A stretch of 64,000 nucleotides of DNA, from the IMG/VR virus record IMGVR_UViG_3300032046_000009; one strand, 5' to 3'. The translations under genes were made by a program, and so were the position numbers. Of this stretch, positions 1 through 64,000 are shown piece by piece. The stretch comes from a virus (taxonomy: Duplodnaviria > Heunggongvirae > Uroviricota > Caudoviricetes). The notes beneath the pieces are model-generated. The model worked only from the letters and a program-made list of their open reading frames with translations, searched no databases and was not told where the DNA came from. The first letter of the stretch is position 1. Each line of letters starts with the position of its first letter.

Positions 1-26
1 TAGAACAGGAACTATGAAGTCAAATA

Positions 27-100
27 GGTAGTATATAAGGGTTTCGGTATAGGGTAGTATATAAACGTTTCGGTATGGCGACCTATATAAAGGTTGTGGT
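27..100 (-). promoter_or_regulatory. three tandem BRE/TATA-like promoter repeats (GTAGTATATAAGGGTTTCGGTAT-like), minus-oriented, driving transcription leftwards out of the window
   Basis: three consecutive approx 23-bp units each containing TATATAA plus GTTTCGG. Confidence 0.35.
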
Positions 101-351
101 CAACCGAAAGTTGAACTTCTGGGGGTAACTGTCTGGGGTGTAACGCACATAGGTATATATTAAGTTAAAATTTGTTTTTCCGCTAAGTTTGCAAGTCAAA
201 AAAAGAGGGAGTTTTATCGGTTCTGTTCGAGCAGTTCAAAAAATCGCTTATTAAACAGTTTGCCGAGATTTCCTTTTAATTTCGGTTGTGTCCGAATTCG
301 TCTTTTTTGTTCCATGATTATCACCAAAAAAACAAAAAGGGGGTAGGGGGG

Positions 352-618
352 TTAATAGCCGTATTTGTTGTTTAATTCGGTTCTGAATTGCTCTTTTTCT
401 GTTTCGGTCAAAGCGTCCGTCTTTTCTAGCAGTTTATGTATGACGGTTTCGAAGTCAAATTTCTCCCATGTTCTGTTTACGTAGCATACTTTAGCCTTTT
501 CGTATTCATTGCCATTTTTGAACAGCCTTGCATCATGTCTAAAACCGCTTCTTGTGCTCACAAATTCACAGAGTATTTCTGTGGTTTCATTCACTTTAAA
601 GATTCTTGCCATTTTCAC
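352..618 (-). CDS. hypothetical small protein (88 aa), probable ATG start at 612
   Basis: track ORF; promoter box TTTATAAGG about 30 nt upstream on minus strand (636-660). Confidence 0.5.
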   Translation of the reverse strand: MKMARIFKVNETTEILCEFVSTRSGFRHDARLFKNGNEYEKAKVCYVNRTWEKFDFETVIHKLLEKTDALTETEKEQFRTELNNKYGY

Positions 619-658
619 ACGTCCTTAATACCTATATGTCAGCGTCCCTTATAAACCT

Positions 659-949
659 TTAGGTGTTCGTTAATCCATAGCGATATTTGGCGTTAATGGT
701 TTGAATCACCTTAATAGCTGAGGCTTCAGGTTGAATAACCTGAACTTTACGGTATGCTAAAGCTATAAAGGTCTGACATTCACAGCATAAAACTTCGCAT
801 ACTTCTAAGTTGCTGTCAGGAACCGCTTCCCATGTGGTTTTTAGTTGTGCCTTTTTGTGCTCGCATGGGTTCTTATCTATGTCACGGTATCCGTCCATAA
901 CTTTTAGATAAGCGAAATATTCTTGTTGTTCTAGTTCGTCCACGTTCAC
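659..949 (-). CDS. hypothetical Cys-rich small protein (96 aa)
   Basis: track ORF; CEVLCCEC motif; AAGGACGTG leader; TATA at 980-1000. Confidence 0.5.
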   Translation of the reverse strand: MNVDELEQQEYFAYLKVMDGYRDIDKNPCEHKKAQLKTTWEAVPDSNLEVCEVLCCECQTFIALAYRKVQVIQPEASAIKVIQTINAKYRYGLTNT

Positions 950-1033
950 ACGTCCTTAACTATAGTAATAGCATCGCCTCTTATAAAGGTTTGCCTAAAA
1001 TCGGAAAGTTTATATACTAGAAAAAAGGGTTGT

Positions 1034-1321
1034 TTAGAGTTGCTGTTCTTCAATGGCTTTTTCTCTGAGTCTAGCGATGAGTCTAAGATGTAGCTGTTCG
1101 ATTTGTTCAGGGTAGAGGTAAACAAAAGACTCTTCAATATCGGATTCGCTGAAAGCTATTGCCCCGTTGTCGTATTCGATAAGTTCAACTATGCTTGTGT
1201 TTGCCCCACAGCATCGATGACGCTTATTTACTAACTTAGTTCGACATTTTACATTATCTTTCACTTTTCCACGTCCTTGTAATATAGTATAGCACCGACC
1301 TATATAAACGTTGCTACTCAA
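1034..1321 (-). CDS. hypothetical protein; true start probably GTG near 1265 (about 77 aa)
   Basis: track ORF; AAGGACGTG leader and TATA at 1298-1312 lie inside the annotated 5 prime end; oligo-A (minus oligo-T) terminator at 1021-1030. Confidence 0.4.
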   Translation of the reverse strand: MSSNVYIGRCYTILQGRGKVKDNVKCRTKLVNKRHRCCGANTSIVELIEYDNGAIAFSESDIEESFVYLYPEQIEQLHLRLIARLREKAIEEQQL

Positions 1322-1497
1322 AATTGAGTTCTGATGTCGGCGAATCTCGGTTGTCTCAGCCTAAACGCTCTTGTGAATGTAAAACCCTGTCTCGTGAGTT
1401 CAGCCCTCATATTTTCAACATTATGACCGCACAGTAAAAGCGTAGCTGTCCCGTGTGCCTCTGTTCGTGTTCCCGTAACGTAAAATAGCTGTGCCAT
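1318..1497 (-). CDS. hypothetical small protein (about 59 aa, MAQLFYVTGTRTEAHG...)
   Basis: hand-translated minus ORF with promoter box at 1532-1560. Confidence 0.3.
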   Translation of the reverse strand: MAQLFYVTGTRTEAHGTATLLLCGHNVENMRAELTRQGFTFTRAFRLRQPRFADIRTQF

Positions 1498-1678
1498 ATT
1501 TTCACCAATAGCATATAGGCATCGTAGCTTATAAACCTTTACCTAAAAACCGAAGGTTTATAAAGGACGACCACAACAAGCGCAAAACGGTTTTGTGTGA
1601 ATCAAAGTTTTACCGTAACCTATTGATTCTTCAACATATCGCCATATAACCTTATTTTTCTCCATTTTGTCACCGTCC

Positions 1679-1694
1679 TTAATCAGTTGATTAA
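1679..1694. promoter_or_regulatory. palindromic site TTAATCAGTTGATTAA
   Basis: TTAATCA-NN-TGATTAA family. Confidence 0.6.
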
Positions 1695-1699
1695 TTGGT

Positions 1700-2250
1700 G
1701 AGGCTTACGGATTCGCACCGTCAAACCCGAACCTACGCGAAGTTTGCACCTTCGCACGATTTGAGGCTTCGGTTTATAAGTCCTCGCCTCGCCTCTTCGG
1801 TTGTGCACCGAGTTCGCTACCGAGTAGAGCAAGTCCTCAATAGTATAATAGTACCGTCCTTTATAAAGGTTTCTGTACTAAAGTGTACGCAAAGGTTTAT
1901 ATACCCGTGTGCTATAGTAGTATTAGGGACGGTGGCGACACGAATCGGATATTACATGGACACGAATGCCATGAGTTCGGTTGCACCACGAGTTGAACTT
2001 TTGGTGTTCCGAAAAAATAATAGAAAAAAGGTGTCGGGAGTCCCGTTTAGTGTTTTGCACTTTTTTGGGTTATCCGTCTTTACGCTCTACCGTTCATCGA
2101 CTTACACTCCTATCGAACGTTTCGAACCGTTCTACCGTTCATCGGTAAGCACTCCTATCGAGCGTGTGTCAGAAGGCTAATTGTCCCTTTGTTAAGGGCT
2201 AATTGTCCCTCGTCCTTGTGAGGCTTCACGAGTTCGCCGTCTTGGGTCGC
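1700..2250 (-). ncRNA. candidate structured non-coding RNA or regulatory repeat region (GC-rich, ORF-less, promoter at 2278-2300)
   Basis: GC-rich island in an AT-rich context; minus-oriented TATA box upstream; tandem 48-bp repeat x2 and 14-bp repeat x2 inside; only a spurious plus ORF. Confidence 0.25.
2085..2211. repeat. tandem direct repeats: CTACCGTTCATCG..CTCCTATCGA(A/G)CGT x2 (about 48 bp period) and GGCTAATTGTCCCT x2
   Basis: read directly in the sequence. Confidence 0.7.
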
Positions 2251-2352
2251 CCGCGCCTCAATAATATACTATGTCAGCGTGGTATATAAACCTTTCTCAA
2301 TTTGTGATTATAGAAAGTTGAACTATTGTCCCTTGCTTATAAAGGTTTCGAC

Positions 2353-2368
2353 TTAATCAGTTGATTAA
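2353..2368. promoter_or_regulatory. palindromic site TTAATCAGTTGATTAA between TATA and ATG
   Basis: TTAATCA-NN-TGATTAA family. Confidence 0.6.
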
Positions 2369-2624
2369 AAAATGCCAAATTCGCCGTTCCGCTTCGCCGT
2401 ACCGTTCCATCAATACCTACGATGTTTCCGAATTTCGTGATGAAAAGTGGGCAACTGTGATTGAAAAGCATGGGAAAAGACCATACCTACACGTCTGTTC
2501 ACGATTCATCACAATGGGAGCTATGGGAAAAAAGCATGGTATTGTGGTGAATAGTGAGCAACTGTGTATTGTGTGGCTAAACGAAAAATTCTCTAAGTTT
2601 TCAGTTAATAGAAAGTTGTACTAA

Positions 2625-2640
2625 AAAAAGAAGGGAAAGT
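2625..2640 (-). terminator. oligo-T terminator (TCCCTTCTTTTTTT on minus strand)
   Basis: A7 run on plus strand immediately 3 prime of the minus gene end; same AAAAAAAGAGGGA-like element recurs at 195-210, 1021-1030, 3540-3555, 6975-6985. Confidence 0.45.
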
Positions 2641-2663
2641 TGCACCGTCTATATCACGGTGGT

Positions 2664-2897
2664 TTAACTCCACAGGCGCACCACAAGTCTGTTTACCGTT
2701 GCAAACTCTGGGTTGACCACGTTAGTTATCCCTGCAAGTTTAACTATTTCGCCGATTATGGTTATTCTTGCAGTTGTTCCGCAGTTGATACATTCGCTTG
2801 TACGCTGTGGTAGTCTCGCAGTTGCACTTTTTATAGCCTTCACGGATTTAACTATCGTGTGGTGTCTGCATTTGGGACAATTTCCGAAATATTCCAT
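2664..2897 (-). CDS. zinc-ribbon small protein (77 aa; CPKC...CINC)
   Basis: track ORF; two CxxC pairs; followed by minus-strand oligo-T at 2625-2640. Confidence 0.55.
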   Translation of the reverse strand: MEYFGNCPKCRHHTIVKSVKAIKSATARLPQRTSECINCGTTARITIIGEIVKLAGITNVVNPEFATVNRLVVRLWS

Positions 2898-3490
2898 TAT
2901 TCATTCACCTCTTTATTAGTTGTATAGTAGTCTAGTGAGTTAGGGCTGACGGTTGCACTTTTGATTATCTTTATTATTCGTTTCGCTCTTATATAATCTA
3001 TGTGTCCGTGTTTGCCCTTATATACTACAGGAACCGTTAGACTTCGAATCCCGACCCGTTTTAAGAGCCTTCTACGCAATGCGTCACGTCTTACGACTAA
3101 AAGGTAATTCTTGTGCCAATTTGGGCTTATTTCTATGTCAATTTGGGTCTTAGGGTCAAAGAAGTCTAATTTGAAAATGTGCCAGCGGTTGCACCTATCC
3201 TTAACTTTTATGCGTACCTCATGGTTCAACTCTAGGTTAAAGTCGTCCACTAATCTCTTGAATTGTGCCTCTAAATGGGTAAATACGTTAGGATTACGCT
3301 TAGAATTCAATTTCCAGCAATTTCCAAAGCCCTTTCCTTTAGCCTTGCCTTTTTCACAGTCCTTATAGTGTTTAAAGAATTCTAAGAACTGCACTTGTGA
3401 TTCTAGGCTTAAATCGAAGAGTCCGATAACGTCCGTGTCCTCTAGTTGTGTTAAGTGTTCGCATATTACGCTAAGTTGTAAGTGTTCCAC
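2897..3490 (-). CDS. hypothetical protein (197 aa), GTG start, lysine-rich
   Basis: track ORF; overlaps downstream gene at 2897; promoter box 3515-3545. Confidence 0.55.
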   Translation of the reverse strand: MEHLQLSVICEHLTQLEDTDVIGLFDLSLESQVQFLEFFKHYKDCEKGKAKGKGFGNCWKLNSKRNPNVFTHLEAQFKRLVDDFNLELNHEVRIKVKDRCNRWHIFKLDFFDPKTQIDIEISPNWHKNYLLVVRRDALRRRLLKRVGIRSLTVPVVYKGKHGHIDYIRAKRIIKIIKSATVSPNSLDYYTTNKEVNE

Positions 3491-3564
3491 GTTCGCACGT
3501 CCTTCAATACTATAATGTCAGCGTCCTATATAAACCTTCGCATTAAAAAAAGAAGGGAATTGTT

Positions 3565-3858
3565 TCAAACGAAATACGGATGTCCGTTTATGCTTATCAG
3601 TTGACTCTTCTGTGAGCATATCCGCTTTAAATCTTCGCCGTATTTAAGTATTTGTTCAGGAGAAACCACGGTTGAACTTTCGATTATCCAAATTTGCACG
3701 TTGTCCAGATACAATTTTCCGTTGTCCAGCCATAGACCCTCACAGTTGTTAATGATAGTTAAACCGCCGAATGCACCGCACAGTTGAACTTTCACAGCAT
3801 CCAATTTCGTTTTATCTGGGTTCTCAGTTGTGACCACGTAGATTTTTATTTCTACCAT
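3565..3858 (-). CDS. hypothetical protein (97 aa)
   Basis: track ORF; TATA at 3888-3900. Confidence 0.5.
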   Translation of the reverse strand: MVEIKIYVVTTENPDKTKLDAVKVQLCGAFGGLTIINNCEGLWLDNGKLYLDNVQIWIIESSTVVSPEQILKYGEDLKRICSQKSQLISINGHPYFV

Positions 3859-3894
3859 CTTTCCACGTCCTTAATAGTGTAATAGCACCGTGAC

Positions 3895-4416
3895 TTATAA
3901 ACCTTCGCTTTTTTTGGTAAACTTAGCGAATTTTGAGATAACGCTCTGCTGTAGCTCTAGCTGTGCATCTATTGTACATGTCCCGATAAACTCACAATAG
4001 ACCCACTCGTTTATCGTTTCTTGTATCAATTCCAACACTAGAGGGTCTGGATTATTATCAAGCAATTCATTTATTGCTGTTTTCCAAGCATAAACCTCTT
4101 GTTTCAGCAAAAATTCTCTATCGTATGACAGGCAAAATTCGGCAATATCCATATTAGGGTAAAGCGTTTGATATACGATAATATGTCCTATTTCGTGATT
4201 CAGAATTAACGCTTTTACCTTATCAGGTATTGAACCATAACCATTAATATAATTAGTTGAATAGTTCTTAGTTCCAATAATGATTTTTCGCTCAGGGTAA
4301 AATGAAGCCTTCGAATGATTCCAGCTTAGGATATAACTGTACTCGATACGGAAACCTAGTTTTTGCGCTAAGTTTTCAAGTCGTGTCAATTCATCCTTAT
4401 CGTTCAAATGTTCCAC
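3895..4416 (-). CDS. putative small zinc metallopeptidase-like protein (HEIGH = HExxH motif)
   Basis: track ORF 173 aa; LNHEIGHIIVY zincin-type motif; promoter elements 4440-4495. Confidence 0.45.
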   Translation of the reverse strand: MEHLNDKDELTRLENLAQKLGFRIEYSYILSWNHSKASFYPERKIIIGTKNYSTNYINGYGSIPDKVKALILNHEIGHIIVYQTLYPNMDIAEFCLSYDREFLLKQEVYAWKTAINELLDNNPDPLVLELIQETINEWVYCEFIGTCTIDAQLELQQSVISKFAKFTKKSEGL

Positions 4417-4499
4417 GTCCTTAAAGATGATATAACACCGTCCTTAATAAAGAGTTCTATGGTTTTTCTTGTAATAGGTATATAAACCTTTCGCTCTGT

Positions 4500-4760
4500 T
4501 CGAACCTGTCCGTGCCAGCGATACCCAAAAGGACTGTATATCAAACCCGTTTGTCAAAAACAAGCCCTGAGCATGTCGTTCGGACGAATACGCTCAATTC
4601 CCTTTATATTTGCTCAACGATATTGAGCGAGCAAGCCCCGTTTAGTCGAATAAGGCTAAATCGTGGAGTTCGGGTCTATGTTAGGCATGGTCAATTCAAC
4701 ATCAGTCCTATGGTAACTATGGTTCGATGACGTTCGTTTAGCTAAATCAGCCTTAGAGCT
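4500..4760 (-). ncRNA. candidate small structured RNA region (GC-rich, ORF-less)
   Basis: GC-rich; flanked by several TATA-like elements (4478-4495, 4858-4885); only a weak plus ORF. Confidence 0.2.
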
Positions 4761-5439
4761 AGTCATCGCGGCGAGTTCGAATCTATAAGATGCCTCTATT
4801 AACTGATTCCGCCTCAAATCGGGGTCCGATGATGTGTAGCTAAAGTGTATCTGTGTTCTACAACTAAAAGCAAACGTTTATATAGGACGCTGAGAACGTA
4901 GTATTTGGCGGCGGCGGTTCGCGTTAAGCGTATATTACATAGTTACGCATCTTATGAATTCAGTTGCACTAAAAGTTCAACTTTGGGTTGCCTCTCTCCC
5001 GTGTCTTGCGTCAAGCTACTAGCAGATACGCACAGCCCTATATAAACCTTCCTATTAAAGTGTAGAACAGAGATACAATAGGAACCTTTATATACCTCGC
5101 TATCCTCTTCTCAGCGCGCCTCAAATCGTGCTTCGTTTGGCTAATCCGCCTCGATTCAGCCCTAATTGAACATGGTTGTTCTAGGCAAACATTTATAAGC
5201 AACCATGCCTTTTATATGGTATGTATCGAAAGACGTGATTAAACCCAGAGTTGTACTTTATGGTTCGAATTTTGCTAAGTTTGCACATATATAAGCAACC
5301 GATAGGTTTAAATAGCTACTATATAAGGCTATCGGCGATACGCTTAAATAGGGGGTATATAAACGTTTTGGTCTAGCACAACTTCTAGTGTAACAAAAAG
5401 TGCAACTTTTGGGGTAACGCCTCGGCTAACAGGAAATTG

Positions 5440-5680
5440 TCCGTAGAATGCAACTGAGAATGTCACATAAGCGCACATAGGCGTTTTTTTGATTCCAATT
5501 ATTTTCTGGTCAGAGCTTCCACGCCGTCCGTTTTACCTGTCGGTTTGCCCTGCTTAATCACCTGATTAAAAGTTCTCCACAGTTCCGCGAGCCTTTCGGA
5601 TAATAAAGTCACCGTTTGCCAAAACGTCTTTTTTTCAGGGCTATTTTGGCATTCAGGGGAGCTAGAGGGGGGGGACTTGT
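5440..5680. repeat. composite intergenic module copy 1 (GTCACATAAGCGCACATAGGCGTTTTTTT ... palindrome ... AACGTCTTTTTTTCAGGG..GCTAGAGGGGGGGGACT)
   Basis: shares about 45-nt 5 prime block, internal TTAATCA palindrome and 3 prime G-rich block with copies at 19745-20035 and 40840-41070. Confidence 0.6.
5554..5569. promoter_or_regulatory. palindromic site TTAATCACCTGATTAA
   Basis: 16-bp perfect palindrome family TTAATCA-NN-TGATTAA. Confidence 0.6.
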
Positions 5681-5699
5681 TTATAATGGGGTATTAATC

Positions 5700-6260
5700 A
5701 GTTGTTTAAAATAGAGCTATAGCACTATGTCAGTCAGCACGTTGTCGTATGCCAACTATTCACTCCATAGACCCTTTACGTATGACAACCCTTTTCTTTA
5801 CGTATGTAAAGGTCATCAGTATCTTTTATCGAGCATTTCTTTTATCCATGTACTCCACTTTTTAGCTATTCTGGGGGTCTAGTACCACTTTTAGGGGTCT
5901 TTTGAGGGGTATAGGGAGTCATCTAGGGGGTTAGTGATTAGAGGTCGTTAGGGGTTCGTGGTTAAGGGGGTCGGACGGGGGTTCTCTGGGGTTCGGGAAT
6001 TTACTTAACAATTTCTGTTAATGGTTAGGGGGGTCGGGGTAAAGGGTGCATGTGGCATGAGAGAGCCTGTTACGAGCTACGATTCGTTAATCAGTTGATT
6101 AAAAGTTCGGGTTTGCCTGTGTCGCCTTGCTACGGGCTTGGCAGAACTTGGGTCAGTCTGGGTTGACTAGGTGAAATCAAAAAGTGTTAAGGATTCTTAA
6201 CAAAAATTGTCTAAGTTTGCAGAGGGTAAAAGAGGGGGTTTCGAGAGAGGTTAGAAGGAA
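5700..6260. repeat. G-tract-rich non-coding block (irregularly spaced TAGGGG(G)T / GGGGTC units, more than 15 G4-5 runs)
   Basis: read directly; no ORF; contains palindrome at 6087-6102. Confidence 0.6.
6087..6102. promoter_or_regulatory. palindromic site TTAATCAGTTGATTAA
   Basis: TTAATCA-NN-TGATTAA family. Confidence 0.6.
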
Positions 6261-6389
6261 TGAGTAGAACGGGCGAAGGGAAAGCGCGAGAAAGGACGGT
6301 GAAAAAATGGAACAATATCCCTTCGCCCTTGATAGAGTAGTATGTCAAACGGGTATATAAAGGTTGTGGTAGAAAGACCATGCTCGAAT

Positions 6390-6617
6390 CTAGTGTTCGA
6401 CTTTATAGATTCCATAGAGCAGTACCAATATTCCAACAGGGACACCCAAAAATAGAAGCGGTGAAAATAGCGCACCAAAAGTAGCAGAAAAAGCGAAAAT
6501 GAAAATTCCACCCAGAATTGCCCCTATACTTTGGGTTAGAGGGTCACGTATGACTTCGATGGTTCTTGTGTAGAGCCACTTAAAGAATCCTATTTTTTGC
6601 TTGACCATCTTGTTCAC
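6390..6617 (-). CDS. small membrane protein (75 aa, 2 predicted TM helices)
   Basis: track ORF; hydrophobic stretches; promoter box 6641-6675. Confidence 0.5.
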   Translation of the reverse strand: MNKMVKQKIGFFKWLYTRTIEVIRDPLTQSIGAILGGIFIFAFSATFGALFSPLLFLGVPVGILVLLYGIYKVEH

Positions 6618-6671
6618 TTGATAATAACAACAACACCGAGCTATATAAAGGTTTCCTAAGAACGTCCATGC

Positions 6672-6809
6672 TCAAAATTCAATGTGAACTTTGAGTATTC
6701 CAGAAAGTATTAGAGCTATTACAACTACGAAAAAGGCTATCGGGGCAAATGCCATGATTATGCCAGCGTTCTCTTTTACTTTCTTAATCACGGTTTTTAG
6801 TGTTATCAT
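6672..6809 (-). CDS. small membrane protein (about 45 aa, 1 TM) with approx 105-nt structured 5 prime leader
   Basis: hand-translated; leader 6810-6915 has hairpins GGAAAC-AA-GGTTTCC and CGTCC...GGACG; promoter box 6941-6980. Confidence 0.3.
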   Translation of the reverse strand: MITLKTVIKKVKENAGIIMAFAPIAFFVVVIALILSGILKVHIEF

Positions 6810-7165
6810 TTTAGACCACTTAGATTAGCGCGGAACACGGACGATTCTCCAATAAGCGTCCATCACTCGTCAGCTAAGGACGTAGTTTGGAAACCTTGTT
6901 TCCGTGCTCATACGAGTAATACAATAATCAAACAACTATATAAAGATTGTGGTAGAAACATCATACTCAAAAAAAGAGAGTTTTAGAGAAATTGTTTATT
7001 CTCTGTCCGTATCTGAATGTCAATGTCCGTAACGAGTATTTCAATGCTGTCTATGTTTTGTTGTTTCTTGCGTCTTTTAGTCTTTACGGCATCTTTTAAG
7101 AGCTTTATGACGTATCGAGCTTGTTTCGGGGTTATTTTGACCTTAAACTCTTTGTCTATCATGGC

Positions 7166-7513
7166 TTAAGCGTCCTTCAAGTAAAGCGTATATCCGACTG
7201 AGAACCATCCCGTTTGGCAGAAGCCAATAATAACGGTTTCTCCGCGCGTTTCGCACTCTTTTATCTTGTCTTTCAGCAATTCGGTCATTGCTTTCGGGTC
7301 TGTTCCAGATTCACCCATAGTTGCTATCCATCCAGAATGAAGGTGTTCATTTTGAAGCCCTGTGCCTGAACGGGTCGTAATTTTGTCGTCATTTCCTAGT
7401 TCAATAGCGTGGTAGCCCCGTTTCTTTGCCAGCGCGTCTAATCTGTCATAGTCTTGGAAAACATTGCAATGGACGGGTGGGAATTTGTCTTTTGATGTTA
7501 GGAAGTTCTTCAT
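7166..7513 (-). CDS. hypothetical protein (115 aa)
   Basis: track ORF, operon with 7525..7914. Confidence 0.5.
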   Translation of the reverse strand: MKNFLTSKDKFPPVHCNVFQDYDRLDALAKKRGYHAIELGNDDKITTRSGTGLQNEHLHSGWIATMGESGTDPKAMTELLKDKIKECETRGETVIIGFCQTGWFSVGYTLYLKDA

Positions 7514-7524
7514 TGCTCAGTCAC

Positions 7525-7914
7525 CTATTGATGTCCGTCTTGAATATTCTGGAAAACTTCAATGAATCCGTGCATGTGAACGGCACACGCGAATAACTCA
7601 TAGATTCCATAGTATGACGCAAAGTTGTCATAACCAACACCCGAATCTACGAAGATTCTGGGTCGCTTTTGGACATTGCCCTTCTCTGTGAGTCCCGCTA
7701 GAACAACGACACGTTTTTCTGGGTTCTTTAGAAGATATTTTTCTAATTGTTCTCTTGCCTCTTTGCCGAAGTTGTCCTCAATGTTCGCTAGGTTCAAGTA
7801 TGTCAGCTTAGAGTATCGTTCAGATGGTTGTGCTGGATATTGGTTTTCGAGCCATGACTCTGAGGGTTTAACGTTCTTCGATGTCAGCTTTTCCTTTAAC
7901 TCTTGTAACTTCAT
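7525..7914 (-). CDS. hypothetical protein (129 aa)
   Basis: track ORF; promoter box 7948-7984. Confidence 0.5.
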   Translation of the reverse strand: MKLQELKEKLTSKNVKPSESWLENQYPAQPSERYSKLTYLNLANIEDNFGKEAREQLEKYLLKNPEKRVVVLAGLTEKGNVQKRPRIFVDSGVGYDNFASYYGIYELFACAVHMHGFIEVFQNIQDGHQ

Positions 7915-8149
7915 AGTTTCAACCTTTGAAGAGTAGTGTTCGCCGTCCTATATAAAGGTTCGCTAAGAACGAACGTGCTCAAAATTTTAGGGGGGTCTTG
8001 GCTAGTGCGTTTCGCCGTGACCCTAGTTTTATTTAATGTAGAGGTTGAAATTTGCCCTATGTCGTATCGCACCGCATAAGGATTTTTCAACGTGCGGAAT
8101 AGACATATACACACCGAAGTATATAAACTTTCGCTAAGAACAACCATAC

Positions 8150-8533
8150 TCAGAGAGGAATAACACCTAGCCATTTATAAACTTCGGTGTTAATTTCAGC
8201 CATACCCGAACCCGTCCATACGTTGTGAGGAATAGAAGTATGAAGAGACTCTGGAATGAAAATAACGTGTGATTTATCGATGTGGTGTCCTTCTGAACCG
8301 TTAAAAGGTGCGTTTAGAATAATAGAGCCTAATTCTCGGCGTTTAGCTTGAATCCTAGCTTGCGTTTTCTTGTGATAAATTCGATGTTCTCTCTCATATT
8401 TTCTCTCATAGTTTGGGTTTTCTAATCTCCATTTCCTCTTATATAACTTTACCTCTTTCTTATGTTTCAAACGCCAATTCTTGTAATATGTAATACGTTT
8501 TTCTCTTGAATCTGTGAGCGTCATTTGATTCAC
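8150..8533 (-). CDS. HNH-like nuclease-motif protein (127 aa), paralog of 9378..9704
   Basis: basic N-terminus; shared C-terminal block GxxxHHID...IPxxLHxSIxHxVWTGxGMAEIN with the paralog; promoter box 8119-8152. Confidence 0.4.
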   Translation of the reverse strand: MNQMTLTDSREKRITYYKNWRLKHKKEVKLYKRKWRLENPNYERKYEREHRIYHKKTQARIQAKRRELGSIILNAPFNGSEGHHIDKSHVIFIPESLHTSIPHNVWTGSGMAEINTEVYKWLGVIPL

Positions 8534-8579
8534 ATTAAACTAAATGTTAAACGTGCTTATAAAGGTTTCGGTAAAAGTT

Positions 8580-8830
8580 AGTTGGAACACGGGGGAGAGT
8601 GTGCCCCCGTGTTCTCGGACGTGGTTTGTGGTTTTTTGTCAGTTGAAGCACAAGTTGGTGGAATGCCCCGTGTACGGGACAAACCTTCGGTCTTGTGCGG
8701 TTCCGTTCTTTGTCGCTTATTTCGAACGTAACCCTAGCGACTATGAAGGGTCGGCAAGTTTGTGAGCGTATAGCTCTTTGGTCTTGCGCGCCCTTTGTTT
8801 AGACGCAAGCGCGTCATGTATTATTGAGAT
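8580..8830 (-). ncRNA. candidate structured RNA (GC-rich, ORF-less, minus promoter at 8840-8870)
   Basis: perfect hairpin GAACACGGGGG-N8-CCCCCGTGTTC at 8588-8618; palindromic GACGCAAGCGCGTC; no credible ORF. Confidence 0.25.
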
Positions 8831-8870
8831 GTCAAACGACTATATAAACTTTTCGGGAGAAAGACCATGT

Positions 8871-9266
8871 TTATTGTCTGGGTTTGTTTGCCCTTTCTCT
8901 AAAATCGTCTGTTTCTTGTTGTGTGAAAACTTTATCAATAGCTGGAAGTCTATCGCTCTTTACATAACCATGTAAAAGGTTTCTCTCTTCTACATATTCA
9001 TTATCGCTTTCAGCGTTCAAGTTGTGAGAAATAGCTGATAAACTTTCGTATGGAAGAATTCGGTTTAATACTTCATAAATTGCAACTTCATTGAATTCGT
9101 GAACGAACAACTCAGCACCAATATCATCAGCGATTATACTGTCAATGGAATAGATAACTTTGGTAATTTTAGTATCATATCTTGAAATAGTCCCAGAAGC
9201 CAAAGCTGTTCCATCGAGTTCAGCGTTATCGAAGTAAATTTTCTCCGTGTTCATCGCGTTCACCAA
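8871..9266 (-). CDS. hypothetical acidic protein (about 127 aa from ATG 9254)
   Basis: track ORF; promoter box 9291-9331 flanked by two palindromic sites. Confidence 0.5.
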   Translation of the reverse strand: MVNAMNTEKIYFDNAELDGTALASGTISRYDTKITKVIYSIDSIIADDIGAELFVHEFNEVAIYEVLNRILPYESLSAISHNLNAESDNEYVEERNLLHGYVKSDRLPAIDKVFTQQETDDFRERANKPRQ

Positions 9267-9286
9267 TTAATCAACTGATTAATCAG
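9267..9286. promoter_or_regulatory. palindromic site TTAATCAACTGATTAA(TCAG), between TATA and start of 8871..9266
   Basis: operator-like position downstream of TATA. Confidence 0.6.
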
Positions 9287-9331
9287 TACAGCGCGCTATA
9301 TAAAGTTTCGCCTAGAACGTCCATGTTCGAG

Positions 9332-9347
9332 TTAATCAACTGATTAA
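9332..9347. promoter_or_regulatory. palindromic site TTAATCAACTGATTAA, upstream of the promoter box
   Basis: TTAATCA-NN-TGATTAA family. Confidence 0.6.
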
Positions 9348-9377
9348 AAATTCGCTAAAAACCACTTGTCGCCACGT

Positions 9378-9704
9378 TTATGTGGTAAGCCATTCGAAAA
9401 CTTTATCATTTATTTCTGCCATACCCTGACCTGTCCAAACGCAATGATGAATAGAAATATGAAGTTCTCTGGGAATATAGATAACACATTCAAAATCTAT
9501 ATGATGAGCAACAGAGCCAATAAATCTCCCATTAAAAGGGTCAAACCCTAATTCTCGCCGTTTTGCATTCTTCATTTTAGTTCGCTCTGGGTGTTTTTTT
9601 CCCCACATTTTTATTTGTTCTCGTTGTCTCTTTTTTTGTGATTCAGTTTTCTCTTTTATTTCAACGTCAAAATTTCCAATAGACTTTAATCGCATCTGAA
9701 TCAT
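9378..9704 (-). CDS. HNH-like nuclease-motif protein (108 aa), paralog of 8150..8533
   Basis: HHID...H...WTGQGMAEIN block; TATA at 9725-9740. Confidence 0.4.
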   Translation of the reverse strand: MIQMRLKSIGNFDVEIKEKTESQKKRQREQIKMWGKKHPERTKMKNAKRRELGFDPFNGRFIGSVAHHIDFECVIYIPRELHISIHHCVWTGQGMAEINDKVFEWLTT

Positions 9705-9745
9705 CTAAAGATAAAATAGTAGAAGTTGCTTATAAAGGTTATGGT

Positions 9746-9961
9746 TTATGTAAATTGAACCTGTTCTATGTCTTTCTTTTTGATGATTTTTTCGAAACAG
9801 TCAGGGCAGAGCCACGTTAAAGTTATGCCAATTTTTCCTCTTTCTTGTACTTTTCCTTTCAAACGATAAACTTTTAGGCTGTTTTTCCAACAATTAGTGC
9901 AACTATAATAGCTTATTGATGAAATACAAATATTATAATCGGTTTTTGTTAGTTGAATCAT
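9746..9961 (-). CDS. VxFT-tail family, Cys-rich; terminal member of array 1 (tail EQVQFT, TAA stop)
   Basis: track ORF; CxxC pairs; no downstream overlap and a TAA stop. Confidence 0.6.
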   Translation of the reverse strand: MIQLTKTDYNICISSISYYSCTNCWKNSLKVYRLKGKVQERGKIGITLTWLCPDCFEKIIKKKDIEQVQFT

Positions 9962-10200
9962 GTAAACTCTACCTTCTCTTTGCTGTTGAGAAAATCCTTA
10001 AACCACTTTTCCTTTTCCCATTCTTCAATGGGCGTATGAAAACCTAAAAGCGTCCCATGTTCTTTGTCAAACCTTTTTGAAAAATATCTCTTCCATTCTT
10101 CGTTACAACTTTCGCAGAGAACAGCCAATAATAGTTTAATTGGAAATTGACCGCTAACTATTCTTTTGCATTTTCTACAACGTCCTTTAAATTTTGTCAT
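9958..10200 (-). CDS. VxFT-tail family, Cys-rich (KEKVEFT)
   Basis: track ORF; ATGA junction at both ends. Confidence 0.6.
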   Translation of the reverse strand: MTKFKGRCRKCKRIVSGQFPIKLLLAVLCESCNEEWKRYFSKRFDKEHGTLLGFHTPIEEWEKEKWFKDFLNSKEKVEFT

Positions 10201-10426
10201 GTAAATTCAACCGTTTCCCGTTCACTCTTCCAATACTCACATGAACAACCTAAACGATAAGAATGTCTAGGACTACCTAACGGAGTTTTCACGTCCCTTA
10301 AAAATCCTGTAGCTTTCCCGTTCGGTTCAGTTAAGTTAGGTTGTGAGCGCATCTCTGTGCATTTATAATAAATCTTGTCGAGATTCCTCTTGTTCGAACA
10401 GTTAAAGCAACCTTTCTCTTTCAAGT
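10197..10426 (-). CDS. VxFT-tail family (RETVEFT); TTG start overlapping upstream ACTTGA (track start 10493 is an over-extension)
   Basis: CFNC...YKC...GCSC motifs; TTGA junction. Confidence 0.55.
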
Positions 10427-10660
10427 GAAATTGACCTTCTCTTTTGTTGTTACTTTGCGTTTTAATAGCCACTTTTTGAAAAAAGACTCCCAAGTATTAT
10501 CTCTTCTATCGTGAAAGAAGTCATGTCGTTCTTGTGATTTTTCCCACAAAATACCATGTGAGTCGCAAAGATAAAGTTTTTCCTCAGTCTGTATATCGTG
10601 ATAATTTGCATAACCTTTTTTACCGCAAATACAACACTTTTTACGGTTTGAATTTATCAT
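10421..10660 (-). CDS. VxFT-tail family, Cys-rich (KEKVNFT)
   Basis: track ORF. Confidence 0.6.
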   Translation of the reverse strand: MINSNRKKCCICGKKGYANYHDIQTEEKLYLCDSHGILWEKSQERHDFFHDRRDNTWESFFKKWLLKRKVTTKEKVNFT

Positions 10661-10836
10661 GTGAACTCGACCTGTTCTTTTTCGTTAGCCTTTTTATAAC
10701 AAACATTTAGGGTATTGCCTTTGAATCCTCTTTCTATTGAACATGGTTTGCAATAACACACGTTCGCGCTCAATTTATGCAAACTATCACATATATTATT
10801 GCAAGTGAATCTCTTTCCACAAACTTTACAAATCAT
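10657..10836 (-). CDS. VxFT-tail family (58 aa, EQVEFT), CxxCGKxFxC...CYCxxC subfamily
   Basis: hand-translated; below the 60-aa track cutoff; ATGA junctions. Confidence 0.45.
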   Translation of the reverse strand: MICKVCGKRFTCNNICDSLHKLSANVCYCKPCSIERGFKGNTLNVCYKKANEKEQVEFT

Positions 10837-11051
10837 GTGAACGTCACCGTTTCCCGTCCCTTTAGACGGTTAATAATCTCTCGCGCCTTCATTTTGTCTA
10901 AGAGTTCCATTATCTCTGGGTTATCGGAAAGTAACTTGTCTATGCGTTCGCCTTGCTCTCTGAGCCTGTCTAGCTCGTACATCATACAATTAAAGCATAA
11001 TTTCTCGTTAATTCGTTGTTTGAACTCGTTTCCACATTTAGAACAAATCAT
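10833..11051 (-). CDS. VxFT-tail family (RETVTFT); likely start ATG 11051
   Basis: track ORF 10833..11087, start revised to the ATGA junction. Confidence 0.55.
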   Translation of the reverse strand: MICSKCGNEFKQRINEKLCFNCMMYELDRLREQGERIDKLLSDNPEIMELLDKMKAREIINRLKGRETVTFT

Positions 11052-11194
11052 GTGAAACAGACCTTTTCTCTTCCTTTGTTGTTGCATTGCTTACACATTC
11101 TTGAACCTATCTTCTTTGCATCCGCATAGTTTTTAACGGGAATATTGAGAGGTCTGCCACATTTTGAACACGGTATAACGAGAACGCCCGTCAT
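11047..11194 (-). CDS. VxFT-tail family (48 aa, REKVCFT)
   Basis: hand-translated MTGVLVIPCSKCGRPLN... Confidence 0.45.
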
Positions 11195-11406
11195 GTGAAT
11201 AACACCTTCTCTTTTGGCTCTGGGGTTTTATATAGTTTGGTTCCTCGCGCTTTCATTTGAGAATTAAGTTCTTGACAACATTTATCAATTTCATCATAAT
11301 CAATACTGTTTTCGTGACATTTATCGTGCATCTTGCATTCCGTACACAAATCCTCATAATCGTACTCGATATAACCGTTATCGTCTATTGTTGTCATGTG
11401 AAACAT
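11191..11406 (-). CDS. VxFT-tail family (KEKVLFT), Cys/His-rich
   Basis: track ORF. Confidence 0.6.
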   Translation of the reverse strand: MFHMTTIDDNGYIEYDYEDLCTECKMHDKCHENSIDYDEIDKCCQELNSQMKARGTKLYKTPEPKEKVLFT

Positions 11407-11588
11407 ACCTTCTCCTTTTGTTGTAATTCGATTAAATCTGTATCAGATACAACATACCTTTCGGTTTTATATCTTATATCAATGGTTCTGTTTGACATAA
11501 TTCTTGTAATTTTAACAAATGAACCTTTGGGGCAATGCCTAAAGCCAGCGTATTTTAGCTTTGCCTTATCGCCAACTTGAAACGTCAC
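11394..11588 (-). CDS. VxFT-tail family (KEKVCFT), GTG start in a GTGA junction
   Basis: track ORF. Confidence 0.55.
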   Translation of the reverse strand: MTFQVGDKAKLKYAGFRHCPKGSFVKITRIMSNRTIDIRYKTERYVVSDTDLIELQQKEKVCFT

Positions 11589-11704
11589 GAGAAAATCACC
11601 CGTTCTTTTCTTCTGTCTAGCCAGCGATTAAACTCTGCCGTATGAATGAAACATCTAAGTTTTCCTGTATCTTTGTCGAACACTATTATAGCACAGTCAG
11701 TCAT
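11585..11704 (-). CDS. VxFT-tail family variant (38 aa, tail ERVIFS with S=TCG)
   Basis: hand-translated; TCGTGA junction giving a GTG start downstream. Confidence 0.4.
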   Translation of the reverse strand: MTDCAIIVFDKDTGKLRCFIHTAEFNRWLDRRKERVIFS

Positions 11705-11994
11705 GTAAACGTCACCTTTTCCCTTTTGTCGTATTCTGTTTTTAAACTGTCCTTTAAAAGCCATCCATTCGGATTTTCTCTCATAAATTGTTCAGCATGA
11801 CTTTTTGCCTCTTCATAAGTGTTAAAGATTCCCTCAGTATCGTATTTTCCTGTTTTATCATCTCTGAGCCAAATCTCTGTGCACTCACATTCATTGGGAG
11901 TATGAGTTTCACAATCTTCATAAACGTCTAAACTAAGAAATTCGGTTCCTATTCTCCACGAATTAGTTCCATCCCAGACCCATTTACCCGTCAT
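11701..11994 (-). CDS. VxFT-tail family (REKVTFT); start ATG 11994
   Basis: track ORF 11701..12042 trimmed to the ATGA junction. Confidence 0.55.
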   Translation of the reverse strand: MTGKWVWDGTNSWRIGTEFLSLDVYEDCETHTPNECECTEIWLRDDKTGKYDTEGIFNTYEEAKSHAEQFMRENPNGWLLKDSLKTEYDKREKVTFT

Positions 11995-12188
11995 GTAAAG
12001 TTCACCTTTTCCTTTGCGTCTGGGTATCTTTGCGCTTTGCATTCTTTATGTTTATAGTTAAGAAAAGGCAATAAGCATAGAGGTTTATAGGGGTTCTTTC
12101 TGTGAACCTTATGAGGACATTCTGCCTCATCAATGCAAATAGGGACATCGTGATTTTTCAGAAGAGCCTTTAAGTTTAAATCCGTCAC
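11991..12188 (-). CDS. VxFT-tail family (KEKVNFT), first gene after a approx 150-nt leader
   Basis: track ORF; leader 12190-12345 contains the palindrome near the TSS. Confidence 0.55.
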   Translation of the reverse strand: MTDLNLKALLKNHDVPICIDEAECPHKVHRKNPYKPLCLLPFLNYKHKECKAQRYPDAKEKVNFT

Positions 12189-12352
12189 GCTTTCAACCCC
12201 TCTCTAAACTTGCCATGTGCGAACGGTTGACCGTGATGTGAGCCTGTCGGCAGACTTGAATAGAAACGTCTAAGTTTTCGGACGTTCAACGGCAGACCCC
12301 CGTGACTTTGCGTTTTGCGAGTTTGCGCTTTATCCTATGAAGTTTTCCCGTA

Positions 12353-12368
12353 TTAATCACCTGATTAA
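12353..12368. promoter_or_regulatory. palindromic site TTAATCACCTGATTAA at the predicted TSS of the 11991..12188 transcript
   Basis: lies about 25 nt downstream of the TATA of promoter box 12372-12415. Confidence 0.55.
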
Positions 12369-12386
12369 CTAGAACAACACCGTGAC

Positions 12387-12635
12387 TTATAAAGGTTGTT
12401 CCAGAAAGACCATTCTCGAAATACTGTTCCGTATCTTACAACTTTCGAGTTTAAGCCCATATTCAGCCTCTAATTGCTTCGCCCTCTTCGCCAGCCCGTC
12501 CTTATAGGATTTAACGCCCAGAATGAGCAGACAATCTTTCATCCATCCCTCATAAACGATTAGTTTGTCCCCCTCAATTCGAACTCCAAATCCAATATGC
12601 CCAAGTTTTCGAGCTACGTTCTTCAAATCAGTCAT
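12387..12635 (-). CDS. hypothetical protein (82 aa), no VxFT tail; 3 prime end overlaps the next promoter box
   Basis: track ORF. Confidence 0.5.
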   Translation of the reverse strand: MTDLKNVARKLGHIGFGVRIEGDKLIVYEGWMKDCLLILGVKSYKDGLAKRAKQLEAEYGLKLESCKIRNSISRMVFLEQPL

Positions 12636-12853
12636 GTAAATTCAACCCTCTCAGGAACCATGAATTTCACCTTTCGAATTATGTCACCGTGAACGAAATA
12701 CTTTGACCATTTTCGTTTTACCACACACACGGTAAAAACAAGTGGGGTTTTTTTTGTAATTGATTCAACTTCTAGTATCGTGCCTACGGGAACGTAAGGA
12801 TTATTTGATTTAAGCAACCGTACAAAATCGCCAGCTTTTATTATTTGATTCAT
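12632..12853 (-). CDS. VxFT-tail family, non-Cys member (PERVEFT)
   Basis: track ORF. Confidence 0.55.
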   Translation of the reverse strand: MNQIIKAGDFVRLLKSNNPYVPVGTILEVESITKKTPLVFTVCVVKRKWSKYFVHGDIIRKVKFMVPERVEFT

Positions 12854-13005
12854 GTAAATGCAACCTTTTCCTTCGTCCGTTTGACCTCTACGACTGTGAG
12901 AATGCCCCCTTCGTCCATTCCGTTTGATAACAGACAGTCTTTCATGTCGAGCAATGTCGGGGGGTCGTCCCCTTCGTATGTAACTAAGAATTTCTTTTTA
13001 GACAT
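12850..13005 (-). CDS. VxFT-tail family (51 aa, KEKVAFT), first member of array 1
   Basis: hand-translated MSKKKFLVTYEGDDPP...; ATGA junction. Confidence 0.45.
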   Translation of the reverse strand: MSKKKFLVTYEGDDPPTLLDMKDCLLSNGMDEGGILTVVEVKRTKEKVAFT

Positions 13006-13282
13006 TATTTCACGCTCTTGTTCTCTAGTTTGTAAAGGTCTGAATTAAGAAACGCTTCGGAAAATTCACAACCGTTCAGCCAATTTTCTACTAATCCCCG
13101 TCTAACTTCGTTGCGTGTCAAAATTCGGTTATCCGTCCACGAAGGTTGTTTTGTCAAAGTTTTCACGTCCGTTCCTTAAAGATTTTTTTCGCTAACGGGT
13201 GTTCTGAAAACTTTTTGCCACCCTCAGTTTCACTAAAGATTTTACGAAATATTTCGTAGCCCGTTAGTTCTTTACTCATTTT

Positions 13283-13561
13283 TTAATCTTCCTTAATGTG
13301 TGGATTTAATGCAATTCCGTAGGCAACTAAGACTTCTTTAATTTTGCCTATGTCTTTTGTCGAAACATAAAAAGTGGACTCGGTACTAACCTCATATTCA
13401 AATTGAGAAAGAAGGTTGCATATAAGGTCAATATCTTCCTGTTCTTCTATGTCGAAACCGTCTTTTCTAATGAGCAACAGAGAACATGGTACTTTAAGGT
13501 TTGAGAACAGTTTAGCGTCCTCTTCTATTTCTTTGGTTGAAATTATATTGAATTGAAACAT
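13283..13561 (-). CDS. hypothetical acidic protein (92 aa)
   Basis: track ORF. Confidence 0.45.
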   Translation of the reverse strand: MFQFNIISTKEIEEDAKLFSNLKVPCSLLLIRKDGFDIEEQEDIDLICNLLSQFEYEVSTESTFYVSTKDIGKIKEVLVAYGIALNPHIKED

Positions 13562-13593
13562 TTTCTTTCACGCTCGAATTTTTGTCTAAGTTT

Positions 13594-14292
13594 TCAGTCC
13601 TCTTCTTTCTTGTTCTTCTTTGCCTTTTCTGCCTTTTGGTCACAGAGAAAACTTTCGCATTGCCCGTTCAATTCGTCCAGCATATTCACGGTGTCTAACA
13701 TTTCGTTATATCGCTCGTGTCCCTTCATGCTTTCGATGTGTGAATTGCAAATCTCAACTGCTTTTCGACATCTCCAAAGTGTGCTCTGAGCCATGCGTTT
13801 GTCTTTTAACCCGTCCTCTGCCATCTTGACGTGTTCCATTATGAAGTTAAGAATGAACTCTGCTTTCTTGTCTTTGTAGTTTTCGAATCCTTCTGGGGTC
13901 GTGAAAATCGGAATGATTTTTATGCGTCTGTCGATGTCCTCAAATCCTTTGCTCTTTGCCTTTGCCTTTATCTCTTCAATTTCTGCAACAGCTAAGTCCA
14001 GCTTATCGCCGTCCAGAAGCCAACTGCTTTCGAGATGTTTCACAGCGTCCAGCTTGAATTTCAGAGCGAACACAATTGCGTTTCTGAAAATTCGCGCAAG
14101 TTTGTTGAATCGCGTGTTTGCGTCCCGTTGTTCTTTTGTCAACTTTTTCTTTTCCGCGTCCGTCAGATATTTCTCGCTGTAAAGGTCATACTCTATTGTA
14201 TAAATCGTTTCGCCGTGTAGTCCTAACGATTCAAGAGCCTTTTCGTCTATGATGAGTTTGTTTGTCGTTTTTTGGTCAGCCATTTTAATCAC
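13594..14292 (-). CDS. hypothetical protein (232 aa), coiled-coil-like, Lys/Glu-rich
   Basis: track ORF; palindromic site immediately upstream (14285-14300). Confidence 0.55.
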   Translation of the reverse strand: MIKMADQKTTNKLIIDEKALESLGLHGETIYTIEYDLYSEKYLTDAEKKKLTKEQRDANTRFNKLARIFRNAIVFALKFKLDAVKHLESSWLLDGDKLDLAVAEIEEIKAKAKSKGFEDIDRRIKIIPIFTTPEGFENYKDKKAEFILNFIMEHVKMAEDGLKDKRMAQSTLWRCRKAVEICNSHIESMKGHERYNEMLDTVNMLDELNGQCESFLCDQKAEKAKKNKKEED

Positions 14293-14300
14293 TTGATTAA
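14285..14300. promoter_or_regulatory. palindromic site TTAATCACTTGATTAA
   Basis: TTAATCA-NN-TGATTAA family. Confidence 0.6.
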
Positions 14301-14352
14301 CTATAAATACAGCGTCCTATATAAACGTTTGCTAGGAATCTCCATTCTCATT

Positions 14353-14715
14353 TTACTTAATCAGGTGATTAAACGATTTATGACTAATAATTCTGTGACA
14401 ATTCGCGCAGACTAATCGAACGTCCTCTGGAATTTTCTCTGCCCTTCTCCAACGAACCAATTCTTTTACTCTTCGATTCGCATTTTTTTGTTGTTCATTG
14501 CAACGAAGCCATGTATCGTTTCCTTCATGGTGAAAATCATAAACACAAGAATCAAAATGTTTATCGCAATGAAAACACTTATCGCCTAACTTTTGAATCG
14601 CCCAGAGTTTTAATTCTTCTAGCCATTTTTGGTGATATATCTTTTGGCATTCAGGACATCTTTGAGATTTTGTATTTGTTTCTTTTTCACAGTCTTGACA
14701 TTTCATTTGAAACAC
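14353..14715 (-). CDS. HNH endonuclease family protein (120 aa)
   Basis: CxxC...DFHHEGND...N...CANCHRII motif arrangement typical of HNH nucleases. Confidence 0.55.
   Translation of the reverse strand: MFQMKCQDCEKETNTKSQRCPECQKIYHQKWLEELKLWAIQKLGDKCFHCDKHFDSCVYDFHHEGNDTWLRCNEQQKNANRRVKELVRWRRAEKIPEDVRLVCANCHRIISHKSFNHLIK
14357..14372. promoter_or_regulatory. palindromic site TTAATCAGGTGATTAA
   Basis: TTAATCA-NN-TGATTAA family. Confidence 0.6.
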
Positions 14716-14772
14716 TAATTAATAGATGGTTAATTAAGTATTTAAGTCTTATGGTTGATTAATTAGGTGAAT
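14716..14772. promoter_or_regulatory. cluster of degenerate TTAAT/ATTAA palindromic sites (TTAATTAATAGATGGTTAATTAAG ... GTTGATTAATTAGG)
   Basis: read directly. Confidence 0.4.
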
Positions 14773-15050
14773 TGAACACATTCTCTCTCAGGAGCTAAGA
14801 GGTTCCATCTGCCCTTATCATAAATGAATTGTTTTCCTTTGAAAAATAAAAAGTCAAAAGGCAAATCATTTTTACGACAAACTTCGCAAAAATAATGCAA
14901 AAAGTGAGTTTCCCTTATTTTTTGTCTATCGTGTTGTGAAAAACTATCTGTGAAAAAAAGTGTTCCACTTTGTTCTTCCAGAATAGAACCACAAGACGGA
15001 CATTTTCGAGTCAAGCGAATTGAACCGCAAGACGGACAATTTTGAATCAA
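14763..15050 (-). CDS. VxFT-tail family (ECVQFT), four CxxC pairs
   Basis: track ORF. Confidence 0.6.
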   Translation of the reverse strand: MIQNCPSCGSIRLTRKCPSCGSILEEQSGTLFFTDSFSQHDRQKIRETHFLHYFCEVCRKNDLPFDFLFFKGKQFIYDKGRWNLLAPERECVQFT

Positions 15051-15292
15051 GTAAATTGCACCTGTTCTCTAGCTTCGGATTCTGCTAGATAAGTTGTGCA
15101 ACAACAACCATAACGATAATCTTCCGCACCGTCCTTCAAAATCTCCATAAAATTAATTCCATTTCTTCTTTGTCCCTCAATAAGATGACATTTTTTGAAT
15201 CGAGCGCAATTAAAACAACCACGCTCTATCGTTAATTCTTCGTCTTGCCCGATATATGTCATTTTTTCACCAATGGAAAATTTCCCGTTCAA
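15047..15292 (-). CDS. VxFT-tail family (REQVQFT), CFNC...GCCC subfamily; probable start ATG about 15260
   Basis: track ORF; paralog of 38390..38578. Confidence 0.55.
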   Translation of the reverse strand: MNGKFSIGEKMTYIGQDEELTIERGCFNCARFKKCHLIEGQRRNGINFMEILKDGAEDYRYGCCCTTYLAESEAREQVQFT

Positions 15293-15419
15293 CTTTCTTT
15301 TTCGGTTTCGATTTTCGTTTGTGAGTTTGAGCGTATTTTTTCTGATAGTCTTTTCTTCTCTCGATTAGAAATTCTTGCATTTCTCTTCGCGCTAACGCCT
15401 CTTCAATATAATCAGTCAT
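15267..15419 (-). CDS. small basic protein (about 50 aa, MTDYIEEALARREMQEF...)
   Basis: hand-translated. Confidence 0.3.
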   Translation of the reverse strand: MTDYIEEALARREMQEFLIERRKDYQKKYAQTHKRKSKPKKKVEREIFHW

Positions 15420-15452
15420 TTTGGTTTTCCTCAAAAAAGTGGAATTTTGGGT

Positions 15453-15779
15453 TTACCATTTATCGTGTAGCCATAGCCAAATTGCACGTTGTTCAATTGG
15501 TAACTCTTCGAATTCTTTACAGTAGAAATGACGTATGAATTCGAGAAGTTTTCCATCTGCAATTTTGTGGCATTTTTTGTGAATATAGTGAATCCGTCCG
15601 TGTGCTTCGCAATGTGCAGTTTTGTGTTTCGGGTCTAGGCAAATTTCACAGATACCTTTCGGGGGGTTTTTGGGGTCAAACGGTTTCTGCAAAGTTTTTC
15701 GTGTCGGTTGTGGTGTTGGGGGTTCTTCGCCAGCAGGGTTCGCTACTATAATTTTTCTATTGCAAAAGAATCTATTCAT
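15453..15779 (-). CDS. Cys/His-rich small protein (108 aa) co-transcribed downstream of the MoxR ATPase
   Basis: track ORF; overlaps the AAA gene by 1 nt. Confidence 0.55.
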   Translation of the reverse strand: MNRFFCNRKIIVANPAGEEPPTPQPTRKTLQKPFDPKNPPKGICEICLDPKHKTAHCEAHGRIHYIHKKCHKIADGKLLEFIRHFYCKEFEELPIEQRAIWLWLHDKW

Positions 15780-16667
15780 TTAGGTATCCTCTTCTTTCTT
15801 TTTCAACTTTTCTACGTCTATCTCAGAGCTATCTTCGAAGAACGACCTAAATAAATTGCGCTCTTCTCTTGCGGTGTAAAGCGAACTTGCTATATCGATT
15901 ATGTCCTCTTCGGACATCTTCGCTTTGTAGAGTTTGCCGTAGTTTATTAGGTTGCCTGTCGTGAGGGGCGTTCTAAGTTTTCCGTTCTCGTATTCGGTTC
16001 GCGTCTTTTTGGCAATTTCTACGAACTTCGCAGAAAAGTCATAGTTTCCAGAGAACTTCTTTACCAATTCGCGTTCTTTCTGGGGGCTAAGGTATTCGAT
16101 TATCAGACCTTCAAATCGTCTAATGGTTGCAATGTTCTCGATGAATGTCCCAGAGTAACCCGATTTTTCTGAGGGGTTATAGCTGATAACGAGATAGTGC
16201 TGTGCTGTCCGTGTGAATTGCTTCTTGTATTCTGGAATATACACGTTTCCCCTAAAGTCTGCCAATGATTCCAGAAGTGAAATTATCGATGGTTCTGCAT
16301 AGTTGAACCCGTCTATGTAAAGCAGACCTTTCTCGCTGTTCAACCATTGAATTATGATTCCATCTCTTGTTTCTGTGCTTCCAGCTTTCAGAGTATCACA
16401 TGCCAGCAAATCCCACTTTGTCACGTCCCGTGTTAAGACAATTTCAAAAAGCGGAACCTCTAACAATTCAGCCAACTTGTGAACAAGAGTTGTTTTGCCC
16501 GTCCCCGTTTCGCCGACTAATCTAAGGTTGCCGACAATTTCAAGAATCGCTCTTGACTTTTCAATGTAGCCATGTTCGTCCACGAACTCGATGCCTTTGA
16601 CGTAGATGCCAGCACCTTCAAGTGCTGATTCGACCTTTGCATGAATCTTTTCAAATTCTGAGTTCAT
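15780..16667 (-). CDS. MoxR-family AAA+ ATPase
   Basis: Walker A GETGTGKT; MoxR-like block LYIDGFNYAEPSIISLLESL; 295 aa. Confidence 0.7.
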   Translation of the reverse strand: MNSEFEKIHAKVESALEGAGIYVKGIEFVDEHGYIEKSRAILEIVGNLRLVGETGTGKTTLVHKLAELLEVPLFEIVLTRDVTKWDLLACDTLKAGSTETRDGIIIQWLNSEKGLLYIDGFNYAEPSIISLLESLADFRGNVYIPEYKKQFTRTAQHYLVISYNPSEKSGYSGTFIENIATIRRFEGLIIEYLSPQKERELVKKFSGNYDFSAKFVEIAKKTRTEYENGKLRTPLTTGNLINYGKLYKAKMSEEDIIDIASSLYTAREERNLFRSFFEDSSEIDVEKLKKKEEDT

Positions 16668-16698
16668 CTTTATTACCTTACGAGTATAGATGCCAGCG

Positions 16699-16756
16699 TC
16701 CTATTTAAATGTTTGCTTAGAAAGACCATGTTCATTTTAGTTAATCAACTGATTAA
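16699..16756 (-). promoter_or_regulatory. promoter box (TATTTAAAT TATA, GACCATGTTCA upstream element) plus upstream palindromic site TTAATCAACTGATTAA (16741-16756)
   Basis: near-identical architecture repeated at 18963-19023 for the VWA gene. Confidence 0.6.
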
Positions 16757-16805
16757 AATTTCTCAAAACCCCTCTCCCGCCCGAACCAAAGGTTGCACCA
16801 AAAGT

Positions 16806-17033
16806 TTAAGTAAATTGCACTTCTTCTCTGCCCGATTCTTGGCAATGAAATTGAACAACGTTAAAAGATTCATAAGTAGAGTCTGCCCCAGACAACTTTG
16901 AAAACTCTTCCGAAACTTTTTTTACACACTCAAGACAATAACAGTCATTCGGATTTTTAAGTCTATCACTTTTGCATTTTCCGTTGCAGAAAAAATTGTT
17001 CTTACAATGTGTGCAATGTCTTTTATATTTCAC
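16806..17033 (-). CDS. VxFT-tail family (EEVQFT, TAA stop), CxxCxxxFxC subfamily; singleton inside the MoxR/VWA operon
   Basis: track ORF. Confidence 0.6.
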   Translation of the reverse strand: MKYKRHCTHCKNNFFCNGKCKSDRLKNPNDCYCLECVKKVSEEFSKLSGADSTYESFNVVQFHCQESGREEVQFT

Positions 17034-17210
17034 AAGTTATCACATTCGAGTTTTGTTAAGTTTACTTCGTTTCAATTCGCAATAAAGCATAGTCCACAAG
17101 AATTTTTTGGTTAGCTTTATCTTGTGTTTATTGTATTCGAAGAGGTCTTTAGAAATTTCGTCTGCCAATTTTCTACATTCTTTATCGTCAATTATGCAAA
17201 CCATTTTTAC

Positions 17211-18938
17211 TCACTTCTGGGTTTCTACGTTTAGATACACGTTTAGGAATCTCTGAGGTAATTCGGATATTTGGTTTATCCGTGTTCGTGAGCACTTCAA
17301 GTTTTTCACTTTGCTTGCGAAGGTTTCTACATTCTCACAGTCACAGAAACCTATGAAGATACATTCAATTCCAGCTTTCGCATATTGGTCGATTAATTCC
17401 TCTGCTTTCGTTTCTTCATCACCACAGAAGCAGAAATCGGACGCAATGACCAGAATCTTTCGGCGTTCGCCTTTAATCGTATTGAACATTCTCAGGCTTG
17501 CCTCTAATCCAACGGAAACCTCAGTACCGCCAGCATTCACCGAAATAGCTCCAATTCTTGCCCGTGTGTTTTCGAAGGTTTCAAAGAAAGTCTTTACTTT
17601 CTGGGTATCTGCCCCAAAGCACCCAATACTGAACCCGTAATCGTCAACGTAATGTCCAAAGACCTCATTCAGTATAGTGGTTATCTTTTCAGCCTCTATT
17701 CGACTAACTGACCCTGAGAAATCGAACCAAAATTGAATTGCGACTTGTTCCTTCTCAAATTTTGTTGTTGTACGCAGATACACATTGCGAACGGTTCCCC
17801 TAAAGCTGTTTGTGTAGATGCGTGGAACAATTGGACTCATCATTTTTCCGCGTTTCTGGAAAATGTCCCGTTGAACTCTCGGTTTCATTTTCTTCTTTAG
17901 TTGATTCAATAGCTCGGAAATTTCAGGCTTGCATTCGTCCAGAAGTTTCGAATACGCCTCAAAATCTGGGTCTGGGGCTGGAATCTCTTCGCCTGTGCCT
18001 TCGCCAGCACCCGAACCTTTCTGCAAATCTTCTAGGTGTTTCTTCTTGTCCTCTTCTGCCTTTTCTTGCTCTTCCTCTTTTTCTAGTAATTGCCTAAGTC
18101 TGTCCGATATTTTGCCCTTTACGTTGCCCCCTCTTCTAGAAACGACATATTCCTTTGTCGTATAGTCAGCGTTCAAGTGTTTAGCTACCAATTCATAAAT
18201 CGTTTGGCAAGACCTTATTATGTCGAGTTTGACACGTTGATATTTCGTCCCCTCTAGCACTTTAAGGGCTGTTTCACAGTCCTTTCTAGCATCTGGGCTT
18301 AGTTTGTTCCATAACTCTGTGCATTTAGCCTCATATAGACCTTCATTGCACAAAATTGCAACCATGTAAACCCCGTCTTGTTGTCCAGCTTGAATTGTCA
18401 TGTTTGGAATTTCGTTTTCGCCTAAGTTTTCGCCCTTCGGTAAGATGGTTGACATGGCTATTTGTGGCTTTTCAATTGTGTTGTCTATCATGTCTTTTAG
18501 TATCAAATTCGCCAAAAGTAGCCTCTTGCCGACATCAAACCTGTATCTGAGAATTATGAAATGATTCACGCGCTTATCTTCAACTATGTTGCAAACTTCG
18601 TGAGCCAGCTTGTAAAATCCTCTCTGTCGTTTGATTTTTGTTGTCCAATTGTTGAAAAATTCCCAATTCGGTTTTGTTAGAATCAGATGACCGCACTCGT
18701 GAACCATGTCACCGTCTAGGATTTTTCGGAATAGACGGGGCGATGTTTTCACGAAATCGGGATAACTCTGTAAACTCAAAGAAATCTCAAAGTTTTCCAT
18801 ATTGAAAGCAGAAGTTGGTTGTTCTGGAATATACTTGATACGAATCCGTTTGTCCTTCGTAATTGCTATGGCAAGATTCCTCATCTCGTCAAGTATCTTA
18901 GAGAAGTTGTTCGTCTTTGCTTGTTTCTGCTTTGTCAT
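17211..18938 (-). CDS. von Willebrand factor A domain protein with N-terminal HExxH (HECGH) zincin-like motif and acidic linker
   Basis: MIDAS motif DFSGSVS plus downstream GGTE and D; 575 aa; adjacent to the MoxR ATPase. Confidence 0.6.
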   Translation of the reverse strand: MTKQKQAKTNNFSKILDEMRNLAIAITKDKRIRIKYIPEQPTSAFNMENFEISLSLQSYPDFVKTSPRLFRKILDGDMVHECGHLILTKPNWEFFNNWTTKIKRQRGFYKLAHEVCNIVEDKRVNHFIILRYRFDVGKRLLLANLILKDMIDNTIEKPQIAMSTILPKGENLGENEIPNMTIQAGQQDGVYMVAILCNEGLYEAKCTELWNKLSPDARKDCETALKVLEGTKYQRVKLDIIRSCQTIYELVAKHLNADYTTKEYVVSRRGGNVKGKISDRLRQLLEKEEEQEKAEEDKKKHLEDLQKGSGAGEGTGEEIPAPDPDFEAYSKLLDECKPEISELLNQLKKKMKPRVQRDIFQKRGKMMSPIVPRIYTNSFRGTVRNVYLRTTTKFEKEQVAIQFWFDFSGSVSRIEAEKITTILNEVFGHYVDDYGFSIGCFGADTQKVKTFFETFENTRARIGAISVNAGGTEVSVGLEASLRMFNTIKGERRKILVIASDFCFCGDEETKAEELIDQYAKAGIECIFIGFCDCENVETFASKVKNLKCSRTRINQISELPQRFLNVYLNVETQK

Positions 18939-18962
18939 TTTTCCACACCTTTATAGATGCCA

Positions 18963-19023
18963 GCGTAGCTTATAAAGGTTTCCCCAGAACGACCATGCTC
19001 GTTTTAGTTAATCAACTGTTTAA
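18963..19023 (-). promoter_or_regulatory. promoter box plus upstream near-palindrome TTAATCAACTGTTTAA
   Basis: duplicate of the 16699-16756 architecture. Confidence 0.55.
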
Positions 19024-19099
19024 AAAAGTGAAAGGTTGCACTCTGAGTGACTTAAATGTTGATGGTCAAAGGCATGGTCGAAACTTTTATTACACCTAG

Positions 19100-19200
19100 A
19101 GTTTAACTGTGCCCCGAAGTAGTGTCCCCCAAAGGACTGTGGATAATGCCCGACTCTCAATTTCATCCCCTGAGCGTTCTCTTCGGGGCAAATCGTTCAA
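19100..19200 (-). ncRNA. candidate small structured RNA (terminal 10-bp stem GCCCCGAAG...CTTCGGGGC), minus promoter at 19205-19228
   Basis: inverted repeat at 19111-19120 / 19181-19190; TATATAAAC immediately upstream in minus orientation. Confidence 0.25.
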
Positions 19201-19406
19201 TAATTTCGAACATATATAAACGATATTGAACGAGTGTCCTTCTTTTGTTCGAAGAGGCTCAAATAATGCTTTTCGACCAATGGAAACGATGTTAAAAAGA
19301 CCATCAGTCCTATGGAATCTGGGTTTCGTTCGGGTTCGTTTTGGAAAATCAGTCTTGGAAAACGGCAACGCGCAGACTTCGAATGTAAAGGCTTCGAGTT
19401 TTGAAA

Positions 19407-19422
19407 TTAATCATTTGATTAA
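19407..19422. promoter_or_regulatory. palindromic site TTAATCATTTGATTAA
   Basis: TTAATCA-NN-TGATTAA family. Confidence 0.55.
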
Positions 19423-19472
19423 ATAAGCTCAACAGTTCGCATCGTGCCTCGGCGTGAAGGGGCGTGAAGCAG

Positions 19473-19488
19473 TTAATCACCTGATTAA
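19473..19488. promoter_or_regulatory. palindromic site TTAATCACCTGATTAA
   Basis: TTAATCA-NN-TGATTAA family. Confidence 0.6.
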
Positions 19489-19744
19489 TTAAATGCGCCT
19501 CGCACCGCGTCCCGTTTGGCAAAAGCGACCATTGTGAAAGCTGTGCTGGAAATTGAGCATGGCGTTTTTAGGGAAAGATTTATAAGCTACCGTGTTGTAG
19601 TATTCACAAAGAGGCACAAATATGTTTCCGTTTGATACTCTGGGTTTCATAATAGGTTTAATTGTTCTTGCAAAAGTAGTTAAAACTTTCAGGCGACCCG
19701 TTGGTTGTCCCGACCCGTCAGAACTTGAGGAAGCACTAGAGGAC

Positions 19745-20035
19745 GAAGGCTAGGTCACACTTTCGGTGTAACTTTCCGTCCCCTCGAAAATTAAATTTTT
19801 AGTAGAATCCTGAGTGTCACATAACGCACATAGGCGTTTTTTCTTCCCAATTAGATTTCGGTTTATGGTGAAGCCCTCTGCCAGCCCCCAACGTATTCCC
19901 CAGACTTTTAATCAACTGATTAAAAAAGCACCGACTTCAGGCTTCAGTTCCCATTGGCTTCGCCCTAGCATCCAGAACGTCTTTTTCCCTAGTCTATTTA
20001 CCTGTCAAATGTAGCTAGGGGTAGGGGACTAATCG
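19745..20035. repeat. composite intergenic module copy 2
   Basis: GTCACATAACGCACATAGGCGTTTTTT ... TTAATCAACTGATTAA (19908-19923) ... AACGTCTTTTTCCC..GCTAGGGGTAGGGGACTA. Confidence 0.6.
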
Positions 20036-20154
20036 AACCGAACTTTCTCTTTTTGTTTATACAATAGTTTTAGACATTCGGGACAAAAAAGTGCACGACT
20101 TCCAGCGAAGGGTTTGCAGAACCAAAGTTTTCCACATCTAAAACATTCTATCAT
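20029..20154 (-). CDS. VxFT-tail family (about 41 aa, KEKVRFD, TAG stop), terminal member of array 4
   Basis: hand-translated MIECFRCGKLWFCKPF... Confidence 0.4.
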   Translation of the reverse strand: MIECFRCGKLWFCKPFAGSRALFCPECLKLLYKQKEKVRFD

Positions 20155-20165
20155 TTTCTCTTCTG

Positions 20166-20396
20166 TCAATCGAAACTCACCTTTTCTGGAATCCGAAACA
20201 TAAGTTCAGAAATTCTAATATCGACTTTTCTCTTCTTTATCAGACAAACCATTTGCATTGGAAAATTTCTCTCTTTTTTATGTAGTTCCGCAGACCTAGT
20301 TAATCGGTTGCTCAATGCTTGTAAAGTATGAATTTCACTTTTCAATTCGACAAGTGGTTTCTTTTTCCATTGTGCAAGCGGAGATTTATGGGTCAT
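20166..20396 (-). CDS. VxFT-tail family variant (PEKVSFD)
   Basis: track ORF. Confidence 0.5.
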   Translation of the reverse strand: MTHKSPLAQWKKKPLVELKSEIHTLQALSNRLTRSAELHKKERNFPMQMVCLIKKRKVDIRISELMFRIPEKVSFD

Positions 20397-20608
20397 GTGA
20401 ATGACACCGTTTCTTTAGCTTTACAGAATCGTGAACAAACTTCTTTCAAATCTTTTGGGTATTCCCCAACTTCGGATTTCTCAAACTTTCGCGCACAATC
20501 GGAGCAATAACAACCCCCGTATTGCACTTTGCCATGACTAAGACCTAATCTAGCGCACCCATTATTGCACACGAAATGTTTTCCGCATTTTCCACAAATT
20601 TTGTTCAT
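20393..20608 (-). CDS. VxFT-tail family (KETVSFT), CxxCGKxFxC subfamily
   Basis: track ORF. Confidence 0.6.
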   Translation of the reverse strand: MNKICGKCGKHFVCNNGCARLGLSHGKVQYGGCYCSDCARKFEKSEVGEYPKDLKEVCSRFCKAKETVSFT

Positions 20609-20883
20609 GTGAATCGAACAACCTCTCTCATATTAAACCAGAGATTCCAGCAATATTCCCATCTTCCAAAATGTTTCCCATGAAAGATGCCCCATTCGTC
20701 ATAACATCCTCTACAAATCCAGATGTTATGTTTAAATCCGCTATTTACTAAAAAGATTAAAACCGCATCTATCGTTTTGGTATCTTCGTCTTTATGTTCA
20801 AAATTATTAGAATTGCTTACGTGGAACCATTTCTTTTTTGGAAGAGTTACAGTTATTGGTTTTCCACATTTCGAACATTTCAA
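20605..20883 (-). CDS. VxFT-tail family (REVVRFT)
   Basis: track ORF. Confidence 0.6.
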   Translation of the reverse strand: MKCSKCGKPITVTLPKKKWFHVSNSNNFEHKDEDTKTIDAVLIFLVNSGFKHNIWICRGCYDEWGIFHGKHFGRWEYCWNLWFNMREVVRFT

Positions 20884-21089
20884 GTGAACTCTACCTTCTC
20901 TTTGAGTTTGGCTAAATATTCTGGAATATGGTCTGAAATTATTATGTCATTCGGATATTTTTCATGACTCCACTTGACAAAAACCATCCAACATTTTATA
21001 CAAAGAAACGCCCATTTTCCGTTATTCTTTTCTCCGCACACGGGACAAAAATCTGGAAGTTCTTCTTTATCAACGAGTTTGTTTGTCAA
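20880..21089 (-). CDS. VxFT-tail family (KEKVEFT); TTG start at the TTGA junction
   Basis: track ORF 20880..21131 trimmed. Confidence 0.55.
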   Translation of the reverse strand: MTNKLVDKEELPDFCPVCGEKNNGKWAFLCIKCWMVFVKWSHEKYPNDIIISDHIPEYLAKLKEKVEFT

Positions 21090-21283
21090 GTGAATAACAC
21101 CTTCTCTTTTTCGGGTATTCCCCCATAGCACAATTCAAGTGACCCTATATCTTCAGTAAATTTTGTTCCCCATTTTTTGATTGAACATTCTTTACAATAG
21201 CATAATGTAGCGTCTGGGGAACATTCTTCGTCACAATTACAGAAGAACTTTTTTCCGCAAACTTGGCACGTCATTTCTTTCAA
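21086..21283 (-). CDS. VxFT-tail family (KEKVLFT), CxxCGKxFxC subfamily
   Basis: track ORF. Confidence 0.6.
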   Translation of the reverse strand: MKEMTCQVCGKKFFCNCDEECSPDATLCYCKECSIKKWGTKFTEDIGSLELCYGGIPEKEKVLFT

Positions 21284-21423
21284 GTGAATTGAACCTCTTC
21301 TTTTTGTTTTCTCACTTCACAAATCGAACGTTGTCTGCAACTCTTTTGACAAAAATCGTCATAATGATTTATCTCCCCGACATCGCAGTAAATTATTTTT
21401 CCAGCGCAGTATATTTCCGTCAT
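21280..21423 (-). CDS. VxFT-tail family (46 aa, EEVQFT)
   Basis: hand-translated MTEIYCAGKIIYCDVGE... Confidence 0.45.
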   Translation of the reverse strand: MTEIYCAGKIIYCDVGEINHYDDFCQKSCRQRSICEVRKQKEEVQFT

Positions 21424-21629
21424 GTGAATTGCACCACTTCTTTTAAGTCAACCTCTTCGCAACCTTCTGGACGACCCGACCCATGATTGCATTTTTCACA
21501 CCAACAAACGCTATATTCGTGAGGACATTTTCCCGTTATTGAAGATTTAGTCCATCCTCTCCCTTTACAAGTGAAAGTTCTACCACAATTACCGCACTTC
21601 TTTGTTAGAGCTAATGGATATTTCTTCAT
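21420..21629 (-). CDS. VxFT-tail family (KEVVQFT)
   Basis: track ORF. Confidence 0.6.
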   Translation of the reverse strand: MKKYPLALTKKCGNCGRTFTCKGRGWTKSSITGKCPHEYSVCWCEKCNHGSGRPEGCEEVDLKEVVQFT

Positions 21630-21841
21630 GTAAATTGCACTACCTCTTTATCTACCCTTTTAATAAACTTGTCCCAGAGAAAGGTTGCTTTTGCTTCGGA
21701 TTCTGGAATGTCGGCATCGTTTTTGTGAAGTTCGTAAAAATTATACCATTTTTCTCTGCATTTTTGACAAAGAATATCGTTATTCGTTTGAAAAGATTCA
21801 CCGCATTTTTCACAAATACGATTATAGGATTTTTGTGTCAT
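21626..21841 (-). CDS. VxFT-tail family (KEVVQFT)
   Basis: track ORF. Confidence 0.6.
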   Translation of the reverse strand: MTQKSYNRICEKCGESFQTNNDILCQKCREKWYNFYELHKNDADIPESEAKATFLWDKFIKRVDKEVVQFT

Positions 21842-21939
21842 GTGAATTGCACTCTCACGGGTTCTTTCTCAATTTCAAAACGGTCATACCATTTTTTGAG
21901 ACTTCTATATTTTGTAAAAATATGTTGTAGATGGTTCAT
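21838..21939 (-). CDS. VxFT-tail family mini member (33 aa, PVRVQFT)
   Basis: track ORF 21838..22041 trimmed to the ATGA junction. Confidence 0.45.
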   Translation of the reverse strand: MNHLQHIFTKYRSLKKWYDRFEIEKEPVRVQFT

Positions 21940-22151
21940 GTAAATTGTACAACCTCTTGATAACGATATTTGTTTCGCTCCATTCGTTCTTCGCAAGAAC
22001 GACCATTTTCCCTTACTGTTTTTGCGTGGCATAATCCACATTCACAACCATTACTATGTTTGCTCTTTTCAAGTTTTCCACAATCATTATCACAGTAAAA
22101 AATTCGTCCACACGTTCTACAAGTTCTTTTGAAAAGTTCGGGGACTATCAT
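21936..22151 (-). CDS. VxFT-tail family (QEVVQFT)
   Basis: track ORF. Confidence 0.6.
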   Translation of the reverse strand: MIVPELFKRTCRTCGRIFYCDNDCGKLEKSKHSNGCECGLCHAKTVRENGRSCEERMERNKYRYQEVVQFT

Positions 22152-22528
22152 GTAAACTCAACCTTTTCTTTTGAATGTAAACGTACAAGTTCGCTATATC
22201 CCTCATTTATTTCTAGTGTCATATCTAAAATTTCTGAATATGCCAAGTCGGTTGTGACAGTCCCGTAACAAGTTCCACTAGCAATTACCTTATCGCCCTT
22301 CCAAATCTCATAGTCAAATTGGTAGCTATCATTTTCTTTATCTATCTCTTTGAAAGCTCCAATAGGAAAAATCAGTTCAAACCCCTTATCCCATAATTTC
22401 TCCCGTTTCAAAATGATAAGGATATTTTTCTCTATCGTGTCATCTGAATATTCTTCCATAATATCTGTTAGTTCGGTTTCAAACTCAGGTTCTTTGCGTA
22501 AAGTCCAATTCGAAAAAGTGCCACTCAA
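22148..22528 (-). CDS. VxFT-tail family, larger non-Cys member (126 aa, KEKVEFT), TTG start
   Basis: track ORF. Confidence 0.55.
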   Translation of the reverse strand: MSGTFSNWTLRKEPEFETELTDIMEEYSDDTIEKNILIILKREKLWDKGFELIFPIGAFKEIDKENDSYQFDYEIWKGDKVIASGTCYGTVTTDLAYSEILDMTLEINEGYSELVRLHSKEKVEFT

Positions 22529-22670
22529 GTAAACTCAACTCGCTCTCTGTTATCTGGAATAAAGCAAGTCCAACTTGTGCAATACCACAATCCTCTTTTT
22601 GAATCCCATACTCTTCCCTCACAATCCAACTCACACTTTTTGCAATAATCAGGTTGTTCGTTTCGATTCA
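22525..22670 (-). CDS. VxFT-tail family (RERVEFT); start at the ATGA junction
   Basis: track ORF 22525..22731 trimmed. Confidence 0.5.
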
Positions 22671-22895
22671 TGTAAATTCTACCTGTTCTTTGTCTATAAT
22701 TCCTATGAACTTGTGATACTCTTCTTTCCAAACTTTATTTTGAAGTTGGAAACCTTCTAATATCTGAATCTTTTTCTCATAAATTTTTATCCAAACTGTT
22801 CTGCACCCCATACAAATAATTCTCATAGTTTCTTTAGATTCTCCTATCTTAACTTCTCGTCCCTGAATTTCTTTGTGACATTTAGCGCACTTCAA
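22668..22895 (-). CDS. VxFT-tail family (KEQVEFT); TTG start
   Basis: track ORF 22668..22934 trimmed. Confidence 0.55.
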   Translation of the reverse strand: MKCAKCHKEIQGREVKIGESKETMRIICMGCRTVWIKIYEKKIQILEGFQLQNKVWKEEYHKFIGIIDKEQVEFT

Positions 22896-23050
22896 GTGAA
22901 CAATACCTTCTCTCTGATTTTGATTTCTCTGCACAAAATTTTGTAAGGATAATTTTCTCTGTCAGCACCACATGAATGACTTTTACAAGTTTTATAGCAG
23001 AAGTTAGCACAACCGTTGCAATGACACTTTTCACAATCGGGGTTATTCAT
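22892..23050 (-). CDS. VxFT-tail family (48 aa, REKVLFT)
   Basis: hand-translated MNNPDCEKCHCNGCANFC... Confidence 0.45.
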   Translation of the reverse strand: MNNPDCEKCHCNGCANFCYKTCKSHSCGADRENYPYKILCREIKIREKVLFT

Positions 23051-23313
23051 GTAAATTGCACTCGTTCTTTTTTAGGTTTGTCTATACTCTTATCCCAGAA
23101 GTTAGGAAGTTCGCCTAGAAAAACAGCCCAACTTGCGTGATGTCCATTTATGCCCTGAGTATATTTTCTTTCAATATCCCTTCCATATTTGTGATGAAAT
23201 TTGTGCCACATCGCAAGACAATCTTTGCACAAAGAAACGTCTATCATATCATCGTCCCGATTATATTCAGGAACCCATGCACCACATTTTAGACAATCCG
23301 TTTTCAACATCAT
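23047..23313 (-). CDS. VxFT-tail family (KERVQFT)
   Basis: track ORF. Confidence 0.6.
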   Translation of the reverse strand: MMLKTDCLKCGAWVPEYNRDDDMIDVSLCKDCLAMWHKFHHKYGRDIERKYTQGINGHHASWAVFLGELPNFWDKSIDKPKKERVQFT

Positions 23314-23585
23314 GTGAAGTCCACTTTCTCAGGTTTCATTGTTACCTGTAATTCAAAATCATCGTATGCAAGAAGGTCTTTGCCAACACGAACAAGATAT
23401 TGAACGTGTGTAGAATTTACGTCTTTAATGTCTGTTATAGAGCCTATTTTGTCAATGAACCCTATCTTGCCTTTGTTTTCCCCCCTCAATATTTTTACGT
23501 CATCGTCTAGTTTAAGTTTTGTTCGTTGCTTAACAAGTTTGTCTATCTGAGCGCGAAACGCTTTACTTCCTTCCATTGCAGACAC
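23310..23585 (-). CDS. VxFT-tail family, non-Cys first member of array 4 (PEKVDFT)
   Basis: track ORF; promoter box 23608-23645. Confidence 0.55.
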   Translation of the reverse strand: MSAMEGSKAFRAQIDKLVKQRTKLKLDDDVKILRGENKGKIGFIDKIGSITDIKDVNSTHVQYLVRVGKDLLAYDDFELQVTMKPEKVDFT

Positions 23586-23639
23586 TCAGTTATGTCTATG
23601 TGTTCGTCCTATATAAATGTATGCCTAGAACGAACGTAC

Positions 23640-23876
23640 TCAGCAAACGTAACCTCTAAGTCTTTCCTTCCTTTTTTCGGGGTTCTCAACCATTTCTTCC
23701 GAAAACGCCAACTCGGAAACGGCTTGTTTCTCCGCATTAAATTGTCGTGTGAATATCGGGGTCGGATTATCGCAGATGAAAAGAATCGCCGTTCCCTTCA
23801 TTCGTCTAAGTTCTGCATTCGGGTCTTTCTTTTTCTTTTGGGCTTCAATGTAAATCGAAGATTCAAGCGTTGGCAT
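23640..23876 (-). CDS. hypothetical protein (78 aa), last gene of a five-gene operon of small proteins
   Basis: track ORF. Confidence 0.45.
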   Translation of the reverse strand: MPTLESSIYIEAQKKKKDPNAELRRMKGTAILFICDNPTPIFTRQFNAEKQAVSELAFSEEMVENPEKRKERLRGYVC

Positions 23877-24033
23877 CGTCTATTTTCTCCATTGCTTTTC
23901 TTAATTCGATAACTATTTCTGTTGCATCTTCTTTTGAATAGCCTAGAACTCTGAGTCTTTCGTAAACTCTTGACCGAAAGTCTATCTTTCGAACTAGGTC
24001 TTTTACTTGTTCATCTGTTGCTTGTTTTGGCAT
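23863..24033 (-). CDS. hypothetical small protein (56 aa, MPKQATDEQVKDL...)
   Basis: hand-translated; overlapping junction. Confidence 0.35.
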   Translation of the reverse strand: MPKQATDEQVKDLVRKIDFRSRVYERLRVLGYSKEDATEIVIELRKAMEKIDDANA

Positions 24034-24034
24034 T

Positions 24035-24169
24035 TTACTTTTCTCCTAGAAACTTCTCAACTTTTTTTACAATCTCCGAAGCAACTATTTCTGAATCGAC
24101 ATCTTCTCCGTAGTATTTCAATTGTTTGTCCAATTCCTTTAAGACAACATCATAAAGGGTTTTTGGCAT
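24035..24169 (-). CDS. hypothetical small protein (44 aa, MPKTLYDVVLKEL...)
   Basis: hand-translated. Confidence 0.35.
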   Translation of the reverse strand: MPKTLYDVVLKELDKQLKYYGEDVDSEIVASEIVKKVEKFLGEK

Positions 24170-24170
24170 T

Positions 24171-24335
24171 TCATTCACCGCTAAGTTTTGCTTCCTGATT
24201 CCATGCTAAGTTGAAGAGAATCTTTTCGTCCCTGTCCAACTTTTTCTCTGCCTGTATGTAGGCTGTTTGCTTGTCCTTCGCTTTCTCAACCCAATTGCGT
24301 TTACTCGTAACTATTTTGAATTTCGGTTCAGGCAT
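24171..24335 (-). CDS. hypothetical small protein (54 aa, MPEPKFKIVTSKRN...)
   Basis: hand-translated. Confidence 0.35.
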   Translation of the reverse strand: MPEPKFKIVTSKRNWVEKAKDKQTAYIQAEKKLDRDEKILFNLAWNQEAKLSGE

Positions 24336-24556
24336 TAACCTTCGTCCTCTTCGAATGTTCGAGTTATATTTCCCTGTTTATCTAGGTAGCCAGCTTCGAT
24401 TAATTGGTGAGCCATGCGTCCGTAGGTTCCCTGTAAACTCCAAGCGTGTCCGTTTTTCACTAGCATCGAGAAAAGTTCCAGAGTTTTCTGTTCGTCTAGT
24501 TCGCCTGATTCGTAGGCGATAATCAAATCAACTTCGGAGTCCATTTTTATCAACAA
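24335..24556 (-). CDS. hypothetical acidic protein (73 aa)
   Basis: track ORF; promoter box 24570-24603. Confidence 0.45.
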   Translation of the reverse strand: MLIKMDSEVDLIIAYESGELDEQKTLELFSMLVKNGHAWSLQGTYGRMAHQLIEAGYLDKQGNITRTFEEDEG

Positions 24557-24605
24557 GAGTATATTAGCATCGTCCTATATAAACCTTAGCCCAGAACTAC
24601 CATAC

Positions 24606-24893
24606 TCAAGTGAACTGAACTACTTCTTTTATAGCGTTCCTTATATCGCCTAGTGAAGTAATTTTAATATCCAAAATCATCTCATCTGCCATCTGTTGAA
24701 AGTGTTCTATCTCGCTTTCGTGTATCTCTTCAAATGAACATTTAGATATATGTTCTCCGTCATCGTAGTCATCTTCAAAAAACATAGAGCAAAGAGCACA
24801 TTCCTCTGAACCCCCACTTATACCCCCTCTAAATTTTACTGCAAGAGGGTCATTAGAATACGCAAGCCATCTTAAACTAACTTTACGTGTCAT
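24606..24893 (-). CDS. VxFT-tail family (KEVVQFT); stop embedded in the next promoter box
   Basis: track ORF. Confidence 0.6.
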   Translation of the reverse strand: MTRKVSLRWLAYSNDPLAVKFRGGISGGSEECALCSMFFEDDYDDGEHISKCSFEEIHESEIEHFQQMADEMILDIKITSLGDIRNAIKEVVQFT

Positions 24894-25105
24894 GTGAACT
24901 CAACCCTCTCTTTTCTTTTTTCTTTCAAAATTAGCTTTTTGAAACATTCGGGACAAAGCCACCAAAACTTGTGAGCAAATTTTACTCTTCCCCCATTGCC
25001 TATTTCTCTAATACTACTTGCGAACTTCTCACAATTATAACAAGTAAGTTTCTCTCTATAATCTGGGGGGTCATAATCTTCTTCTAGCGGAATTTTTTCG
25101 GTCAA
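24890..25105 (-). CDS. VxFT-tail family (KERVEFT); probable TTG start at the junction
   Basis: track ORF 24890..25114. Confidence 0.55.
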   Translation of the reverse strand: MTEKIPLEEDYDPPDYREKLTCYNCEKFASSIREIGNGGRVKFAHKFWWLCPECFKKLILKEKRKERVEFT

Positions 25106-25266
25106 GTGAAACACACAACTTCCTTTTTAGGCTTTTTGCCACTAACATCGCACACAGAATACATGTCACACTTTTGGCATCTGTCTTGTAAATAGTTTGT
25201 GCATATCAAAACTTTCAGAGTAGTTACGCCCGTTTTTATGTTAGCTTGCAGTTGCATTCTTCTCAA
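25102..25266 (-). CDS. VxFT-tail family (about 53 aa, KEVVCFT)
   Basis: hand-translated. Confidence 0.4.
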   Translation of the reverse strand: MRRMQLQANIKTGVTTLKVLICTNYLQDRCQKCDMYSVCDVSGKKPKKEVVCFT

Positions 25267-25391
25267 GTGAAGGACACCTTTTCTTTATTCTCCAAGATGT
25301 AAATTAATGCCTGAGCAATTATTTGCTGATTCTGTTGGACATTTCCTGTTGGAACAGATTTTAGATTTTTGATTATCTGTTCTCGATTCAA
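25263..25391 (-). CDS. VxFT-tail family, non-Cys helical member (42 aa, KEKVSFT)
   Basis: hand-translated. Confidence 0.4.
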   Translation of the reverse strand: MNREQIIKNLKSVPTGNVQQNQQIIAQALIYILENKEKVSFT

Positions 25392-25537
25392 GTGAATTGC
25401 ACTTCCTCTTGTTCTTCTAAATATGGAATCCCATGAACTATTTTTTGAACCAGATAACGATAACCGTTTTTGTGAAAGACATCTCCAACTTTCAACTCTT
25501 CTCTGTTGGCTTGTCCTCTGGGTATTATTTTGTTCAA
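25388..25537 (-). CDS. VxFT-tail family, non-Cys member (50 aa, EEVQFT)
   Basis: hand-translated. Confidence 0.4.
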   Translation of the reverse strand: MNKIIPRGQANREELKVGDVFHKNGYRYLVQKIVHGIPYLEEQEEVQFT

Positions 25538-25707
25538 GTGAACATCACTATTTCCCTTTCATTTGGTTGCTTGACTTTAAGACATTCTACAAGTCTTTCT
25601 TTCTTTTTCACCCAACAATCAGGACATAAACATTGGTTCATCTTTCTATTTTTCGCATCACATGATTGCTTGCAATTAAACTCTTTTTTACAATTTTTAC
25701 ACTTCAA
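25534..25707 (-). CDS. VxFT-tail family (56 aa, EIVMFT), CxxCxxxFxC subfamily
   Basis: hand-translated MKCKNCKKEFNCKQSCD... Confidence 0.45.
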   Translation of the reverse strand: MKCKNCKKEFNCKQSCDAKNRKMNQCLCPDCWVKKKERLVECLKVKQPNEREIVMFT

Positions 25708-25931
25708 GTAAACTTCACCCTTTCCTTTACTTTCTCTTTATCCCATTTTGCGAAAAGGTCTATTCCTTGTTTCCAAGTTATACAACTGCTTCCTGTCGTC
25801 TTAATGGATTTTTCGCTGTGTTTTCCTATATTCTCATATCTCGTTCCATATTGTTCTCCTTTCGTATCACAATATCCTTTTTTTCGGTTGTTAAACAAAC
25901 AGTTGAAACAGCCCTGTGTTGGTAAACTCAA
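25704..25931 (-). CDS. VxFT-tail family (ERVKFT)
   Basis: track ORF. Confidence 0.6.
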   Translation of the reverse strand: MSLPTQGCFNCLFNNRKKGYCDTKGEQYGTRYENIGKHSEKSIKTTGSSCITWKQGIDLFAKWDKEKVKERVKFT

Positions 25932-26251
25932 CTGAATTGCACCTTAACCTTTGGTTCTTTACCGTCTTTAGTGAATGGTTTATTAGGGTCAATTATGTTT
26001 ATCGTAAATTGTTCTGAACTATTGTGGTATTCCCAATAAAAACAACCGTCAGCTAAATCTTTGAGAATATAGTCTATACAATCATCGTTACAAACTACGT
26101 CCTCAAAATCTGTGCCATTATATTCTTTCTTAACTTTCTCTTTCACTTGTTCAAGAGTCAAATCTAGCAAACCGCGTTTTCTCAGTTGTTCGACTAACTC
26201 TTCCGCGTCCCCAACTTGAAAATCATCTAAGATTTTTAATCCGACAATCAT
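25928..26251 (-). CDS. VxFT-tail family variant (KVKVQFS; S=AGT with a TTGA junction)
   Basis: track ORF. Confidence 0.55.
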   Translation of the reverse strand: MIVGLKILDDFQVGDAEELVEQLRKRGLLDLTLEQVKEKVKKEYNGTDFEDVVCNDDCIDYILKDLADGCFYWEYHNSSEQFTINIIDPNKPFTKDGKEPKVKVQFS

Positions 26252-26469
26252 GTGAATTTCACCATTTCTGGTTCTACGTCCTCAACTTTTCTGTAACCGC
26301 ATTTTTTAATTCCTTTCGCGGTATCTAAGCGTTGTTTTCTCGTACATTCTTCACAATAACATTCATGTATCTTTTTGTGAAATTGTGAAACTCGAATGCC
26401 GACAGAACACATATCATTACCATTACAGTAAAATTCTTTTTTGCAATTCGCACATCTGACCTTAATCAT
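26248..26469 (-). CDS. VxFT-tail family (EMVKFT), CxxCxxxFxC subfamily, first member of array 5
   Basis: track ORF. Confidence 0.6.
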   Translation of the reverse strand: MIKVRCANCKKEFYCNGNDMCSVGIRVSQFHKKIHECYCEECTRKQRLDTAKGIKKCGYRKVEDVEPEMVKFT

Positions 26470-26611
26470 TCTGTTGTTCTCCCTTTCAATGCTAAAACTA
26501 TTAATGGGTCATTGAGAAGGAAAAAAAGGAAAAGAAGAAATTCAGAATGGGTGTAATAGGCAATAATATTGCCCGTAACCAAAACCCATTTCTGATAAAC
26601 TTTCCAGAAAT

Positions 26612-27478
26612 TCATAGGAAAACTCTCTCGGCATGAATCCTTGTGTTAATGGTTTTGTCGTTAAATTCATAAGGTTTACCGTTCTGTTCGAACTTTGGAA
26701 ACGAAATTTTCATAGAGTTTTCGCCCTCTCTGTCAACCCAGAGAAATTCGCCTTTTCGCAAACTCATAACTACATTTGCTATTCTCTGTCCCTTCTCTGA
26801 ACCAAATGCCCTTTTCAATTTCGAGATGTCGTTATCGCCAGCGAGAGAACCTATCAGTAGATATTTTGTGCGCTCAACTATCTGAGTAGAAATGTCACTC
26901 AGACGTTGACCTATTCCTATGAAGAATTGACTATAATTTCTTGATTCGCTCCAAATCTTCAACCAGAAGTCAGATTTCTTGTAAGAACCAAACAAGTTCT
27001 GAATCTCTTCCAGAACGTAGATTCTCTGGATTTCTGCCGTCCCGTTGTTCTTGTTCATTGATTCTCTCTGAATGTAATAGTCTTGTCCGACTAAGTTTTC
27101 GACTAGGCTAACATTTTTTGCAGTTGATAAGAATCCCAAATCAAGCAAAACTGTTTTCTCGTCCTCTGGAATGCTCGGTTTCTTTGTTATGTCAACGTAG
27201 GGTATTTCATCAAATGTGAGTTTCCATGTATTAGCACTATCGCCTATTCGAATTACTATTTTTCCCTCTTTATATCTTTGTGAGTTTCGAATGTATCTTA
27301 CTATGTGCTTCACGGCGTTTGTCTTGCCCGTTCCCCCTAGCCCAATAACAAGCAATCTTCCGTTATCGACTAGGTTCTTCACTATCATTTCAAGTATTGC
27401 ATCGCTCATTTCTTGAACCTTATCGGGTTCAGATATTTCAACCGCGATTTTATTTTCTGTTTCGGTCATTCCATTCAC
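26612..27478 (-). CDS. P-loop NTPase (288 aa)
   Basis: Walker A GLGGTGKT; hydrophobic-D Walker B candidates. Confidence 0.55.
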   Translation of the reverse strand: MNGMTETENKIAVEISEPDKVQEMSDAILEMIVKNLVDNGRLLVIGLGGTGKTNAVKHIVRYIRNSQRYKEGKIVIRIGDSANTWKLTFDEIPYVDITKKPSIPEDEKTVLLDLGFLSTAKNVSLVENLVGQDYYIQRESMNKNNGTAEIQRIYVLEEIQNLFGSYKKSDFWLKIWSESRNYSQFFIGIGQRLSDISTQIVERTKYLLIGSLAGDNDISKLKRAFGSEKGQRIANVVMSLRKGEFLWVDREGENSMKISFPKFEQNGKPYEFNDKTINTRIHAERVFL

Positions 27479-27736
27479 CTAAAGTGGTGTTGCCATACTG
27501 CTTAATAGTACATTCATAAACTCTATGAATGCCAAAGCTAACAACAAACCCCCGAAAATCCAAAAACACGCAAGTTTCTTCGAACGGAACATTGAAAACT
27601 CTTCCATACGTTTATCTCGAACAAGCATTGCTCTACGTTGTCTTTCTTTTAGCTTTTGAACTGCCGTTTCAATATCCATTTCGTTTTCTGGATTAACACT
27701 CAAATCACGCATTAATGTTTCTTTTTTCTTTGTCAT
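27479..27736 (-). CDS. small membrane-anchored protein (85 aa)
   Basis: track ORF; C-terminal TM segment. Confidence 0.45.
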   Translation of the reverse strand: MTKKKETLMRDLSVNPENEMDIETAVQKLKERQRRAMLVRDKRMEEFSMFRSKKLACFWIFGGLLLALAFIEFMNVLLSSMATPL

Positions 27737-27799
27737 CTAATCTACCCTGAATTATTAATAGCATCGACCCTTATAAACCTTTGCCCTAAAACCCCATAC

Positions 27800-28090
27800 T
27801 CAAGTGAAGGACACCTTTTCTGCCCCATTCTTTGCCTTTTCCTCTTCTTGGCGTTTGTCATCTAAATCTCCTAGATAACAGTCAATAGTATCCCAAGTTA
27901 CACCTATTGTTGCGTCATGTCTATGTTCCATTATGTCAATAATTTCCTCTGCTTCATTTTTGGTAATTTTCATACCCCTGTCTTTTGCCCGTCCCAGAAC
28001 GTCCTCAACATTCCAAATTATTAGACAGATATGTTCGTTTGGCTTGTTATAATTCTGAATGTGCTTTATTGCATCTTCTCTTGTTGTCAT
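27800..28090 (-). CDS. VxFT-tail family singleton (AEKVSFT), non-Cys
   Basis: track ORF; promoter box 28110-28150. Confidence 0.55.
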   Translation of the reverse strand: MTTREDAIKHIQNYNKPNEHICLIIWNVEDVLGRAKDRGMKITKNEAEEIIDIMEHRHDATIGVTWDTIDCYLGDLDDKRQEEEKAKNGAEKVSFT

Positions 28091-28248
28091 ATTAGGATAT
28101 ATTATCAGCGTCCCTTATAAACTTTTGCCTAGAACATCCATGCCAATATAACCGTCTGTCCAAGCCCTTGTGCCATCAAAAGCCACTTTTTTAAACAGTT
28201 GATTAACTCGACTTTGGAAAAAATTCCACGGTCTTTCCAATAAATTAA

Positions 28249-28264
28249 TTAATCAACTGATTAA
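28249..28264. promoter_or_regulatory. palindromic site TTAATCAACTGATTAA (plus degenerate copy at 28191-28206)
   Basis: TTAATCA-NN-TGATTAA family. Confidence 0.6.
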
Positions 28265-28417
28265 AATTTCTCAAATTTGCCGTTCCGCCCACAGTAGTAG
28301 TGTTTAAGAAGGGTTCATATATAAAACCAGAAGAGTTTGTTATGTTTTAAAGTTACAGAAAATTAAAGCAGTATGCCCTAAAATGGATAACTAGATTAAA
28401 AAAGAGAAATATAGAGA

Positions 28418-28432
28418 GCAATTAAAAAAATG
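28418..28432 (-). terminator. oligo-T terminator (A7 on plus strand) after 28435..29115
   Basis: T7 run on the minus strand directly 3 prime of the stop. Confidence 0.45.
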
Positions 28433-28434
28433 CT

Positions 28435-29115
28435 CTATTGTTTGGTATTTTTGTTTTTGGTTTCTTTGACGCAAACACACTTTCGATTGTTGAGCAATGC
28501 CCCAATTATCAGTCCTAGTATGAAAGTCAGTATGATTATCAAGAGCCAACATGGGTTACAGTCTTTCTTGTTGTCGGTGATATAGACGTAGAATGGCTTG
28601 TCAACGTAAACAACTCTGTTCACGTAAAGGACTTTCTCGATGTACTTGATGACTTCTTTTGGCACTTCGATATAGACCGTGTTGTTGCAGTATTTGATTA
28701 TTTCGACTTCCTTGATGACTTCGACAGGCACTTCCTTAATGACTTCTTTGATGACCTCTATTGGCACTTCAACGTAAACGACTGTTTCAACAACTTTGTC
28801 AACATAGACAATCTTTTCAACTATTCTGTCAATGTAAACAGTCTTTTCCACTATTCTGTCTTTGTAAACGATTTTCTCAACAACTCTGTCAACGTACACT
28901 ATTCTGTCCACGTAAACAGGAACTTCAACCGTTTGGTTGACGTAAACAATTCTGTCCACGTAGATTATTTTGGTCTTGTTGTTACAAGAGTTGCCATCGT
29001 CACCGTCATTGCAATTTGGCTTATCATTGTCGTCAGAAGCAAATGCTGGAACTATCACTATTGGTATCACTAACGCAATCAAAAGCGCGATTATTATCAA
29101 ATTTCTTTTTTTCAT
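28435..29115 (-). CDS. secreted/surface repetitive protein: signal peptide, approx 11-aa (33-bp) VYVDRIVEK-type tandem repeats, C-terminal TM anchor
   Basis: track ORF; N-terminal hydrophobic leader; DNA tandem repeats 28790-28960; C-terminal hydrophobic helix plus basic tail. Confidence 0.55.
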   Translation of the reverse strand: MKKRNLIIIALLIALVIPIVIVPAFASDDNDKPNCNDGDDGNSCNNKTKIIYVDRIVYVNQTVEVPVYVDRIVYVDRVVEKIVYKDRIVEKTVYIDRIVEKIVYVDKVVETVVYVEVPIEVIKEVIKEVPVEVIKEVEIIKYCNNTVYIEVPKEVIKYIEKVLYVNRVVYVDKPFYVYITDNKKDCNPCWLLIIILTFILGLIIGALLNNRKCVCVKETKNKNTKQ

Positions 29116-29202
29116 TTTTCTCGACCTTACTAGAATACTATAACAATCCTCTATATAAATGTTTACTAAGAAAACCCATATACAAAAAAAGAAAGGAAGA
29201 TT

Positions 29203-30099
29203 TTATGGAGTTGTCGAATTGGTTGGCAGTTGGAAGAACGGAATTATACCGCTTCCGTAATAGGTCGGCAGTTTGCCGTCCCATTGTTGCAGATAGAGAT
29301 ATTGAAGATATTCTGGGCTAACATTTAGTTTCTGTGCGATTAATTGCAATGCTTCCGCGTCTGCATTGGCTTTTGCCAAAGTTGCGTATGCGTATGCGTC
29401 TGCTTCAATTCTTGTCATGTTTGCTTGTGCTTGTTGCTTGAGAATTTCCTGTTCCTGTTGATAGCGAACTATTTCTAAGTTGTTCTTTTCTGTGATTGCT
29501 TGCTGTTCGGCTGTTACTTTGTTCTCAATGGCTTCGTTGAACTTTGTTGAGAATGCGAAGTTCTCTAGCTGAACGTCAACGACTGTTATGTGATAATCCT
29601 TTATTCGTGAGCGAAGTGTGTCTAAAAAGAGAACTTTTACTGCATCTCGTTTTTGGAGAAGTTCTTCTGCTTTGAAAGTAGAGATTGAACCTTTTAGACT
29701 TTCTTGCATGTTGTTGATTATAACCCGTGATTCCCAATCTGTGCGGAGTGTTCTGTAAATATCCTCTGCAAATCCAGACTCAATTCGATAGTTTATTGCA
29801 ACTGTGGTTGTGACTTCTTGCATGTCGTTAGTTCCACAAGACATGTTTGCTAGTTCTGCTTTATGAATCTGCAAGTCAATGTTCACTATGTCTTGTCCAA
29901 ACCAAATGTTGACCCAATGAATGCCTTCACCCGTTGTGCCTGTAATTTGCCCGAATTGAGTAGAAACGCCTATGTAACCGCTTGGAACAGTCCTGATTCC
30001 TAGAACGCCTGTCAACACTAGAAATGCGGAAATGATGACAACAATAGCAATTCGAATAATGCTCCATTCGCCGTTTTTATTCTTTAGTATATTTCTCAT
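29203..30099 (-). CDS. SPFH/band-7 (prohibitin/stomatin-like) membrane protein
   Basis: N-terminal TM then GYIGVSTQFGQI...GIHW block characteristic of SPFH; C-terminal coiled coil; 298 aa. Confidence 0.65.
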   Translation of the reverse strand: MRNILKNKNGEWSIIRIAIVVIISAFLVLTGVLGIRTVPSGYIGVSTQFGQITGTTGEGIHWVNIWFGQDIVNIDLQIHKAELANMSCGTNDMQEVTTTVAINYRIESGFAEDIYRTLRTDWESRVIINNMQESLKGSISTFKAEELLQKRDAVKVLFLDTLRSRIKDYHITVVDVQLENFAFSTKFNEAIENKVTAEQQAITEKNNLEIVRYQQEQEILKQQAQANMTRIEADAYAYATLAKANADAEALQLIAQKLNVSPEYLQYLYLQQWDGKLPTYYGSGIIPFFQLPTNSTTP

Positions 30100-30167
30100 T
30101 TATTCTCGACCTTACTGAAAGTAAGTTATCAGCGTCACTTATAAACCTTCGCTAAGAAAGTCCATGT

Positions 30168-30437
30168 TCAAGTAAATTGAACACGTTCGGGTTCGTTCCA
30201 GATTTCAACTCGTCTTTGCCAAGCTAAACGGCGAACCCCTAAATTAAGTGAAATAGAAGGATAATAAGATTCTCCGCTATGAAGTAGTGCCACGTTGTTG
30301 TGAACAATCGCACCATTATATAGTGCAAGAGAATGTATAAACGCATCTCTGTGAAGTTTCTCGTGTTCCTCTCTAGCAAGAAGAATAAATTTTGTTTTGC
30401 ATCCACATTGCAGATATTGTTTTACTTTTTCACTCAC
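30168..30437 (-). CDS. VxFT-tail family singleton (PERVQFT)
   Basis: track ORF; stop embedded in a promoter box. Confidence 0.55.
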   Translation of the reverse strand: MSEKVKQYLQCGCKTKFILLAREEHEKLHRDAFIHSLALYNGAIVHNNVALLHSGESYYPSISLNLGVRRLAWQRRVEIWNEPERVQFT

Positions 30438-30439
30438 GG

Positions 30440-30455
30440 TTAAACACCTGATTAA
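30440..30455. promoter_or_regulatory. degenerate palindromic site TTAAACACCTGATTAA
   Basis: one mismatch to the family consensus. Confidence 0.4.
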
Positions 30456-30592
30456 TTAGTCAGAGGGAAATTTAGGAACGACAAAAAGAATTTCTTCGCC
30501 TTTCTCGGCTAGTTTCCACGCCTCTCGCTCCGCGTCTGCTTTTCTTTTAGCCTTAACTTCAAATTTACGTTTGCTAGTTACAACTGTCCACT

Positions 30593-30817
30593 TCAAGTGA
30601 ACATCACCTTTTCGCTAATAAAGCCTTTCCAGCGTTTGTTTGATTCCTCTCTCATTTCTCTAAGTTTTTGTTCTACGTTATCTCTGGAATAATCTATGTT
30701 AGTTTTCAAAGGATGAGTTTTCATATACGTCTGCCATTCTTTATTGCATTCAAAACAAGTGTCCGAAGGATTAAAGATTCTCCGTCCGCATCGAATACAA
30801 TGTCTTTCTTTAGTCAT
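30593..30817 (-). CDS. VxFT-tail family singleton (SEKVMFT), Cys-rich
   Basis: track ORF. Confidence 0.55.
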   Translation of the reverse strand: MTKERHCIRCGRRIFNPSDTCFECNKEWQTYMKTHPLKTNIDYSRDNVEQKLREMREESNKRWKGFISEKVMFT

Positions 30818-30974
30818 TGATTCAACCTATTCCTTGCTAACCAAAGTTCTGATATTTGTAATTGCCCTTCACGTTCGCCTTTTACTCTGCTATCGCACCA
30901 CTTTCTAAATTCCATTTCGTCAACTAAGAAGCATCGTTCACGAAGAAGTTTCAATGCTCGGCGTTCGTCTTGAT

Positions 30975-31241
30975 TCATAGTTTTCGCTCTCTAGTGTTTC
31001 TCCATTTGTGGTATCCTCTCGTGTGCGCTAAACACAAACAAGAATCTGGTACTCTTGCTGTTTGACCGCATTTGACACACGACCCATATAGCGCACGTTT
31101 TCGAAATTCCTCTTCGGATATTCCCAGATAATCCCAAATGGCAAGATGTTTTCGTAATTGTCCCCTATTCATACATCTTACGTTCATGCTAAACGCCCCA
31201 GATGTTGAATGAATTGCTGTCCCTGTGGTGAAGTAACCCAA
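30975..31241 (-). CDS. Cys/His-rich small protein (88 aa), no VxFT tail
   Basis: track ORF. Confidence 0.45.
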   Translation of the reverse strand: MGYFTTGTAIHSTSGAFSMNVRCMNRGQLRKHLAIWDYLGISEEEFRKRALYGSCVKCGQTARVPDSCLCLAHTRGYHKWRNTRERKL

Positions 31242-31335
31242 CTAAGAAACCATATCCAAGTTCCAAAGCTAGACATACCAATCCACACCCAATTTCGCCA
31301 ATCTCGGATTTCTTTCTTCCAATTTATTTTGTTCA

Positions 31336-31599
31336 TTATTGGTTCCCTTCCATATTGTAAAGTTGTGCTAGTGGAGATTTCTCAGTTGGCAACATTATGT
31401 GAGATGTGTGTAACCAATGAACGTGAGGATGACACTTCATAGATTCAAGACAACTTTCATAATGAGCCTTATCGCCAACAATTTCTCTTTTCGACCAAGC
31501 CCTCAAATTTCCCATACCTTCACCGTAATATCTAGCTTGCATACTGCAAACTGAGCATCGCCCGTTAGAACCCCAATGATGTTCTCGACATTCGCTCAT
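31336..31599 (-). CDS. Cys/His-rich small protein (87 aa)
   Basis: track ORF. Confidence 0.45.
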   Translation of the reverse strand: MSECREHHWGSNGRCSVCSMQARYYGEGMGNLRAWSKREIVGDKAHYESCLESMKCHPHVHWLHTSHIMLPTEKSPLAQLYNMEGNQ

Positions 31600-31817
31600 C
31601 TGAAAACACCTTTGCTTTCTAGGTATAGGTCTGAATATTCTATTAGTTCACCTATATTCATTATCAGTATTCGAATGGTTTCTTGAGCAATCATTTTTTC
31701 TAAATCCCTTTCGATTCGTTTATCTTGTGTTCGAATTATTTTCAGTCTTTCTTTGAGCATTTTACGGGGAACTTCACGACAACCGTTGCACTCGTGACAG
31801 TTACAACCGCTATTCAT
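31596..31817 (-). CDS. small protein (73 aa, CNCHECNGC)
   Basis: track ORF. Confidence 0.45.
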   Translation of the reverse strand: MNSGCNCHECNGCREVPRKMLKERLKIIRTQDKRIERDLEKMIAQETIRILIMNIGELIEYSDLYLESKGVFR

Positions 31818-32067
31818 AGTTCCAATACCTCAGTTTGTAGTTGTCAAGCCAAACTCTAAGTTGCCAATACCGATATTGTAATTCTAGTTTGATTTTTGTT
31901 AATACCTGATGTCGTCTATGCCTTTCGCTTAGATAATTCTCATAATCAGAGCATCCCGTTGCATAAGCACATTTCGGACAAACCTTTTTTGGGTTAACCG
32001 TTTCCCCTATTTGACATTCTATTTCACTCTTTGGAGTTTCCCGATTTCTAAGTCTAACGTGTGCCAT
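31810..32067 (-). CDS. small Zn-finger-like protein (85 aa)
   Basis: track ORF. Confidence 0.45.
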   Translation of the reverse strand: MAHVRLRNRETPKSEIECQIGETVNPKKVCPKCAYATGCSDYENYLSERHRRHQVLTKIKLELQYRYWQLRVWLDNYKLRYWNYE

Positions 32068-32258
32068 TATCTTATTTCTCCTTTATAGCCACACTTTTTA
32101 CATGTTGCGTGAAAATCTGTCCGACCCTCTGACTTTACTATTCCCTCAATATGCCTGTACGCTTCTGCCTTTGCTTTCTTCGATAACTTTGAACGATTCA
32201 CATCGTATGCGATTTTTGAACTTCCGCAATTAGGACACTTCATTTTAATCGCTTCCAT
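32067..32258 (-). CDS. zinc-ribbon protein (63 aa, CPNC...CKKC)
   Basis: track ORF. Confidence 0.5.
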   Translation of the reverse strand: MEAIKMKCPNCGSSKIAYDVNRSKLSKKAKAEAYRHIEGIVKSEGRTDFHATCKKCGYKGEIR

Positions 32259-32514
32259 TGTAGAGTTTCCAAATGTCTTTGCCGAAGATTTCCATAACTA
32301 ACTCGAAAGCATAGTGGTCATTATCGTTATCTTCACACCAATCTTCGCCGAGTTTTTCGTCCATGATTTTTTTGGCGAATGCGTAAACTTTACGGAAATA
32401 TTCTATCTTTTCTTTGTCTGTAAAAGATTCAAAAGTTCTGAGTTGTTTTGATTCTTTTTCCATCTCTGCAATCTTCGTCAATTCGCTTTCGAGTTTTCGT
32501 TTTCTTGTTTCCAT
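32245..32514 (-). CDS. acidic small protein (89 aa)
   Basis: track ORF. Confidence 0.45.
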   Translation of the reverse strand: METRKRKLESELTKIAEMEKESKQLRTFESFTDKEKIEYFRKVYAFAKKIMDEKLGEDWCEDNDNDHYAFELVMEIFGKDIWKLYNGSD

Positions 32515-32807
32515 CTTCAGTCACTATCTATGTTTGTTTCTTCGACAACTATTTCTTTATCCTTCTCAACGATTTCGCAAACTTTTCCGAATTGAGTTGT
32601 GTAGCCCAATATCTTCTTTGTCATTTCAACCACTTTATACTTATGTTATAACAGCGTAACTAATAAAGGTTTCCCTAGAAAGACCATACTCAATCACGTT
32701 TGAACGGTTCTGGGGGTTTGTGCTTCTCATACTTCAAGTGAGCGAATATAACCACACCGAGAAAGTAGAGAGCCATCAAGCCGTAGAATTGAAGTTCGGT
32801 CAACATA

Positions 32808-32823
32808 TTAATCACTTGATTAA
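32808..32823. promoter_or_regulatory. palindromic site TTAATCACTTGATTAA lying inside an operon (between the ATPase stop and a small TM gene start)
   Basis: TTAATCA-NN-TGATTAA family. Confidence 0.55.
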
Positions 32824-33756
32824 TTGAAGTATCCCATCTTTACTTATTTGGAGTTTGTGGTATCGCATATCAGCCTTGCCTAGCCGACACTTGAGAACCC
32901 GTATGAAGTGTAGAAGTTCGCCTTGTTTTGCTTCGGTGTCGATTTTCATTTGAGCGTCCCAACTTGAGAGTTTCTTAAAGTTGATTTCAAACTCCACGTC
33001 TAGCAAATGGCTTAATGCAATGCCCCCTGCAAGTCCGTGTTGGTCAACTGATTCCTCATTTGCTTTCTGTGAGATAAAGATTCCTGTCACGCCTTTCTTC
33101 TGATTATAGCGGACAAATTCGCCTAAGTGGAATTTCAGTCCAGCACGATAATCATCTAGGAGAGTTAACGAATCGACAATTAGAAACTCAGCCTTTTCCT
33201 GTTCTACGAGTACGCGATAAGTTGAAACAAGTGTATTCCATTCTCTAAGTTCGCCGTGTGCAATAACGTCCAGCACAAAAAGATTCTGCTTTATGTTTTC
33301 CCAACTCAGTCCCAGAAAAGTTGCCATCTGTTTCATTCGACTCTGCAAATCAAATCTGTCGTTGTCAGCTTGGAAAATATCTTCGCTAGTTGTGAAAATA
33401 ACTTTGTTTCCGTCACTAGCTAATCTGAGCGCAACTTCCTGAGCGATTAAAGACTTGCCGACATCTGGGTTTCCGACCACACCTATCTGTGCAACTTTCG
33501 GAATGCCCCCCATAGGTTTATCGTCTTTGTCTAAGAAGAAATTGTCTAGGAAGGTTCTGCTTTTGAATAATGCTATTTGTGTCTTTATCTTTGCATCGTT
33601 CGGTCTAGTGGTCAGAAAGTCTTTAGTAAGTTGAATTGGTTTGTTAAAACTCTCTAGCGTTCCATCATTCTGAGCCTTAGCGATTATCTCTTCCATTCTC
33701 TCCATTACAGATTTAGCTCTTTCCTCTAGTTCTTTTTTACTTTGTTCTTCGCTCAT
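32812..33756 (-). CDS. RecA-superfamily ATPase (KaiC/DnaB/RadA-like)
   Basis: Walker A GNPDVGKS; Walker B FLIVDSLTLL; 314 aa. Confidence 0.6.
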   Translation of the reverse strand: MSEEQSKKELEERAKSVMERMEEIIAKAQNDGTLESFNKPIQLTKDFLTTRPNDAKIKTQIALFKSRTFLDNFFLDKDDKPMGGIPKVAQIGVVGNPDVGKSLIAQEVALRLASDGNKVIFTTSEDIFQADNDRFDLQSRMKQMATFLGLSWENIKQNLFVLDVIAHGELREWNTLVSTYRVLVEQEKAEFLIVDSLTLLDDYRAGLKFHLGEFVRYNQKKGVTGIFISQKANEESVDQHGLAGGIALSHLLDVEFEINFKKLSSWDAQMKIDTEAKQGELLHFIRVLKCRLGKADMRYHKLQISKDGILQLIK

Positions 33757-33758
33757 TT

Positions 33759-33977
33759 TTATTCCTCTGTCTTTACTATCGCTTGAAGGATAATTTCTCG
33801 AAGTTTTACAACAGCCAGCGCAGTTGCTTTCGGTCTTGAACGCTGTGCATCGCCAGCACTTATAGAAACGGTTACTCTATGTCCACAATCATATTCAATC
33901 GACAAGTAACCTAATTCTTTCAGCGCGTCTAGTATTCCCTGTGCTTGTGCTTTTTGTTTTTCAGACATTTCAATCAC
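33759..33977 (-). CDS. hypothetical small protein (about 70 aa from the second ATG)
   Basis: track ORF; AAGGTGATTGAAATG leader. Confidence 0.45.
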   Translation of the reverse strand: MIEMSEKQKAQAQGILDALKELGYLSIEYDCGHRVTVSISAGDAQRSRPKATALAVVKLREIILQAIVKTEE

Positions 33978-34174
33978 CTTAAATTAGTGAATTTAAAGAA
34001 TCTCCAATGAATCTTCTTGTCCTCAAAGTCTATCTGCAAATAGATAAAATGTTCTATCTTTGGGTTTGGAACTATGCCTATCTGGAAATAGAAAGCTAGA
34101 TTAGAAAGCATCGCGTAGAATCTTTCGCCTAAATGGAAAGTACCTACGAATTTTATTTCGGACATTTCAATCAA
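33974..34174 (-). CDS. hypothetical small protein (about 64 aa)
   Basis: track ORF; TTGATTGAAATG leader. Confidence 0.45.
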   Translation of the reverse strand: MIEMSEIKFVGTFHLGERFYAMLSNLAFYFQIGIVPNPKIEHFIYLQIDFEDKKIHWRFFKFTNLR

Positions 34175-34175
34175 C

Positions 34176-34409
34176 TCAAGTGAATTGAACCTTTTCTTTT
34201 CCCGTCAACTTCTTTAACTCTTTTCTTAAACCTTCGTTTTCCTCTTTCAAGTCTAAGTATCGTAATTCGAAATGGTGAAGATAATTCGTAAGTGTTTCCA
34301 TTCTGTCGCGGTAAGTACGAATCGTTTCGCTCTCTAATCTCATTGCGTCCTCTAAAATTTTCGCTGTTGGACAACTATCGCATTTATCTTTCTTTCCCCA
34401 TCCGAACAT
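34176..34409 (-). CDS. VxFT-tail family singleton (KEKVQFT), coiled-coil-like
   Basis: track ORF. Confidence 0.55.
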   Translation of the reverse strand: MFGWGKKDKCDSCPTAKILEDAMRLESETIRTYRDRMETLTNYLHHFELRYLDLKEENEGLRKELKKLTGKEKVQFT

Positions 34410-34410
34410 T

Positions 34411-34728
34411 TCAATCGTCCTCTATTTCTTTGATTTCGATTTTGCCTTTTTGTATTTTGTTCTTTACCGAGTAAACTGTGACTAGAACCCAATATGCAAC
34501 TGTTGGAAGAGCGAAGAAAAATGAAACCCAATAATTTCCCAAACCCTGTCCGATAAAGACAATATACGCTCCCTGAACGCAAGCCATCGCCGACAAAGTT
34601 AGCAATGCCCCTAGCCAATCGTAGCCTTTCAAGATGTTTCGGTTCTTCAATACTGCCCTAATCAGCGCAGATGTGCCAAGCAGAAAGAGAATGTTAGAAA
34701 TGTTGAAAAGCATTGAGGGGTCTATCAT
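34411..34728 (-). CDS. multi-pass membrane protein (105 aa)
   Basis: track ORF; three hydrophobic segments. Confidence 0.45.
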   Translation of the reverse strand: MIDPSMLFNISNILFLLGTSALIRAVLKNRNILKGYDWLGALLTLSAMACVQGAYIVFIGQGLGNYWVSFFFALPTVAYWVLVTVYSVKNKIQKGKIEIKEIEDD

Positions 34729-35054
34729 TCTCTTTTCCCCTTTGCCTTTCCGCTTAGATATTCTTCTTTTGAAAAAATAAGAGCCAAACTAACATCGTGA
34801 ACTAATTCAATCGTTTTCACTACTCTTCCGTTGTTTTCAAGATATTTTATCTTCTCGCGTATCGCTTTTCGCAACTCTTTAGGAGTTTTCCCTTCTGCAT
34901 AAGCAGTATAATGATACTCTGCTCCCCGTTGCTTCTCTTCTGGAACTATGAAACCTATTTTTGCATTCCATTTGTCGTGTTTTTCTACTTGCATTCTAAT
35001 CTTCTCTACGTTTTCGTTTGTTCTTTTTTCCACCCAAATTCGGGTTTGGAACAA
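34725..35054 (-). CDS. hypothetical protein (109 aa, TTG start), possibly the downstream half of a frameshifted gene
   Basis: track ORF; upstream ORF (about 35010-35160) ends just after an A6/T6 homopolymer at 35021-35035. Confidence 0.4.
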   Translation of the reverse strand: MFQTRIWVEKRTNENVEKIRMQVEKHDKWNAKIGFIVPEEKQRGAEYHYTAYAEGKTPKELRKAIREKIKYLENNGRVVKTIELVHDVSLALIFSKEEYLSGKAKGKRE

Positions 35055-35223
35055 GCATCGTGACTAACGTATCGTAGCCATGTCTTTGTTGAATTTGTGT
35101 TATCCAAATCTTCTCGGACTTGGTATCTATCTTTTTCGTATCTCTGTCAACCATTTCAATCACTTTACTTCTATACTATCTCAATGTGACTTATAAACTT
35201 TGCGTTAGAACGTCCATGCTCGA

Positions 35224-35421
35224 TTAATCGTGCATCACGGGGATTCCTTTTGCTCTAAGTTTTGCTTTACGTCTTGCAACCTCTTCAAAATCGTCCGCGC
35301 CAGCGTCATAACCCTCTGAAAATCCAGCTTCATGTGCTTCCCATTCTTTTTCTTCGGACGTTTGTTTTATTTTCTTTCCTTCTAAAAAAAGGTGAAGTTT
35401 TTTGGTTTTTATCGTGTTCAT
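35224..35421 (-). CDS. acidic small protein (65 aa)
   Basis: track ORF; promoter box 35188-35225. Confidence 0.45.
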   Translation of the reverse strand: MNTIKTKKLHLFLEGKKIKQTSEEKEWEAHEAGFSEGYDAGADDFEEVARRKAKLRAKGIPVMHD

Positions 35422-35834
35422 CGAGATAGCAATGCTCCTATCAAAGCTCCTATGAACACCGTGACTACGAGTGTTGAAACGGCAAAAAGAATTATTCCGA
35501 TAATCAGGCAGTAAATCAATGGGGCATAGATTAGCAAGTTTGTGAAGGTTGCTGTTTGTGCAGTTGTAAAGTTTCCCAGACTAATCAGTAATTGATTTAG
35601 TTGTATCGCCCAGACCCAATAGAGATATATGCCAACGTAGGGAATAAGCGAAGCCAGCATTATGAGTTCAGTCAGGAAAACCATAACGAAGCCGACTATG
35701 AATCCTTGTATGCTTGACGTAATTAGAAAGCCGACAGCACCGACTATGAGTGCGATAATCAGCGAAGTTATCCACGAAGTTCCATAGGTTTTTACTACGA
35801 CTTGAGTTGATTTCTTGTCGTTCATTTCAATCAC
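35418..35834 (-). CDS. multi-pass membrane protein (about 135 aa)
   Basis: track ORF; 4 hydrophobic helices; promoter box 35858-35895. Confidence 0.55.
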   Translation of the reverse strand: MIEMNDKKSTQVVVKTYGTSWITSLIIALIVGAVGFLITSSIQGFIVGFVMVFLTELIMLASLIPYVGIYLYWVWAIQLNQLLISLGNFTTAQTATFTNLLIYAPLIYCLIIGIILFAVSTLVVTVFIGALIGALLSR

Positions 35835-35879
35835 TACACACTAAGATAGCAATGTCCCTTATAAACTTTCCCTAAGAAT

Positions 35880-36640
35880 TGCCATGCTCAGTTTCGAAGT
35901 TAGTTCGAAAAAGTATATGAATTAAATTTAAGATTTAATGGGACTGTTATATAATTTTTCATGGTCTTTTCCCATAGGTTATAAACTATTCCATAAATCC
36001 TAAATATAATCCTTGATAGATTTCGGAGTTAGTTCGAAACATCAAAAAGTCCATACTTTTACCATAGACTATTCGAACAATTTTCGAAAAGAAAATATAA
36101 TTATTTAGGATTTTATGGATTAAAATAACTATCCGATTGCCCAGAGAAGCCATAAGAATGCCCCGTTTGACAAAAGGACATAGATATAAAAAATATTAAA
36201 ATTATATTTTAGAATTTTAATCAGGTGATTAACCGTGGTCGTATATTGCATGGACAATATAGGATAATTAATCAACTGATTAAAAATTCGAAAAATCGGG
36301 TGAGTCGCGCTCGCGCAAAATTTTGAGCATTCGAAAAAAAACTAACGTAGAAAAATTGAAAATGAAACATCCAAAACGGAACAGCCGTTAGGGGGTTTCG
36401 CTTCGTCCACTTGAACGGGACGGGCACGATTAGGCTAGAAGTACGTGTTTCTTTCTACACGCATTTTAATTCTATATACCAATTCATTAAATATATATAA
36501 TGGAAACAGTAATCGTTGTTTCAAGTCCTATTCTAGCATTCAGACGATTCGTTGTGGTGTAGTTTTCCATGCTATCACCCATAGCTGAGAAGTAGTATGT
36601 GCAAACTACTATATAAAGGTTGTGGTAGAAGAACCATGCT
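35880..36640. repeat. AT-rich repeat-rich intergenic region (TTCGAA-containing direct repeats, two palindromic sites at 36227-36242 and 36278-36293)
   Basis: direct repeat TTCG(A/G)AGTTAGTTCGAAA at 35893 and 36022; no ORFs; long AT tracts. Confidence 0.5.
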
Positions 36641-36786
36641 CAAGTAAAGGTTACTTTCTCCACGTCCATTTTGTGCATACAGTCATAACAAAGCCACTTT
36701 CTTCCTTTAAGAACTACCACAATCTGTTTTCTTCCGCATCCGTCACACGTTAATCCTGTATAAGCCATAGTGATTTTGGCATTCAT
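36640..36786 (-). CDS. VxFT-tail family (49 aa, EKVTFT), terminal member of array 6; stop lies inside a promoter box
   Basis: hand-translated MNAKITMAYTGLTCDGCGRK... Confidence 0.45.
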   Translation of the reverse strand: MNAKITMAYTGLTCDGCGRKQIVVVLKGRKWLCYDCMHKMDVEKVTFT

Positions 36787-37076
36787 GTAAATGCAACCTT
36801 CTCTTTTCTGGTTTCTATGTTTTTCAAAAACTCTTCAAAATATTTGTTCCAAATTTCGCTGAATTCTTTCCACGCTTTTTCACCCTCATCGTTATCATTT
36901 CCAAATTTTGCACTATTGTTATAATTTTTACGAGCATCATTTAATCTTTGTATTCTACTTCCTTTGTCAAGAAAGTGTGTCCATTTTGAAAAACAATCTT
37001 TACATATAGTATATGGGGCAATAGAATGGCATGTCTTTTCCTCATTACAAACAGAACAAATTTTCAGGTCTGTCAA
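36783..37076 (-). CDS. VxFT-tail family (KEKVAFT), TTG start
   Basis: track ORF. Confidence 0.6.
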   Translation of the reverse strand: MTDLKICSVCNEEKTCHSIAPYTICKDCFSKWTHFLDKGSRIQRLNDARKNYNNSAKFGNDNDEGEKAWKEFSEIWNKYFEEFLKNIETRKEKVAFT

Positions 37077-37213
37077 GTAAACTCAACTCTTTCTTTCTGT
37101 TGAATATAAAATCCGTCAGCTATACAGAAATATTGTTTCTTCTCATCGTCCCATTCTTTGCCCCAACAATCCATTTGACAACCTTTGCACTTATGTTCTG
37201 GAAGTTCGGTCAT
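37073..37213 (-). CDS. VxFT-tail family (44 aa, KERVEFT)
   Basis: hand-translated MTELPEHKCKGCQMDCW... Confidence 0.45.
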   Translation of the reverse strand: MTELPEHKCKGCQMDCWGKEWDDEKKQYFCIADGFYIQQKERVEFT

Positions 37214-37350
37214 GTAAACTGTACCTTCTCCTTTGTATCCTTTATTGGTTTTCCCATGACAATCATTTTATCTCCTCTAATAGCAACCAAGAACCCGTCT
37301 TTCTCCATTATTTCTATGGCTTTCTGAATGTCAGCGTAGTCTATACTCAT
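37210..37350 (-). CDS. VxFT-tail family, non-Cys (45 aa, KEKVQFT)
   Basis: hand-translated MSIDYADIQKAIEIMEKDG... Confidence 0.4.
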   Translation of the reverse strand: MSIDYADIQKAIEIMEKDGFLVAIRGDKMIVMGKPIKDTKEKVQFT

Positions 37351-37364
37351 AGTGATTCTTTTGC

Positions 37365-37688
37365 TCAAGTAAAACTCACAACCTCTGGAAGTGTATCAAA
37401 TGGTTCGCTAGTTCTGCCACAAATTTTTACCCACTCATTTTCGTTGTGCATGTGAAAATGTTCTCTAATTGGTTTGCCGTTTGTTGAGCCGAAATGATAC
37501 CATCCATCATTTTCAAGTTTCCACGAATTTAGTTGGTAAACTTGCCCGTCTGAATCTTCTTGAAAAATACTGCAACTACATTTGAAAGTGTCTCCAACTT
37601 TGGCTTTCAGTTTTTCGTCTTGAGTTACGCTTTGGTTGTTCGGTTGATGAAACATTTTTTGTTTGCAGAAGGGACAATAGTAAGTCAA
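37365..37688 (-). CDS. VxFT-tail family (PEVVSFT)
   Basis: track ORF. Confidence 0.6.
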   Translation of the reverse strand: MTYYCPFCKQKMFHQPNNQSVTQDEKLKAKVGDTFKCSCSIFQEDSDGQVYQLNSWKLENDGWYHFGSTNGKPIREHFHMHNENEWVKICGRTSEPFDTLPEVVSFT

Positions 37689-37921
37689 GTGAACTCGACC
37701 TTTTCCTTATCAACATACTCTATTCTGAAAACTTTACCACATTTCTTGCAAGTTACTTTAAGAGGATAAGGGTCGTGTCCTTCAACAACTTTATATCCCA
37801 TTAAGAATTTATGTCCGTTCGGAACCCATTTTATGTCTTTTTGCTCAAAAGCAAATCCCCATTCATTCCATCCGTTTCCACATTTAGGACATTTTACGTT
37901 TTGTCTATTTTTCGGTTTCAA
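37685..37921 (-). CDS. VxFT-tail family (KEKVEFT)
   Basis: track ORF. Confidence 0.6.
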   Translation of the reverse strand: MKPKNRQNVKCPKCGNGWNEWGFAFEQKDIKWVPNGHKFLMGYKVVEGHDPYPLKVTCKKCGKVFRIEYVDKEKVEFT

Positions 37922-38121
37922 GTAAATTGCACCCTTATTCTATCATCCACTTTAGGTTTCAAGTCGAAAATCTCTCGCTGTATATTCTTATATCTGAGCC
38001 ATTTATTTTCTTGTTTAAAATGTTCTTCACAAAGAAAAATTATTTCTACTCTGTTCACCTTTTTGTAAACGTGAACTTCTTTTACAGCTTCTTTATTGCA
38101 CATCGGAATTTGGCATTTCAA
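37918..38121 (-). CDS. VxFT-tail family (RIRVQFT)
   Basis: track ORF. Confidence 0.6.
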   Translation of the reverse strand: MKCQIPMCNKEAVKEVHVYKKVNRVEIIFLCEEHFKQENKWLRYKNIQREIFDLKPKVDDRIRVQFT

Positions 38122-38393
38122 GTGAATTGCACCTTCACAAAATCGTCCGCGAACTCTTTGGCTAATTCGTTTGCTTCACCTATTCCCTTTGAAAATATTA
38201 TAGACGCGCCCCATCTTTTCTTTTCAATTTTGATATTTGGGTCTTTCTCTTTAAGAAATTTCAACCACTTCCAAAAACAACCACAATCAGCACCAATATA
38301 AAATACAGGATTTAGTTTAAGAATGTTGGTTGTCCCCGTTTCCCTAAACATCGTGGCTTTTCCGTTTTCCTTTCCGCATTTAGCACAAATCAT
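38118..38393 (-). CDS. VxFT-tail family (DFVKVQFT); ATG start at the junction
   Basis: track ORF 38118..38438 trimmed. Confidence 0.55.
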   Translation of the reverse strand: MICAKCGKENGKATMFRETGTTNILKLNPVFYIGADCGCFWKWLKFLKEKDPNIKIEKKRWGASIIFSKGIGEANELAKEFADDFVKVQFT

Positions 38394-38578
38394 GTGAACA
38401 GCACCTTTTCTTTGACAAACTCGTAATTTTGGCAACAACAGCCAGCACGATAAGGTATATTATTTCTACCTTTCTGAATTTCTTTTGGGTCTATTCCTTT
38501 TTCACTATCTATGGAACCACGACAATTTTTGTATTTCTTACAGTTGAAGCAACCACGATTAATTGATAAACCACTCAA
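38390..38578 (-). CDS. VxFT-tail family (KEKVLFT), CFNC...GCCC subfamily; TTG start
   Basis: track ORF 38390..38611 trimmed; paralog of 15047..15292. Confidence 0.55.
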   Translation of the reverse strand: MSGLSINRGCFNCKKYKNCRGSIDSEKGIDPKEIQKGRNNIPYRAGCCCQNYEFVKEKVLFT

Positions 38579-38763
38579 GTAAAGTTCACCTTTTCCTTTA
38601 CCTCTATGCAAGTATGTCTAGGTTGTGGTTCTCCACTATTACTAACTGCTGTCCAGAGGCAATGTTCACAGCAGAAGTTTTGTTCACCAATATCGTGAGC
38701 GTCCCCGTATTGTTCATAAGACCGTCCGCAAACGTCACACTTAACAATTTGCCAAGTCGTCAA
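38575..38763 (-). CDS. VxFT-tail family (KEKVNFT)
   Basis: track ORF. Confidence 0.6.
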   Translation of the reverse strand: MTTWQIVKCDVCGRSYEQYGDAHDIGEQNFCCEHCLWTAVSNSGEPQPRHTCIEVKEKVNFT

Positions 38764-38996
38764 GTGAACACAACCTTCTCTCTAGTATAGTCTGCAATTT
38801 TCCCCTTAAATACTTCCCAAGTTGGGTTTATTTTCTTAGGATATTTAGCAACAAAAAATGTATTATGGTCAGCAAAAAACTCTAGCCATTTTCTTAGACA
38901 AGAACCACAAAGAATAGCGTCTATAGAATGAGGATATTTTAGTTTATCTTCTGTCACCGTGAAAACTCGTCCACATTTCTCACAGTTTCTTTTAGT
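38760..38996 (-). CDS. VxFT-tail family (REKVVFT); TTG start overlapping the upstream TTTGACTAA
   Basis: track ORF 38760..39047 trimmed. Confidence 0.5.
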   Translation of the reverse strand, partial: TKRNCEKCGRVFTVTEDKLKYPHSIDAILCGSCLRKWLEFFADHNTFFVAKYPKKINPTWEVFKGKIADYTREKVVFT

Positions 38997-39225
38997 CAAA
39001 GCTAACAACTTCTGGACGTTCCTCTTCTGCAAGAACTTCCTTTGCACTTCCTTCCATGTTTCCTAAAATATAAGTGAATCCTTTTTCTTTACCTTCCGTA
39101 CAAAGTTCATACCATCTTGCAAGTCGTCTGAGATGTTCTTCACTTTTAAAATGAGTATCAACGCCTCTCTTTGTTGCAAAGTTTTTCTTGCACAAACCAC
39201 AACGCGCGTAGAATTTCTTAGGCAT
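38992..39225 (-). CDS. VxFT-tail family variant (PEVVSFD, TAA stop) with C2H2-like zinc finger (CGLC-x12-H-x5-H)
   Basis: track ORF. Confidence 0.55.
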   Translation of the reverse strand: MPKKFYARCGLCKKNFATKRGVDTHFKSEEHLRRLARWYELCTEGKEKGFTYILGNMEGSAKEVLAEEERPEVVSFD

Positions 39226-39315
39226 TAATCAAGTTCTCCTAAGTCGAATGGATTCCCGTGAGGCATCGGTCTAGTCGGGCGTTCATCGTCCTCAATGAAA
39301 GGACGCGGAATGAAT

Positions 39316-39972
39316 CTATGCTTCACCATTTATTATCTCCTTCAATTCCTTTATTCTTCTTCTATCGTAATATGTGTTTCGTTCATAATAGTTGACGTTT
39401 ACTTTTACGAATTGTCCCTTATCTTTTTTTGCTTTCCTGACTTGTTCCAAATCATCGGCTAGTTCTTTCTTCCAATATTCCAATTCCCGTTCAGCCCAGA
39501 ACTTTGTCAAATCCCATCTTTTACTTTTCGGATAATAGACATACAACATACTTCGCATGGGATTTTCTTCATGCTGTTTCTTGTCATAAGTTGAATAACC
39601 AGAGTGCATATAGAAAGATTCGAGTTTTTCTCTTTCCATGAATTGATGAATTGTATTTAGGTAATGTTCGACAGTTTCCATGTATTCGGGTGTTTGAGCG
39701 TCAATCTCCCCTCTGAGAGAAAGAAGGCATGACCAATATTGGTGTGACCAAATCCATCTACCTGTCGGATACCACGGATAAGGTATGTCCGAGTTCTCGA
39801 AAGACTTCTTTACTAACGCTAGAAAAACTTCACCGAGTTCATCAAGAACGTCATAATATTCATCTGTTGTACCTTTTCTACTCACACGAAACGGGTGTCG
39901 AATAGCTAAATGGTGAAGGTCTTGCAACCGTTCCATTGTAACTATAATTTTCTTTCTCTTTTCCTCAATCAT
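39316..39972 (-). CDS. hypothetical protein (218 aa)
   Basis: track ORF. Confidence 0.55.
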   Translation of the reverse strand: MIEEKRKKIIVTMERLQDLHHLAIRHPFRVSRKGTTDEYYDVLDELGEVFLALVKKSFENSDIPYPWYPTGRWIWSHQYWSCLLSLRGEIDAQTPEYMETVEHYLNTIHQFMEREKLESFYMHSGYSTYDKKQHEENPMRSMLYVYYPKSKRWDLTKFWAERELEYWKKELADDLEQVRKAKKDKGQFVKVNVNYYERNTYYDRRRIKELKEIINGEA

Positions 39973-40193
39973 TATTCATCCTTCCCTGTATCAAGAAAGT
40001 GCATTGCTTCCATGACGCTAACGTATTGGTTTGTTCTCGTTAGAATCTTGAAAAATTCGGAGTCAAGATATTCAGTTAAGACTTTTGGGTGTTTCTTTGC
40101 AACCCATTGAATGAGACATTGAGCATTATCGAGATTGGTTTTCGGTCTGTTCCTGATTCCTATCTGCTTCATTGTATCTCTAACTTTTCCCAT
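39972..40193 (-). CDS. hypothetical protein (73 aa)
   Basis: track ORF; promoter box 40228-40262. Confidence 0.5.
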   Translation of the reverse strand: MGKVRDTMKQIGIRNRPKTNLDNAQCLIQWVAKKHPKVLTEYLDSEFFKILTRTNQYVSVMEAMHFLDTGKDE

Positions 40194-40325
40194 TAATCGG
40201 TCACTACCTAGAGATATAGCTTTCCCCTATATAAAGGTTTAGTAAGAACTCCCATGCTCAAAACCCTATGAGTATCGCTGGTTTGCATGGACTTCTCCAT
40301 GCCGAAGGTCATAAAAGGAACTATT

Positions 40326-40341
40326 TTAATCAGTTGATTAA
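40326..40341. promoter_or_regulatory. palindromic site TTAATCAGTTGATTAA
   Basis: TTAATCA-NN-TGATTAA family. Confidence 0.6.
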
Positions 40342-40469
40342 ACATTCGGTTTCCATGACCAGCAGGGTTGGGAGCTTTTTTGGCACTTCGAAAAATTTCG
40401 AAAGCCATTCTCTCCATACAAACATCCCCAACCAGCAAAAAAGTGATGGTCATTTGCGAGACCTGTAAA

Positions 40470-40640
40470 AATTATCTGCCTCGAAATTTGCTCGTTTTCG
40501 GAAATTCGACTCAGTTCGAAACTCACCCTATGGGAAATTTTCTCGGTGGGAAAGGGCGGGAGCCAAATCGCCCCGAAATTTGCTCGTATTGCCGAGTTCG
40601 ATTCAGTTCGGGGGTCAGATGGCTTTTTTCCACCCCCTCG
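40470..40640. repeat. two imperfect approx 90-bp tandem repeats (CGAAATTTGCTCGT(T/A)TT..GTTCGA..)
   Basis: read directly. Confidence 0.5.
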
Positions 40641-40658
40641 GCTCCATGCCCCAAACTT

Positions 40659-40674
40659 TTAATCAGTTGATTAA
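40659..40674. promoter_or_regulatory. palindromic site TTAATCAGTTGATTAA
   Basis: TTAATCA-NN-TGATTAA family. Confidence 0.6.
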
Positions 40675-40839
40675 TAACTACCGAAAGGTTTATATGGTGC
40701 AACTCGTATTATATAAGGAAGAGTTGAACTTTCAATGACACAGAAAGTTACACTAACCGTAACCTCGAAAGTGACCCAGACGGAAACACGGAAAAGGGTA
40801 ACGCAGAAAAACCTTTAGGAAAAAACCATCGGTCACACT

Positions 40840-41070
40840 TTTTGAAACCACATACCCACACATAGGCGGCGCGCAGGCGAAAATTTGATTTTGGTCGGCG
40901 AACTTTGTGATTTCTGTTATGATTGTTATTTTGGTATTATTTTTATTTCCTATTTCCTGAGCATTTCGATTTAGATTTACTAAGGATTCGAGAAAAGAAA
41001 ATAACTGAAAACGTCTTTTTTTCAGGGAGTTTTGAACGTCTAGGGGAGCTAGGGGTAGGGGACTATCCCA
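40840..41070. repeat. composite intergenic module copy 3 (partial 5 prime block CACATAGGCG; full 3 prime block AACGTCTTTTTTTCAGGG..GCTAGGGGTAGGGGACTA)
   Basis: read directly. Confidence 0.55.
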
Positions 41071-41088
41071 GAGAAAGTTGGTATATGC

Positions 41089-41277
41089 TCAGAAGGAAGC
41101 GGGTGGCGGGGAAGCTGTTGTAATAAAGTCTGGGCACTTGCCATTCTCCTTTATTGCCTGAACGATAAGGTCGTTTACTGGAATACGCTTGCAGTATTCT
41201 TCCCTTAAACATTCCTTACATTTTGCACGTTCCTTTATCTCTTCAAATGGTATCTTATTCACCACCCTTATTGCCAT
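41089..41277 (-). CDS. small Cys-rich protein (62 aa)
   Basis: track ORF. Confidence 0.45.
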   Translation of the reverse strand: MAIRVVNKIPFEEIKERAKCKECLREEYCKRIPVNDLIVQAIKENGKCPDFITTASPPPASF

Positions 41278-41552
41278 ATTTCCCTTAATATTTCGTGGTA
41301 GTACAATCCAAGACTCTCTAAGTATTTGTCATATTGTTTAGGTCTTGTTTTTGTCATATTTGTAATTATCCAATGAAGAAACTCGTGATTAAGAACGCAA
41401 CACATATCTTCTACATTAAGCCACTTTTCTTGGTCAGTAATCTCCACTTTAGCCGAACCTTTTTTAACCCAAATTTTTGCTCGTCTATGATTTTTAGGCG
41501 TACTTTTTCGCACCTTAATAATGAGGTTTTCAAGATTTATTTCTTCGGTCAA
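41268..41552 (-). CDS. minimal HExxH (HEFLH) zincin-like protein, TTG start translationally coupled to the last array-7 member
   Basis: track ORF 41268..41576 trimmed; VLNHEFLHWI motif. Confidence 0.5.
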   Translation of the reverse strand: MTEEINLENLIIKVRKSTPKNHRRAKIWVKKGSAKVEITDQEKWLNVEDMCCVLNHEFLHWIITNMTKTRPKQYDKYLESLGLYYHEILREIWQ

Positions 41553-41788
41553 GTGAATTGTACCTTCTCTATCCATTCAGCCAAAAACTTGGCGTAAATT
41601 TTTTCCCATAATTCAGACCATTTAGGAGTTCTCGCTACATCATGAAGTTTGGAAAGAAATGGTTGTATAAAATTACCCCATTCTGTACTACATTCTCTGC
41701 AAAGAAAATGTTCAAATTTGCCTAAAACCAATTCAGATTCTTTTCCACAACGGTCACATTTTCTACCTTTAAGCCAATTAGCTCTCAT
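41549..41788 (-). CDS. VxFT-tail family (IEKVQFT)
   Basis: track ORF. Confidence 0.6.
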   Translation of the reverse strand: MRANWLKGRKCDRCGKESELVLGKFEHFLCRECSTEWGNFIQPFLSKLHDVARTPKWSELWEKIYAKFLAEWIEKVQFT

Positions 41789-41964
41789 GTGAATTGCACT
41801 ACCTCTCTCGGTATTATCACTTTTAAATCCCCACGTTTTATTTCCCTTTCAATTGGAATTTTGATACTTTTACCACCATGAGTGCAAAAAATTTCTCCAT
41901 GTTTGTTAGTCCGTAATATGCATCCTTTGGTAAGTGTGCAACAAGTACATTTATATTCAGTCAA
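41785..41964 (-). CDS. VxFT-tail family (56 aa, REVVQFT)
   Basis: hand-translated (L)TEYKCTCCTLTKGC... Confidence 0.45.
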   Translation of the reverse strand: MTEYKCTCCTLTKGCILRTNKHGEIFCTHGGKSIKIPIEREIKRGDLKVIIPREVVQFT

Positions 41965-42251
41965 GTAAACTGCACCTTTATTCTCTTTAATTCTTTCGGC
42001 ACATCTTTAGGCGTTCCCCACATATCCCTTTCATCATAAAATCTCCATTTGTCATTAAGAAGATGTTCCCATTTATTATCATAGAAAATCTTTGGAGTCC
42101 CATCTTCATTTTTGAATGCCTCGCTAATAATATTGTGCCCGCACTCACAAGCATAGAAACTCGCGCCTAAATCTCCAAACCAACCTATGCCATTTCGTTT
42201 TCCAGTAAATATCAGTTCACTTTTACAGAACGGACAAATCCAAACAGTCAT
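41961..42251 (-). CDS. VxFT-tail family (RIKVQFT)
   Basis: track ORF. Confidence 0.6.
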   Translation of the reverse strand: MTVWICPFCKSELIFTGKRNGIGWFGDLGASFYACECGHNIISEAFKNEDGTPKIFYDNKWEHLLNDKWRFYDERDMWGTPKDVPKELKRIKVQFT

Positions 42252-42451
42252 GTGAACTGCACTACCTCTGGGTCCTCTGGTACTATAAAAACTTTGTTGC
42301 TATGCTCAAAATATGTCCCATCTGTTTTTCTATTCCAAATACACGTCAATGATTCTTTGTCGAAAAGATGTACTCTTCGAACAAACTGAGCATGACAATC
42401 TTTACATTCCATACATACTTCTTTCTTTTCTATATTTCGTGAATGGCACAT
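42248..42451 (-). CDS. VxFT-tail family (PEVVQFT); paralog of 44551..44823 but apparently N-terminally truncated
   Basis: track ORF; in-frame conserved KCPMC codons lie upstream of the ATG with no start codon. Confidence 0.5.
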   Translation of the reverse strand: MCHSRNIEKKEVCMECKDCHAQFVRRVHLFDKESLTCIWNRKTDGTYFEHSNKVFIVPEDPEVVQFT

Positions 42452-42495
42452 AGGGCATTTAGTGAAGTTGAATTTTAAACCAAAAGTATTGAGAG

Positions 42496-42726
42496 CTATG
42501 TGAATTCCACCTTCTCCTTTGCATCAATTCCAAAATCCATTCTACTTCTACAACGCTCTTTTCCAGAGACAATTTCTCTGCCACCCTTCTCTCTCTCAAA
42601 TTCTTGAATGCAAGCCCCACAATAGCAAGCAGTTTCTTGTTTAGCTTTAAGTTCTATTCCACATTCTCCGTGACACATAAAACTGCAATGGCAATAACAA
42701 CACTTTTTATGATACCATCGTTTCAT
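42496..42726 (-). CDS. VxFT-tail family (KEKVEFT, TAG stop)
   Basis: track ORF. Confidence 0.6.
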   Translation of the reverse strand: MKRWYHKKCCYCHCSFMCHGECGIELKAKQETACYCGACIQEFEREKGGREIVSGKERCRSRMDFGIDAKEKVEFT

Positions 42727-42971
42727 GTAAACTGCACCTTTACTGGTCTATTTATTCTCTTTGTTCTTACTTTTAGTCCTAAGTAATTTGAAAAATACAT
42801 ACCGAACTCATAAGCATGTTCTTCACAAAATTCATCGTGGCATATATGTGTTATTTTTGTAGCAAATTCACGAGTGCTCCCTTCGCTTCGCACCATTTTG
42901 TATGACAAAATAATCTCTGATTCTTTTCTACAATCAACCGCGAGACAACAGGTTAAAACACGACCATTCAA
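42723..42971 (-). CDS. VxFT-tail family (PVKVQFT); TTG start; paralog of 44306..44554
   Basis: track ORF 42723..43034 trimmed; shared AYEFxMYFSNYLGLKV block. Confidence 0.55.
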   Translation of the reverse strand: MNGRVLTCCLAVDCRKESEIILSYKMVRSEGSTREFATKITHICHDEFCEEHAYEFGMYFSNYLGLKVRTKRINRPVKVQFT

Positions 42972-43096
42972 GTAAACTGCACCTTTTCCCTTCTGTGTTT
43001 GTTCTGTCTCCAAATTGCAACAACAAGCATCCAATCTATTACTCTAGCTTTGTATTGAATTTCTGTATCCCAATTATCAAATAACTTTGACTTCAC
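42968..43096 (-). CDS. VxFT-tail family, non-Cys (about 42 aa, REKVQFT) with GTG start in an ACGTGA junction
   Basis: hand-translated. Confidence 0.4.
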   Translation of the reverse strand: MKSKLFDNWDTEIQYKARVIDWMLVVAIWRQNKHRREKVQFT

Positions 43097-43446
43097 GTAA
43101 ATTGCACCTTTTCTCTAGTGATTCCTTCTCTGGAAGCCCAACGTATATTAGATGCGATTCCATTTACACGACATTGAGTTTGTGATAAAAATTCAATCTC
43201 AGTTATTAGTATTTCCCCTGTAGTAGTTTCAATCATTGGTTTTGAATCCTTCATTGATGTACTTTCTATATGAAGCCTGAACATTTTGTTATTATCACAA
43301 TCTTTACATAATTTCTGTGCGTTATCTATTTTAAGTTCGATTTCCCAAATGTCGCCACCATTCACTTTTACTGTCATATCGACTGATGAAATCCCCTCAT
43401 ATTTCTTGTTACCCTGAACTAGATATGCCCGTAAAAATTTGCTCAT
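43093..43446 (-). CDS. VxFT-tail family (REKVQFT; T codon ACG)
   Basis: track ORF 43093..43488 trimmed to the ATGA junction. Confidence 0.55.
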   Translation of the reverse strand: MSKFLRAYLVQGNKKYEGISSVDMTVKVNGGDIWEIELKIDNAQKLCKDCDNNKMFRLHIESTSMKDSKPMIETTTGEILITEIEFLSQTQCRVNGIASNIRWASREGITREKVQFT

Positions 43447-43658
43447 GTAAACTTCACCTTTACAGGTCTCTTTAATTCTTCTCTCCATTCAGTAGCAATT
43501 CTTTTCCATTTTGAAAGACGTAAAGTTTTATTACGGTCTTTGATATATATTCTTACTCTTTTTATCATTTTGCGTTTTTGTCTTTTTGCCTCTAATACCA
43601 TTGCAATAATTAGACCACAAATTGTACTTATCATTCCAATAATTAGTAGTTCAGTCAT
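43443..43658 (-). CDS. VxFT-tail family member with TM helix (PVKVKFT)
   Basis: track ORF. Confidence 0.55.
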   Translation of the reverse strand: MTELLIIGMISTICGLIIAMVLEAKRQKRKMIKRVRIYIKDRNKTLRLSKWKRIATEWREELKRPVKVKFT

Positions 43659-43882
43659 GTAAATTGCACTACCTCTCGTTCTAATTCTGGATGACTTTCT
43701 GGTTTAGCTATTATCTGTCCGCAATTGTGACATTGAACAACTTTGTTATAAGAATTCCATTTTATTGCTCCATTATATCCACAACCGAAACAAATATTAG
43801 AATGTATAGACCTATGTTCTCGCGTAGTCAAACGAACCAAACCACAATCTTTATCATAATGCAAAACTTTGAGTTGTTTCAT
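43655..43882 (-). CDS. VxFT-tail family (REVVQFT)
   Basis: track ORF. Confidence 0.6.
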   Translation of the reverse strand: MKQLKVLHYDKDCGLVRLTTREHRSIHSNICFGCGYNGAIKWNSYNKVVQCHNCGQIIAKPESHPELEREVVQFT

Positions 43883-44061
43883 GTGAATTGAACCTTCTCC
43901 CGTTCATTCATAATTGACACATAAACCGTACAATGTTCTCTTATTCTGCAAGATTTTATGCAATATTCTTTGTTAAGCGAATTATGTACTGTGCATCCCG
44001 AAATACTCCATTTAACGTTCAGTTTAGAAGGATGCGTTAAAAGAACTGGTTCAGCACTCAT
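43879..44061 (-). CDS. VxFT-tail family (REKVQFT)
   Basis: track ORF. Confidence 0.6.
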   Translation of the reverse strand: MSAEPVLLTHPSKLNVKWSISGCTVHNSLNKEYCIKSCRIREHCTVYVSIMNEREKVQFT

Positions 44062-44309
44062 GTAAACTGCACCACTTCTCGTTCTTCATATTTCCCACTC
44101 ATAAAGTTTTCCCAAGAATTAGTCCACGCACTTTGGAATTTAATAGAATCAACATTCTTTACTTCCTTATCATAAACTTTTCCCCACGCCGCACGACAAT
44201 TTGGGCAAAGATAAACAGTTTCCAAATTTTGTCCATTTTTATCAATTGGATGTACTCTTACTAACGCATCAGACATATTATTGCACTTGTCACATGGTCT
44301 CTTCATCAT
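44058..44309 (-). CDS. VxFT-tail family (REVVQFT)
   Basis: track ORF. Confidence 0.6.
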   Translation of the reverse strand: MMKRPCDKCNNMSDALVRVHPIDKNGQNLETVYLCPNCRAAWGKVYDKEVKNVDSIKFQSAWTNSWENFMSGKYEEREVVQFT

Positions 44310-44554
44310 GTAAATTGTACCCTCTCTTTAAGTCTCATCTCTTCGATTATTACTTTTAGCCCTAGATAATTCGAGAAATACATTGAGAATTCATATGCGT
44401 CATCTTCGCAAAACGGTTCAACATTAACTCTTCCTTGTATTTTATAGTAAAGTAAGAATTCTGCCTCTTTTGGGCATTGGTCACTCCGACCATGCATTGC
44501 TACACATCTAGTGTGTCCGTCTTTTCTTATATTAGCAATAGTTGACCCAATCAT
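44306..44554 (-). CDS. VxFT-tail family (KERVQFT)
   Basis: track ORF. Confidence 0.6.
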   Translation of the reverse strand: MIGSTIANIRKDGHTRCVAMHGRSDQCPKEAEFLLYYKIQGRVNVEPFCEDDAYEFSMYFSNYLGLKVIIEEMRLKERVQFT

Positions 44555-44823
44555 GTAAAATGCACAACCTCTGGGTCTTCTGGCGTTACAAAGACGCTAG
44601 TGCTTTCAGGCTCAATTTTAGTGCCATTTCCTCTACGATTCCAAATAACAATAGATTCTGTTGGGGAATTACTTGAACAACTTCTAACAAACATTGCCGT
44701 ACAATCTTCGCAACGAACCCACGGTACTTCCTTTTCAGTATGTTGGCTATGAAGATGAGGGGCTAAATTTCGTGAGCCGCACATAGGACATTTCTTGAAG
44801 TTCTTTTTAAGTATGATTGTCAT
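44551..44823 (-). CDS. VxFT-tail family (PEVVHFT); ATG start at 44823
   Basis: track ORF 44551..44952 trimmed; the 5 prime extension is the overlapping frame of the upstream member. Confidence 0.55.
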   Translation of the reverse strand: MTIILKKNFKKCPMCGSRNLAPHLHSQHTEKEVPWVRCEDCTAMFVRSCSSNSPTESIVIWNRRGNGTKIEPESTSVFVTPEDPEVVHFT

Positions 44824-44987
44824 GTGAACTGTACCTTCTTCTCTCCTTCTATATATTTTTTCCGTGCTATTTTTGCACAAGCAACAGAACAAAAGCCCTT
44901 TTGACTTGAAAGAGTGCCGTTGTATATGTATTCTTTGTGGCATATTGAGCAAGTTCTAGGACCATTACCATGTCTATGTCGTTTCAA
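44820..44987 (-). CDS. VxFT-tail family (55 aa, KKVQFT), TTG start
   Basis: hand-translated (L)KRHRHGNGPRTCSICHKEY... Confidence 0.45.
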   Translation of the reverse strand: MKRHRHGNGPRTCSICHKEYIYNGTLSSQKGFCSVACAKIARKKYIEGEKKVQFT

Positions 44988-45085
44988 GTGAATTGCACCT
45001 TCTCTTTCTGATATTCTTTAGCAAGTCGTTTAAACCAGCGAAGTCGTCTAAAGATGAGAGGATAGTCTATATCTTTTCTGTTCAT
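44984..45085 (-). CDS. VxFT-tail family mini member (33 aa, KEKVQFT), no Cys
   Basis: hand-translated. Confidence 0.4.
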   Translation of the reverse strand: MNRKDIDYPLIFRRLRWFKRLAKEYQKEKVQFT

Positions 45086-45318
45086 GTGAAATGCACTACT
45101 TCTCCTATTGTGATAATATTTTTTACTTCTTTACTAGACAAAGTTATTTCCTTCCATTCTGGATGTTCAATCACTCTAATGAAAAGAATTGGCTCATCAG
45201 TATTCACAAATGGTCTAACAACATAACGATAACCTTTAGCTGACACTCTGCCATGAAGCATTTTTCCTTCTCGCTCGAACATTACAATGTCGCCAGCCCT
45301 TATTTTGTCAAAGTTCAA
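45082..45318 (-). CDS. VxFT-tail family, non-Cys (GEVVHFT)
   Basis: track ORF. Confidence 0.55.
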   Translation of the reverse strand: MNFDKIRAGDIVMFEREGKMLHGRVSAKGYRYVVRPFVNTDEPILFIRVIEHPEWKEITLSSKEVKNIITIGEVVHFT

Positions 45319-45533
45319 GTAAATGTCACCTTTATAACTGGGTCTGTAAGTTCATAGATTTCTATAGGTTTCTGTTTTGTCTCAGGAAAATCATGCTGTA
45401 ATTTTTTGAAGTGTGTTCCACAAAGAAAGTTATGGTCCGCAAAAGGTTCAATGATTATTGGTCTAGGCTCGTTTTTCCAATTGATAACATATTCCGATTT
45501 CTTAGAACACCCTCTCCATTCACAATGAATCAT
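45315..45533 (-). CDS. VxFT-tail family (VIKVTFT)
   Basis: track ORF. Confidence 0.6.
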   Translation of the reverse strand: MIHCEWRGCSKKSEYVINWKNEPRPIIIEPFADHNFLCGTHFKKLQHDFPETKQKPIEIYELTDPVIKVTFT

Positions 45534-45667
45534 TCTCTCAGAAACCCCGCTCCTTTACATCTTCTACACATAACTCTAATCCATCTATCTCCTTTTGGGT
45601 CTGGATTTCTTTCTATCACGTAACCAATTCCTCTACAAACAAAACATTCTTTCGGTGGCTTCATCAT
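45530..45667 (-). CDS. small Cys-rich protein (about 45 aa) inside array 7 without the tail (ends FLRE)
   Basis: hand-translated MMKPPKECFVCRGIGY... Confidence 0.35.
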   Translation of the reverse strand: MMKPPKECFVCRGIGYVIERNPDPKGDRWIRVMCRRCKGAGFLRE

Positions 45668-45906
45668 GTGAACGTCACTTTCTCTTTGGCTTTAAACTTC
45701 TCTTCGGCTTCCCTTATGCCCTCTGCTTTTCCTTCCTGATAACCCTCATCATGTGCTGTACCGCATCCTTCGTCATAGCCAGCTTGCCATGCATCTGCTA
45801 ATGCCTCACCAATCTCGTCTTCCAACTTCTTTGTATCAATATCACCAGCAATTTGCTCTGCTCGTCTGTTGAGTTTTCCGAATGGGGTTTTACGATTGTC
45901 GCTCAT
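45664..45906 (-). CDS. VxFT-tail family, acidic non-Cys first member of array 7 (KEKVTFT)
   Basis: track ORF; promoter box 45940-45975. Confidence 0.55.
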   Translation of the reverse strand: MSDNRKTPFGKLNRRAEQIAGDIDTKKLEDEIGEALADAWQAGYDEGCGTAHDEGYQEGKAEGIREAEEKFKAKEKVTFT

Positions 45907-46024
45907 TTTCCATCTGGGAATAATAATGTCTTTCGTCCCTTATAAACCTTGCGCTAGAAACTCCATACTCAATTTTTCCGCAACCGAAAGACTTAAATAC
46001 TTATAATCACATATTGTATTATAA

Positions 46025-46453
46025 GTGAAAAATATGTCAGAAAGAAAAGAAAAAAACCACAAATATTTTTTAACCCATAAACCATACTTTAGAGATTATA
46101 TGAGAAATTGGTCGAGAAAAAACAAAAACAAAGTAAGTGACTATCACTTTCATAAAAAGTTAATAGCACTTGCCCATTATGGTGGAGAGCCACCAAAATG
46201 TGTTTGTTGCGGTGAAACAGAACCAAGATTTCTTACTATAGACCACATTAATGGTGATGGAGATAAACACAGAAGAGCTATTTCTAATAATCGCAGTTTT
46301 TCTGGTGGACCATTTTACGGTTGGTTAATCAAAAATAATTTCCCAGAAGGATACCAAGTAATGTGTTCTAATTGTAATATGGCTAAAGGGAAAACGAAAG
46401 TTAAGTTTTGTCCAGTTCATCATCCAGAACTATACCAACCGCAACATTTATAA
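46025..46453 (+). CDS. HNH endonuclease
   Basis: CVCCGE...TIDHINGDGDKHR...N...CSNCN arrangement; 142 aa; rare plus-strand gene. Confidence 0.65.
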   Translation: MKNMSERKEKNHKYFLTHKPYFRDYMRNWSRKNKNKVSDYHFHKKLIALAHYGGEPPKCVCCGETEPRFLTIDHINGDGDKHRRAISNNRSFSGGPFYGWLIKNNFPEGYQVMCSNCNMAKGKTKVKFCPVHHPELYQPQHL

Positions 46454-46548
46454 GTCGGTTTTGACTTATGGTGCGGAGCAGAGCCACGGAGTCAAGATTT
46501 CTATAACGCCTCTTCATCCTCGCCGCGATTCTAAAATTTTAAACAGTT

Positions 46549-46564
46549 GATTAAAAGAATTCAC
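46549..46564. promoter_or_regulatory. degenerate palindromic site TTAAACAGTTGATTAA
   Basis: one mismatch to the family consensus. Confidence 0.4.
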
Positions 46565-46602
46565 GTATAATGCCTATTTACGCCTTTCGCAATACTTATA
46601 TA

Positions 46603-47040
46603 CTAGAAGATTTCTATAGTTGTACTATTCTTCTTTTTCGTAACAAATTCGACTGTAAATCGCCATTTTTTTGTGTTAGTATCATAGCAATAAAGTGATT
46701 TGTGAATATTGTCGAGAGACATCTTAGCCTCATGTCCCACAACTTGGTCTAACACTTGATGAAGAACTTCATGCCCAATAATTTCTTCAGCGCATTTCTC
46801 ATAATCGCTACATTCTGGTCGAGCAAAAATTTTTATCTGAATCCACCCAGTATATCCACCCGCAATACAATTATCAAAATACATATTGACTTCGGATTTG
46901 TTGCAGATTCCTACATAAACTCCTATAGGATTCTCTTTTGTTACAGCGGCTTTGATTTTAAGATAATAGTCATAAAAGGCGGGCAAAGACACTCGTATCA
47001 AATCAAATGGAAACCGTGCTTTTTTCTTTAAGCCAGCCAT
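46603..47040 (-). CDS. hypothetical protein (145 aa)
   Basis: track ORF; TATA TTTAAAGG at 47075-47090. Confidence 0.5.
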   Translation of the reverse strand: MAGLKKKARFPFDLIRVSLPAFYDYYLKIKAAVTKENPIGVYVGICNKSEVNMYFDNCIAGGYTGWIQIKIFARPECSDYEKCAEEIIGHEVLHQVLDQVVGHEAKMSLDNIHKSLYCYDTNTKKWRFTVEFVTKKKNSTTIEIF

Positions 47041-47089
47041 ATTTACCTATAGAAAGAGAAGAAAAACGGGTATTTAAAGGTTATGGAAA

Positions 47090-47400
47090 TAGAATGTGGG
47101 GACGGGTAAAGTACACCCGACCCCATAGCTATCACGGCGAGCCGTTGCCAATCCGTATATCATAGTGTACGTTTCGCTCCCACCGTGGGTCTTCGGTCAT
47201 GACACGGTTTTGTCAGGGTTTCGCCACCCCCAATGCATTGCTGGCGGGTTCACCCAACTCCTATAGGTCTTGTTCGTTGTCCGACCAATCATGTTGTCGC
47301 CAATCGTGTACCCGAAAGGTCCTAACATGGGGCATGTCCATCTATGTAAGTTGTGAACAATTACCCGTGTCTAAGAGATACTGTATTAAAAGAAGTATAT
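47090..47400 (-). ncRNA. candidate structured RNA (GC-rich, about 55% GC, ORF-less; minus promoter TATATAAACTT at 47396-47410)
   Basis: strong GC enrichment versus the surrounding AT-rich DNA; several short helices such as CCCACCGTGGG; only a weak plus ORF. Confidence 0.3.
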
Positions 47401-47572
47401 AAACTTTACGGTTAGTCGAATTGTACCTTTACTGGTCGGTTCCAAAAATCTGAAAGATAATTCTCAGCGTAAATATCAGACCATATTCGTCCACAATGGG
47501 GGCACTTATTTATACACATTATTGGGTCATGAATAGGAACAGAACCACAATATGGACATCTATTACAATCAC

Positions 47573-48328
47573 TCATGGTTCACGCCGTTTTTCCTTGCCT
47601 CGCTCTTTATATTTTCCACCCTTGCGAATTGACTTGCGCTTTGACATTCGAATAGCATCCTCTTTTGCTTCCAGTTCTTCCTCTTCTTCCCAGCATTCAT
47701 CACTTCGAGAACGTATTACAGGAACAAATGGTTTAGCCTCTTCTGTCTTTAATGCGTCTAATCCCTTTTTTATTTCCTTTTTTTCTCTAGGAGAAACACC
47801 TTCTCGCGGAGAACTTAGATAGTCAGCTAATTCTTGGTTATATGTTACTGGAAATGTTGGTTTCTTGAATCTTTCGGGATTTATCGGACACTTCTCTTCG
47901 CCACACCATTTGAGATGATTTGGGTTGCCCATCTGGTGATTCTTATAGCAAACTGGGTTACATTCTTTGCAAGCCAACTCGCTACCAAACCACGCAAGAT
48001 GACAATGAATAGATTTGGTTTCAAGTTTTTCATAAGTTTTAGCCAAGTTTTCCACACTAGCTCCTTCCCATATTTTTATTTCATGATACAACGATATTGC
48101 TTTTTCCCACGGAATATCTCTTGCTTCAAATTCTCTAATCATTTTGAGTTCCTTTAAGGTAACTACAGAAACGTGACCGTAACACATTTCAAGTGTAGCA
48201 TTTCGTTGTTGAGCATGACATATTGGACAGTCCAATACTCCGCCTAAACCTATAGGCATCCAATTATCTGGATATTCTTCACTTACCCAACCGCAAATAC
48301 ATATCATATATTTTGCCATATTAGTCAT
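47573..48328 (-). CDS. Cys-rich protein (251 aa) with basic C-terminal tail
   Basis: track ORF; multiple CxxC and CxxxH motifs. Confidence 0.55.
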   Translation of the reverse strand: MTNMAKYMICICGWVSEEYPDNWMPIGLGGVLDCPICHAQQRNATLEMCYGHVSVVTLKELKMIREFEARDIPWEKAISLYHEIKIWEGASVENLAKTYEKLETKSIHCHLAWFGSELACKECNPVCYKNHQMGNPNHLKWCGEEKCPINPERFKKPTFPVTYNQELADYLSSPREGVSPREKKEIKKGLDALKTEEAKPFVPVIRSRSDECWEEEEELEAKEDAIRMSKRKSIRKGGKYKERGKEKRREP

Positions 48329-48341
48329 CTATAGAATGTAT

Positions 48342-48548
48342 CTATCGGTCACTAATAAACCTTGCGGTTTCTCTCATCTTTTTGAGGTCTTCTCGTTTAG
48401 CGTATCGGGCATAATACATGATAAAAAACGCCCATACCAATCCCAGAAACCCAAAGTAATTGAAAAGAATCACAGCCGTTAGAAGCCACCACATTAGAGA
48501 AAGCTGTAGAGTAATGAAAAGATTCCAGAGTTTCTTGAGGGGATTCAT
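48342..48548 (-). CDS. small membrane protein (68 aa, 2 TM)
   Basis: track ORF. Confidence 0.45.
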   Translation of the reverse strand: MNPLKKLWNLFITLQLSLMWWLLTAVILFNYFGFLGLVWAFFIMYYARYAKREDLKKMRETARFISDR

Positions 48549-48621
48549 GAAGGATTAAACACCCAATTGTCAGTAAGATATGCTTGCCAGAATAATGAAC
48601 CGTCTTCTAATTCTTCCTCGC

Positions 48622-48782
48622 TCAAAATTCTTCCTCTCCTATCATTCCATTCATTATGAAATACCAGATACATTTTTTGCATCCAGTTTCGTAGTCGTAA
48701 CGGCATGAAGTACAAACCCGTTGTGCTATCCTAGTGGCTCTAGCCTGTTGTTCCTCTTTTGTCAAAGGAATAAATGGCTTTG
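48622..48782 (-). CDS. small Cys-rich protein (about 53 aa from MAKPFIPLT)
   Basis: track ORF 48622..48870 trimmed. Confidence 0.35.
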
Positions 48783-48789
48783 CCATGCT

Positions 48790-48835
48790 TATCACTACAC
48801 AATCTGTATATAGAAGGAGAAAGGTATATATAAGT
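48790..48835. promoter_or_regulatory. divergent promoter region (CTGTATATAGAAGGAGAAAGGTATATATAAGTC) at the switch from minus to plus coding polarity
   Basis: two TATA elements; GAAAGG + TATATATAAG in plus orientation precedes the plus-strand array. Confidence 0.45.
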
Positions 48836-48837
48836 CT

Positions 48838-48976
48838 TATGGTTATTGTTCTATTGATTACCATGTGCAACTATCGTTGGGATGACTATTACAACATTGT
48901 TCTACTTCCAGCCGACAAAATGAAACCTAAATTTCCGAAAAAAGAAGATGAGAGGGTAAAGGTGCAGTTCGATTGA
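48838..48976 (+). CDS. VxFT-tail family variant (ERVKVQFD), start uncertain; first plus-strand array member
   Basis: track ORF 48734..48976 3 prime part; GATTGA junction. Confidence 0.4.
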
Positions 48977-49155
48977 TAAAAATGAAATGTGTTGATTGTG
49001 GAAAAGAATTTTTCTGTAAAGGTGATATAGTGTGTGAGGAAAGTGTGTCAAAAGGACTTTCTGTTTGTCTTTGTAAAAAATGCACTTGTAAAAGTAAAGG
49101 TCAAATTAAAGAATGTGGTTATAGAGAACTTGGAGAGAAGGTCGAGTTCACTTGA
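48973..49155 (+). CDS. VxFT-tail family (GEKVEFT), CxxCGKxFxC subfamily
   Basis: track ORF; TTGATAAAAATG leader. Confidence 0.6.
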   Translation: MIKMKCVDCGKEFFCKGDIVCEESVSKGLSVCLCKKCTCKSKGQIKECGYRELGEKVEFT

Positions 49156-49271
49156 TTTGCGATGGGTGTGGCAAAGATGTTCAAGTATTATACAAGAAGC
49201 CAAAGACGACACGATGGCTCTGTGAGAATTGTAAACATATAAAAGAAAAAACTAAGGTGCAGTTCACTTGA
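49152..49271 (+). CDS. VxFT-tail family (36 aa, KTKVQFT), TTG start
   Basis: hand-translated (L)ICDGCGKDVQVLYKKPKTTRWLCENCKH... Confidence 0.45.
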   Translation: MICDGCGKDVQVLYKKPKTTRWLCENCKHIKEKTKVQFT

Positions 49272-49537
49272 AAATCCCTATAATTATGGTTCCCATAGAC
49301 AAAATAATTCCAAGAGGAAATCCCAAAGTTGAGAAGGTATTACTTGAAGATATTCGAGTTAATGGATTAAAAGAGCCTTTGCGAGTAATGTTTCGTGAAG
49401 ATGGAAAAGCCATAATTCTGAATGGTCATCATCGGTACTTTTGTTGTAAAGAATTGAACTATAAAGAAATACCATGTTTTGATGGGAAAATTTATTACCC
49501 ACCTAATTCCTATCTTGATTATCCCAAATCAATTTGA
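49268..49537 (+). CDS. ParB/Srx-like nuclease-domain protein, TTG start translationally coupled to the plus-strand VxFT array
   Basis: ILNGHHRYFC = ParB-like GxHR motif; 89 aa. Confidence 0.5.
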   Translation: MKIPIIMVPIDKIIPRGNPKVEKVLLEDIRVNGLKEPLRVMFREDGKAIILNGHHRYFCCKELNYKEIPCFDGKIYYPPNSYLDYPKSI

Positions 49538-50175
49538 TTGGGGTCTGGACCATCTTCTAAATTCCAATGTGTAGTTTCATATTCGTGAAGCCAATGTTTG
49601 TATTCTTCCTCTCGTTTACGCATCTTCTTTATGTCGGCTATTTTTTGATGGTCAAATACAATATTGATTATTGGAGCATGTACTATATCTAATTCACCAT
49701 CTTTATCAAATATTCTCCTATGGTCTGTTGACCAATGTATTGTTTCTGTCTTTTTAACAAGTCCATATCTTAGAAGTGCCGTATGAGGTTTATAAAATTT
49801 CCAATAAATACGATATACTTTCTCATTTGATATTTCAAGCGTTTTACGAACATTATCGCCCCACATGATTATTATCTCATCTGAGTCGAGAAAAATTGCC
49901 CAATCTCCATCACCACAAAATTTTAATGATTCTGTCCTAGCTTCCCATTGATGCATAGGTCGTAATCTTGTGTAACAAACACGAGATTTTGAATGTTCAG
50001 AAAAATTCAAAATTATTTCCTGTGTTTCATCAGTTGAATGGTCTAAACCACTCGTACCAATCCATCGCCCGTCAAGACAAAATATCTCATCAACTTTGCC
50101 GTCTATAGATTTTAAGGCTTCTAGAACTACATCAGCCGAGTTGTAAACTGGCATTAAGCAAATAAGTTTGTTCAT
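49519..50175 (-). CDS. family-2-like glycosyltransferase (218 aa), paralog of 63122..63691
   Basis: N-terminal ICLMPVYN...LEALKSI block and DxD (FLDSDEII). Confidence 0.5.
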   Translation of the reverse strand: MNKLICLMPVYNSADVVLEALKSIDGKVDEIFCLDGRWIGTSGLDHSTDETQEIILNFSEHSKSRVCYTRLRPMHQWEARTESLKFCGDGDWAIFLDSDEIIIMWGDNVRKTLEISNEKVYRIYWKFYKPHTALLRYGLVKKTETIHWSTDHRRIFDKDGELDIVHAPIINIVFDHQKIADIKKMRKREEEYKHWLHEYETTHWNLEDGPDPNQIDLG

Positions 50176-50450
50176 ATTCTATTTCTACTCACATATCTGT
50201 TCAAGTCTTCTATTCCGAACATATGATTAACCTCTCTTTCCTCAAGTTCAAACCATAATTCATCTTTAGTAAACTTCCATTGTTTCTCTCTTTCAAATAT
50301 GGCTTTATAGATAACGCCTTTCTCTTCCGTATCAGCGATAACTCTAAGACTCTGTAACTGAACTTTAGCAGTTTCTATAGTTACTATTTGAAATTCCCAG
50401 ACTAACCATACTTTCTTTTTAGGTATCATAGAATAACCGTTTCTCTTCAA
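50172..50450 (-). CDS. hypothetical protein (92 aa)
   Basis: track ORF. Confidence 0.45.
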   Translation of the reverse strand: MKRNGYSMIPKKKVWLVWEFQIVTIETAKVQLQSLRVIADTEEKGVIYKAIFEREKQWKFTKDELWFELEEREVNHMFGIEDLNRYVSRNRI

Positions 50451-50814
50451 CGCCTAATTCTTCTAAGGCTTTCTTTACTTCATCAAAGAATCCCATATTT
50501 ATAAGTGCCCGTGGACATGCTTTTCGAACTTTTGCCCAATGATAAGCGAAATCTCTGCCGTCAATATTAAGCATAAATACCATTACGGCACATGCGATAG
50601 TATTTGACCGAGATATTCCGCCGCAACATCTAACTACAACTTTTTGCCCGACAGAAAGAAGGTTAGCTATGATTTGTATTTTGGTTTTTATAGCTTCAAT
50701 ATCGTTGCCAGTTCCATCCTTTATATCTCTAACATCTACGATTATCCATCCTTCGGGAGTCATAGATTCTAAGATGTTACAAGTTGCCAAATGGTCTTTC
50801 CAGATTTCAAACAT
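50419..50814 (-). CDS. dual-specificity (Cys-based) protein phosphatase
   Basis: catalytic loop VVVRCCGGISRSNT (C-x5-R-S/T); 131 aa; promoter box 50855-50890. Confidence 0.65.
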   Translation of the reverse strand: MFEIWKDHLATCNILESMTPEGWIIVDVRDIKDGTGNDIEAIKTKIQIIANLLSVGQKVVVRCCGGISRSNTIACAVMVFMLNIDGRDFAYHWAKVRKACPRALINMGFFDEVKKALEELGVEEKRLFYDT

Positions 50815-50904
50815 TACTGTTTCACCTATCTACACACTAATACGCATTCATTCCTTATAAACTTTGTGGTAGAACGCCCATGCTCAAAATTTCGAACATA
50901 TCAA

Positions 50905-51070
50905 TCGTCCTCATGCAATTTTGGCATTAGATAATACTTCTTTGAAAGACAGTTAATACAATAGTATGCACAGGTATGCAAATTCTCACAATATGCCGCT
51001 TCGATTTCTGTTAATTCTCTTTTACAACTTTTACATTTTTTACCAGACGACTTAACCCATTGTTTCATTG
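50905..51070 (-). CDS. small zinc-ribbon protein (about 55 aa), approximate coordinates
   Basis: hand-translated MKQWVKSSGKKCKSCKREL... Confidence 0.25.
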
Positions 51071-51195
51071 TTTCATTCAATTTTTACTACCACATTTATT
51101 CCAACACACTTCACATATCCATGACATTGAAGTGCCGTTCCAGTAAAGATGAACTTCTTGAACGAGAACATCGTTTCCACAATGGTCACAAGATT
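51065..51195 (-). CDS. small zinc-ribbon protein (about 43 aa), approximate coordinates
   Basis: hand-translated MVAIKSCDHCGNDVLV... Confidence 0.25.
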
Positions 51196-51207
51196 TAATA
51201 GCAACCA

Positions 51208-51468
51208 TTATTTCACCTGATTGTCAATATCTTTTTGTGTATAACCATAATAGACAGGAAACTCTAAACCTTTTCTACAATCTTGGTTAATACACATCCA
51301 TTTGCAATCGACACGCTGACGTTCCTTCTCTTCATTAACCCGAATAAGCAATTCACCACATTTGGGGCATTTAAGAAGTTTAACTTCCTCGGTCATAAAT
51401 CGAGAATCCCCAATTTGACGAATGTTCCTATAATCCAGTACCAAAGAGTTATCGGGGTTGTAAGCCAT
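51208..51468 (-). CDS. zinc-ribbon protein (86 aa)
   Basis: track ORF; CPKC...CINQDC. Confidence 0.5.
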   Translation of the reverse strand: MAYNPDNSLVLDYRNIRQIGDSRFMTEEVKLLKCPKCGELLIRVNEEKERQRVDCKWMCINQDCRKGLEFPVYYGYTQKDIDNQVK

Positions 51469-51556
51469 AGACTAATTTCAAGAGCCATTGGAATATTTTT
51501 TCTATCTAGGAAAAACATTATGTCCACTTGAATTTTCCATCTGGCTTCGTTAAAGT

Positions 51557-52234
51557 TCATGGTTCTTCCTTCTTTTCTTCCTTGAATTCTAAAGATTTCT
51601 GTAGTTCCTTTTTGTATCCCTCTAAGCCCAACTTCTTTATTTTGTCTTCTATGAATGCGGTAACTTCATTCTTTGCTTCGACTACAGTTTCATCCATCTG
51701 TTCTGAGAATTGTCTTTTTATAAAAGGAACATTATTTTCTATCTGCATCTTTAACTGGTCGAGTTGCTTTTGAATTTCTTCCCTATCATGTTTTCCTATG
51801 CTCGGCTTCGCTAGTATCCCAGCAATCTTGGTGTAAAATTGGTTAGTAGTCGATGCGACTTCCTTCATCTTATCTTCGAATTCGGTATCGAACTGCACAC
51901 GTTTACTTTCAAATTGTGCCTCTTTTACTTCATGTCCATCCATGTAACGTATTGTGCATGGGGTTCCTTCACCCTGATTCAAAGATGTTATAGCATCTGC
52001 AAACTGTGACGGCGAAAGATAAACGGATACTATCGGTACGCCGTGGTCCGACATAATCCAATCTTTGTAAAGGTCCCTCATAAGAATAGCTTTGCTAATA
52101 TCTACTCTGATGAATGTTCTCTGCTGGATACTGCTTCCAAACAAATTCATTTTCTCTGAGCAAACGCCCCTAGAGATATTTATTACACCAAAACTTGGGT
52201 GTCTTATTTCTTTTCTTTTCTCTTCATCAGGCAT
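51557..52234 (-). CDS. hypothetical protein (225 aa), C-terminal coiled coil
   Basis: track ORF. Confidence 0.55.
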   Translation of the reverse strand: MPDEEKRKEIRHPSFGVINISRGVCSEKMNLFGSSIQQRTFIRVDISKAILMRDLYKDWIMSDHGVPIVSVYLSPSQFADAITSLNQGEGTPCTIRYMDGHEVKEAQFESKRVQFDTEFEDKMKEVASTTNQFYTKIAGILAKPSIGKHDREEIQKQLDQLKMQIENNVPFIKRQFSEQMDETVVEAKNEVTAFIEDKIKKLGLEGYKKELQKSLEFKEEKKEEP

Positions 52235-52652
52235 ATTTTTTTGGCTTCCTTTTATGTAGTTTCTCTCGTAAATCTTTTAAATCAAATTGTGACGGTTTGG
52301 AAACACAGAGAGAACCAATATCGCTTACTTCTTCTGAAAAACCAAATCGCCGCATTATTCGATAAATTAATGCATGTTCCAACTCGTGGCTAATTACATC
52401 ATCAACGGTTTTCAATTGGAACAAACGTTTCAAATACATTTTGTTCAACCTAATAAGGTTGTAATAAGGTGAATATTCCCCACTAATACGACTATCGAGA
52501 TTAGAAGCCCTCAAAAATACATCGTTAAAATCCACGGCATATTCTTCTCTATATTTCTTGAAGCAACATACGCACAATTCACATTTATCTATCTGTGTAT
52601 CGGGGTTATATTTTTCTTTAAGACTCTTTTTAGCTTTTTTAAGCCAGTTCAT
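52227..52652 (-). CDS. minimal HExxH (HELEH) zincin-like protein (SprT/WLM-like size)
   Basis: ISHELEHALIYRIM; 141 aa. Confidence 0.45.
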   Translation of the reverse strand: MNWLKKAKKSLKEKYNPDTQIDKCELCVCCFKKYREEYAVDFNDVFLRASNLDSRISGEYSPYYNLIRLNKMYLKRLFQLKTVDDVISHELEHALIYRIMRRFGFSEEVSDIGSLCVSKPSQFDLKDLREKLHKRKPKKYA

Positions 52653-52870
52653 TTTCTTCCCTCATTTATGTGCCAAGTTGAACAGTCTATTAGAGTATGC
52701 CCATTTTCACTATATACTTCAACGTCTGCCGCAAAGTGACTGTGCCATCTCTTCTTTTTATCCTGATGCCAACCACGATGACAAACATTACAAGTATAAA
52801 GGTCGGCATCTAGTTGAACGTTATGTCTGGGATTTACTAATTCTCCTTTTCTGCAATGTGGACATATCAT
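52649..52870 (-). CDS. zinc-ribbon protein (73 aa)
   Basis: track ORF; CPHC...CNVCH. Confidence 0.5.
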   Translation of the reverse strand: MICPHCRKGELVNPRHNVQLDADLYTCNVCHRGWHQDKKKRWHSHFAADVEVYSENGHTLIDCSTWHINEGRK

Positions 52871-53012
52871 TTTCTCATTACCTTTACAACTTTAAGATAC
52901 CTATAGACTCTGTTATATTCTCGCCTTGCTTCCAAATATTCTTTAAGACTTTCTGAAATTATTCGTAATTCTTCATCGGTCATTTCTTTCTACTCTCCAT
53001 ATATCACTATCA

Positions 53013-53336
53013 TCATCTTTTTAAATAAGAAATTTTATTATCTTCGAGAAGTTTTTGGAGATAATGTTCGTAATGTAATCCACATTTGGCACATTCTGTA
53101 ACCCAATCATAATCACTTTGCCATTTATGTTCTGGGCAATGTTCTTCACAATAGTATTTGTCTTCGTAAAGATGACAAAGATTCATAACAAGCCGTGCAT
53201 TACAAATAGTACAATTTCGAAAGGATTCTATCTCTTTCTTTTTCTGTTCCCATTCCTCATTAGAAAGATTTAATATTCCTTCAAATGTAGCTTTCATTTT
53301 TTCTTCTCCGTCCATTCTCTGCAACTTCCCCACCAT
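53013..53336 (-). CDS. Cys/His-rich protein (107 aa)
   Basis: track ORF. Confidence 0.5.
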   Translation of the reverse strand: MVGKLQRMDGEEKMKATFEGILNLSNEEWEQKKKEIESFRNCTICNARLVMNLCHLYEDKYYCEEHCPEHKWQSDYDWVTECAKCGLHYEHYLQKLLEDNKISYLKR

Positions 53337-53406
53337 CTATGGGTGCATTCTTCATTTCCACAGGTTGCACAACAATTATACGGTCTAAAGTTAACGGGAT
53401 ACCTTC

Positions 53407-54525
53407 TCATTTCTTTCTTCGCTCCATGTAATCTTCATAGAATGTGAACAAGTTTCCACGACTTGAGTAGAGATGTTTTCGGCATTCTTCTGAAACGGCT
53501 TTAGCAATAAGTGGCATATCATGTTTTGGTGTACCATCTAATCCAAAGTCCGCTTCGACATGGCTTATTGCACCCATGATTTCGCTCTCTGGAATTTGTG
53601 GTAACTTTGGCGGTCCCTCTCGTATCCGTTCGACTATTGGCTTTGGAATATCTAGTTTCACTTTTGCTTGAATATACTCTCCTTCTTTATCGAATGTTTT
53701 CAGTACCATACCTTCATCTTTGCCGTAATCCTTTTCGGTGTTACAGTATTCCAGAACGTGATTAGAAAACTTTATCAAATCCTTTATTGTTCTGTGTCTT
53801 GTTGATGCGTAAAGCTGGACAACTGGAATTTTAGAGTGATAACAATATTGATATACCTGTGTATAAGGAAGGAAATTCTTGAGTGCGGTATCGTAGATGT
53901 CAACAACGAACAGGATAGGCTTTTCATACCTTCTTATCCCTGTGACGCTTGCACCTTTGGCACATTCTTCTACAATTACTCTGAATGTTGGATTAGCTTC
54001 GATTAGTGCTACGATTTTCTCATAATCCTCTACACAATCTTTTCTTACTCTGGCTTGAATATCCTTAGCGGCTATCTCTTGATTATGACTTGATATGACA
54101 AACTCGAACTGTTTCCGCGTATGTGGTTTCTTTCTCTTCCATATGGTAACATTTTCACCATCTTCTTTTATTGTCCATTGAAGTCTAAGTCCGAGCAATG
54201 ACCTTCTAAGTCTGGCATTAGTTGTCAAAATAGGAATATGAGGGTAGTGTTCCCACGGAAGTTCTTTTTGGCGTTTCTTTGTTCCAGTAAAGAATGGAGA
54301 TATACATATGGCTGGTTTATCGAAATCAACCTTAACAGATTCCTTAACCAACTTTCTCAGTTTTGCATTATTACATCTAGTATCAATCAATTCTTTAGCT
54401 TTAGGGTCCCATTCGAATCCTTCTGGAATCTTTCGTGGTTTTCTCATCTTCTTTCCTAATTTCTCCAACCTTTTGAATACTTTGGAAGGTTTCCAGATTT
54501 CGTCTGGATTATCTGCGCCTGTCAT
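53407..54525 (-). CDS. putative covalent nucleotidyltransferase (ATP-dependent RNA/DNA ligase-like)
   Basis: candidate motif I KEDG (TIKEDGENV), motif IV DEGMVLK, motif V AKVKLD in the expected order; 372 aa. Confidence 0.4.
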   Translation of the reverse strand: MTGADNPDEIWKPSKVFKRLEKLGKKMRKPRKIPEGFEWDPKAKELIDTRCNNAKLRKLVKESVKVDFDKPAICISPFFTGTKKRQKELPWEHYPHIPILTTNARLRRSLLGLRLQWTIKEDGENVTIWKRKKPHTRKQFEFVISSHNQEIAAKDIQARVRKDCVEDYEKIVALIEANPTFRVIVEECAKGASVTGIRRYEKPILFVVDIYDTALKNFLPYTQVYQYCYHSKIPVVQLYASTRHRTIKDLIKFSNHVLEYCNTEKDYGKDEGMVLKTFDKEGEYIQAKVKLDIPKPIVERIREGPPKLPQIPESEIMGAISHVEADFGLDGTPKHDMPLIAKAVSEECRKHLYSSRGNLFTFYEDYMERRKK

Positions 54526-55238
54526 TACTTCTCAGCCTTTTGTGCTTTCTCAAGTTTCTTTTTCAGTTCGGCTATGTGAGCGTCTTTCTTCTTTACTTCT
54601 TCTATGATTTTTGCAGTTTCGGGGTCAATCAATGGTATCATTTCTTCTTTTGTGGGTATCATAGTTTCTGGTTTCTTAAATTGTTCGGCTAGTTTTGCTT
54701 GGCGTTCAGCTTCCATTGCGGCACGTTCTTTCTTCTGTAGTTCATATGCTTCCGCTTTTCTAGTTTCCTGATAGTCTGTCTGGGTTTTTCTGAAAATTTC
54801 ATATTTGTAAATATCAGCGTTACTTATCGAATCTGGAACCACCTTTATGTCATCAGGCACACCCATTGCAATTTTTCGTTCACGATTCTTGGTAGCTTGT
54901 TCGCTTCTAATTTGCCAATTACGACATTTCTGGCACATTGATTTCTCTGGAATCATAACATTGTCAACCTCTGTGTTCGGTTCCTTTATTAGTCTTTTTC
55001 CTTTTTCTTCGAGACTTCGAGTTGAACCCTCAATTTTTGTGCCCATACTATTCCATTCGGTTGGAACAGTTTTACGAAATACCTTCTTACATTTAGGGCA
55101 ACCAAAAATATTCCCATCAATAGACTTCGCCAATTCTGTTTTGTCGTCAGGGCAAGTATGTTTCTTGAAGACGTAAACCTTCAACATTGTTACGAAATAA
55201 TCTTGTCCACATGATGAACATTTCTGTTTTTGTTTCAT
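54525..55238 (-). CDS. zinc-ribbon plus Lys/Glu-rich coiled-coil protein (237 aa)
   Basis: track ORF; CSSC...CPKCKK; C-terminal KAE repeats; promoter box 55275-55310. Confidence 0.55.
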   Translation of the reverse strand: MKQKQKCSSCGQDYFVTMLKVYVFKKHTCPDDKTELAKSIDGNIFGCPKCKKVFRKTVPTEWNSMGTKIEGSTRSLEEKGKRLIKEPNTEVDNVMIPEKSMCQKCRNWQIRSEQATKNRERKIAMGVPDDIKVVPDSISNADIYKYEIFRKTQTDYQETRKAEAYELQKKERAAMEAERQAKLAEQFKKPETMIPTKEEMIPLIDPETAKIIEEVKKKDAHIAELKKKLEKAQKAEK

Positions 55239-55487
55239 ATTTCAATCACTATAAAGGTATTACGCACTCGTCCTATTTAAACTTTGCGTCAGAAACTCCA
55301 TGCTCAACTTCTAATCAATGAGAGGGTCAACCATTCATTGACGAGAACCATAATGTCATCTGGGTATTTTGGAAACTCTGGAATATCTAAAAATAGAAAC
55401 AACTCGATAAAGAAGTAAGGCTTTCGGTCTGTCCAATAAATTCTTTGAACCATCGAAGGACGTATTCTAAGTTCTTTTATCAATCGA

Positions 55488-55659
55488 ACTTCACCTTTTC
55501 AGACTCTACACGAACTTTATAACAGTCATCAAATGCATGGGGATTCTCAATATACGAACGAGTTTTCTTCCAACATTTTCTACAGAAACATTCTTTGGTT
55601 CTACAGTCTTTAAACTTGGCATCACATTCGAATTCGATACCGCAATTAAGGCATTTCAA
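55488..55659 (-). CDS. VxFT-tail family (about 55 aa, SEKVKFD)
   Basis: hand-translated (L)KCLNCGIEFECDAKFKDC... Confidence 0.4.
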
Positions 55660-55805
55660 TCGAATTGGACCTTCTCTATTTTATGAAAATAGTTGTAATA
55701 TTCGTGAGCAAGTCGTACAAACCATCTCATACATGCTCTATGATTACTACCACATTGAGTGGTCGGTGGTGGTATTATACATCCCCATGTATTTTTTGGT
55801 TTCAT
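55656..55805 (-). CDS. VxFT-tail family (47 aa, IEKVQFD)
   Basis: hand-translated MKPKNTWGCIIPPPTTQCG... Confidence 0.4.
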   Translation of the reverse strand: MKPKNTWGCIIPPPTTQCGSNHRACMRWFVRLAHEYYNYFHKIEKVQFD

Positions 55806-55849
55806 GTGAACGTAACCTTTTCTTCTTCTACAAATTTAATTGCCATCAT
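55802..55849 (-). CDS. mini-ORF (MMAIKFVEEEKVTFT, 15 aa) consisting almost only of the conserved tail, first cistron after a TATA at 55895-55910
   Basis: hand-translated; ATGA junction to the next member. Confidence 0.3.
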   Translation of the reverse strand: MMAIKFVEEEKVTFT

Positions 55850-55925
55850 AATAAAACGAGTGTACCATCCTAAAGCCGCTCTGCATTTGTTATTTCCAAG
55901 TCGAAATTTGTGATTATGGATTTGC

Positions 55926-56618
55926 CTATATAATTTTGTTTGAGCCATCCCGCCATTCCCTCAGTCCGTAACTTTTGTTTGCCTTAATGAACACGAGTGG
56001 ACCGTGGGTATAACTCATTTCCTTAACTTCTCTTTGCAATCTTGGAATCAGATTAAGTTTATCTTGAACGGTCCATTCTGATTTTTGAGCGGCTTGAATA
56101 TCTTTCTTAATAAGGGCATCAGCCATAATGTTGACACAGCATATCTCACCACATTGTATAAGTCTGTCAGTCACGACATGAGTTAATTCGTTAAGTTCTT
56201 CTCCTGTAAAATCATTCACCGTAAAGTGTGAATTAACATTAATCATATGTGGTTGGTCTTTGAAAATAATTTTCGTCCTATATTGCCATTTCTTCCACCA
56301 CGACTGAACCCAAAAATGAACAAATTCCTCTGTGTCTTTTATATCTTGCAAATTTTTGGTTACGCCAAAATTTTCTACAATTAATGATATAATCTCTTCC
56401 ATGATTACTTGTTGCGAAGGTAGAAACTCTTGAGATATTTGTTTATCAACACTCATATGGTTTCTGTCAAGATATTCAGTATAATTCTTAAAGTCTTCAA
56501 TGCAGATTTCATAAACCTTTCGGTCTTCGCCAGTAAGACTTAGCAATGGACAAATTTCAGCTAGATTATTGAAAATTAACGTGTTAATCCAAAATCTCAT
56601 ATCTATATTAAGAGCCAT
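55926..56618 (-). CDS. hypothetical protein (230 aa)
   Basis: track ORF; promoter box 56655-56695 plus palindromic site 56711-56726. Confidence 0.55.
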   Translation of the reverse strand: MALNIDMRFWINTLIFNNLAEICPLLSLTGEDRKVYEICIEDFKNYTEYLDRNHMSVDKQISQEFLPSQQVIMEEIISLIVENFGVTKNLQDIKDTEEFVHFWVQSWWKKWQYRTKIIFKDQPHMINVNSHFTVNDFTGEELNELTHVVTDRLIQCGEICCVNIMADALIKKDIQAAQKSEWTVQDKLNLIPRLQREVKEMSYTHGPLVFIKANKSYGLREWRDGSNKII

Positions 56619-56710
56619 TATACATCAATACTCCAACTACTATAATCTCTCCGTCCCTTATAAACCTTACGCTAGAATAACCATGCTCAATTTAAAGGTT
56701 ATGATGCCAG

Positions 56711-56726
56711 TTAATCAACTGATTAA
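56711..56726. promoter_or_regulatory. palindromic site TTAATCAACTGATTAA upstream of the promoter box
   Basis: TTAATCA-NN-TGATTAA family. Confidence 0.6.
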
Positions 56727-56792
56727 AATATTGGTTTTGATAACCTTCTCCGCCGTTTTCCCATGCTTTCAACATGCTTTATAATATAGTTA

Positions 56793-57068
56793 TCAAACTT
56801 TAGTTCTGATTTTTTTCTGCTTGGCGTGAAACTTTTTGTGACATTTTGTGTGAGCCAATACTAGATATTCAGGAGAATAAGAAACATGGTGAATATCAAC
56901 TTTGTCCCTTCCATCAATCGGAAAATCGGATGCATCAAAAGGCAAACCACAAAAGTAGCATATTGTTGGATTAGACCTTTGCATTATAGAAATTATGTTT
57001 ATCATGCGTTCTTTAAAAAGAAATGTGCGATAGGACTTAGAAATCTTCTTCGTCTTTTTGCTCTTCAA
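56793..57068 (-). CDS. small HNH-like nuclease-motif protein (91 aa)
   Basis: CYFCG...DIHHV...HTKCH. Confidence 0.4.
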   Translation of the reverse strand: MKSKKTKKISKSYRTFLFKERMINIISIMQRSNPTICYFCGLPFDASDFPIDGRDKVDIHHVSYSPEYLVLAHTKCHKKFHAKQKKIRTKV

Positions 57069-57315
57069 GTTTCTTACCTCTAAGTTTGTATTCGGTTTCT
57101 ACTGGATTTTCTCCGAACCTAGCTTTATCGGAAAGTATTTCTTCCATAGTTGATTTGGGACTATCACCAGTTTCCCAATCCTTATCTGCAATACGCTCCC
57201 AGCATTTGGCACATACACCTATTTGACCCTTCTTTTTCCAAGTTATATAAACAATGGCTGGGTCTTCGAGAGTCTTGCACCGAACGTGAAGTTTCATTTC
57301 ATTTACTTGGCACAT
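57037..57315 (-). CDS. small Cys-containing protein (92 aa)
   Basis: track ORF. Confidence 0.45.
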   Translation of the reverse strand: MCQVNEMKLHVRCKTLEDPAIVYITWKKKGQIGVCAKCWERIADKDWETGDSPKSTMEEILSDKARFGENPVETEYKLRGKKLEEQKDEEDF

Positions 57316-57464
57316 TGAGTTCTTTTTCTCCTAAAGTCCATTCTAACAAATCTATGTAACTTTTCAAAATATGGAACATCGCCCACTCGTGGTCAACTTT
57401 AGCTTTTTCTCTCAACTTCTTGAAAGAATCAATCATCATATGAATTTCTTCAACAGTTTTTCTC

Positions 57465-57863
57465 TTATACGCCATAATGAAGTTGCTCCTGTAGTTTGAC
57501 TAAGAAACTAATCCAATTCTCATGATTCTTCATTGAACGAGTTGCACAATGAGAAAGTTCCTCAACCAAGACAGCACTCATGAATTGACTTATTCCGACC
57601 ATATCCTCTGGACAGTCATGCATCTTCTTAGCCATATAAAGATTCATCGTCACCAAGTTAATAGGCTTTGCATAGAATGTATTTCCAGATTGAAGTCTTT
57701 TGTTCCAGACCCAGATAATATAGGGGTCTTCATCTATATCAGGTTCTTTGAATATATACTTGTCTTTTATTCGTATTGTCTTTATCTGTGGTGCATTAGG
57801 AAAATTCAATTCAAGAGGCATTTTTTTCTTCCTTCTCTTTTGGTACTTCTTGCATAGGACCAC
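57465..57863 (-). CDS. hypothetical protein (132 aa)
   Basis: track ORF. Confidence 0.5.
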   Translation of the reverse strand: MVLCKKYQKRRKKKMPLELNFPNAPQIKTIRIKDKYIFKEPDIDEDPYIIWVWNKRLQSGNTFYAKPINLVTMNLYMAKKMHDCPEDMVGISQFMSAVLVEELSHCATRSMKNHENWISFLVKLQEQLHYGV

Positions 57864-58206
57864 CTTGCCATTCTACTTTATCCTTCTTTGGTCGCCCACG
57901 CTTTCGTTTCTCAAGAGTTTCCCCAATTTCCATCTGAATGTCTTTGTCTGCTTTCCACTCAGTTTTTGGATAAATTTTAGCAAAACATTCTCTATTAAAA
58001 GTAGCCAAGCAAACTCTGAATGTGCATTTACATTTAGGACATTCAAGTAAACCTTCTGGACCTTTATTCTCTTCTTTGAGTTGAAGTTCTGCGTTACAAT
58101 GTGGACAATGAATGGTTACTGGCATTATTGTATCAATCCTTCCTTTGCTAATTTCTTTGCTTCTCTCCAATTCGTTTTGAGCAATTTTCGTTTGCATTCC
58201 GCACAA
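57811..58206 (-). CDS. zinc-ribbon protein with AT-hook-like KRKRGRPKK tail (131 aa)
   Basis: CPHCNAE...CPKCKC; GRP motif. Confidence 0.5.
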   Translation of the reverse strand: MCGMQTKIAQNELERSKEISKGRIDTIMPVTIHCPHCNAELQLKEENKGPEGLLECPKCKCTFRVCLATFNRECFAKIYPKTEWKADKDIQMEIGETLEKRKRGRPKKDKVEWQGGPMQEVPKEKEEKNAS

Positions 58207-58514
58207 TTATCTACGCTGTCGTCATTTCCTAACTCATAAGTGTTTCCTAGATATAGCCAACGTCCGCAAAGCGCACGATGTTCCTTGACATAATGTGCCT
58301 TTTTGCTATTAAGAAACCAAACCCATCCTTCCTTAAGTGGTGCTGGTTGTCTCCAATCGTCACCAACCCGATAACCACATTTACGACATTCCATCTTTGT
58401 ATAAGTTTCTGAAACATATGTAAGTTTGACTTCTATTGAGCCGCACTTCGGACATTTCTCTTGATTGATAGGAAGAACTGGCTTGATTGTTGGTACTTTC
58501 GGTATTTCTGGCAT
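58125..58514 (-). CDS. zinc-ribbon protein (129 aa)
   Basis: CPKCGS...CRKCGY...CAECKRK. Confidence 0.5.
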   Translation of the reverse strand: MPEIPKVPTIKPVLPINQEKCPKCGSIEVKLTYVSETYTKMECRKCGYRVGDDWRQPAPLKEGWVWFLNSKKAHYVKEHRALCGRWLYLGNTYELGNDDSVDNCAECKRKLLKTNWREAKKLAKEGLIQ

Positions 58515-58744
58515 TATTCATTAACCTCTACTGATTTGGCTCCCATAACGATATAGGCTTTGAATGCTTCATTTATTTCCCTAAGAGCTTGTTCCATTAT
58601 CCAAAGATTATAGGATTCGCCTATTTTTCTTTGTGCCCATCTTCTCAAGCTCTCGTAATCCCTTATAGTTATTTTACCCATTTTTAGGTCACTATCCTAT
58701 TATATCAGTCGTCCTATATAAATCTTGCGTAAAAAACACCATGC

Positions 58745-59680
58745 TCAATATTTGAAATCTTTCACATAGGTAGCCCACGGACGGTTTTTTGCCGTTTCAT
58801 TAGACATAGCACCCAAATGAGCGAACTTTATTCTGAAATCAAGATGAACTGAATATCCCAAACTACCAGCTAAAAGACAAAATCCAAAGTCTTCGCTTGC
58901 CCCCTCTTCTTGTTTAGCCAAATCATGGCGTATAGGAACAAAATTCAATCTTTTATCATTAAGAATTTTTCTGCTTAACGCCAAAGCACCAGCACTTGTG
59001 CAAGTCGCTTTGTATATCTTTCCCTCGTCATAATCTTGATATTTAAAGCCGAGAACATTAAGATTAAGTTGTCTGGCTTTTCTTATCTCTTTTGCAATTC
59101 CTCGTTTTATAATCGGAACAGTCCCTTTCGGCATGTCCTTAATAGGAGCATCAATAGACCATACGGTTGCTACCATAGTTTCTTGTGGAAAATCCCTAGT
59201 ATATGACCCGCCACAAATATCGAGATTATTGTCGTAATAAATATTATCCAAAAACCTTTGAATAAAATCTTTATCCTGTGGGATACAGTCATCATCGAGA
59301 AATATCGCTATGTTTGCACCAAATGTTCTTGCCCGTGTTAAAAGCAGTTGACGAACATTAGCTATTGGCTCATAAGGTTGTCCCTTAGCGGCATCTTCTT
59401 TGAACCAAATACGAATAACTTCGTGTGGCAACTGAAACTTTTCAATCAGTTCAAGAGTATTATCTACGCTATTGTTTTCGCAGAAGATGACTTTTTCAGG
59501 CTGTGGGTCTAAGCGATAAAGTGCTCGTTCGAAAACTTTCCAGCAACGTCTTGTAGTATTGTAAATAGGCACAAGAAGAACTACATCTTTAGCTACTTTC
59601 CCTAAAAATGGGGTATCATCTCTAACCCAAAGAAGAGTGAAAGAAACTTTGAAGCCCTCAATTTCTATTAGTGGCAACAT
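58745..59680 (-). CDS. family-2 glycosyltransferase (GT-A fold)
   Basis: CENNSVDNTLELIEKF and LDDDCIPQ (DxD) motifs; 311 aa; promoter box 58715-58750. Confidence 0.6.
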   Translation of the reverse strand: MLPLIEIEGFKVSFTLLWVRDDTPFLGKVAKDVVLLVPIYNTTRRCWKVFERALYRLDPQPEKVIFCENNSVDNTLELIEKFQLPHEVIRIWFKEDAAKGQPYEPIANVRQLLLTRARTFGANIAIFLDDDCIPQDKDFIQRFLDNIYYDNNLDICGGSYTRDFPQETMVATVWSIDAPIKDMPKGTVPIIKRGIAKEIRKARQLNLNVLGFKYQDYDEGKIYKATCTSAGALALSRKILNDKRLNFVPIRHDLAKQEEGASEDFGFCLLAGSLGYSVHLDFRIKFAHLGAMSNETAKNRPWATYVKDFKY

Positions 59681-59966
59681 TGATTATTTTTCTTCCCCAT
59701 TGTATTCTATTCCATCCACGTTCATTGAAATAGGTAATAGCATAACAAAGTCCTTCTATCCCAATTGCTACGCCTAAAGATTCCGCTGGACGTTGGAAGA
59801 TAAGGTCGAGAACTATGAAGTCAAATACTACTTCCAACATCTTTGCGGTTACACCTTTAAGGACTGTACGCAAACGACTTTCGCAGACCTTATGCTCGTG
59901 GTCGCATTTGGACATTAGATTGCCTCTGTTTCTTCTTCGCTTGGAATGGTTTCTTTGCGCCAGCAT
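59658..59966 (-). CDS. hypothetical protein (102 aa)
   Basis: track ORF. Confidence 0.45.
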   Translation of the reverse strand: MLAQRNHSKRRRNRGNLMSKCDHEHKVCESRLRTVLKGVTAKMLEVVFDFIVLDLIFQRPAESLGVAIGIEGLCYAITYFNERGWNRIQWGRKIINVATNRN

Positions 59967-60276
59967 CTCTAACTAATTCTTCTGCCGTCTTTGGTTTAGT
60001 CTTGTATGAGATGACTTCTGCACCAACTTTGAATTTCTGCCACGGATGGTCTTGGCATATGAAATATTTGGTGAGTCCTTCTCGGCATTTAGGCATGAAA
60101 TCTTTGCGGCATTTCAAGCATTTACGCATACCTTTCTTTTTCTCGGTCAAGATGAATGGCTTAGATTGACTTCTTTTACAGTTAGGGCATTCGGATAATC
60201 CCAAGTTAGTTATGAGTTTTCTGGTTCGCAGTAATCTAATACATTTTGGTTCTGGACATCTAGGGTTCAAACTCAT
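59890..60276 (-). CDS. basic zinc-ribbon protein (128 aa)
   Basis: CPNCKRS...CLKCRKD. Confidence 0.5.
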   Translation of the reverse strand: MSLNPRCPEPKCIRLLRTRKLITNLGLSECPNCKRSQSKPFILTEKKKGMRKCLKCRKDFMPKCREGLTKYFICQDHPWQKFKVGAEVISYKTKPKTAEELVRDAGAKKPFQAKKKQRQSNVQMRPRA

Positions 60277-60285
60277 TCACCACCT

Positions 60286-60516
60286 TTATTCTTCGCTCCA
60301 TTGATTGAAATGCGGTATTACCAATTGTATTGGTTTCTGCGATAATTCAATGGCTTTTTTATTATCCACTAGCCAGCTAAGAACTTTTAGATAGATAGTC
60401 TCATATGGGGTTCTCGGCATCTTCTTCTCTTGTAACTTACAAAGCAAATAGTATGCTTCTCGGTCAACAAGATAAGTTTTTTCTCCGATGTAAACCATTG
60501 ACATATAATCTGGCAT
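60286..60516 (-). CDS. hypothetical protein (76 aa)
   Basis: track ORF. Confidence 0.45.
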   Translation of the reverse strand: MPDYMSMVYIGEKTYLVDREAYYLLCKLQEKKMPRTPYETIYLKVLSWLVDNKKAIELSQKPIQLVIPHFNQWSEE

Positions 60517-60524
60517 AAAACCAT

Positions 60525-60824
60525 CTACTTCGTTTGTCTATTGGCGTATGTGAGAATCCCATGTAATTTGCCATTCCCGTTGTTGATTGTGCAGTAGAGA
60601 CATTCCTCAATAACGAATAGCTTTCCGTCAATATGTTGTGTGTACTTCATACGTTTATGTCGTCCACAAGTAAGACACGGTTCTTCAACATTAACTACAA
60701 CGATTCGCCCATCCATTTCCTTGATTTTTCGTTTCTCGTCTTCGCTTATGTTTTCTAAAGGAATCCGCATACAACTTCGGATTTGTTTTATCATTTTTTT
60801 CTTACCTTGAATATATACACGCAT
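60525..60824 (-). CDS. zinc-ribbon protein (99 aa)
   Basis: CLTCGRH...CLYC; promoter box 60820-60860. Confidence 0.5.
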   Translation of the reverse strand: MRVYIQGKKKMIKQIRSCMRIPLENISEDEKRKIKEMDGRIVVVNVEEPCLTCGRHKRMKYTQHIDGKLFVIEECLYCTINNGNGKLHGILTYANRQTK

Positions 60825-61020
60825 TCGTCCTATATAAACCTTGCCCTAGAAAGACCATGCTCAACTTTCGAGTCTCTGTTCTTTTCCAAGATGTCTCAGA
60901 ATAATAAATTGATGATGAAATCCCTCAACTGGTGGAATAAGATTTTCGCCCTTCATTTTCCATTCTATACTATATCTATCGGTTGCATGAATCCAAAGTC
61001 CATCATATTCGAAACTCATA

Positions 61021-61422
61021 TTACCATCTTGGTCTATTTCTCTTTGTTACAGGTTCTAGGCAAGTGCCATTTACTCCATACAAAGAAATGAAGTGAGCTA
61101 TGAAAGTTCCTCTATATCCTTTAATGTTAAAGTCTGCATTCCAATCTTTGCGATACTTTATTAGGATTTTGATAATCTCAACTTCTGTGAATTCATGAAT
61201 ATATGTTCCTAAATCCTGAGAATATCTGGGAGCAATTTCTACTGTTTCTGTTGCAAAACAAACCCCAGTTTCGGAAAGATAAACTGGGCGAACATGGTCA
61301 TTGCATAAATGTCGAGAACGACAATGTTTACATATATCATGTTTCCATTCACTACATTCATGAACACATGTAAATTTGAAACCTAATAGGTCATGCTTTG
61401 TATATACCTTTCGTTCACTCAA
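61021..61422 (-). CDS. Cys/His-rich protein (133 aa)
   Basis: track ORF. Confidence 0.5.
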   Translation of the reverse strand: MSERKVYTKHDLLGFKFTCVHECSEWKHDICKHCRSRHLCNDHVRPVYLSETGVCFATETVEIAPRYSQDLGTYIHEFTEVEIIKILIKYRKDWNADFNIKGYRGTFIAHFISLYGVNGTCLEPVTKRNRPRW

Positions 61423-61735
61423 TCAATATACCCTCGGACCTTAATTCTCTAATTACATCGTCACGAGAAATTGGTAGAAGTATTCTCTTATAATAGAGTG
61501 CCCAATCGAACATAACGTGCATCTTTGCTACTTCAATAAATCTTTCACGTTGTTTTATATCTGGGTAATCCTCTGGGTTGTATTTATCATAAATTGCAAT
61601 TGTATAGTGTGTATCTATCCAATGAGTACGTCCGTTAGTTCCATTATATGTTCCATCTATCCACTTATGAACTTCGGGATAAGATTCTCCAAAAATTTTC
61701 CAATCAATATCTTCATGAATTTTCGGGTTAGGCAT
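61415..61735 (-). CDS. hypothetical protein (106 aa)
   Basis: track ORF. Confidence 0.5.
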   Translation of the reverse strand: MPNPKIHEDIDWKIFGESYPEVHKWIDGTYNGTNGRTHWIDTHYTIAIYDKYNPEDYPDIKQRERFIEVAKMHVMFDWALYYKRILLPISRDDVIRELRSEGILIE

Positions 61736-61813
61736 ATTTTCTCACTAAGGGATAACATAGAGTAAAGGAAGTATTTAAATCTTGCGGAAAAAGAGGGAGA
61801 GTGAAGGTAGTTC

Positions 61814-62686
61814 TTATTCTTGATGAGAACTGCCTTTTGGTGCGGGGAAGGACATTTTTCGTTCTTCCTCTTCCATTTTCGCCTTACGAAGTTCTGCACA
61901 TTTCTTGCTGTCGGTTGTCTTGTCGTAAACAAACTGGAAAAAGTTTTCTTCTAGGAAACGGTAGATACTATCAATCGGTATGAAAAATCCCATCCAAGTG
62001 ATTATGTCCACACCGAAACCAAGTTGCACACTTGCTACTCTAGCGGTATTTCCTATATATTCATAGGTATCTTCCAGAAAAACTGGACCGCCTGAGTTGC
62101 CAAAGATGATGTTGGCAGAAGTCATCCAGTATTCTTTTGCTTCTATTTGGTCGCCTTTGCTTGTCAAACTTCCAAAAGTGAAAAACGGATTATGTGCCAT
62201 CGAACAACCACAGCTTATCATTGATGTGCCGAGTTTTATATCATCTCCTTTTTCTCTTGGAAAGAGTTTTGCAACATGTTCTACTTTATCAGAGCATTTT
62301 ACCTTGAGTAAAGCGACATCAAGTGGTTTATCATAAGCAACTATTTCGGCATCCAAAGTTGTGCCACCTATGCATCGACTCAACTTTTCGTATTTGAAAA
62401 GTTCCACACGCACAAGTTCGTTAGCTTCAACCGTGATGTCTTTCTTGGAAATGCTAGACCACTTTTTGACGAACTTGATTGCTTCTTCAACAACGTGGTG
62501 GCAAGTTACAACATATGATTCATACTCTTTGTCTTCGTCTGGTTTGTCGATAGTCTCTGGTGTTACAGCCGAGTAGATAACTACGCCAGTTCCAGCGGCA
62601 TGTTCCGTCAAAACTCTAACAATAGGATAAAGGATATTCCGATGAATTTCTTTTAGTTTTTCAGCAGATATTCCCATCATAGTCAC
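61814..62686 (-). CDS. trypsin-like (S1/HtrA-type) serine peptidase
   Basis: His motif VTCHHVV and Ser motif GNSGGPVF in the correct order; 290 aa. Confidence 0.6.
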   Translation of the reverse strand: MTMMGISAEKLKEIHRNILYPIVRVLTEHAAGTGVVIYSAVTPETIDKPDEDKEYESYVVTCHHVVEEAIKFVKKWSSISKKDITVEANELVRVELFKYEKLSRCIGGTTLDAEIVAYDKPLDVALLKVKCSDKVEHVAKLFPREKGDDIKLGTSMISCGCSMAHNPFFTFGSLTSKGDQIEAKEYWMTSANIIFGNSGGPVFLEDTYEYIGNTARVASVQLGFGVDIITWMGFFIPIDSIYRFLEENFFQFVYDKTTDSKKCAELRKAKMEEEERKMSFPAPKGSSHQE

Positions 62687-62734
62687 CTATAAAGTAATAG
62701 ACAACCCAAGTATATAAGTGTTATGGTTTATGGT

Positions 62735-63091
62735 TTAACCAAAACTTTGTCCTATATGGTCAATTACACCAGACCAACCACCATCGCCATCTTCATCCTC
62801 TTCTTCTTCTTCCTCATCTGGACCCATTAATTCATTCCAAATATTGTTTTCGCTTTTCTCTCCATCTTCGGGCGGTGGGGGCAAGACATCCTCTTCCATT
62901 CTTTCTAAAATATGAAAAGCGCAAAGATAAATTTGAACCATCTCATACATTCCTCTACGTTCACGTTTCACAAGAACAGGATACAAACTTTCAGTTGATT
63001 TACCACAAACATCACACTTCGGACCAATAGCTTTCTCTTTTGCTTCTTCTTCCTCTGGGCAATAATCGTCTTCTGACATAATCAACACCAA
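62735..63091 (-). CDS. acidic zinc-ribbon protein (118 aa)
   Basis: track ORF. Confidence 0.5.
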   Translation of the reverse strand: MVLIMSEDDYCPEEEEAKEKAIGPKCDVCGKSTESLYPVLVKRERRGMYEMVQIYLCAFHILERMEEDVLPPPPEDGEKSENNIWNELMGPDEEEEEEDEDGDGGWSGVIDHIGQSFG

Positions 63092-63121
63092 GAAAGATAA
63101 AGTAGAAGTAGTATTTAAAGG

Positions 63122-63691
63122 TTATGGATGTGGTCTCTGAGCAGTTTCCGAAGCGTGTTTCTCGCGTTTTCGTTTGTTGAAATCATGACGTACATTAATG
63201 TTAATCATGTAAAGGGCTTGCAATATCTTGCCTTTAGAATCACAAACTCTACAAGTGAAATATTTCATACATTTTTCCTTTCTAAAGAGGCGGCAAACTG
63301 GAAACATATGACTATCCATATACCAAAAGAATCCTTTCTCTATGGTGTTCTCAAGAATAGAACGAACATTATCATCCCATCGTATAACTACTTCGTCAGA
63401 ATCTATAGCAAAAACCCAATCTCCTTCTGCCACATTTTCTATAGAAGCATCTCTGCATTTTTGTTCACTCATTGGGGACGATAACATAATATAGTCTGCT
63501 TTCGTCTTAGAGGTTTTAGAGAAATTTTCTATTATTTGTTTCGTATCGTCAGAAGAATGCAAAGTTGACGGGTTAATCAGCCAACAAGTATCGTAACAAT
63601 GAATCTCATCAACTTTTCCATCCACACTTCTTAGCGTTTCGAGTAGCATATCTCCGCAATTGTAAACTGGTATCACACAAATTATTCGCAT
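63122..63691 (-). CDS. family-2-like glycosyltransferase (189 aa), paralog of 49519..50175
   Basis: ICVIPVYNCGDMLLETLRSVDGKVDEI and AIDSDEVV blocks shared with the paralog. Confidence 0.5.
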   Translation of the reverse strand: MRIICVIPVYNCGDMLLETLRSVDGKVDEIHCYDTCWLINPSTLHSSDDTKQIIENFSKTSKTKADYIMLSSPMSEQKCRDASIENVAEGDWVFAIDSDEVVIRWDDNVRSILENTIEKGFFWYMDSHMFPVCRLFRKEKCMKYFTCRVCDSKGKILQALYMININVRHDFNKRKREKHASETAQRPHP

Positions 63692-63963
63692 TTATATCTA
63701 TCTCTTGGAAATGGGGTTGCATGTGGTCCGTAGTTCCGAACTATGCATTCCACTTCCTTCCAGCCTAACATTTTGCAAGCTCTCAATCTGTGAACACCTT
63801 CTACAACTTCATAGTAATCTTTTACTCGATGAATTTCTATCGGATTTTTCAAACCATTTTTTGAGATGTCTTCAGCTAATTCTTCTACACGCCGTTTAGC
63901 CGCTTTGAATCTACTATAATACAAGTCAAAGTCATCACGAATTTCATCAATTTTGACTAACAT
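63682..63963 (-). CDS. ParB/Srx-like nuclease-domain protein (93 aa)
   Basis: VVEGVHRLRAC (GxHR) motif; directly upstream of the GT2 paralog. Confidence 0.45.
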   Translation of the reverse strand: MLVKIDEIRDDFDLYYSRFKAAKRRVEELAEDISKNGLKNPIEIHRVKDYYEVVEGVHRLRACKMLGWKEVECIVRNYGPHATPFPRDRYKCE

Positions 63964-64000
63964 TTTATCACTTCGACTTTGGTGGACGTGGACTAGCCTG

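What the first reader, a model, noticed from the sequence alone, without database searches (positions are those of the whole stretch)
5700..6260. 600-bp ORF-free block packed with G4-G8 tracts (TAGGGG(G)T / GGGGTC units)
More than 15 G-runs at irregular 10-40 bp spacing lie on the plus strand in an otherwise AT-rich genome. This is reminiscent of G-string elements of archaeal origin-recognition boxes or of G-quadruplex-forming regions. An origin of replication, a partition locus or a structured RNA are all possible. The block also contains a TTAATCA palindrome.
Basis: seen in the sequence. Interest (0 to 1): 0.55.

Follow-up and report, generated by a model that had tools for sequence, protein, structure and literature searches.

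The report
G-tract block between converging operons
A dense, one-stranded cluster of G-runs in an uncultivated archaeal virus-like genome is real and is kept in related strains. It most likely marks where opposing transcription units end, not a replication origin, but the mechanism is untested.

Summary
There are 10 runs of four or more G in 5873-6039 and 14 in 5656-6238, with no C-run. G reaches 47% per 100 nt, and G4Hunter is 8.6 sd above the window mean. The TTAATCA palindrome is genome-wide (25 copies), so it is not specific to the block.

The window is part of a >137 kb archaeal virus or extrachromosomal element. It has TATA-box promoter modules, an archaeal-type LonB, and nearly all genes on the minus strand.

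The block lies in a 2 kb gene-poor hub, between a plus-sense T5 tract and two minus-sense T5 tracts. Four related lineages keep a G-tract array here on the same strand, between conserved anchors. Number, spacing and sequence of the runs differ, and three lineages carry a gene cassette inside the array.

The short motif GGGGTAGGGG recurs at three operon ends, 0-27 nt after the last stop codon. All 16 copies seen have the C-rich version on the gene-sense strand.

Best reading (about 0.35): an orientation-locked operon-end or insulator element, enlarged here by duplication or fusion.

An ORB-type origin fails its defining tests. An R-loop/G4 origin, a protein-binding array and a recombination scar remain possible.

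The parts
5866..5995 (+). Main G-tract array. It has 10 G-runs of 3-5 G, mostly of the form TA-GGGG(G)-T(C/T). On the minus (gene-sense) strand these read as C-runs followed by TAA or TAG.
   Evidence: Orthologous arrays lie between the same anchors in L009, L003, L020 and L021.
5855..5863 (+). Left anchor CCACTTTTT. It is conserved in all five lineages, and its T5 (5859-5863) looks like a plus-sense oligo-T terminator placed directly before the array. A second CCACTTTT at 5885 marks an internal duplication.
5977..5990 (+). Right anchor of the left array, GGGGGTTCTCTGGG. It is conserved as GGGGTTCTCTG(A/G)G in all five lineages.
5996..6025 (.). G-poor spacer holding CTTAACAATTTCTGTTAA, which is inverted with 6178-6210. 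At this position L003, L020 and L021 carry a 134-140 aa Cys/His-rich gene cassette with its own promoter.
   Evidence: (I13, I22).
6026..6046 (+). Second G cluster, TAGGGGGGTCGGGGTAAAGGG. In relatives it lies upstream of the inserted cassette.
5656..5676 (+). Conserved G motif GGGGAGCTAGAGGGGGGGGAC. It has paralogues at 339-351, 20018-20027 and 41043-41061.
   Evidence: It is identical in the window, L009 and L003.
5623..5635 (+). AACGTC followed by T7. This is the partner of the G motif, 20-33 nt upstream of it in all four copies, and it looks like a plus-sense oligo-T terminator.
5469..5490 (+). Hairpin AAGCGC-ACATAG-GCGTTT followed by a T-run: a terminator-like end of a short plus-sense unit. 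A paralogue lies at 19826-19842.
5680..5687 (+). TATA-like box TTTATAAT, conserved in the four lineages whose sequence covers it. It is only a weak match to the genome's promoter core.
5694..5709 (.). One copy of the genome-wide palindrome, here with one mismatch, 6 nt after the TATA-like box.
5554..5569 (.). One copy of the genome-wide palindrome TTAATCACCTGATTAA, inside a 60-nt stretch identical between the window and L003.
6087..6102 (.). One copy of the genome-wide palindrome TTAATCAGTTGATTAA, between the array and the minus-sense terminators.
5741..5789 (.). Inverted repeat GTTGTCGTATG ... CGTATGACAAC in the pyrimidine-rich stretch before the array. It is kept in five lineages with a few double changes.
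6179..6206 (-). Two minus-sense T5 tracts (6179-6183 and 6202-6206) directly after the stop codon of the small ORF. They look like oligo-T terminators that face the array.
6211..6315 (-). Probable 34-aa ORF with a TTG start, behind the promoter module. Its indels against L009 and L003 are 15 and 12 nt, so the frame and the stop codon are kept.
6340..6392 (-). Canonical promoter module (upstream element, BRE and TATA) that points leftwards, towards the block.

Best explanation
The block is an enlarged copy of an orientation-locked boundary element that this genome places at the 3' ends of its main, leftward (minus-strand) transcription units, where these meet short rightward units.

On the gene-sense strand the element reads as C-runs followed by TA(A/G). 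The short form is TAG-T-CCCC-TA-CCCC-TAG, placed directly after the last stop codon of an operon. On the plus strand the same element appears as G-runs.

In the window two such clusters (5866-5995 and 6026-6046) sit side by side, and the first contains an internal duplication. Together they form an unusually large tract in the roughly 315 nt between a plus-sense T5 (5859-5863) and two minus-sense T5 tracts (6179-6206).

Inferred mechanism: the element stops read-through from either side. For leftward transcripts it gives a long untranslated tail that is 40% C, 11% G and weakly structured. Such a tail could act as a loading or cleavage platform for a termination or 3'-end factor, working like a bacterial Rho rut site. 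Archaeal aCPSF1/FttA is reported to cleave exposed nascent RNA at CA/CC. The G-tracts also lie on the template strand for these leftward transcripts. For rightward transcripts the G-clusters lie on the non-template strand just past the oligo-T, which favours an R-loop or G4 arrest.

Shown: the position, the orientation lock, the conservation pattern and the base composition. Inferred: any effect on transcription, and which of the two molecular routes operates.
For: (1) Position. GGGGTAGGGG occurs exactly three times in the window, always on the plus strand. Each copy lies 0, 1 or 1-27 nt after the stop codon of the last minus-strand gene of an operon: 339-351 after the TAA at 352-354, 20018-20027 after the TAG at 20029-20031, and 41043-41061.

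(2) Orientation. All 13 further exact copies in related loci have the C-rich version on the gene-sense strand.

(3) Opposing units. Each of the three window copies faces an opposing plus-sense unit. Two of those units have predicted promoters (19548-19600 and about 40680) and plus-sense T-runs 24-33 nt before the G motif.

(4) Setting of the big array. It lies between converging T5 tracts. In L003, L020 and L021 its left part starts about 25 nt after the stop codon of an inserted minus-strand gene, and its right part follows the unit of the small ORF.

(5) Conservation. Five lineages, with flanking-protein identity of 64-100%, keep the array on the same strand between the anchors CCACTTTT and GGGGTTCTCTG. 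Array length is 62-136 nt, and the number, spacing and sequence of the runs differ. This is what is expected of an element that depends on composition and not of iterons.

(6) Composition. The minus-sense RNA would be C 39.8%, G 11.0%, with 29.3 CC+CA dinucleotides per 100 nt against 8.6 genome-wide. It has little predicted structure: -60.9 kcal/mol for 356 nt, z -0.83.

(7) Plus-sense direction. The tract is the best window of 200 nt on either strand for RNA:DNA hybrid against duplex stability (-35.3 kcal/mol, z -3.5), and it holds 4 of the 9 G4+N1-10G4+ clusters on the plus strand.

(8) Literature. Rut sites are 70-80 nt, C-rich and G-poor, and aCPSF1/FttA cleaves exposed nascent RNA at CA/CC after translation ends (PMC8501993).
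Against: - No transcript data exist, so every promoter, terminator and 3' end used here is predicted.
- Known archaeal termination depends on uridine-rich tracts, and aCPSF1 acts at or just downstream of these (PMC7515710). No C-tract signal has been described in archaea.
- In the window both converging units already have T5 tracts before the array, so few polymerases may reach it.
- Three other plus-sense units (promoters near 1000, 1548 and 1887) end without any G motif, and other operon ends use plain T-runs, so the element is not general.
- T-runs are not followed by G-runs more often than expected across the window: 13 observed against 17 expected.
- In another hub (L009 and L019) G-runs sit directly after TATA boxes and not after stop codons.
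- The copy at 5656-5676 is not next to a recognisable stop codon.
Confidence: 0.35

Rival explanations
1. R-loop or G-quadruplex element that primes or licenses DNA replication. A rightward transcript from the TATA-like box at 5680 or from upstream promoters would enter the G-clusters on the non-template strand and form a stable RNA:DNA hybrid. That hybrid would be used as a primer or as an opening site, as in ColE1, mitochondrial CSB II or herpesvirus oriLyt.
For: - The tract is the top window for hybrid against duplex stability for plus-sense RNA, and G is at least 40% over 100 nt almost only here.
- Canonical G4 motifs are present, for example GGGGGTCGGACGGGGGTTCTCTGGGGTTCGGG at 5966-5997.
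- A conserved TATA-like box plus palindrome lies 180 nt upstream.
- The hub holds AT-rich inverted TATA repeats at 5285-5366 (I7).
- Recombination breakpoints and cassette insertions cluster at the array, as is seen at R-loop or G4 sites.
- RNA:DNA hybrids are required at EBV oriLyt (cited in PMC7156643).
Against: - The TATA-like box scores below all 22 training promoters: 2.7 against a minimum of 13.8.
- A conserved T4-5 tract separates the leader from the array.
- No replication initiator, primase or polymerase gene was recognised within 16 kb.
- GC skew shows no switch at the block, and third-codon-position skew is noisy.
- Related G motifs occur at four or more other sites in about 70 kb.
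- The array shrinks to 62 nt in L021.
Confidence: 0.15
2. No selected function. The tract would be a low-complexity recombination scar in a plastic intergenic region, kept G-rich by slippage, unequal crossing-over and gene conversion between short G-tract units.
For: - The window and L009 are identical over 1-5866, and all their differences start exactly at the array.
- The window's array contains a duplication of the CCACTTTT segment.
- Units such as TTCTCTGGGG..TAGAGGTCGTTA sit at different places in different strains.
- Cassettes are gained or lost on both sides.
- Contigs from three assemblies break at 5247/5387.
Against: - The strand and the G-run character are kept in five lineages down to 64% flanking-protein identity, and conserved anchors flank the array.
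- Several G-runs align at orthologous positions while the spacers differ.
- The short motif is exact and orientation-locked in 16 of 16 copies.
- Neutral decay would not keep 0 C-runs against 14 G-runs.
Confidence: 0.2
3. Array of binding sites for a virus- or host-encoded DNA-binding protein, which would make a centromere-like, packaging or nucleoprotein site. The protein would recognise GGGGT(C/T) on one face of the helix.
For: - 11 of 13 runs are followed by T, and the unit TAGGGG(G)T recurs.
- Mean spacing in 5873-5995 is about 11 bp.
- A ParB_N protein is encoded in the window.
- The array lies in a non-coding hub together with other repeated motifs.
Against: - Spacing ranges from 7 to 33 nt with no constant phase.
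- Tandem Repeats Finder finds only a 2-copy 12-nt repeat.
- Units are not homogenised within a genome, and their number varies two-fold between strains.
- No partition ATPase or adaptor is adjacent; the ParB_N gene is 57 kb away and lacks a DNA-binding domain hit.
- AGGGGKTY is barely enriched in the window: 9 against 4.4 expected.
Confidence: 0.12
4. G-rich plus-sense non-coding RNA. Its repeated UAGGGGGU units would mimic Shine-Dalgarno sequences or act as a sponge for an RNA-binding protein, in the manner of CsrB/RsmZ.
For: - The motifs are irregularly spaced, variable in number and poorly conserved apart from the motif itself, as in sponge RNAs.
- GGGGGU can pair with the anti-SD CCUCC through one G-U pair (inference).
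- In L021 a TTAGGGGTT unit lies 9 nt before the ATG of a small plus-sense ORF.
Against: - There is no clear promoter or terminator for such an RNA. A T5 tract precedes the array, and there is no plus-sense T-run before 6594.
- There is no folding signal and no Rfam match.
- The genome's own SD is AAGGTG, not a G-run.
Confidence: 0.08
5. Classical archaeal Orc1/Cdc6-dependent origin, in which the G-runs are the G-strings of origin recognition boxes.
For: - The genome is of archaeal type.
- G-strings do end ORBs in haloarchaea and are essential there (PMC4010727).
- Sequences such as GTTGAACTTCTGGGGGT (108-126) and GTGCAACTTTTGGGGT (5400-5416) loosely recall an ORB half plus a G-string; this resemblance is from memory and was not tested.
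Against: - There is no dyad element beside the G-runs of the block.
- All runs are on one strand, and there are no inverted ORB pairs around an AT-rich element.
- No Orc1/Cdc6 gene was recognised in the window or in 16 kb of flanks.
- There is no skew switch.
Confidence: 0.03

Closest known systems
Bacterial Rho utilisation (rut) sites
   Same: Both are 60-140 nt untranslated tracts that are C-rich, G-poor and weakly structured. Both sit after the last stop codon of a transcription unit and are defined by composition and not by sequence (PMC8501993).
   Different: The host is archaeal by every indication, and archaea lack Rho. The known archaeal factor aCPSF1/FttA is tied to U-rich signals. 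The C-runs here are long homopolymer runs followed by TAA or TAG, not spaced YC dimers. No functional test has been done.
R-loop-forming G-cluster zones (Ig switch regions, mitochondrial CSB II, ColE1 and herpesvirus oriLyt)
   Same: Both have clusters of G3-8 runs on one strand, G at 40% or more over 100 nt, and G4-capable motifs, and both are recombination-prone.
   Different: No strong promoter is shown to read into the tract, and an oligo-T precedes it. There is no link to replication genes or to skew. The published survey of viral R-loop-forming sequences found none in the archaeal order Ligamenvirales (PMC7156643).
Archaeal origin recognition boxes with G-strings
   Same: Both are runs of G in a non-coding region of an archaeal-type replicon (PMC4010727).
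   Different: The block has no dyad core, no inverted arrangement, no unwinding element bracketed by boxes and no adjacent orc1/cdc6.
Plasmid centromere iteron arrays (for example parC of R1)
   Same: Both have about a dozen short units, with a mean spacing near one helical turn, beside promoters.
   Different: The units here are irregular in spacing and sequence, vary in number between strains, and have no adjacent par genes.
CsrB/RsmZ-type sponge RNAs
   Same: Both have many copies of a short purine motif at irregular spacing, and the number of motifs evolves quickly.
   Different: No transcription unit, hairpin-loop presentation or partner protein is evident, and no covariance-model match was found.

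Membership tests
Archaeal ORB/Orc1-Cdc6 origin | Repeated boxes with a dyad-symmetric core next to the G-string | tested here: not met
   The repeat search over 5000-7000 finds no dyad adjacent to the G-runs. The only strong palindrome is the genome-wide TTAATCANNTGATTAA.
Archaeal ORB/Orc1-Cdc6 origin | Boxes in inverted orientation flanking an AT-rich unwinding element | tested here: not met
   All 14 G4+ runs are on the plus strand, with 0 C4+ runs in 5300-6400.
Archaeal ORB/Orc1-Cdc6 origin | Adjacent orc1/cdc6 initiator gene | tested here: not met
   No Cdc6/ORC family hit was found among the window proteins scanned or in the precomputed Pfam lists for genes in the flanks. The rest of the >137 kb element could not be read.
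Archaeal ORB/Orc1-Cdc6 origin | Strand-compositional switch at the site | tested here: inconclusive
   GC skew changes near 9.5 kb and not at the block. The change is largely explained by coding density, and third-position skew is noisy.
Potential G-quadruplex sequence | Four or more G3+ tracts with short loops; G4Hunter >= 1.5 | tested here: met
   5966-5997 has loops of 6, 6 and 3 nt. G4Hunter reaches 2.08, and there are seven regions >= 1.5 in 5647-6055. This is in silico only; folding was not tested.
R-loop-forming sequence (QmRLFS-type: G-cluster initiation zone, linker, G-rich elongation zone) | A G4+N1-10G4+ or three-G3+ initiation cluster followed by 100 nt or more with about 40% G or more. 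These thresholds are from my own knowledge of the tool; the general model is in PMC7156643. | tested here: met
   Clusters lie at 5894-5909, 5966-5981 and 6028-6039. 100-nt windows with G >= 40% start from 5869, and the only other place reaching 40% is near 41025.
R-loop-forming sequence | Transcription entering the tract with the G-rich strand as non-template | not testable with these tools
   Only a weak TATA-like box lies upstream, and a T5 tract precedes the array. There are no transcript data.
Rho-type rut-like terminator zone | An untranslated, C-rich, G-poor, unstructured tract of about 70-80 nt downstream of the last stop codon | tested here: met
   C is 39.8% and G 11.0% over 181 nt. 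The MFE z-score is -0.83. The tract lies after stop codons in the window and in relatives.
Rho-type rut-like terminator zone | A factor that uses it (Rho) and termination downstream | not testable with these tools
   Archaea lack Rho (established knowledge). The archaeal factor aCPSF1 is described with U-rich signals.
Iteron or centromere repeat array | Several near-identical units at a fixed period | tested here: not met
   Tandem Repeats Finder finds only 2 copies of a 12-nt unit at 5888-5910. Start-to-start spacings range from 7 to 33 nt.
Known RNA family (Rfam 15) | A covariance-model match | tested here: not met
   No match at gathering score in the window, and none at E <= 5 in 4300-6700.

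The most novel reading that the evidence does not exclude
Runs of C followed by TA(A/G), placed directly after the last stop codon, would be a previously undescribed composition-based signal for transcription termination or 3'-end formation. It would be used by a large archaeal virus in a domain where only U-tract signals are known. The 180-nt block would then be a double-strength version that insulates converging units.
Probability: 0.2. Interest if true: 0.65.

Novelty: new variant of a known kind. Interest (0 to 1): 0.45.

Why it matters
Archaeal transcription termination is understood almost only through oligo-U tracts and aCPSF1/FttA. A second class of signal, orientation-locked and based on C-tracts, would change how operon ends are predicted. 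It would also give a simple template for in vitro tests. A virus is the kind of genome that must keep opposing units from colliding, so it is a plausible place for such a signal.

If the tract instead primes replication through an R-loop or G4, it would be the first such origin proposed for an archaeal virus.

In either case the locus shows that this uncultivated element of more than 137 kb has a very regular regulatory grammar: a promoter module, a palindrome, stereotyped gene junctions and the end motif. That grammar can be mined from sequence alone.

Tried and rejected
- DNA similarity. There is no match to 50,697 phage records or 72,556 plasmids. The exact array and the 575-aa protein are absent from IMG/VR, and the composite motif is absent from IMG/VR. 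The metagenome scan with the composite motif gave only two loci, both orthologues of other copies.
- RNA. There is no Rfam match and no tRNA. Folding 5705-6060 on either strand does not differ from shuffles. The consensus fold of the leader gives only one inverted repeat with weak covariation.
- Coding. The 51-aa plus-strand ORF 5727-5882 is broken in L003. A minus frame through the C motif (SPxPSSP..PEKKTF, read by eye) has no start codon and no called ORF, so it was rejected.
- Degraded gene. Local alignment of the array to the cassette genes of relatives matches only their array parts, not the genes.
- KOPS-like polar motif. GGGNAGGG occurs 3 times against 2.0 expected, so it is not enriched as a class.
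- General rule that a T-run is followed by G-runs. This is not enriched: 13 against 17 expected.
- GC skew as an origin marker. It is uninformative.
- Host identification through LonB in GTDB genomes. No relative was found. NCBIfam was used instead.
- Bacterial host with Rho. This was considered because one protein (51557-52234) has only bacteriophage relatives. It was set aside because LonB matches the LonB equivalog TIGR00764 (which I take from memory to be the archaeal type) at E 1e-73 against 1e-22 for the bacterial Lon and spore-LonB models. The KaiC-family hits are to archaeal models, and the promoters are TATA-type.
- The cassette genes have no Pfam match. Their resemblance to HNH nucleases rests on inspection only.
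Full report
**1. The observation**

Reading 5000-7000 and counting homopolymer runs confirms a one-stranded G-tract cluster.
- Fourteen runs of four or more G lie between 5656 and 6238. Ten of them are packed into 5873-6039.
- There are 22 runs of three or more G in 5640-6260, no C4+ run, and only two C3 runs.
- The window as a whole has 82 G4+ and 93 C4+ runs. No other 500-nt bin holds more than four G4+ runs.
- G4Hunter averaged over 200 nt peaks at 1.11 at 5864-6063, against -0.09 +/- 0.14 for the window. Seven of the fourteen regions with a 25-nt score of 1.5 or more lie in 5647-6055.
- G reaches 47% in 5892-5991, against a mean of 16.6% and sd of 4.7.
- The dense core is about 180 nt (5866-6046), with a separate G motif at 5656-5676. 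The stretch between them, 5700-5860, is pyrimidine-rich.
It occurs 25 times in the window against 0.09 expected, so it belongs to the genome's general grammar.

**2. What genome this is**

- The window matches nothing in the phage or plasmid collections, in IMG/VR or in Rfam, and it has no tRNA genes.
- Identical or near-identical proteins place it on metagenome contigs of 86,048, 137,451 and 151,756 bp from sediment-type assemblies. The element therefore exceeds 137 kb.
- Nearly all genes are short and lie on the minus strand.
- About 30 genes are preceded by one 40-nt module. In gene sense it reads TTGAGCATGG-N5-TTCTAGG-N4-AAGGTTTATATAGGACG, an archaeal-looking BRE/TATA box with an upstream element.
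- Just right of the window lie a LonB and a glycosylation cluster. The LonB matches the LonB equivalog TIGR00764 at E 1e-73, against 1e-22 for the bacterial Lon and spore-LonB models. The KaiC-domain ATPase matches archaeal KaiC and RadB models. I take the host to be an archaeon. This is an inference, because the attempt to find cellular relatives by name failed.

**3. Anatomy of the locus**

From the 173-aa gene (3895-4416) to about 6210 there is no convincing conserved gene (gene calls). The region is a hub of small elements:
- a 260-nt conserved segment (4524-4785) with a paralogue at 19127-19387;
- several plus-sense promoter-like boxes at 4868, 5078, 5183 and 5334, and a cluster of inverted TATA repeats;
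- a hairpin plus T7 terminator-like site at 5469-5490;
- a palindrome at 5554;
- AACGTC-T7 at 5623-5635;
- the G motif GGGGAGCTAGAGGGGGGGGAC at 5656-5676;
- a TATA-like box TTTATAAT at 5680-5687, followed by a palindrome at 5694;
- a pyrimidine-rich 150 nt that holds an inverted repeat (5741-5751 and 5779-5789);
- the anchor CCACTTTTT, whose T5 is 5859-5863;
- the array.

To the right of the array lie:
- a conserved 40 nt and a palindrome at 6087;
- two A5 runs at 6179-6183 and 6202-6206, which read as T5 on the minus strand;
- the stop codon of a probable 34-aa minus-strand ORF (6211-6315), whose indels against two relatives are 15 and 12 nt;
- a canonical leftward promoter module at 6340-6392.

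The array therefore lies between oligo-T tracts that face each other.

**4. Relatives**

Five lineages carry the locus.
- L009 is 98% identical overall.
- L003, L005 and L006 are 80-95% identical in DNA.
- L020, L021 and L023 were found through the flanking 173-aa protein, at 77%, 68% and 64% identity.
- The segment 5476-5692 is almost identical between the window and L003, although neighbouring DNA is only 65-84% identical.

The array itself is always on the same strand and is bounded by CCACTTTT and GGGGTTCTCTG(A/G)G.
- Its length is 136 nt in the window, 92 in L009, 83 in L003, 82 in L020 and 62 in L021, and the runs differ in number and spacing.
- Some runs align at orthologous positions.
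- The window's copy contains a duplication of the CCACTTTT segment.
- The window and L009 are identical from 1 to 5866, and all their differences begin at the array. It is therefore also a recombination junction.
- In L003, L020 and L021 a 134-140 aa Cys/His-rich gene with its own promoter sits between the left array and the right G cluster. It has no Pfam match.
- In those genomes each of the two G clusters follows the 3' end of a separate leftward unit. In the window, which lacks the cassette, the two clusters lie side by side. Together with the duplication, this explains why the block is so large here.

**5. The same motif elsewhere**

- A self-comparison shows that 5405-5677 has paralogues at 19759-20030 and, in part, at 41008-41064. 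The shared cores are CACATAGGCG plus a T-run, and AACGTC plus a T-run followed 24-33 nt later by (G)AGCTAG-GGGTAGGGGAC. A fourth copy is at 300-351.
- Against a 78%-identical relative (L015), this 65-nt core has four changes while its flanks are scrambled.
- GGGGTAGGGG occurs exactly three times in the window, always on the plus strand. All 13 exact copies in the fetched loci have the same orientation relative to the genes.
- In gene sense the motif reads TAA-CCCCCCTACCCCC, directly after the stop of gene 352-618. It reads TAG-T-CCCCTACCCC directly after the stop of the 46-aa gene 20029-20169. It reads TAG-T-CCCCTACCCC-TAGCT-CCCC 1-27 nt after the last ORFs at 41063-41277.
- Each of these three ends faces a short plus-sense unit. 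The large array consists of the same kind of unit: in gene sense CCCCCCTAA, CCCCCTTAA, CCCCTAA, CCCCCTAG and CCCCTAA.

**6.

- ORB origin. There is no dyad core, no inverted arrangement and no orc1/cdc6 among the proteins scanned or the flanking gene calls.
- GC skew. It is flat left of about 9.5 kb and about -0.15 to the right, with genes on the minus strand on both sides. The change is not at the block, it tracks coding density, and third-position skew is noisy.
- Structured RNA. There is no family match and no excess folding energy.
- Partition site. There is no regular unit. The one ParB_N protein is 57 kb away.
- G-quadruplex and R-loop potential. This is confirmed in silico: canonical G4 motifs are present, and the tract has the best hybrid-versus-duplex energy of any 200-nt window on either strand.

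**7. Interpretation**

The most economical account of position, orientation lock, sequence tolerance and composition is a boundary element at the ends of leftward units that meet rightward ones.
- For leftward transcripts it supplies an untranslated tail with 40% C, 11% G, many CC/CA dinucleotides and little structure. That is the signature of a Rho rut site in bacteria. Archaeal aCPSF1/FttA is reported to cut exposed nascent RNA at CA/CC once translation has stopped (PMC8501993).
- For rightward transcripts the G clusters lie just past an oligo-T on the non-template strand, where a hybrid or a G4 would hinder further elongation.
- I hold this at about 0.35, for the following reasons. Nothing here shows transcription. 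Known archaeal termination uses U-tracts (PMC7515710). T5 tracts already precede the array on both sides. Several other unit ends lack the motif. In another hub, G-runs follow TATA boxes and not stop codons.
- The rivals I cannot exclude are an R-loop/G4 replication-priming site (0.15), a recombination scar without function (0.2), a protein-binding array (0.12) and a G-rich RNA (0.08).

**8. Novelty and verdict**

No described family matches. The nearest analogues, rut sites and R-loop G-cluster zones, share the working principle but not membership. I rate it a new variant of a known kind, of moderate interest. It is a real, conserved and oddly large G/C-tract element with a testable role in an unusual archaeal virus-like genome. 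It is not the replication origin that first comes to mind.

Noticed in passing
whole window, minus strand (for example 9746-12853, 20393-26274, 37685-45690): 61 minus-strand ORFs end in the same pentapeptide (E/R)(K/R)VxFT. The cause is that gene junctions are stereotyped: ...GAGAAGGTNnnnTTCACATGA, an SD-like GGTG followed by an overlapping stop and start (ATGA or TTGA). TTYACWTGA occurs 72 times on the minus strand and 3 times on the plus strand.
   Followed up: partly
about 30 sites, for example 16688-16740, 24562-24614, 60817-60869; plus-sense copies at 5161-5213 and 19548-19600: A 40-53 nt promoter module. In gene sense it reads TTGAGCATGG-N5-TTCTAGG-N4-AAGGTTTATATAGGACG. The strongly conserved element upstream of the TATA box suggests a dedicated transcription factor.
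   Followed up: partly
25 sites, for example 1679, 2353, 9332, 14357, 16741, 19008, 56711: The palindrome TTAATCANNTGATTAA occurs 25 times against 0.09 expected. It often lies directly upstream of the promoter module, and sometimes overlaps a stop codon or a predicted transcription start. It is likely an operator for a dimeric regulator.
   Followed up: partly
4524-4785 and 19127-19387; also L003:7285-7590, L020:2235-2545 and L015:985-1285: Paralogous non-coding segment of about 260 nt. It has an invariant long-range pairing AGGACTG...CAGTCCT and 11 predicted pairs with changes on both sides. It also has a conserved GAGTTCGAATCT. It is a candidate structured RNA with no Rfam match.
   Followed up: partly
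19623-19745 (+); 5385-5490, about 108-160 and 40715-40870 (+): Short plus-sense units that run antisense to the main gene direction. One encodes a 43-aa membrane-like peptide with synonymous-type changes against L015. Most end in a conserved ...CACATAGGCG motif followed by a T-run.
   Followed up: partly
27-100, 5285-5366; L009:13280-13480; L019:8930-9200: Clusters of tandem and inverted TATA-box-like repeats, such as TAGTATATAAGGGTTGCGATAGGCTTATATAGTAG. They are often followed by G-runs and by GTGCAAC or GTTGAAC motifs. Their function is unknown.
   Followed up: no
5247 and 5387: Contigs from two independent assemblies (an ENA k141 contig and a Logan contig) end exactly at 5247. A third contig from the same ENA sample starts at 5387, which gives a 140-nt overlap. 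This points to a branch in the assembly graph, and so to strain variation, inside the TATA-repeat cluster.
   Followed up: partly
6211-6315 (-) and 6260-6340 (+): Two overlapping small ORFs lie in a segment that is about 100% conserved. The minus-strand 34-aa ORF sits behind promoter 6340-6392 and keeps its frame through 12- and 15-nt indels. The plus-strand ORF encodes a 26-aa basic peptide that is also kept in frame in L021. An 11-bp perfect hairpin (6272-6282 with 6319-6329) spans both.
   Followed up: partly
6345-6971; L003:5728-5767: Three tandem units of promoter plus small membrane-protein gene lie at 288-295 nt spacing. Two of the units are absent in L003. This indicates cassette-like gain and loss by recombination between promoter modules.
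   Followed up: partly
28435-29115 (-): A 226-aa protein built of repeats of the type (V/I)(Y/E)VDR(I/V)VEK. The underlying DNA repeat has a 30-nt period, with 4.3 copies at 28769-28896. The protein has N- and C-terminal hydrophobic segments.
   Followed up: no
L016:1-9724 (window coordinates about 64000-73700); 63682-63963 (-): Right of the window the element encodes an archaeal-type LonB protease and a sugar-modification cluster: PIG-L, SDR, a hexapeptide transferase, an Anp1-like glycosyltransferase, an Asn-synthase-like protein, a UDP-GlcNAc 2-epimerase and an NDP-sugar dehydrogenase. A 93-aa protein with only a ParB_N domain lies inside the window.
   Followed up: partly
about -6400 to 9500 against 9500 to 73500 (extended with L009 and L016): GC skew is close to 0 left of 9.5 kb and about -0.15 to the right, although genes are on the minus strand on both sides. 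The left part has a much lower coding density.
   Followed up: partly

What the first reader, a model, noticed from the sequence alone, without database searches (positions are those of the whole stretch)
6351..60860. About 30 copies of an extended, highly uniform promoter box (approx 45 bp) shared by unrelated genes
In gene orientation the consensus is TTGAGCATGG-N5-TTCTWRSSMAAGGTTTATAWAGGACGCTGNCAT, that is an upstream GAGCATGG element, then BRE/TATA, then a conserved downstream stretch. Copies sit at 6351, 6641, 6941, 7948, 8119, 9291, 12372, 14316, 16699, 18963, 23608, 24570, 27768, 28110, 29142, 30130, 35188, 35858, 36611, 40228, 45940, 50855, 55275, 56655, 58715 and 60820, among others. 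This uniformity suggests a single dedicated transcription programme, for example a virus or element-encoded factor recognising GAGCATGG, rather than ordinary host promoters. Several gene stops, including tail-family stops, are embedded in the CTCAAG end of the box.
Basis: seen in the sequence. Interest (0 to 1): 0.65.

Follow-up and report, generated by a model that had tools for sequence, protein, structure and literature searches.

The report
Shared promoter box of an archaeal virus
About 30 operon heads in this large uncultivated archaeal virus-like element share one rigid, strongly conserved element placed just upstream of an archaeal core promoter. It looks like a dedicated co-regulated gene class, a kind of arrangement already known from a few cultivated archaeal viruses.

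Summary
Thirty copies (28 on the minus strand, 2 on the plus strand) of TTGAGCATGG-N3-TTCT-N5-AA-NN-TTTATAWR lie between 5.2 and 60.9 kb. The composite pattern gives 29 matches against 0.02 expected. Each copy heads an operon of small genes, with the ATG about 40-47 nt after the TATA box.

The box is an archaeal BRE/TATA core plus a separate upstream element:
- The upstream element carries about 23 bits, more than the core.
- Its spacing to the TATA box never varies.
- It is either present or absent, with nothing in between.
- In orthologous promoters of diverged relatives it is as conserved as the TATA box, while the spacers change freely.

A second promoter class puts a different, partly dyad-symmetric element in the same position, and a third class has nothing there. 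The downstream GGACG stretch is shared by all classes.

The box is missing from more distant relatives, from sampled Bathyarchaeia chromosome and, as a multi-copy feature, from 185,579 species genomes. It does occur in a second, small integrated element in a Bathyarchaeia genome.

My best reading is a class-specific regulatory site for an unidentified factor that docks beside TFB/TBP. Close precedents are the SIRV2-type early regulatory sequences and the halovirus HF2 intergenic repeats. I file it as a new member of a known kind, of moderate interest.

The parts
60831..60864 (-). Class A box (TTGAGCATGG-N3-TTCT-N5-AA-NN-TTTATATA) heading the operon 60525-58745
   Evidence: the orthologous promoter is conserved in 8 relatives
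58715..58748 (-). Class A box
56657..56690 (-). Class A box
55274..55307 (-). Class A box (TATA variant TTTAAATA)
50854..50887 (-). Class A box (ACCAC subtype)
45939..45972 (-). Class A box heading a long operon of tail-family genes
40228..40261 (-). Class A box
36610..36643 (-). Class A box (ACCAC subtype), with no ORF close downstream
35858..35891 (-). Class A box
35190..35223 (-). Class A box
32660..32693 (-).
30138..30171 (-). Class A box upstream of the SPFH/Band 7 gene
29152..29185 (-). Class A box (degenerate octamer GTATATGG)
28114..28147 (-). Class A box (TTGGCATGG)
27770..27803 (-). Class A box
24576..24609 (-). Class A box; the tail-family stop TGA lies inside TTGAG
23610..23643 (-). 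Class A box (variant GAGTACGTT)
18969..19002 (-). Class A box upstream of the 575-aa protein with a vWA-type DxSxS motif; a palindrome lies just upstream
16702..16735 (-). Class A box upstream of the MoxR-type AAA ATPase; a palindrome lies just upstream
14318..14351 (-). Class A box flanked on both sides by TTAATCANNTGATTAA
12386..12419 (-). Class A box
9297..9330 (-). Class A box flanked on both sides by TTAATCANNTGATTAA
8841..8874 (-).
8120..8153 (-). Class A box
7949..7982 (-). Class A box (variant GAGCACGTT)
6937..6970 (-). Class A box (ACCAC subtype) with a long leader
6642..6675 (-). Class A box
6354..6387 (-). Class A box (ACCAC subtype) facing the ORF-poor region 5400-6300
5166..5199 (+). 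Class A box on the plus strand, with no ORF downstream
19553..19586 (+). Class A box on the plus strand
4847..4884 (+). Comparator: class B promoter (GTA-N5-GTTCTACA-...-BRE/TATA), with a different element in the same upstream position
   Evidence: 9 more copies in L051
5039..5076 (-). Comparator: class B promoter
640..3910 (-). Comparator: promoters with the same BRE/TATA and GGACGCTGACAT but no upstream element. The TATA box starts at 655, 987, 1308, 1535, 1867, 2290, 3534 and 3901.

Best explanation
The box is a composite archaeal promoter. It has a consensus-strength BRE/TATA core (AA-NN-TTTATAWR). Immediately upstream sits a separate, asymmetric 15-nt module (TGAGCATGG-N3-TTCT), which occupies positions -25 to -10 relative to the first T of the TATA box.

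I propose that this module is the recognition site of one sequence-specific factor. The factor is most likely encoded by the mobile element, and it would sit directly beside TFB/TBP on the promoter. In this way it would mark about 30 operons (some 150 mostly small, unrelated genes across 55 kb) as one co-regulated class, probably a temporal one. By analogy with the known position rule for archaeal regulators, binding upstream of the BRE usually activates by helping to recruit TFB/TBP.

Shown here: the element's reality, its rigid register, its all-or-none distribution, purifying selection on it, its restriction to one lineage, the existence of alternative promoter classes, and its absence from host-type chromosome.

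Inferred: that a protein binds it, that the protein is encoded by the element, the sign of regulation (activation), and the timing.
For: 1. Statistics: 29 composite matches against 0.02 expected.
2. The upstream module carries 22.8 bits against 18.5 bits for BRE/TATA.
3. The upstream score is bimodal, at least 13.9 in 30 promoters and at most 5 in 21. High-scoring modules essentially never occur without a core promoter.
4. The gap from octamer to TATA box is exactly 16 nt in 22 of 22 window copies and 117 of 123 copies in relatives.
5. In orthologous promoters of relatives at 70-97% DNA identity, mismatch rates are 0-4% at A-T-G (-20 to -18), 2% at TT (-13 and -12), 0% at the BRE AA and 7% in the TATA box. 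By contrast they are 38% in N3, 40% in NN and 17.8% overall. This is position-specific selection, not recent copying.
6. A second class with a different element at -22 to -15 gives 9 matches in L051 against 0.09 expected, and 2 clean matches in the window (a third, 2-mismatch hit at 6100-6133 has no TATA core). A third class has no element. All three share the same core and occupy different genome blocks.
7. A sub-lineage shifts the consensus to GAGCATGTT (L029, L032). More distant relatives (protease 43-60% identical, RNR 71%) lack the element altogether.
8. Core strength is equal in class A and the other promoters (17.9 against 17.5). The module therefore adds information rather than rescuing a weak core.
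9. There is no multi-copy occurrence in 185,579 species genomes. There is none in about 100 kb of Bathyarchaeia chromosome, whose own promoters are weak and heterogeneous.
10. Precedent: virus-specific conserved regulatory sequences around a strong BRE/TATA core head the early genes of SIRV2 and many other archaeal viruses (PMC11065993). Halovirus HF2 class I intergenic repeats carry a conserved alpha motif upstream of the BRE (PMC8707807).
Against: - No candidate factor was found. Pfam scans of essentially all window ORFs gave no TFB, TBP, HTH, RHH or RNA polymerase hit. Only about 84 kb of a contig of about 150 kb could be read.
- The core is already consensus-strength, so an activator is not obviously needed. 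In HF2, mutating the analogous alpha motif did not change basal promoter activity (PMC8707807).
- The box also occurs in a small, unrelated integrated element (L004, L036, L025) that shares no detectable protein with the window. This argues against a simple model in which each element encodes its own factor.
- There are no transcription data, so the start sites and the timing are inferred.
Confidence: 0.45

Rival explanations
1. The module is an operator for a repressor or silencer. One factor would keep the whole 55-kb block off, for example during a carrier or lysogenic state. Alternatively it would damp strong early promoters, in the way Aca-type regulators act on anti-defence genes.
For: - The core promoters are already consensus-strength, so negative control is the more economical use of an extra site.
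- The SIRV2-type regulatory sequences are linked to the regulator Aca8. In SMV2, inverted repeats near the BRE are read as repressor sites (PMC11065993).
- Mutating the HF2 alpha motif did not lower promoter activity (PMC8707807).
- A relative of the box-bearing small element is integrated next to an integrase.
Against: - Archaeal repressors usually overlap the BRE/TATA box or the start site. This module lies wholly upstream of the BRE.
- It is asymmetric, unlike typical dimeric repressor operators.
- A separate palindrome (TTAATCANNTGATTAA, 25 copies) already sits at operator-like positions on some of the same promoters.
Confidence: 0.2
2. The module is an extension of the basal promoter. It would be read by an alternative general factor, meaning a TFB or TBP paralogue of the host or of the element. 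Class A and class B would then be promoter classes in the sigma-factor sense.
For: - The spacing to the TATA box is absolutely invariant. This is typical of elements read by one complex, not of distal activator sites.
- TTCT directly abuts the BRE.
- Two alternative elements occupy the same position in different promoter classes.
- The sampled host locus encodes TFIIB-family proteins, as all archaea do.
Against: - No TFIIB or TBP domain was found in any window ORF.
- As far as I know, TFB reads only about 6-7 bp upstream of the TATA box, whereas the octamer lies 17-24 bp upstream.
- No host genes carrying the module were found.
Confidence: 0.15
3. The module is the site of a host transcription factor for a small host regulon, borrowed by several mobile elements.
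For: - The box is used by two unrelated kinds of mobile element: the large element and the L004/L036/L025 integrative elements.
- These share no detectable protein.
Against: - The exact-pattern scan of 185,579 species genomes returned only 4 single hits. Three are in bacterial MAGs and one is in the integrated element itself.
- No module was found in about 100 kb of Bathyarchaeia chromosome.
- The element is lost in close viral relatives. That fits a factor carried by the element better than a host factor.
Confidence: 0.1
4. The uniformity has no transcriptional meaning. It would be a relic of promoter-plus-cassette duplication, a recombination linker between gene cassettes, or a terminator for the upstream operon.
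For: - Small-gene cassettes are shuffled between relatives.
- Thirteen upstream ORFs end inside the box.
- Some copies are preceded by T runs.
Against: - Only the specified positions are conserved, while the spacers diverge at 38-40%. This excludes recent duplication or gene conversion.
- The register to the TATA box is fixed.
- Two copies on the plus strand have no upstream co-directional gene to terminate.
- There is no hairpin and no oligo-T of the archaeal terminator type inside the module.
Confidence: 0.05

Closest known systems
Virus-specific early-gene (anti-defence gene) regulatory sequences of archaeal viruses, first shown for SIRV2 (Bhoobalan-Chitty et al. 2024, PMC11065993)
   Same: Many small, unrelated, fast-evolving genes within one archaeal virus genome share a nearly identical strong BRE/TATA core. 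The core is embedded in flanking sequence that is conserved within the virus and differs between viruses. The paper infers that each virus encodes its own regulator.
   Different: - The conserved flank here is a discrete, asymmetric module of about 23 bits at a fixed 16-nt gap upstream of the TATA box.
- It heads operons rather than single genes.
- It covers about 55 kb of an element of about 150 kb.
- It coexists with a second class that uses another element in the same position.
- Early timing and an Aca8-like regulator were not tested here.
Halovirus HF1/HF2 intergenic repeats, class I (58 bp, 7 copies) and class II (29 bp) (Russ et al. 2021, PMC8707807)
   Same: Repeated intergenic promoter boxes with blocks of invariant bases: alpha upstream of the BRE, beta at the TATA box and gamma at the start site. 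They are conserved in sequence and position across the virus genus, and there are two classes of box in one genome.
   Different: - HF2 has 7 plus 2 copies, against about 30 here.
- HF2 promoter activity and start sites were measured; nothing was measured here.
- The HF2 conserved downstream (gamma) block is essential, whereas here the downstream stretch is weak and not class-specific.
- The host lineage and the sequences are unrelated.
Archaeal upstream activating sites next to the BRE: TFB-RF1 of Pyrococcus furiosus, Ptr2 of Methanocaldococcus jannaschii, GvpE of Halobacterium (from my own knowledge of the literature)
   Same: A regulator site placed immediately upstream of BRE/TATA, from which TFB or TBP recruitment is stimulated.
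   Different: - Those sites serve one or a few promoters, are often dyad-symmetric (Ptr2, GvpE) or compensate for a weak BRE (TFB-RF1).
- Here the module is asymmetric, serves about 30 promoters, and the cores are not weak.
- No binding protein is known here.
Phage T4 middle promoters with the MotA box (from my own knowledge)
   Same: This is a working analogy only. A virus-specific box at a fixed distance from the core promoter element defines a temporal gene class of a few dozen promoters in a large virus.
   Different: T4 uses the bacterial sigma-70 machinery and sigma appropriation by MotA/AsiA. There is no homology, and the transcription apparatus is different.

Membership tests
Archaeal BRE/TATA core promoter | An 8-bp A/T-rich TATA box (TTTAWATA type) with a purine-rich BRE directly upstream, including A at about -3 from the TATA box | tested here: met
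   TTTATAWR is preceded by an invariant AA at -4 and -3 in all 30 copies. BRE/TATA carries 18.5 bits.
Archaeal BRE/TATA core promoter | A transcription start about 25 nt downstream of the TATA box | not testable with these tools
   Indirect evidence only. The ATG lies 38-47 nt after the first T of the TATA box in most copies, with a GGTGA-type ribosome-binding site between them.
Virus-specific conserved early/anti-defence regulatory sequence (SIRV2 type, PMC11065993) | A near-identical strong core promoter shared by many genes of one viral genome | tested here: met
Virus-specific conserved early/anti-defence regulatory sequence (SIRV2 type, PMC11065993) | Conserved flanking sequence that is specific to the virus lineage | tested here: met
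   The upstream module is present in close relatives, shifted to GAGCATGTT in one sub-lineage, and absent in more distant relatives.
Virus-specific conserved early/anti-defence regulatory sequence (SIRV2 type, PMC11065993) | It precedes small, poorly conserved genes with unrelated sequences | tested here: met
   Most downstream genes encode 45-130 aa and have no Pfam hit. Some boxes head larger genes (SPFH, MoxR, GT2).
Virus-specific conserved early/anti-defence regulatory sequence (SIRV2 type, PMC11065993) | Expression immediately after infection, and anti-defence function | not testable with these tools
   No expression data are available and the host is uncultivated.
Virus-specific conserved early/anti-defence regulatory sequence (SIRV2 type, PMC11065993) | An associated regulator of the Aca8 type | not tested
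   No specific search with Aca8 was run. Pfam found no HTH or RHH domain in the window ORFs.
HF2-type intergenic repeat promoters (PMC8707807) | A repeated intergenic box of tens of bp containing BRE/TATA, conserved in sequence and position among related viruses | tested here: met
HF2-type intergenic repeat promoters (PMC8707807) | Demonstrated promoter activity and a mapped start site | not testable with these tools
   Requires experiments.
TFB-RF1-type activation site | A site directly upstream of a weak BRE, compensating for poor TFB binding | tested here: not met
   The position criterion is met, but the class A cores are as strong as the others (17.9 against 17.5). There is no inverse correlation between module score and core score (Spearman 0.06).
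Lrp/Ptr2- or GvpE-type UAS | A dyad-symmetric or repeated half-site architecture | tested here: not met
   TGAGCATGG-N3-TTCT has no dyad symmetry (read directly from the sequence). The class B element TGTTSWACA is partly dyad-symmetric.
Bacterial sigma-70 promoter (TTGAGC read as -35, TATATA as -10) | A 17 +/- 1 bp spacer between the -35 and -10 hexamers | tested here: not met
   The spacer would be 22 bp in every copy. The invariant AA-NN-TTTATA and the Bathyarchaeia context point to archaeal machinery.
Mobile miniature repeat (MITE-like) or recently duplicated cassette | Terminal inverted repeats or target duplications, or similarity extending through non-functional positions | tested here: not met
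   Spacer positions diverge at 38-40% between orthologues and differ among copies. No inverted termini were seen.

The most novel reading that the evidence does not exclude
The position at -25 to -10 acts as a promoter-class selector. Class A (TGAGCATGG-N3-TTCT) and class B (GTA-N5-GTTSWACA) would be read by alternative specificity factors encoded by the element, working like sigma factors for the archaeal TFB/TBP machinery. The unrelated small integrative elements of Bathyarchaeia (L004, L036, L025) would carry a single class A box in order to eavesdrop on the large virus's programme, either as satellites or as infection-triggered defence modules.
Probability: 0.1. Interest if true: 0.75.

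Novelty: new member of a known kind. Interest (0 to 1): 0.42.

Why it matters
If a dedicated factor reads this module, it would be a clean and information-rich pairing of cis-element and factor for transcription control in Bathyarchaeia. Bathyarchaeia are among the most abundant uncultivated archaea, and nothing is known about how their viruses regulate genes.

The box also has practical uses:
- It is a sequence tag (about 40 bits) that picks out related elements and their operon starts in metagenomes. It recovered about 40 contigs here.
- It partitions a genome of about 150 kb, almost entirely of unknown genes, into regulatory classes. In Sulfolobales viruses the same logic identified anti-defence genes (PMC11065993).
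- It supplies defined promoters for future in vitro work.

It is not a new principle, because repeated virus-specific promoter boxes are already documented in SIRV2-like viruses and in halovirus HF2.

Tried and rejected
1. No known RNA or tRNA explains the repeats. Rfam gathering thresholds and ARAGORN found nothing in the window.
2. No close annotated relative exists. A megablast of 20 kb against the phage collection found nothing, and tblastn with the protease gave one weak hit.
3. I looked for the binding factor. Pfam on about 170 window ORFs packed into pseudo-proteins and on the 10 largest ORFs, plus PHROGs, gave no TFB, TBP, RNAP, HTH or RHH hit. A phmmer comparison of ORFs from the small box-bearing elements against the window proteome gave only trivial zinc-ribbon similarity. 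The plus-strand gene conserved in many relatives (46025-46453) is an HNH homing endonuclease, not a regulator.
Only about 84 kb of about 150 kb was seen, and no structural genes were reached.
5. A literature search for the octamer string was useless, returning 1,627 unrelated papers. The Bathyarchaeia virus survey (PMC10541130) describes much smaller viruses and does not analyse promoters.
6. I rejected a sigma-70 reading (22-bp spacer), a MITE or duplication relic (the spacers are free to vary), and a terminator (the plus-strand copies have no upstream gene, and there is no hairpin or oligo-T).
7. I rejected restriction or methylation logic acting through the internal CATG, because CATG is not depleted (observed/expected 0.94).
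8. I rejected compensation for weak core promoters.

Full report

Yes. GAGCATGG occurs 13 times against 1.06 expected, 12 of them on the minus strand. The composite TGAGCATGG-N3-TTCT-N5-AA-NN-TTTATA, with up to 3 mismatches, occurs 29 times against 0.02 expected. A position matrix refined from the clear copies finds 30 promoters carrying the upstream element, 28 on the minus strand and 2 on the plus strand.

In gene orientation the consensus is WWTTGAGCATGG-N3-TTCT-N5-AA-NN-TTTATAWR, followed by a weaker GGACGMTG. The same sequences appear in independent ENA, JGI and Logan assemblies.

**Anatomy**

Almost all genes lie on the minus strand, and the boxes sit at the heads of tightly packed operons of small genes.

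- The start codon lies 38-47 nt after the first T of the TATA box in most copies, with a GGTGA or AAGGT ribosome-binding site between them.
- TTTATAWR preceded by an invariant AA at -4 and -3 is a textbook archaeal TATA/BRE. It is not a sigma-70 promoter: reading TTGAGC and TATATA as -35 and -10 would give a 22-bp spacer.
- The upstream module (-25 to -10) carries 22.8 bits, BRE/TATA carries 18.5 bits and the downstream stretch carries 7.3 bits.
- The downstream stretch is equally present in promoters without the module (6.2 bits). It is a general feature of this element's promoters, not part of the class-specific box.

**Evidence that the upstream module is functional and forms a discrete class marker**

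1. The upstream score is bimodal. Thirty strong core promoters score at least 13.9 and 21 score at most 5. High-scoring modules hardly ever occur away from a core promoter.
2. The gap between the octamer and the TATA box is exactly 16 nt in 22 of 22 window copies and in 117 of 123 copies in related contigs, with no +/-1 variants.
3. In orthologous promoters of relatives at 70-97% DNA identity, the specified positions are almost invariant. Mismatch rates are 0-4% at A-T-G (-20 to -18), 2% at TT (-13 and -12), 0% at the BRE AA and 7% in the TATA box. The spacers change at 38-40% against 17.8% overall. An alignment of nine orthologous copies of the 60838 promoter shows the same pattern, with unalignable flanks. 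The uniformity therefore reflects selection on defined positions, not recent duplication or gene conversion.
4. Core strength is the same with and without the module (17.9 against 17.5), and it does not correlate with module score. The module is not rescuing weak promoters.

**Other promoter classes in the same element**

Class A is confined to about 5.2-60.9 kb of the window.

- In window 1-5.1 kb and the next 10 kb or so of the source contig, promoters have the same core. Some have no upstream element (class C: 655, 987, 1308, 1535, 1867, 2290, 3534, 3901).
- Others have a different, partly dyad-symmetric element, GTA-N5-GTTSWACA, in the same position (class B). Class B gives 9 matches in L051 against 0.09 expected. 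The window gives 3 matches against 0.21 expected, but only two, at 4847-4880(+) and 5043-5076(-), are class B promoters. The third, at 6100-6133, has 2 mismatches and no TATA core.
- Upstream of the window's last box (60.9-64 kb plus a further 10 kb with Lon protease and sugar-nucleotide enzymes) there is no strong core promoter at all.

The element thus has at least three promoter classes arranged in blocks.

**What the element is**

- The window matches contigs of 86, 137 and 152 kb.
- Recognisable genes in the window are few: ParB-N, three GT2 glycosyltransferases, a trypsin-like protease, an RNA ligase, SprT-like and dual-specificity phosphatase domains, a KaiC-like ATPase, SPFH, and a MoxR ATPase next to a 575-aa protein with a vWA-type DxSxS motif. 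The flanks add dCMP deaminase, ribonucleotide reductase and Lon.
- Relatives are present in IMG/VR as viral genomes of 59-121 kb. One of them carries a eukaryotic-type topoisomerase IB, Ogg, a Rad51-like protein and ERCC4.
- GATC, CCGG and GGCC are completely absent from the window (141, 67 and 69 expected) and from its close relatives, the pattern expected from avoidance of restriction sites in a virus or other mobile element.
- No capsid gene was reached, so 'virus' rests on the IMG/VR classification and on gene content.

**Distribution of the box**

- The exact pattern is absent from IMG/VR. It occurs in 44 metagenome loci from lake sediment and peat. Most of these are syntenic relatives at 30-100% protein identity that carry several boxes each.
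- One sub-lineage (L029, L032) prefers GAGCATGTT.
- More distant relatives (protease 43-60% identical, RNR 71%) have BRE/TATA promoters but no module. The module is therefore a clade-specific invention.
- Across 185,579 species genomes the pattern gives only four single hits. That is about the chance level, and three of the four are in bacterial MAGs.
- The fourth hit (L004) is in a Bathyarchaeia MAG. It lies 62 nt upstream of a 209-aa gene in a segment that has an integrase and interrupts the conserved HMG-CoA synthase neighbourhood.
- That 209-aa gene has a 48% identical homologue in L036, which lies in the operon headed by a box there. A neighbouring gene has a homologue in the box-bearing L025. 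A 58-nt non-coding hairpin segment is shared with virus relatives.
- The box is thus real there too. A second, small integrative kind of element uses it, and Bathyarchaeia is the probable host.

**Host test**

About 100 kb of Bathyarchaeia chromosome around the same locus was sampled from five different contigs. One of these has an HMG-CoA synthase 96% identical to that of the L004 MAG. This sample contains no class A box. Its promoters are weak and heterogeneous (for example CTTAATAA, TTTATATG). GATC, CCGG and GGCC occur at normal frequency.

**Mechanism**

I commit to the following reading. The module is the binding site of one sequence-specific factor that sits directly beside TFB/TBP and defines a co-regulated, probably temporal, class of about 30 operons.

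- The fixed register argues for direct contact with the basal complex.
- The position upstream of the BRE favours activation, by the usual archaeal position rule.
- Lineage specificity and absence from host DNA favour a factor carried by mobile elements.

None of binding, sign of regulation or timing is shown. No candidate protein was identified. The rivals, in order of weight, are a repressor operator, an extended basal element read by an alternative TFB or TBP, a borrowed host regulon, and non-transcriptional explanations.

**Comparison with what is known**

The phenomenon has two close precedents.

- In SIRV2 and many other archaeal viruses, early or anti-defence genes share a virus-specific regulatory sequence around a near-identical strong BRE/TATA core, and the flanks differ between viruses (PMC11065993).
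- Halovirus HF2 has seven 58-bp class I and two 29-bp class II intergenic repeats with alpha (upstream of the BRE), beta (TATA box) and gamma (start site) blocks. These are proven promoters, conserved across the genus, and alpha was dispensable for basal activity (PMC8707807).

The present case differs in host lineage and in scale. It also differs in the discreteness and information content of the upstream module, in a second class occupying the same position, and in the sharing of the box with an unrelated integrative element.

**Verdict**

This is a new member of a known kind, with interest about 0.4.

Noticed in passing
window 9746-47576 (62 minus-strand ORFs, for example 41549-45906): Sixty-two small, often Cys-rich ORFs end in ...E-[K/V]-V-x-F-T-TGA. 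At nucleotide level the tail reads GAR AAG GTG CAA TTY AC[A/T] TGA, and the next gene starts at the ATG or TTG that overlaps the stop (ACATGA or ACTTGA). The tail therefore looks like an AAGGTG ribosome-binding site, a 9-nt spacer and an overlapping start/stop, which would give translational coupling. F and E vary synonymously, so some protein-level constraint remains. The integrase of the L004 element ends in ...PEKVDF.
   Followed up: partly
window 1679-56726 (25 sites, for example 9267-9282, 9332-9347, 14285-14300, 14357-14372, 16741-16756, 19008-19023): The 16-bp palindrome TTAATCA-NN-TGATTAA occurs 25 times against 1.1 expected. It often lies just upstream of a class A box (32-47 nt upstream of the first T of the TATA box, on the octamer side) or 25-40 nt downstream of it, over the start-site and leader region. 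It also occurs in the non-coding region 1.6-6.1 kb. It is probably the operator of a second, dimeric regulator acting on a subset of promoters.
   Followed up: partly
window 4847-4884 (+) and 5039-5076 (-); L051 7759-14191: A second promoter class has GTA-N5-GTTSWACA in the same upstream position as the class A module. There are 9 copies in L051 against 0.09 expected. Several are arranged back to back, and several are followed by no ORF. GTTCTA is common to many class A (-14 to -9) and class B (-22 to -17) elements, which I cannot explain.
   Followed up: partly
whole window; also L012-L061 relatives: GATC, CCGG and GGCC are completely absent from the 64-kb window (141, 67 and 69 expected) and from close relatives. 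Some relatives also lack CTAG. Sampled Bathyarchaeia chromosome contains all three. This is strong restriction-site avoidance.
   Followed up: partly
window 5400-6360, 6810-6944, 8525-8848 and 36250-36617: Class A boxes of the TTCTACCACAA...TTTATATA...GTTTGAC subtype (6361, 6944, 36617 and the similar 8848) are followed by more than 130 nt without an ORF. They may drive non-coding RNAs. Rfam finds nothing there.
   Followed up: no
window 4450-6300 and 1-110: This ORF-poor region has C-rich runs, several promoters on both strands and repeated AAGTTCAACTTT-like motifs. At the window start there are tandem CCGAAAC-N-TTTATATAC units. It may be an origin or a regulatory hub.
   Followed up: no
window 46025-46453 (+): An HNH endonuclease gene lies on the opposite strand. 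Its homologues sit at different positions in relatives (between different neighbours in L015, L023, L028, L029, L033 and L040), as expected of a homing endonuclease.
   Followed up: partly
window 15780-19023: The MoxR-type AAA ATPase (15780-16667) and the 575-aa protein with a vWA-type DxSxS motif (17211-18938) have twin class A promoters. These promoters resemble each other beyond the consensus, with the palindrome upstream and GCTGGCATCTATA downstream.
   Followed up: no
window 28435-29115 (-): A 226-aa predicted membrane-anchored protein is made largely of DRIVYV/EKIVYV-type short repeats. It lies next to the SPFH/Band 7 gene at 29203-30099.
   Followed up: no
L004 3500-8000 (Bathyarchaeia MAG JBEKKX010000005.1); L036; L025; L032 5624-5681: A small integrated element (209-, 177-, 163- and 82-aa genes plus a tyrosine integrase) is inserted next to the HMG-CoA synthase gene and carries one class A box. 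Homologues in L036 and L025 also lie near a box. A 58-nt hairpin-containing non-coding segment is shared with relatives of the large element.
   Followed up: partly
L069 (IMGVR_UViG_3300044799_000154) 6080-18786: A relative with a 71% identical ribonucleotide reductase encodes a eukaryotic-type topoisomerase IB, Ogg glycosylase, a ParB-N protein, a Rad51/KaiC-like ATPase and an ERCC4 nuclease. It has no promoter matching this window's core matrix.
   Followed up: no
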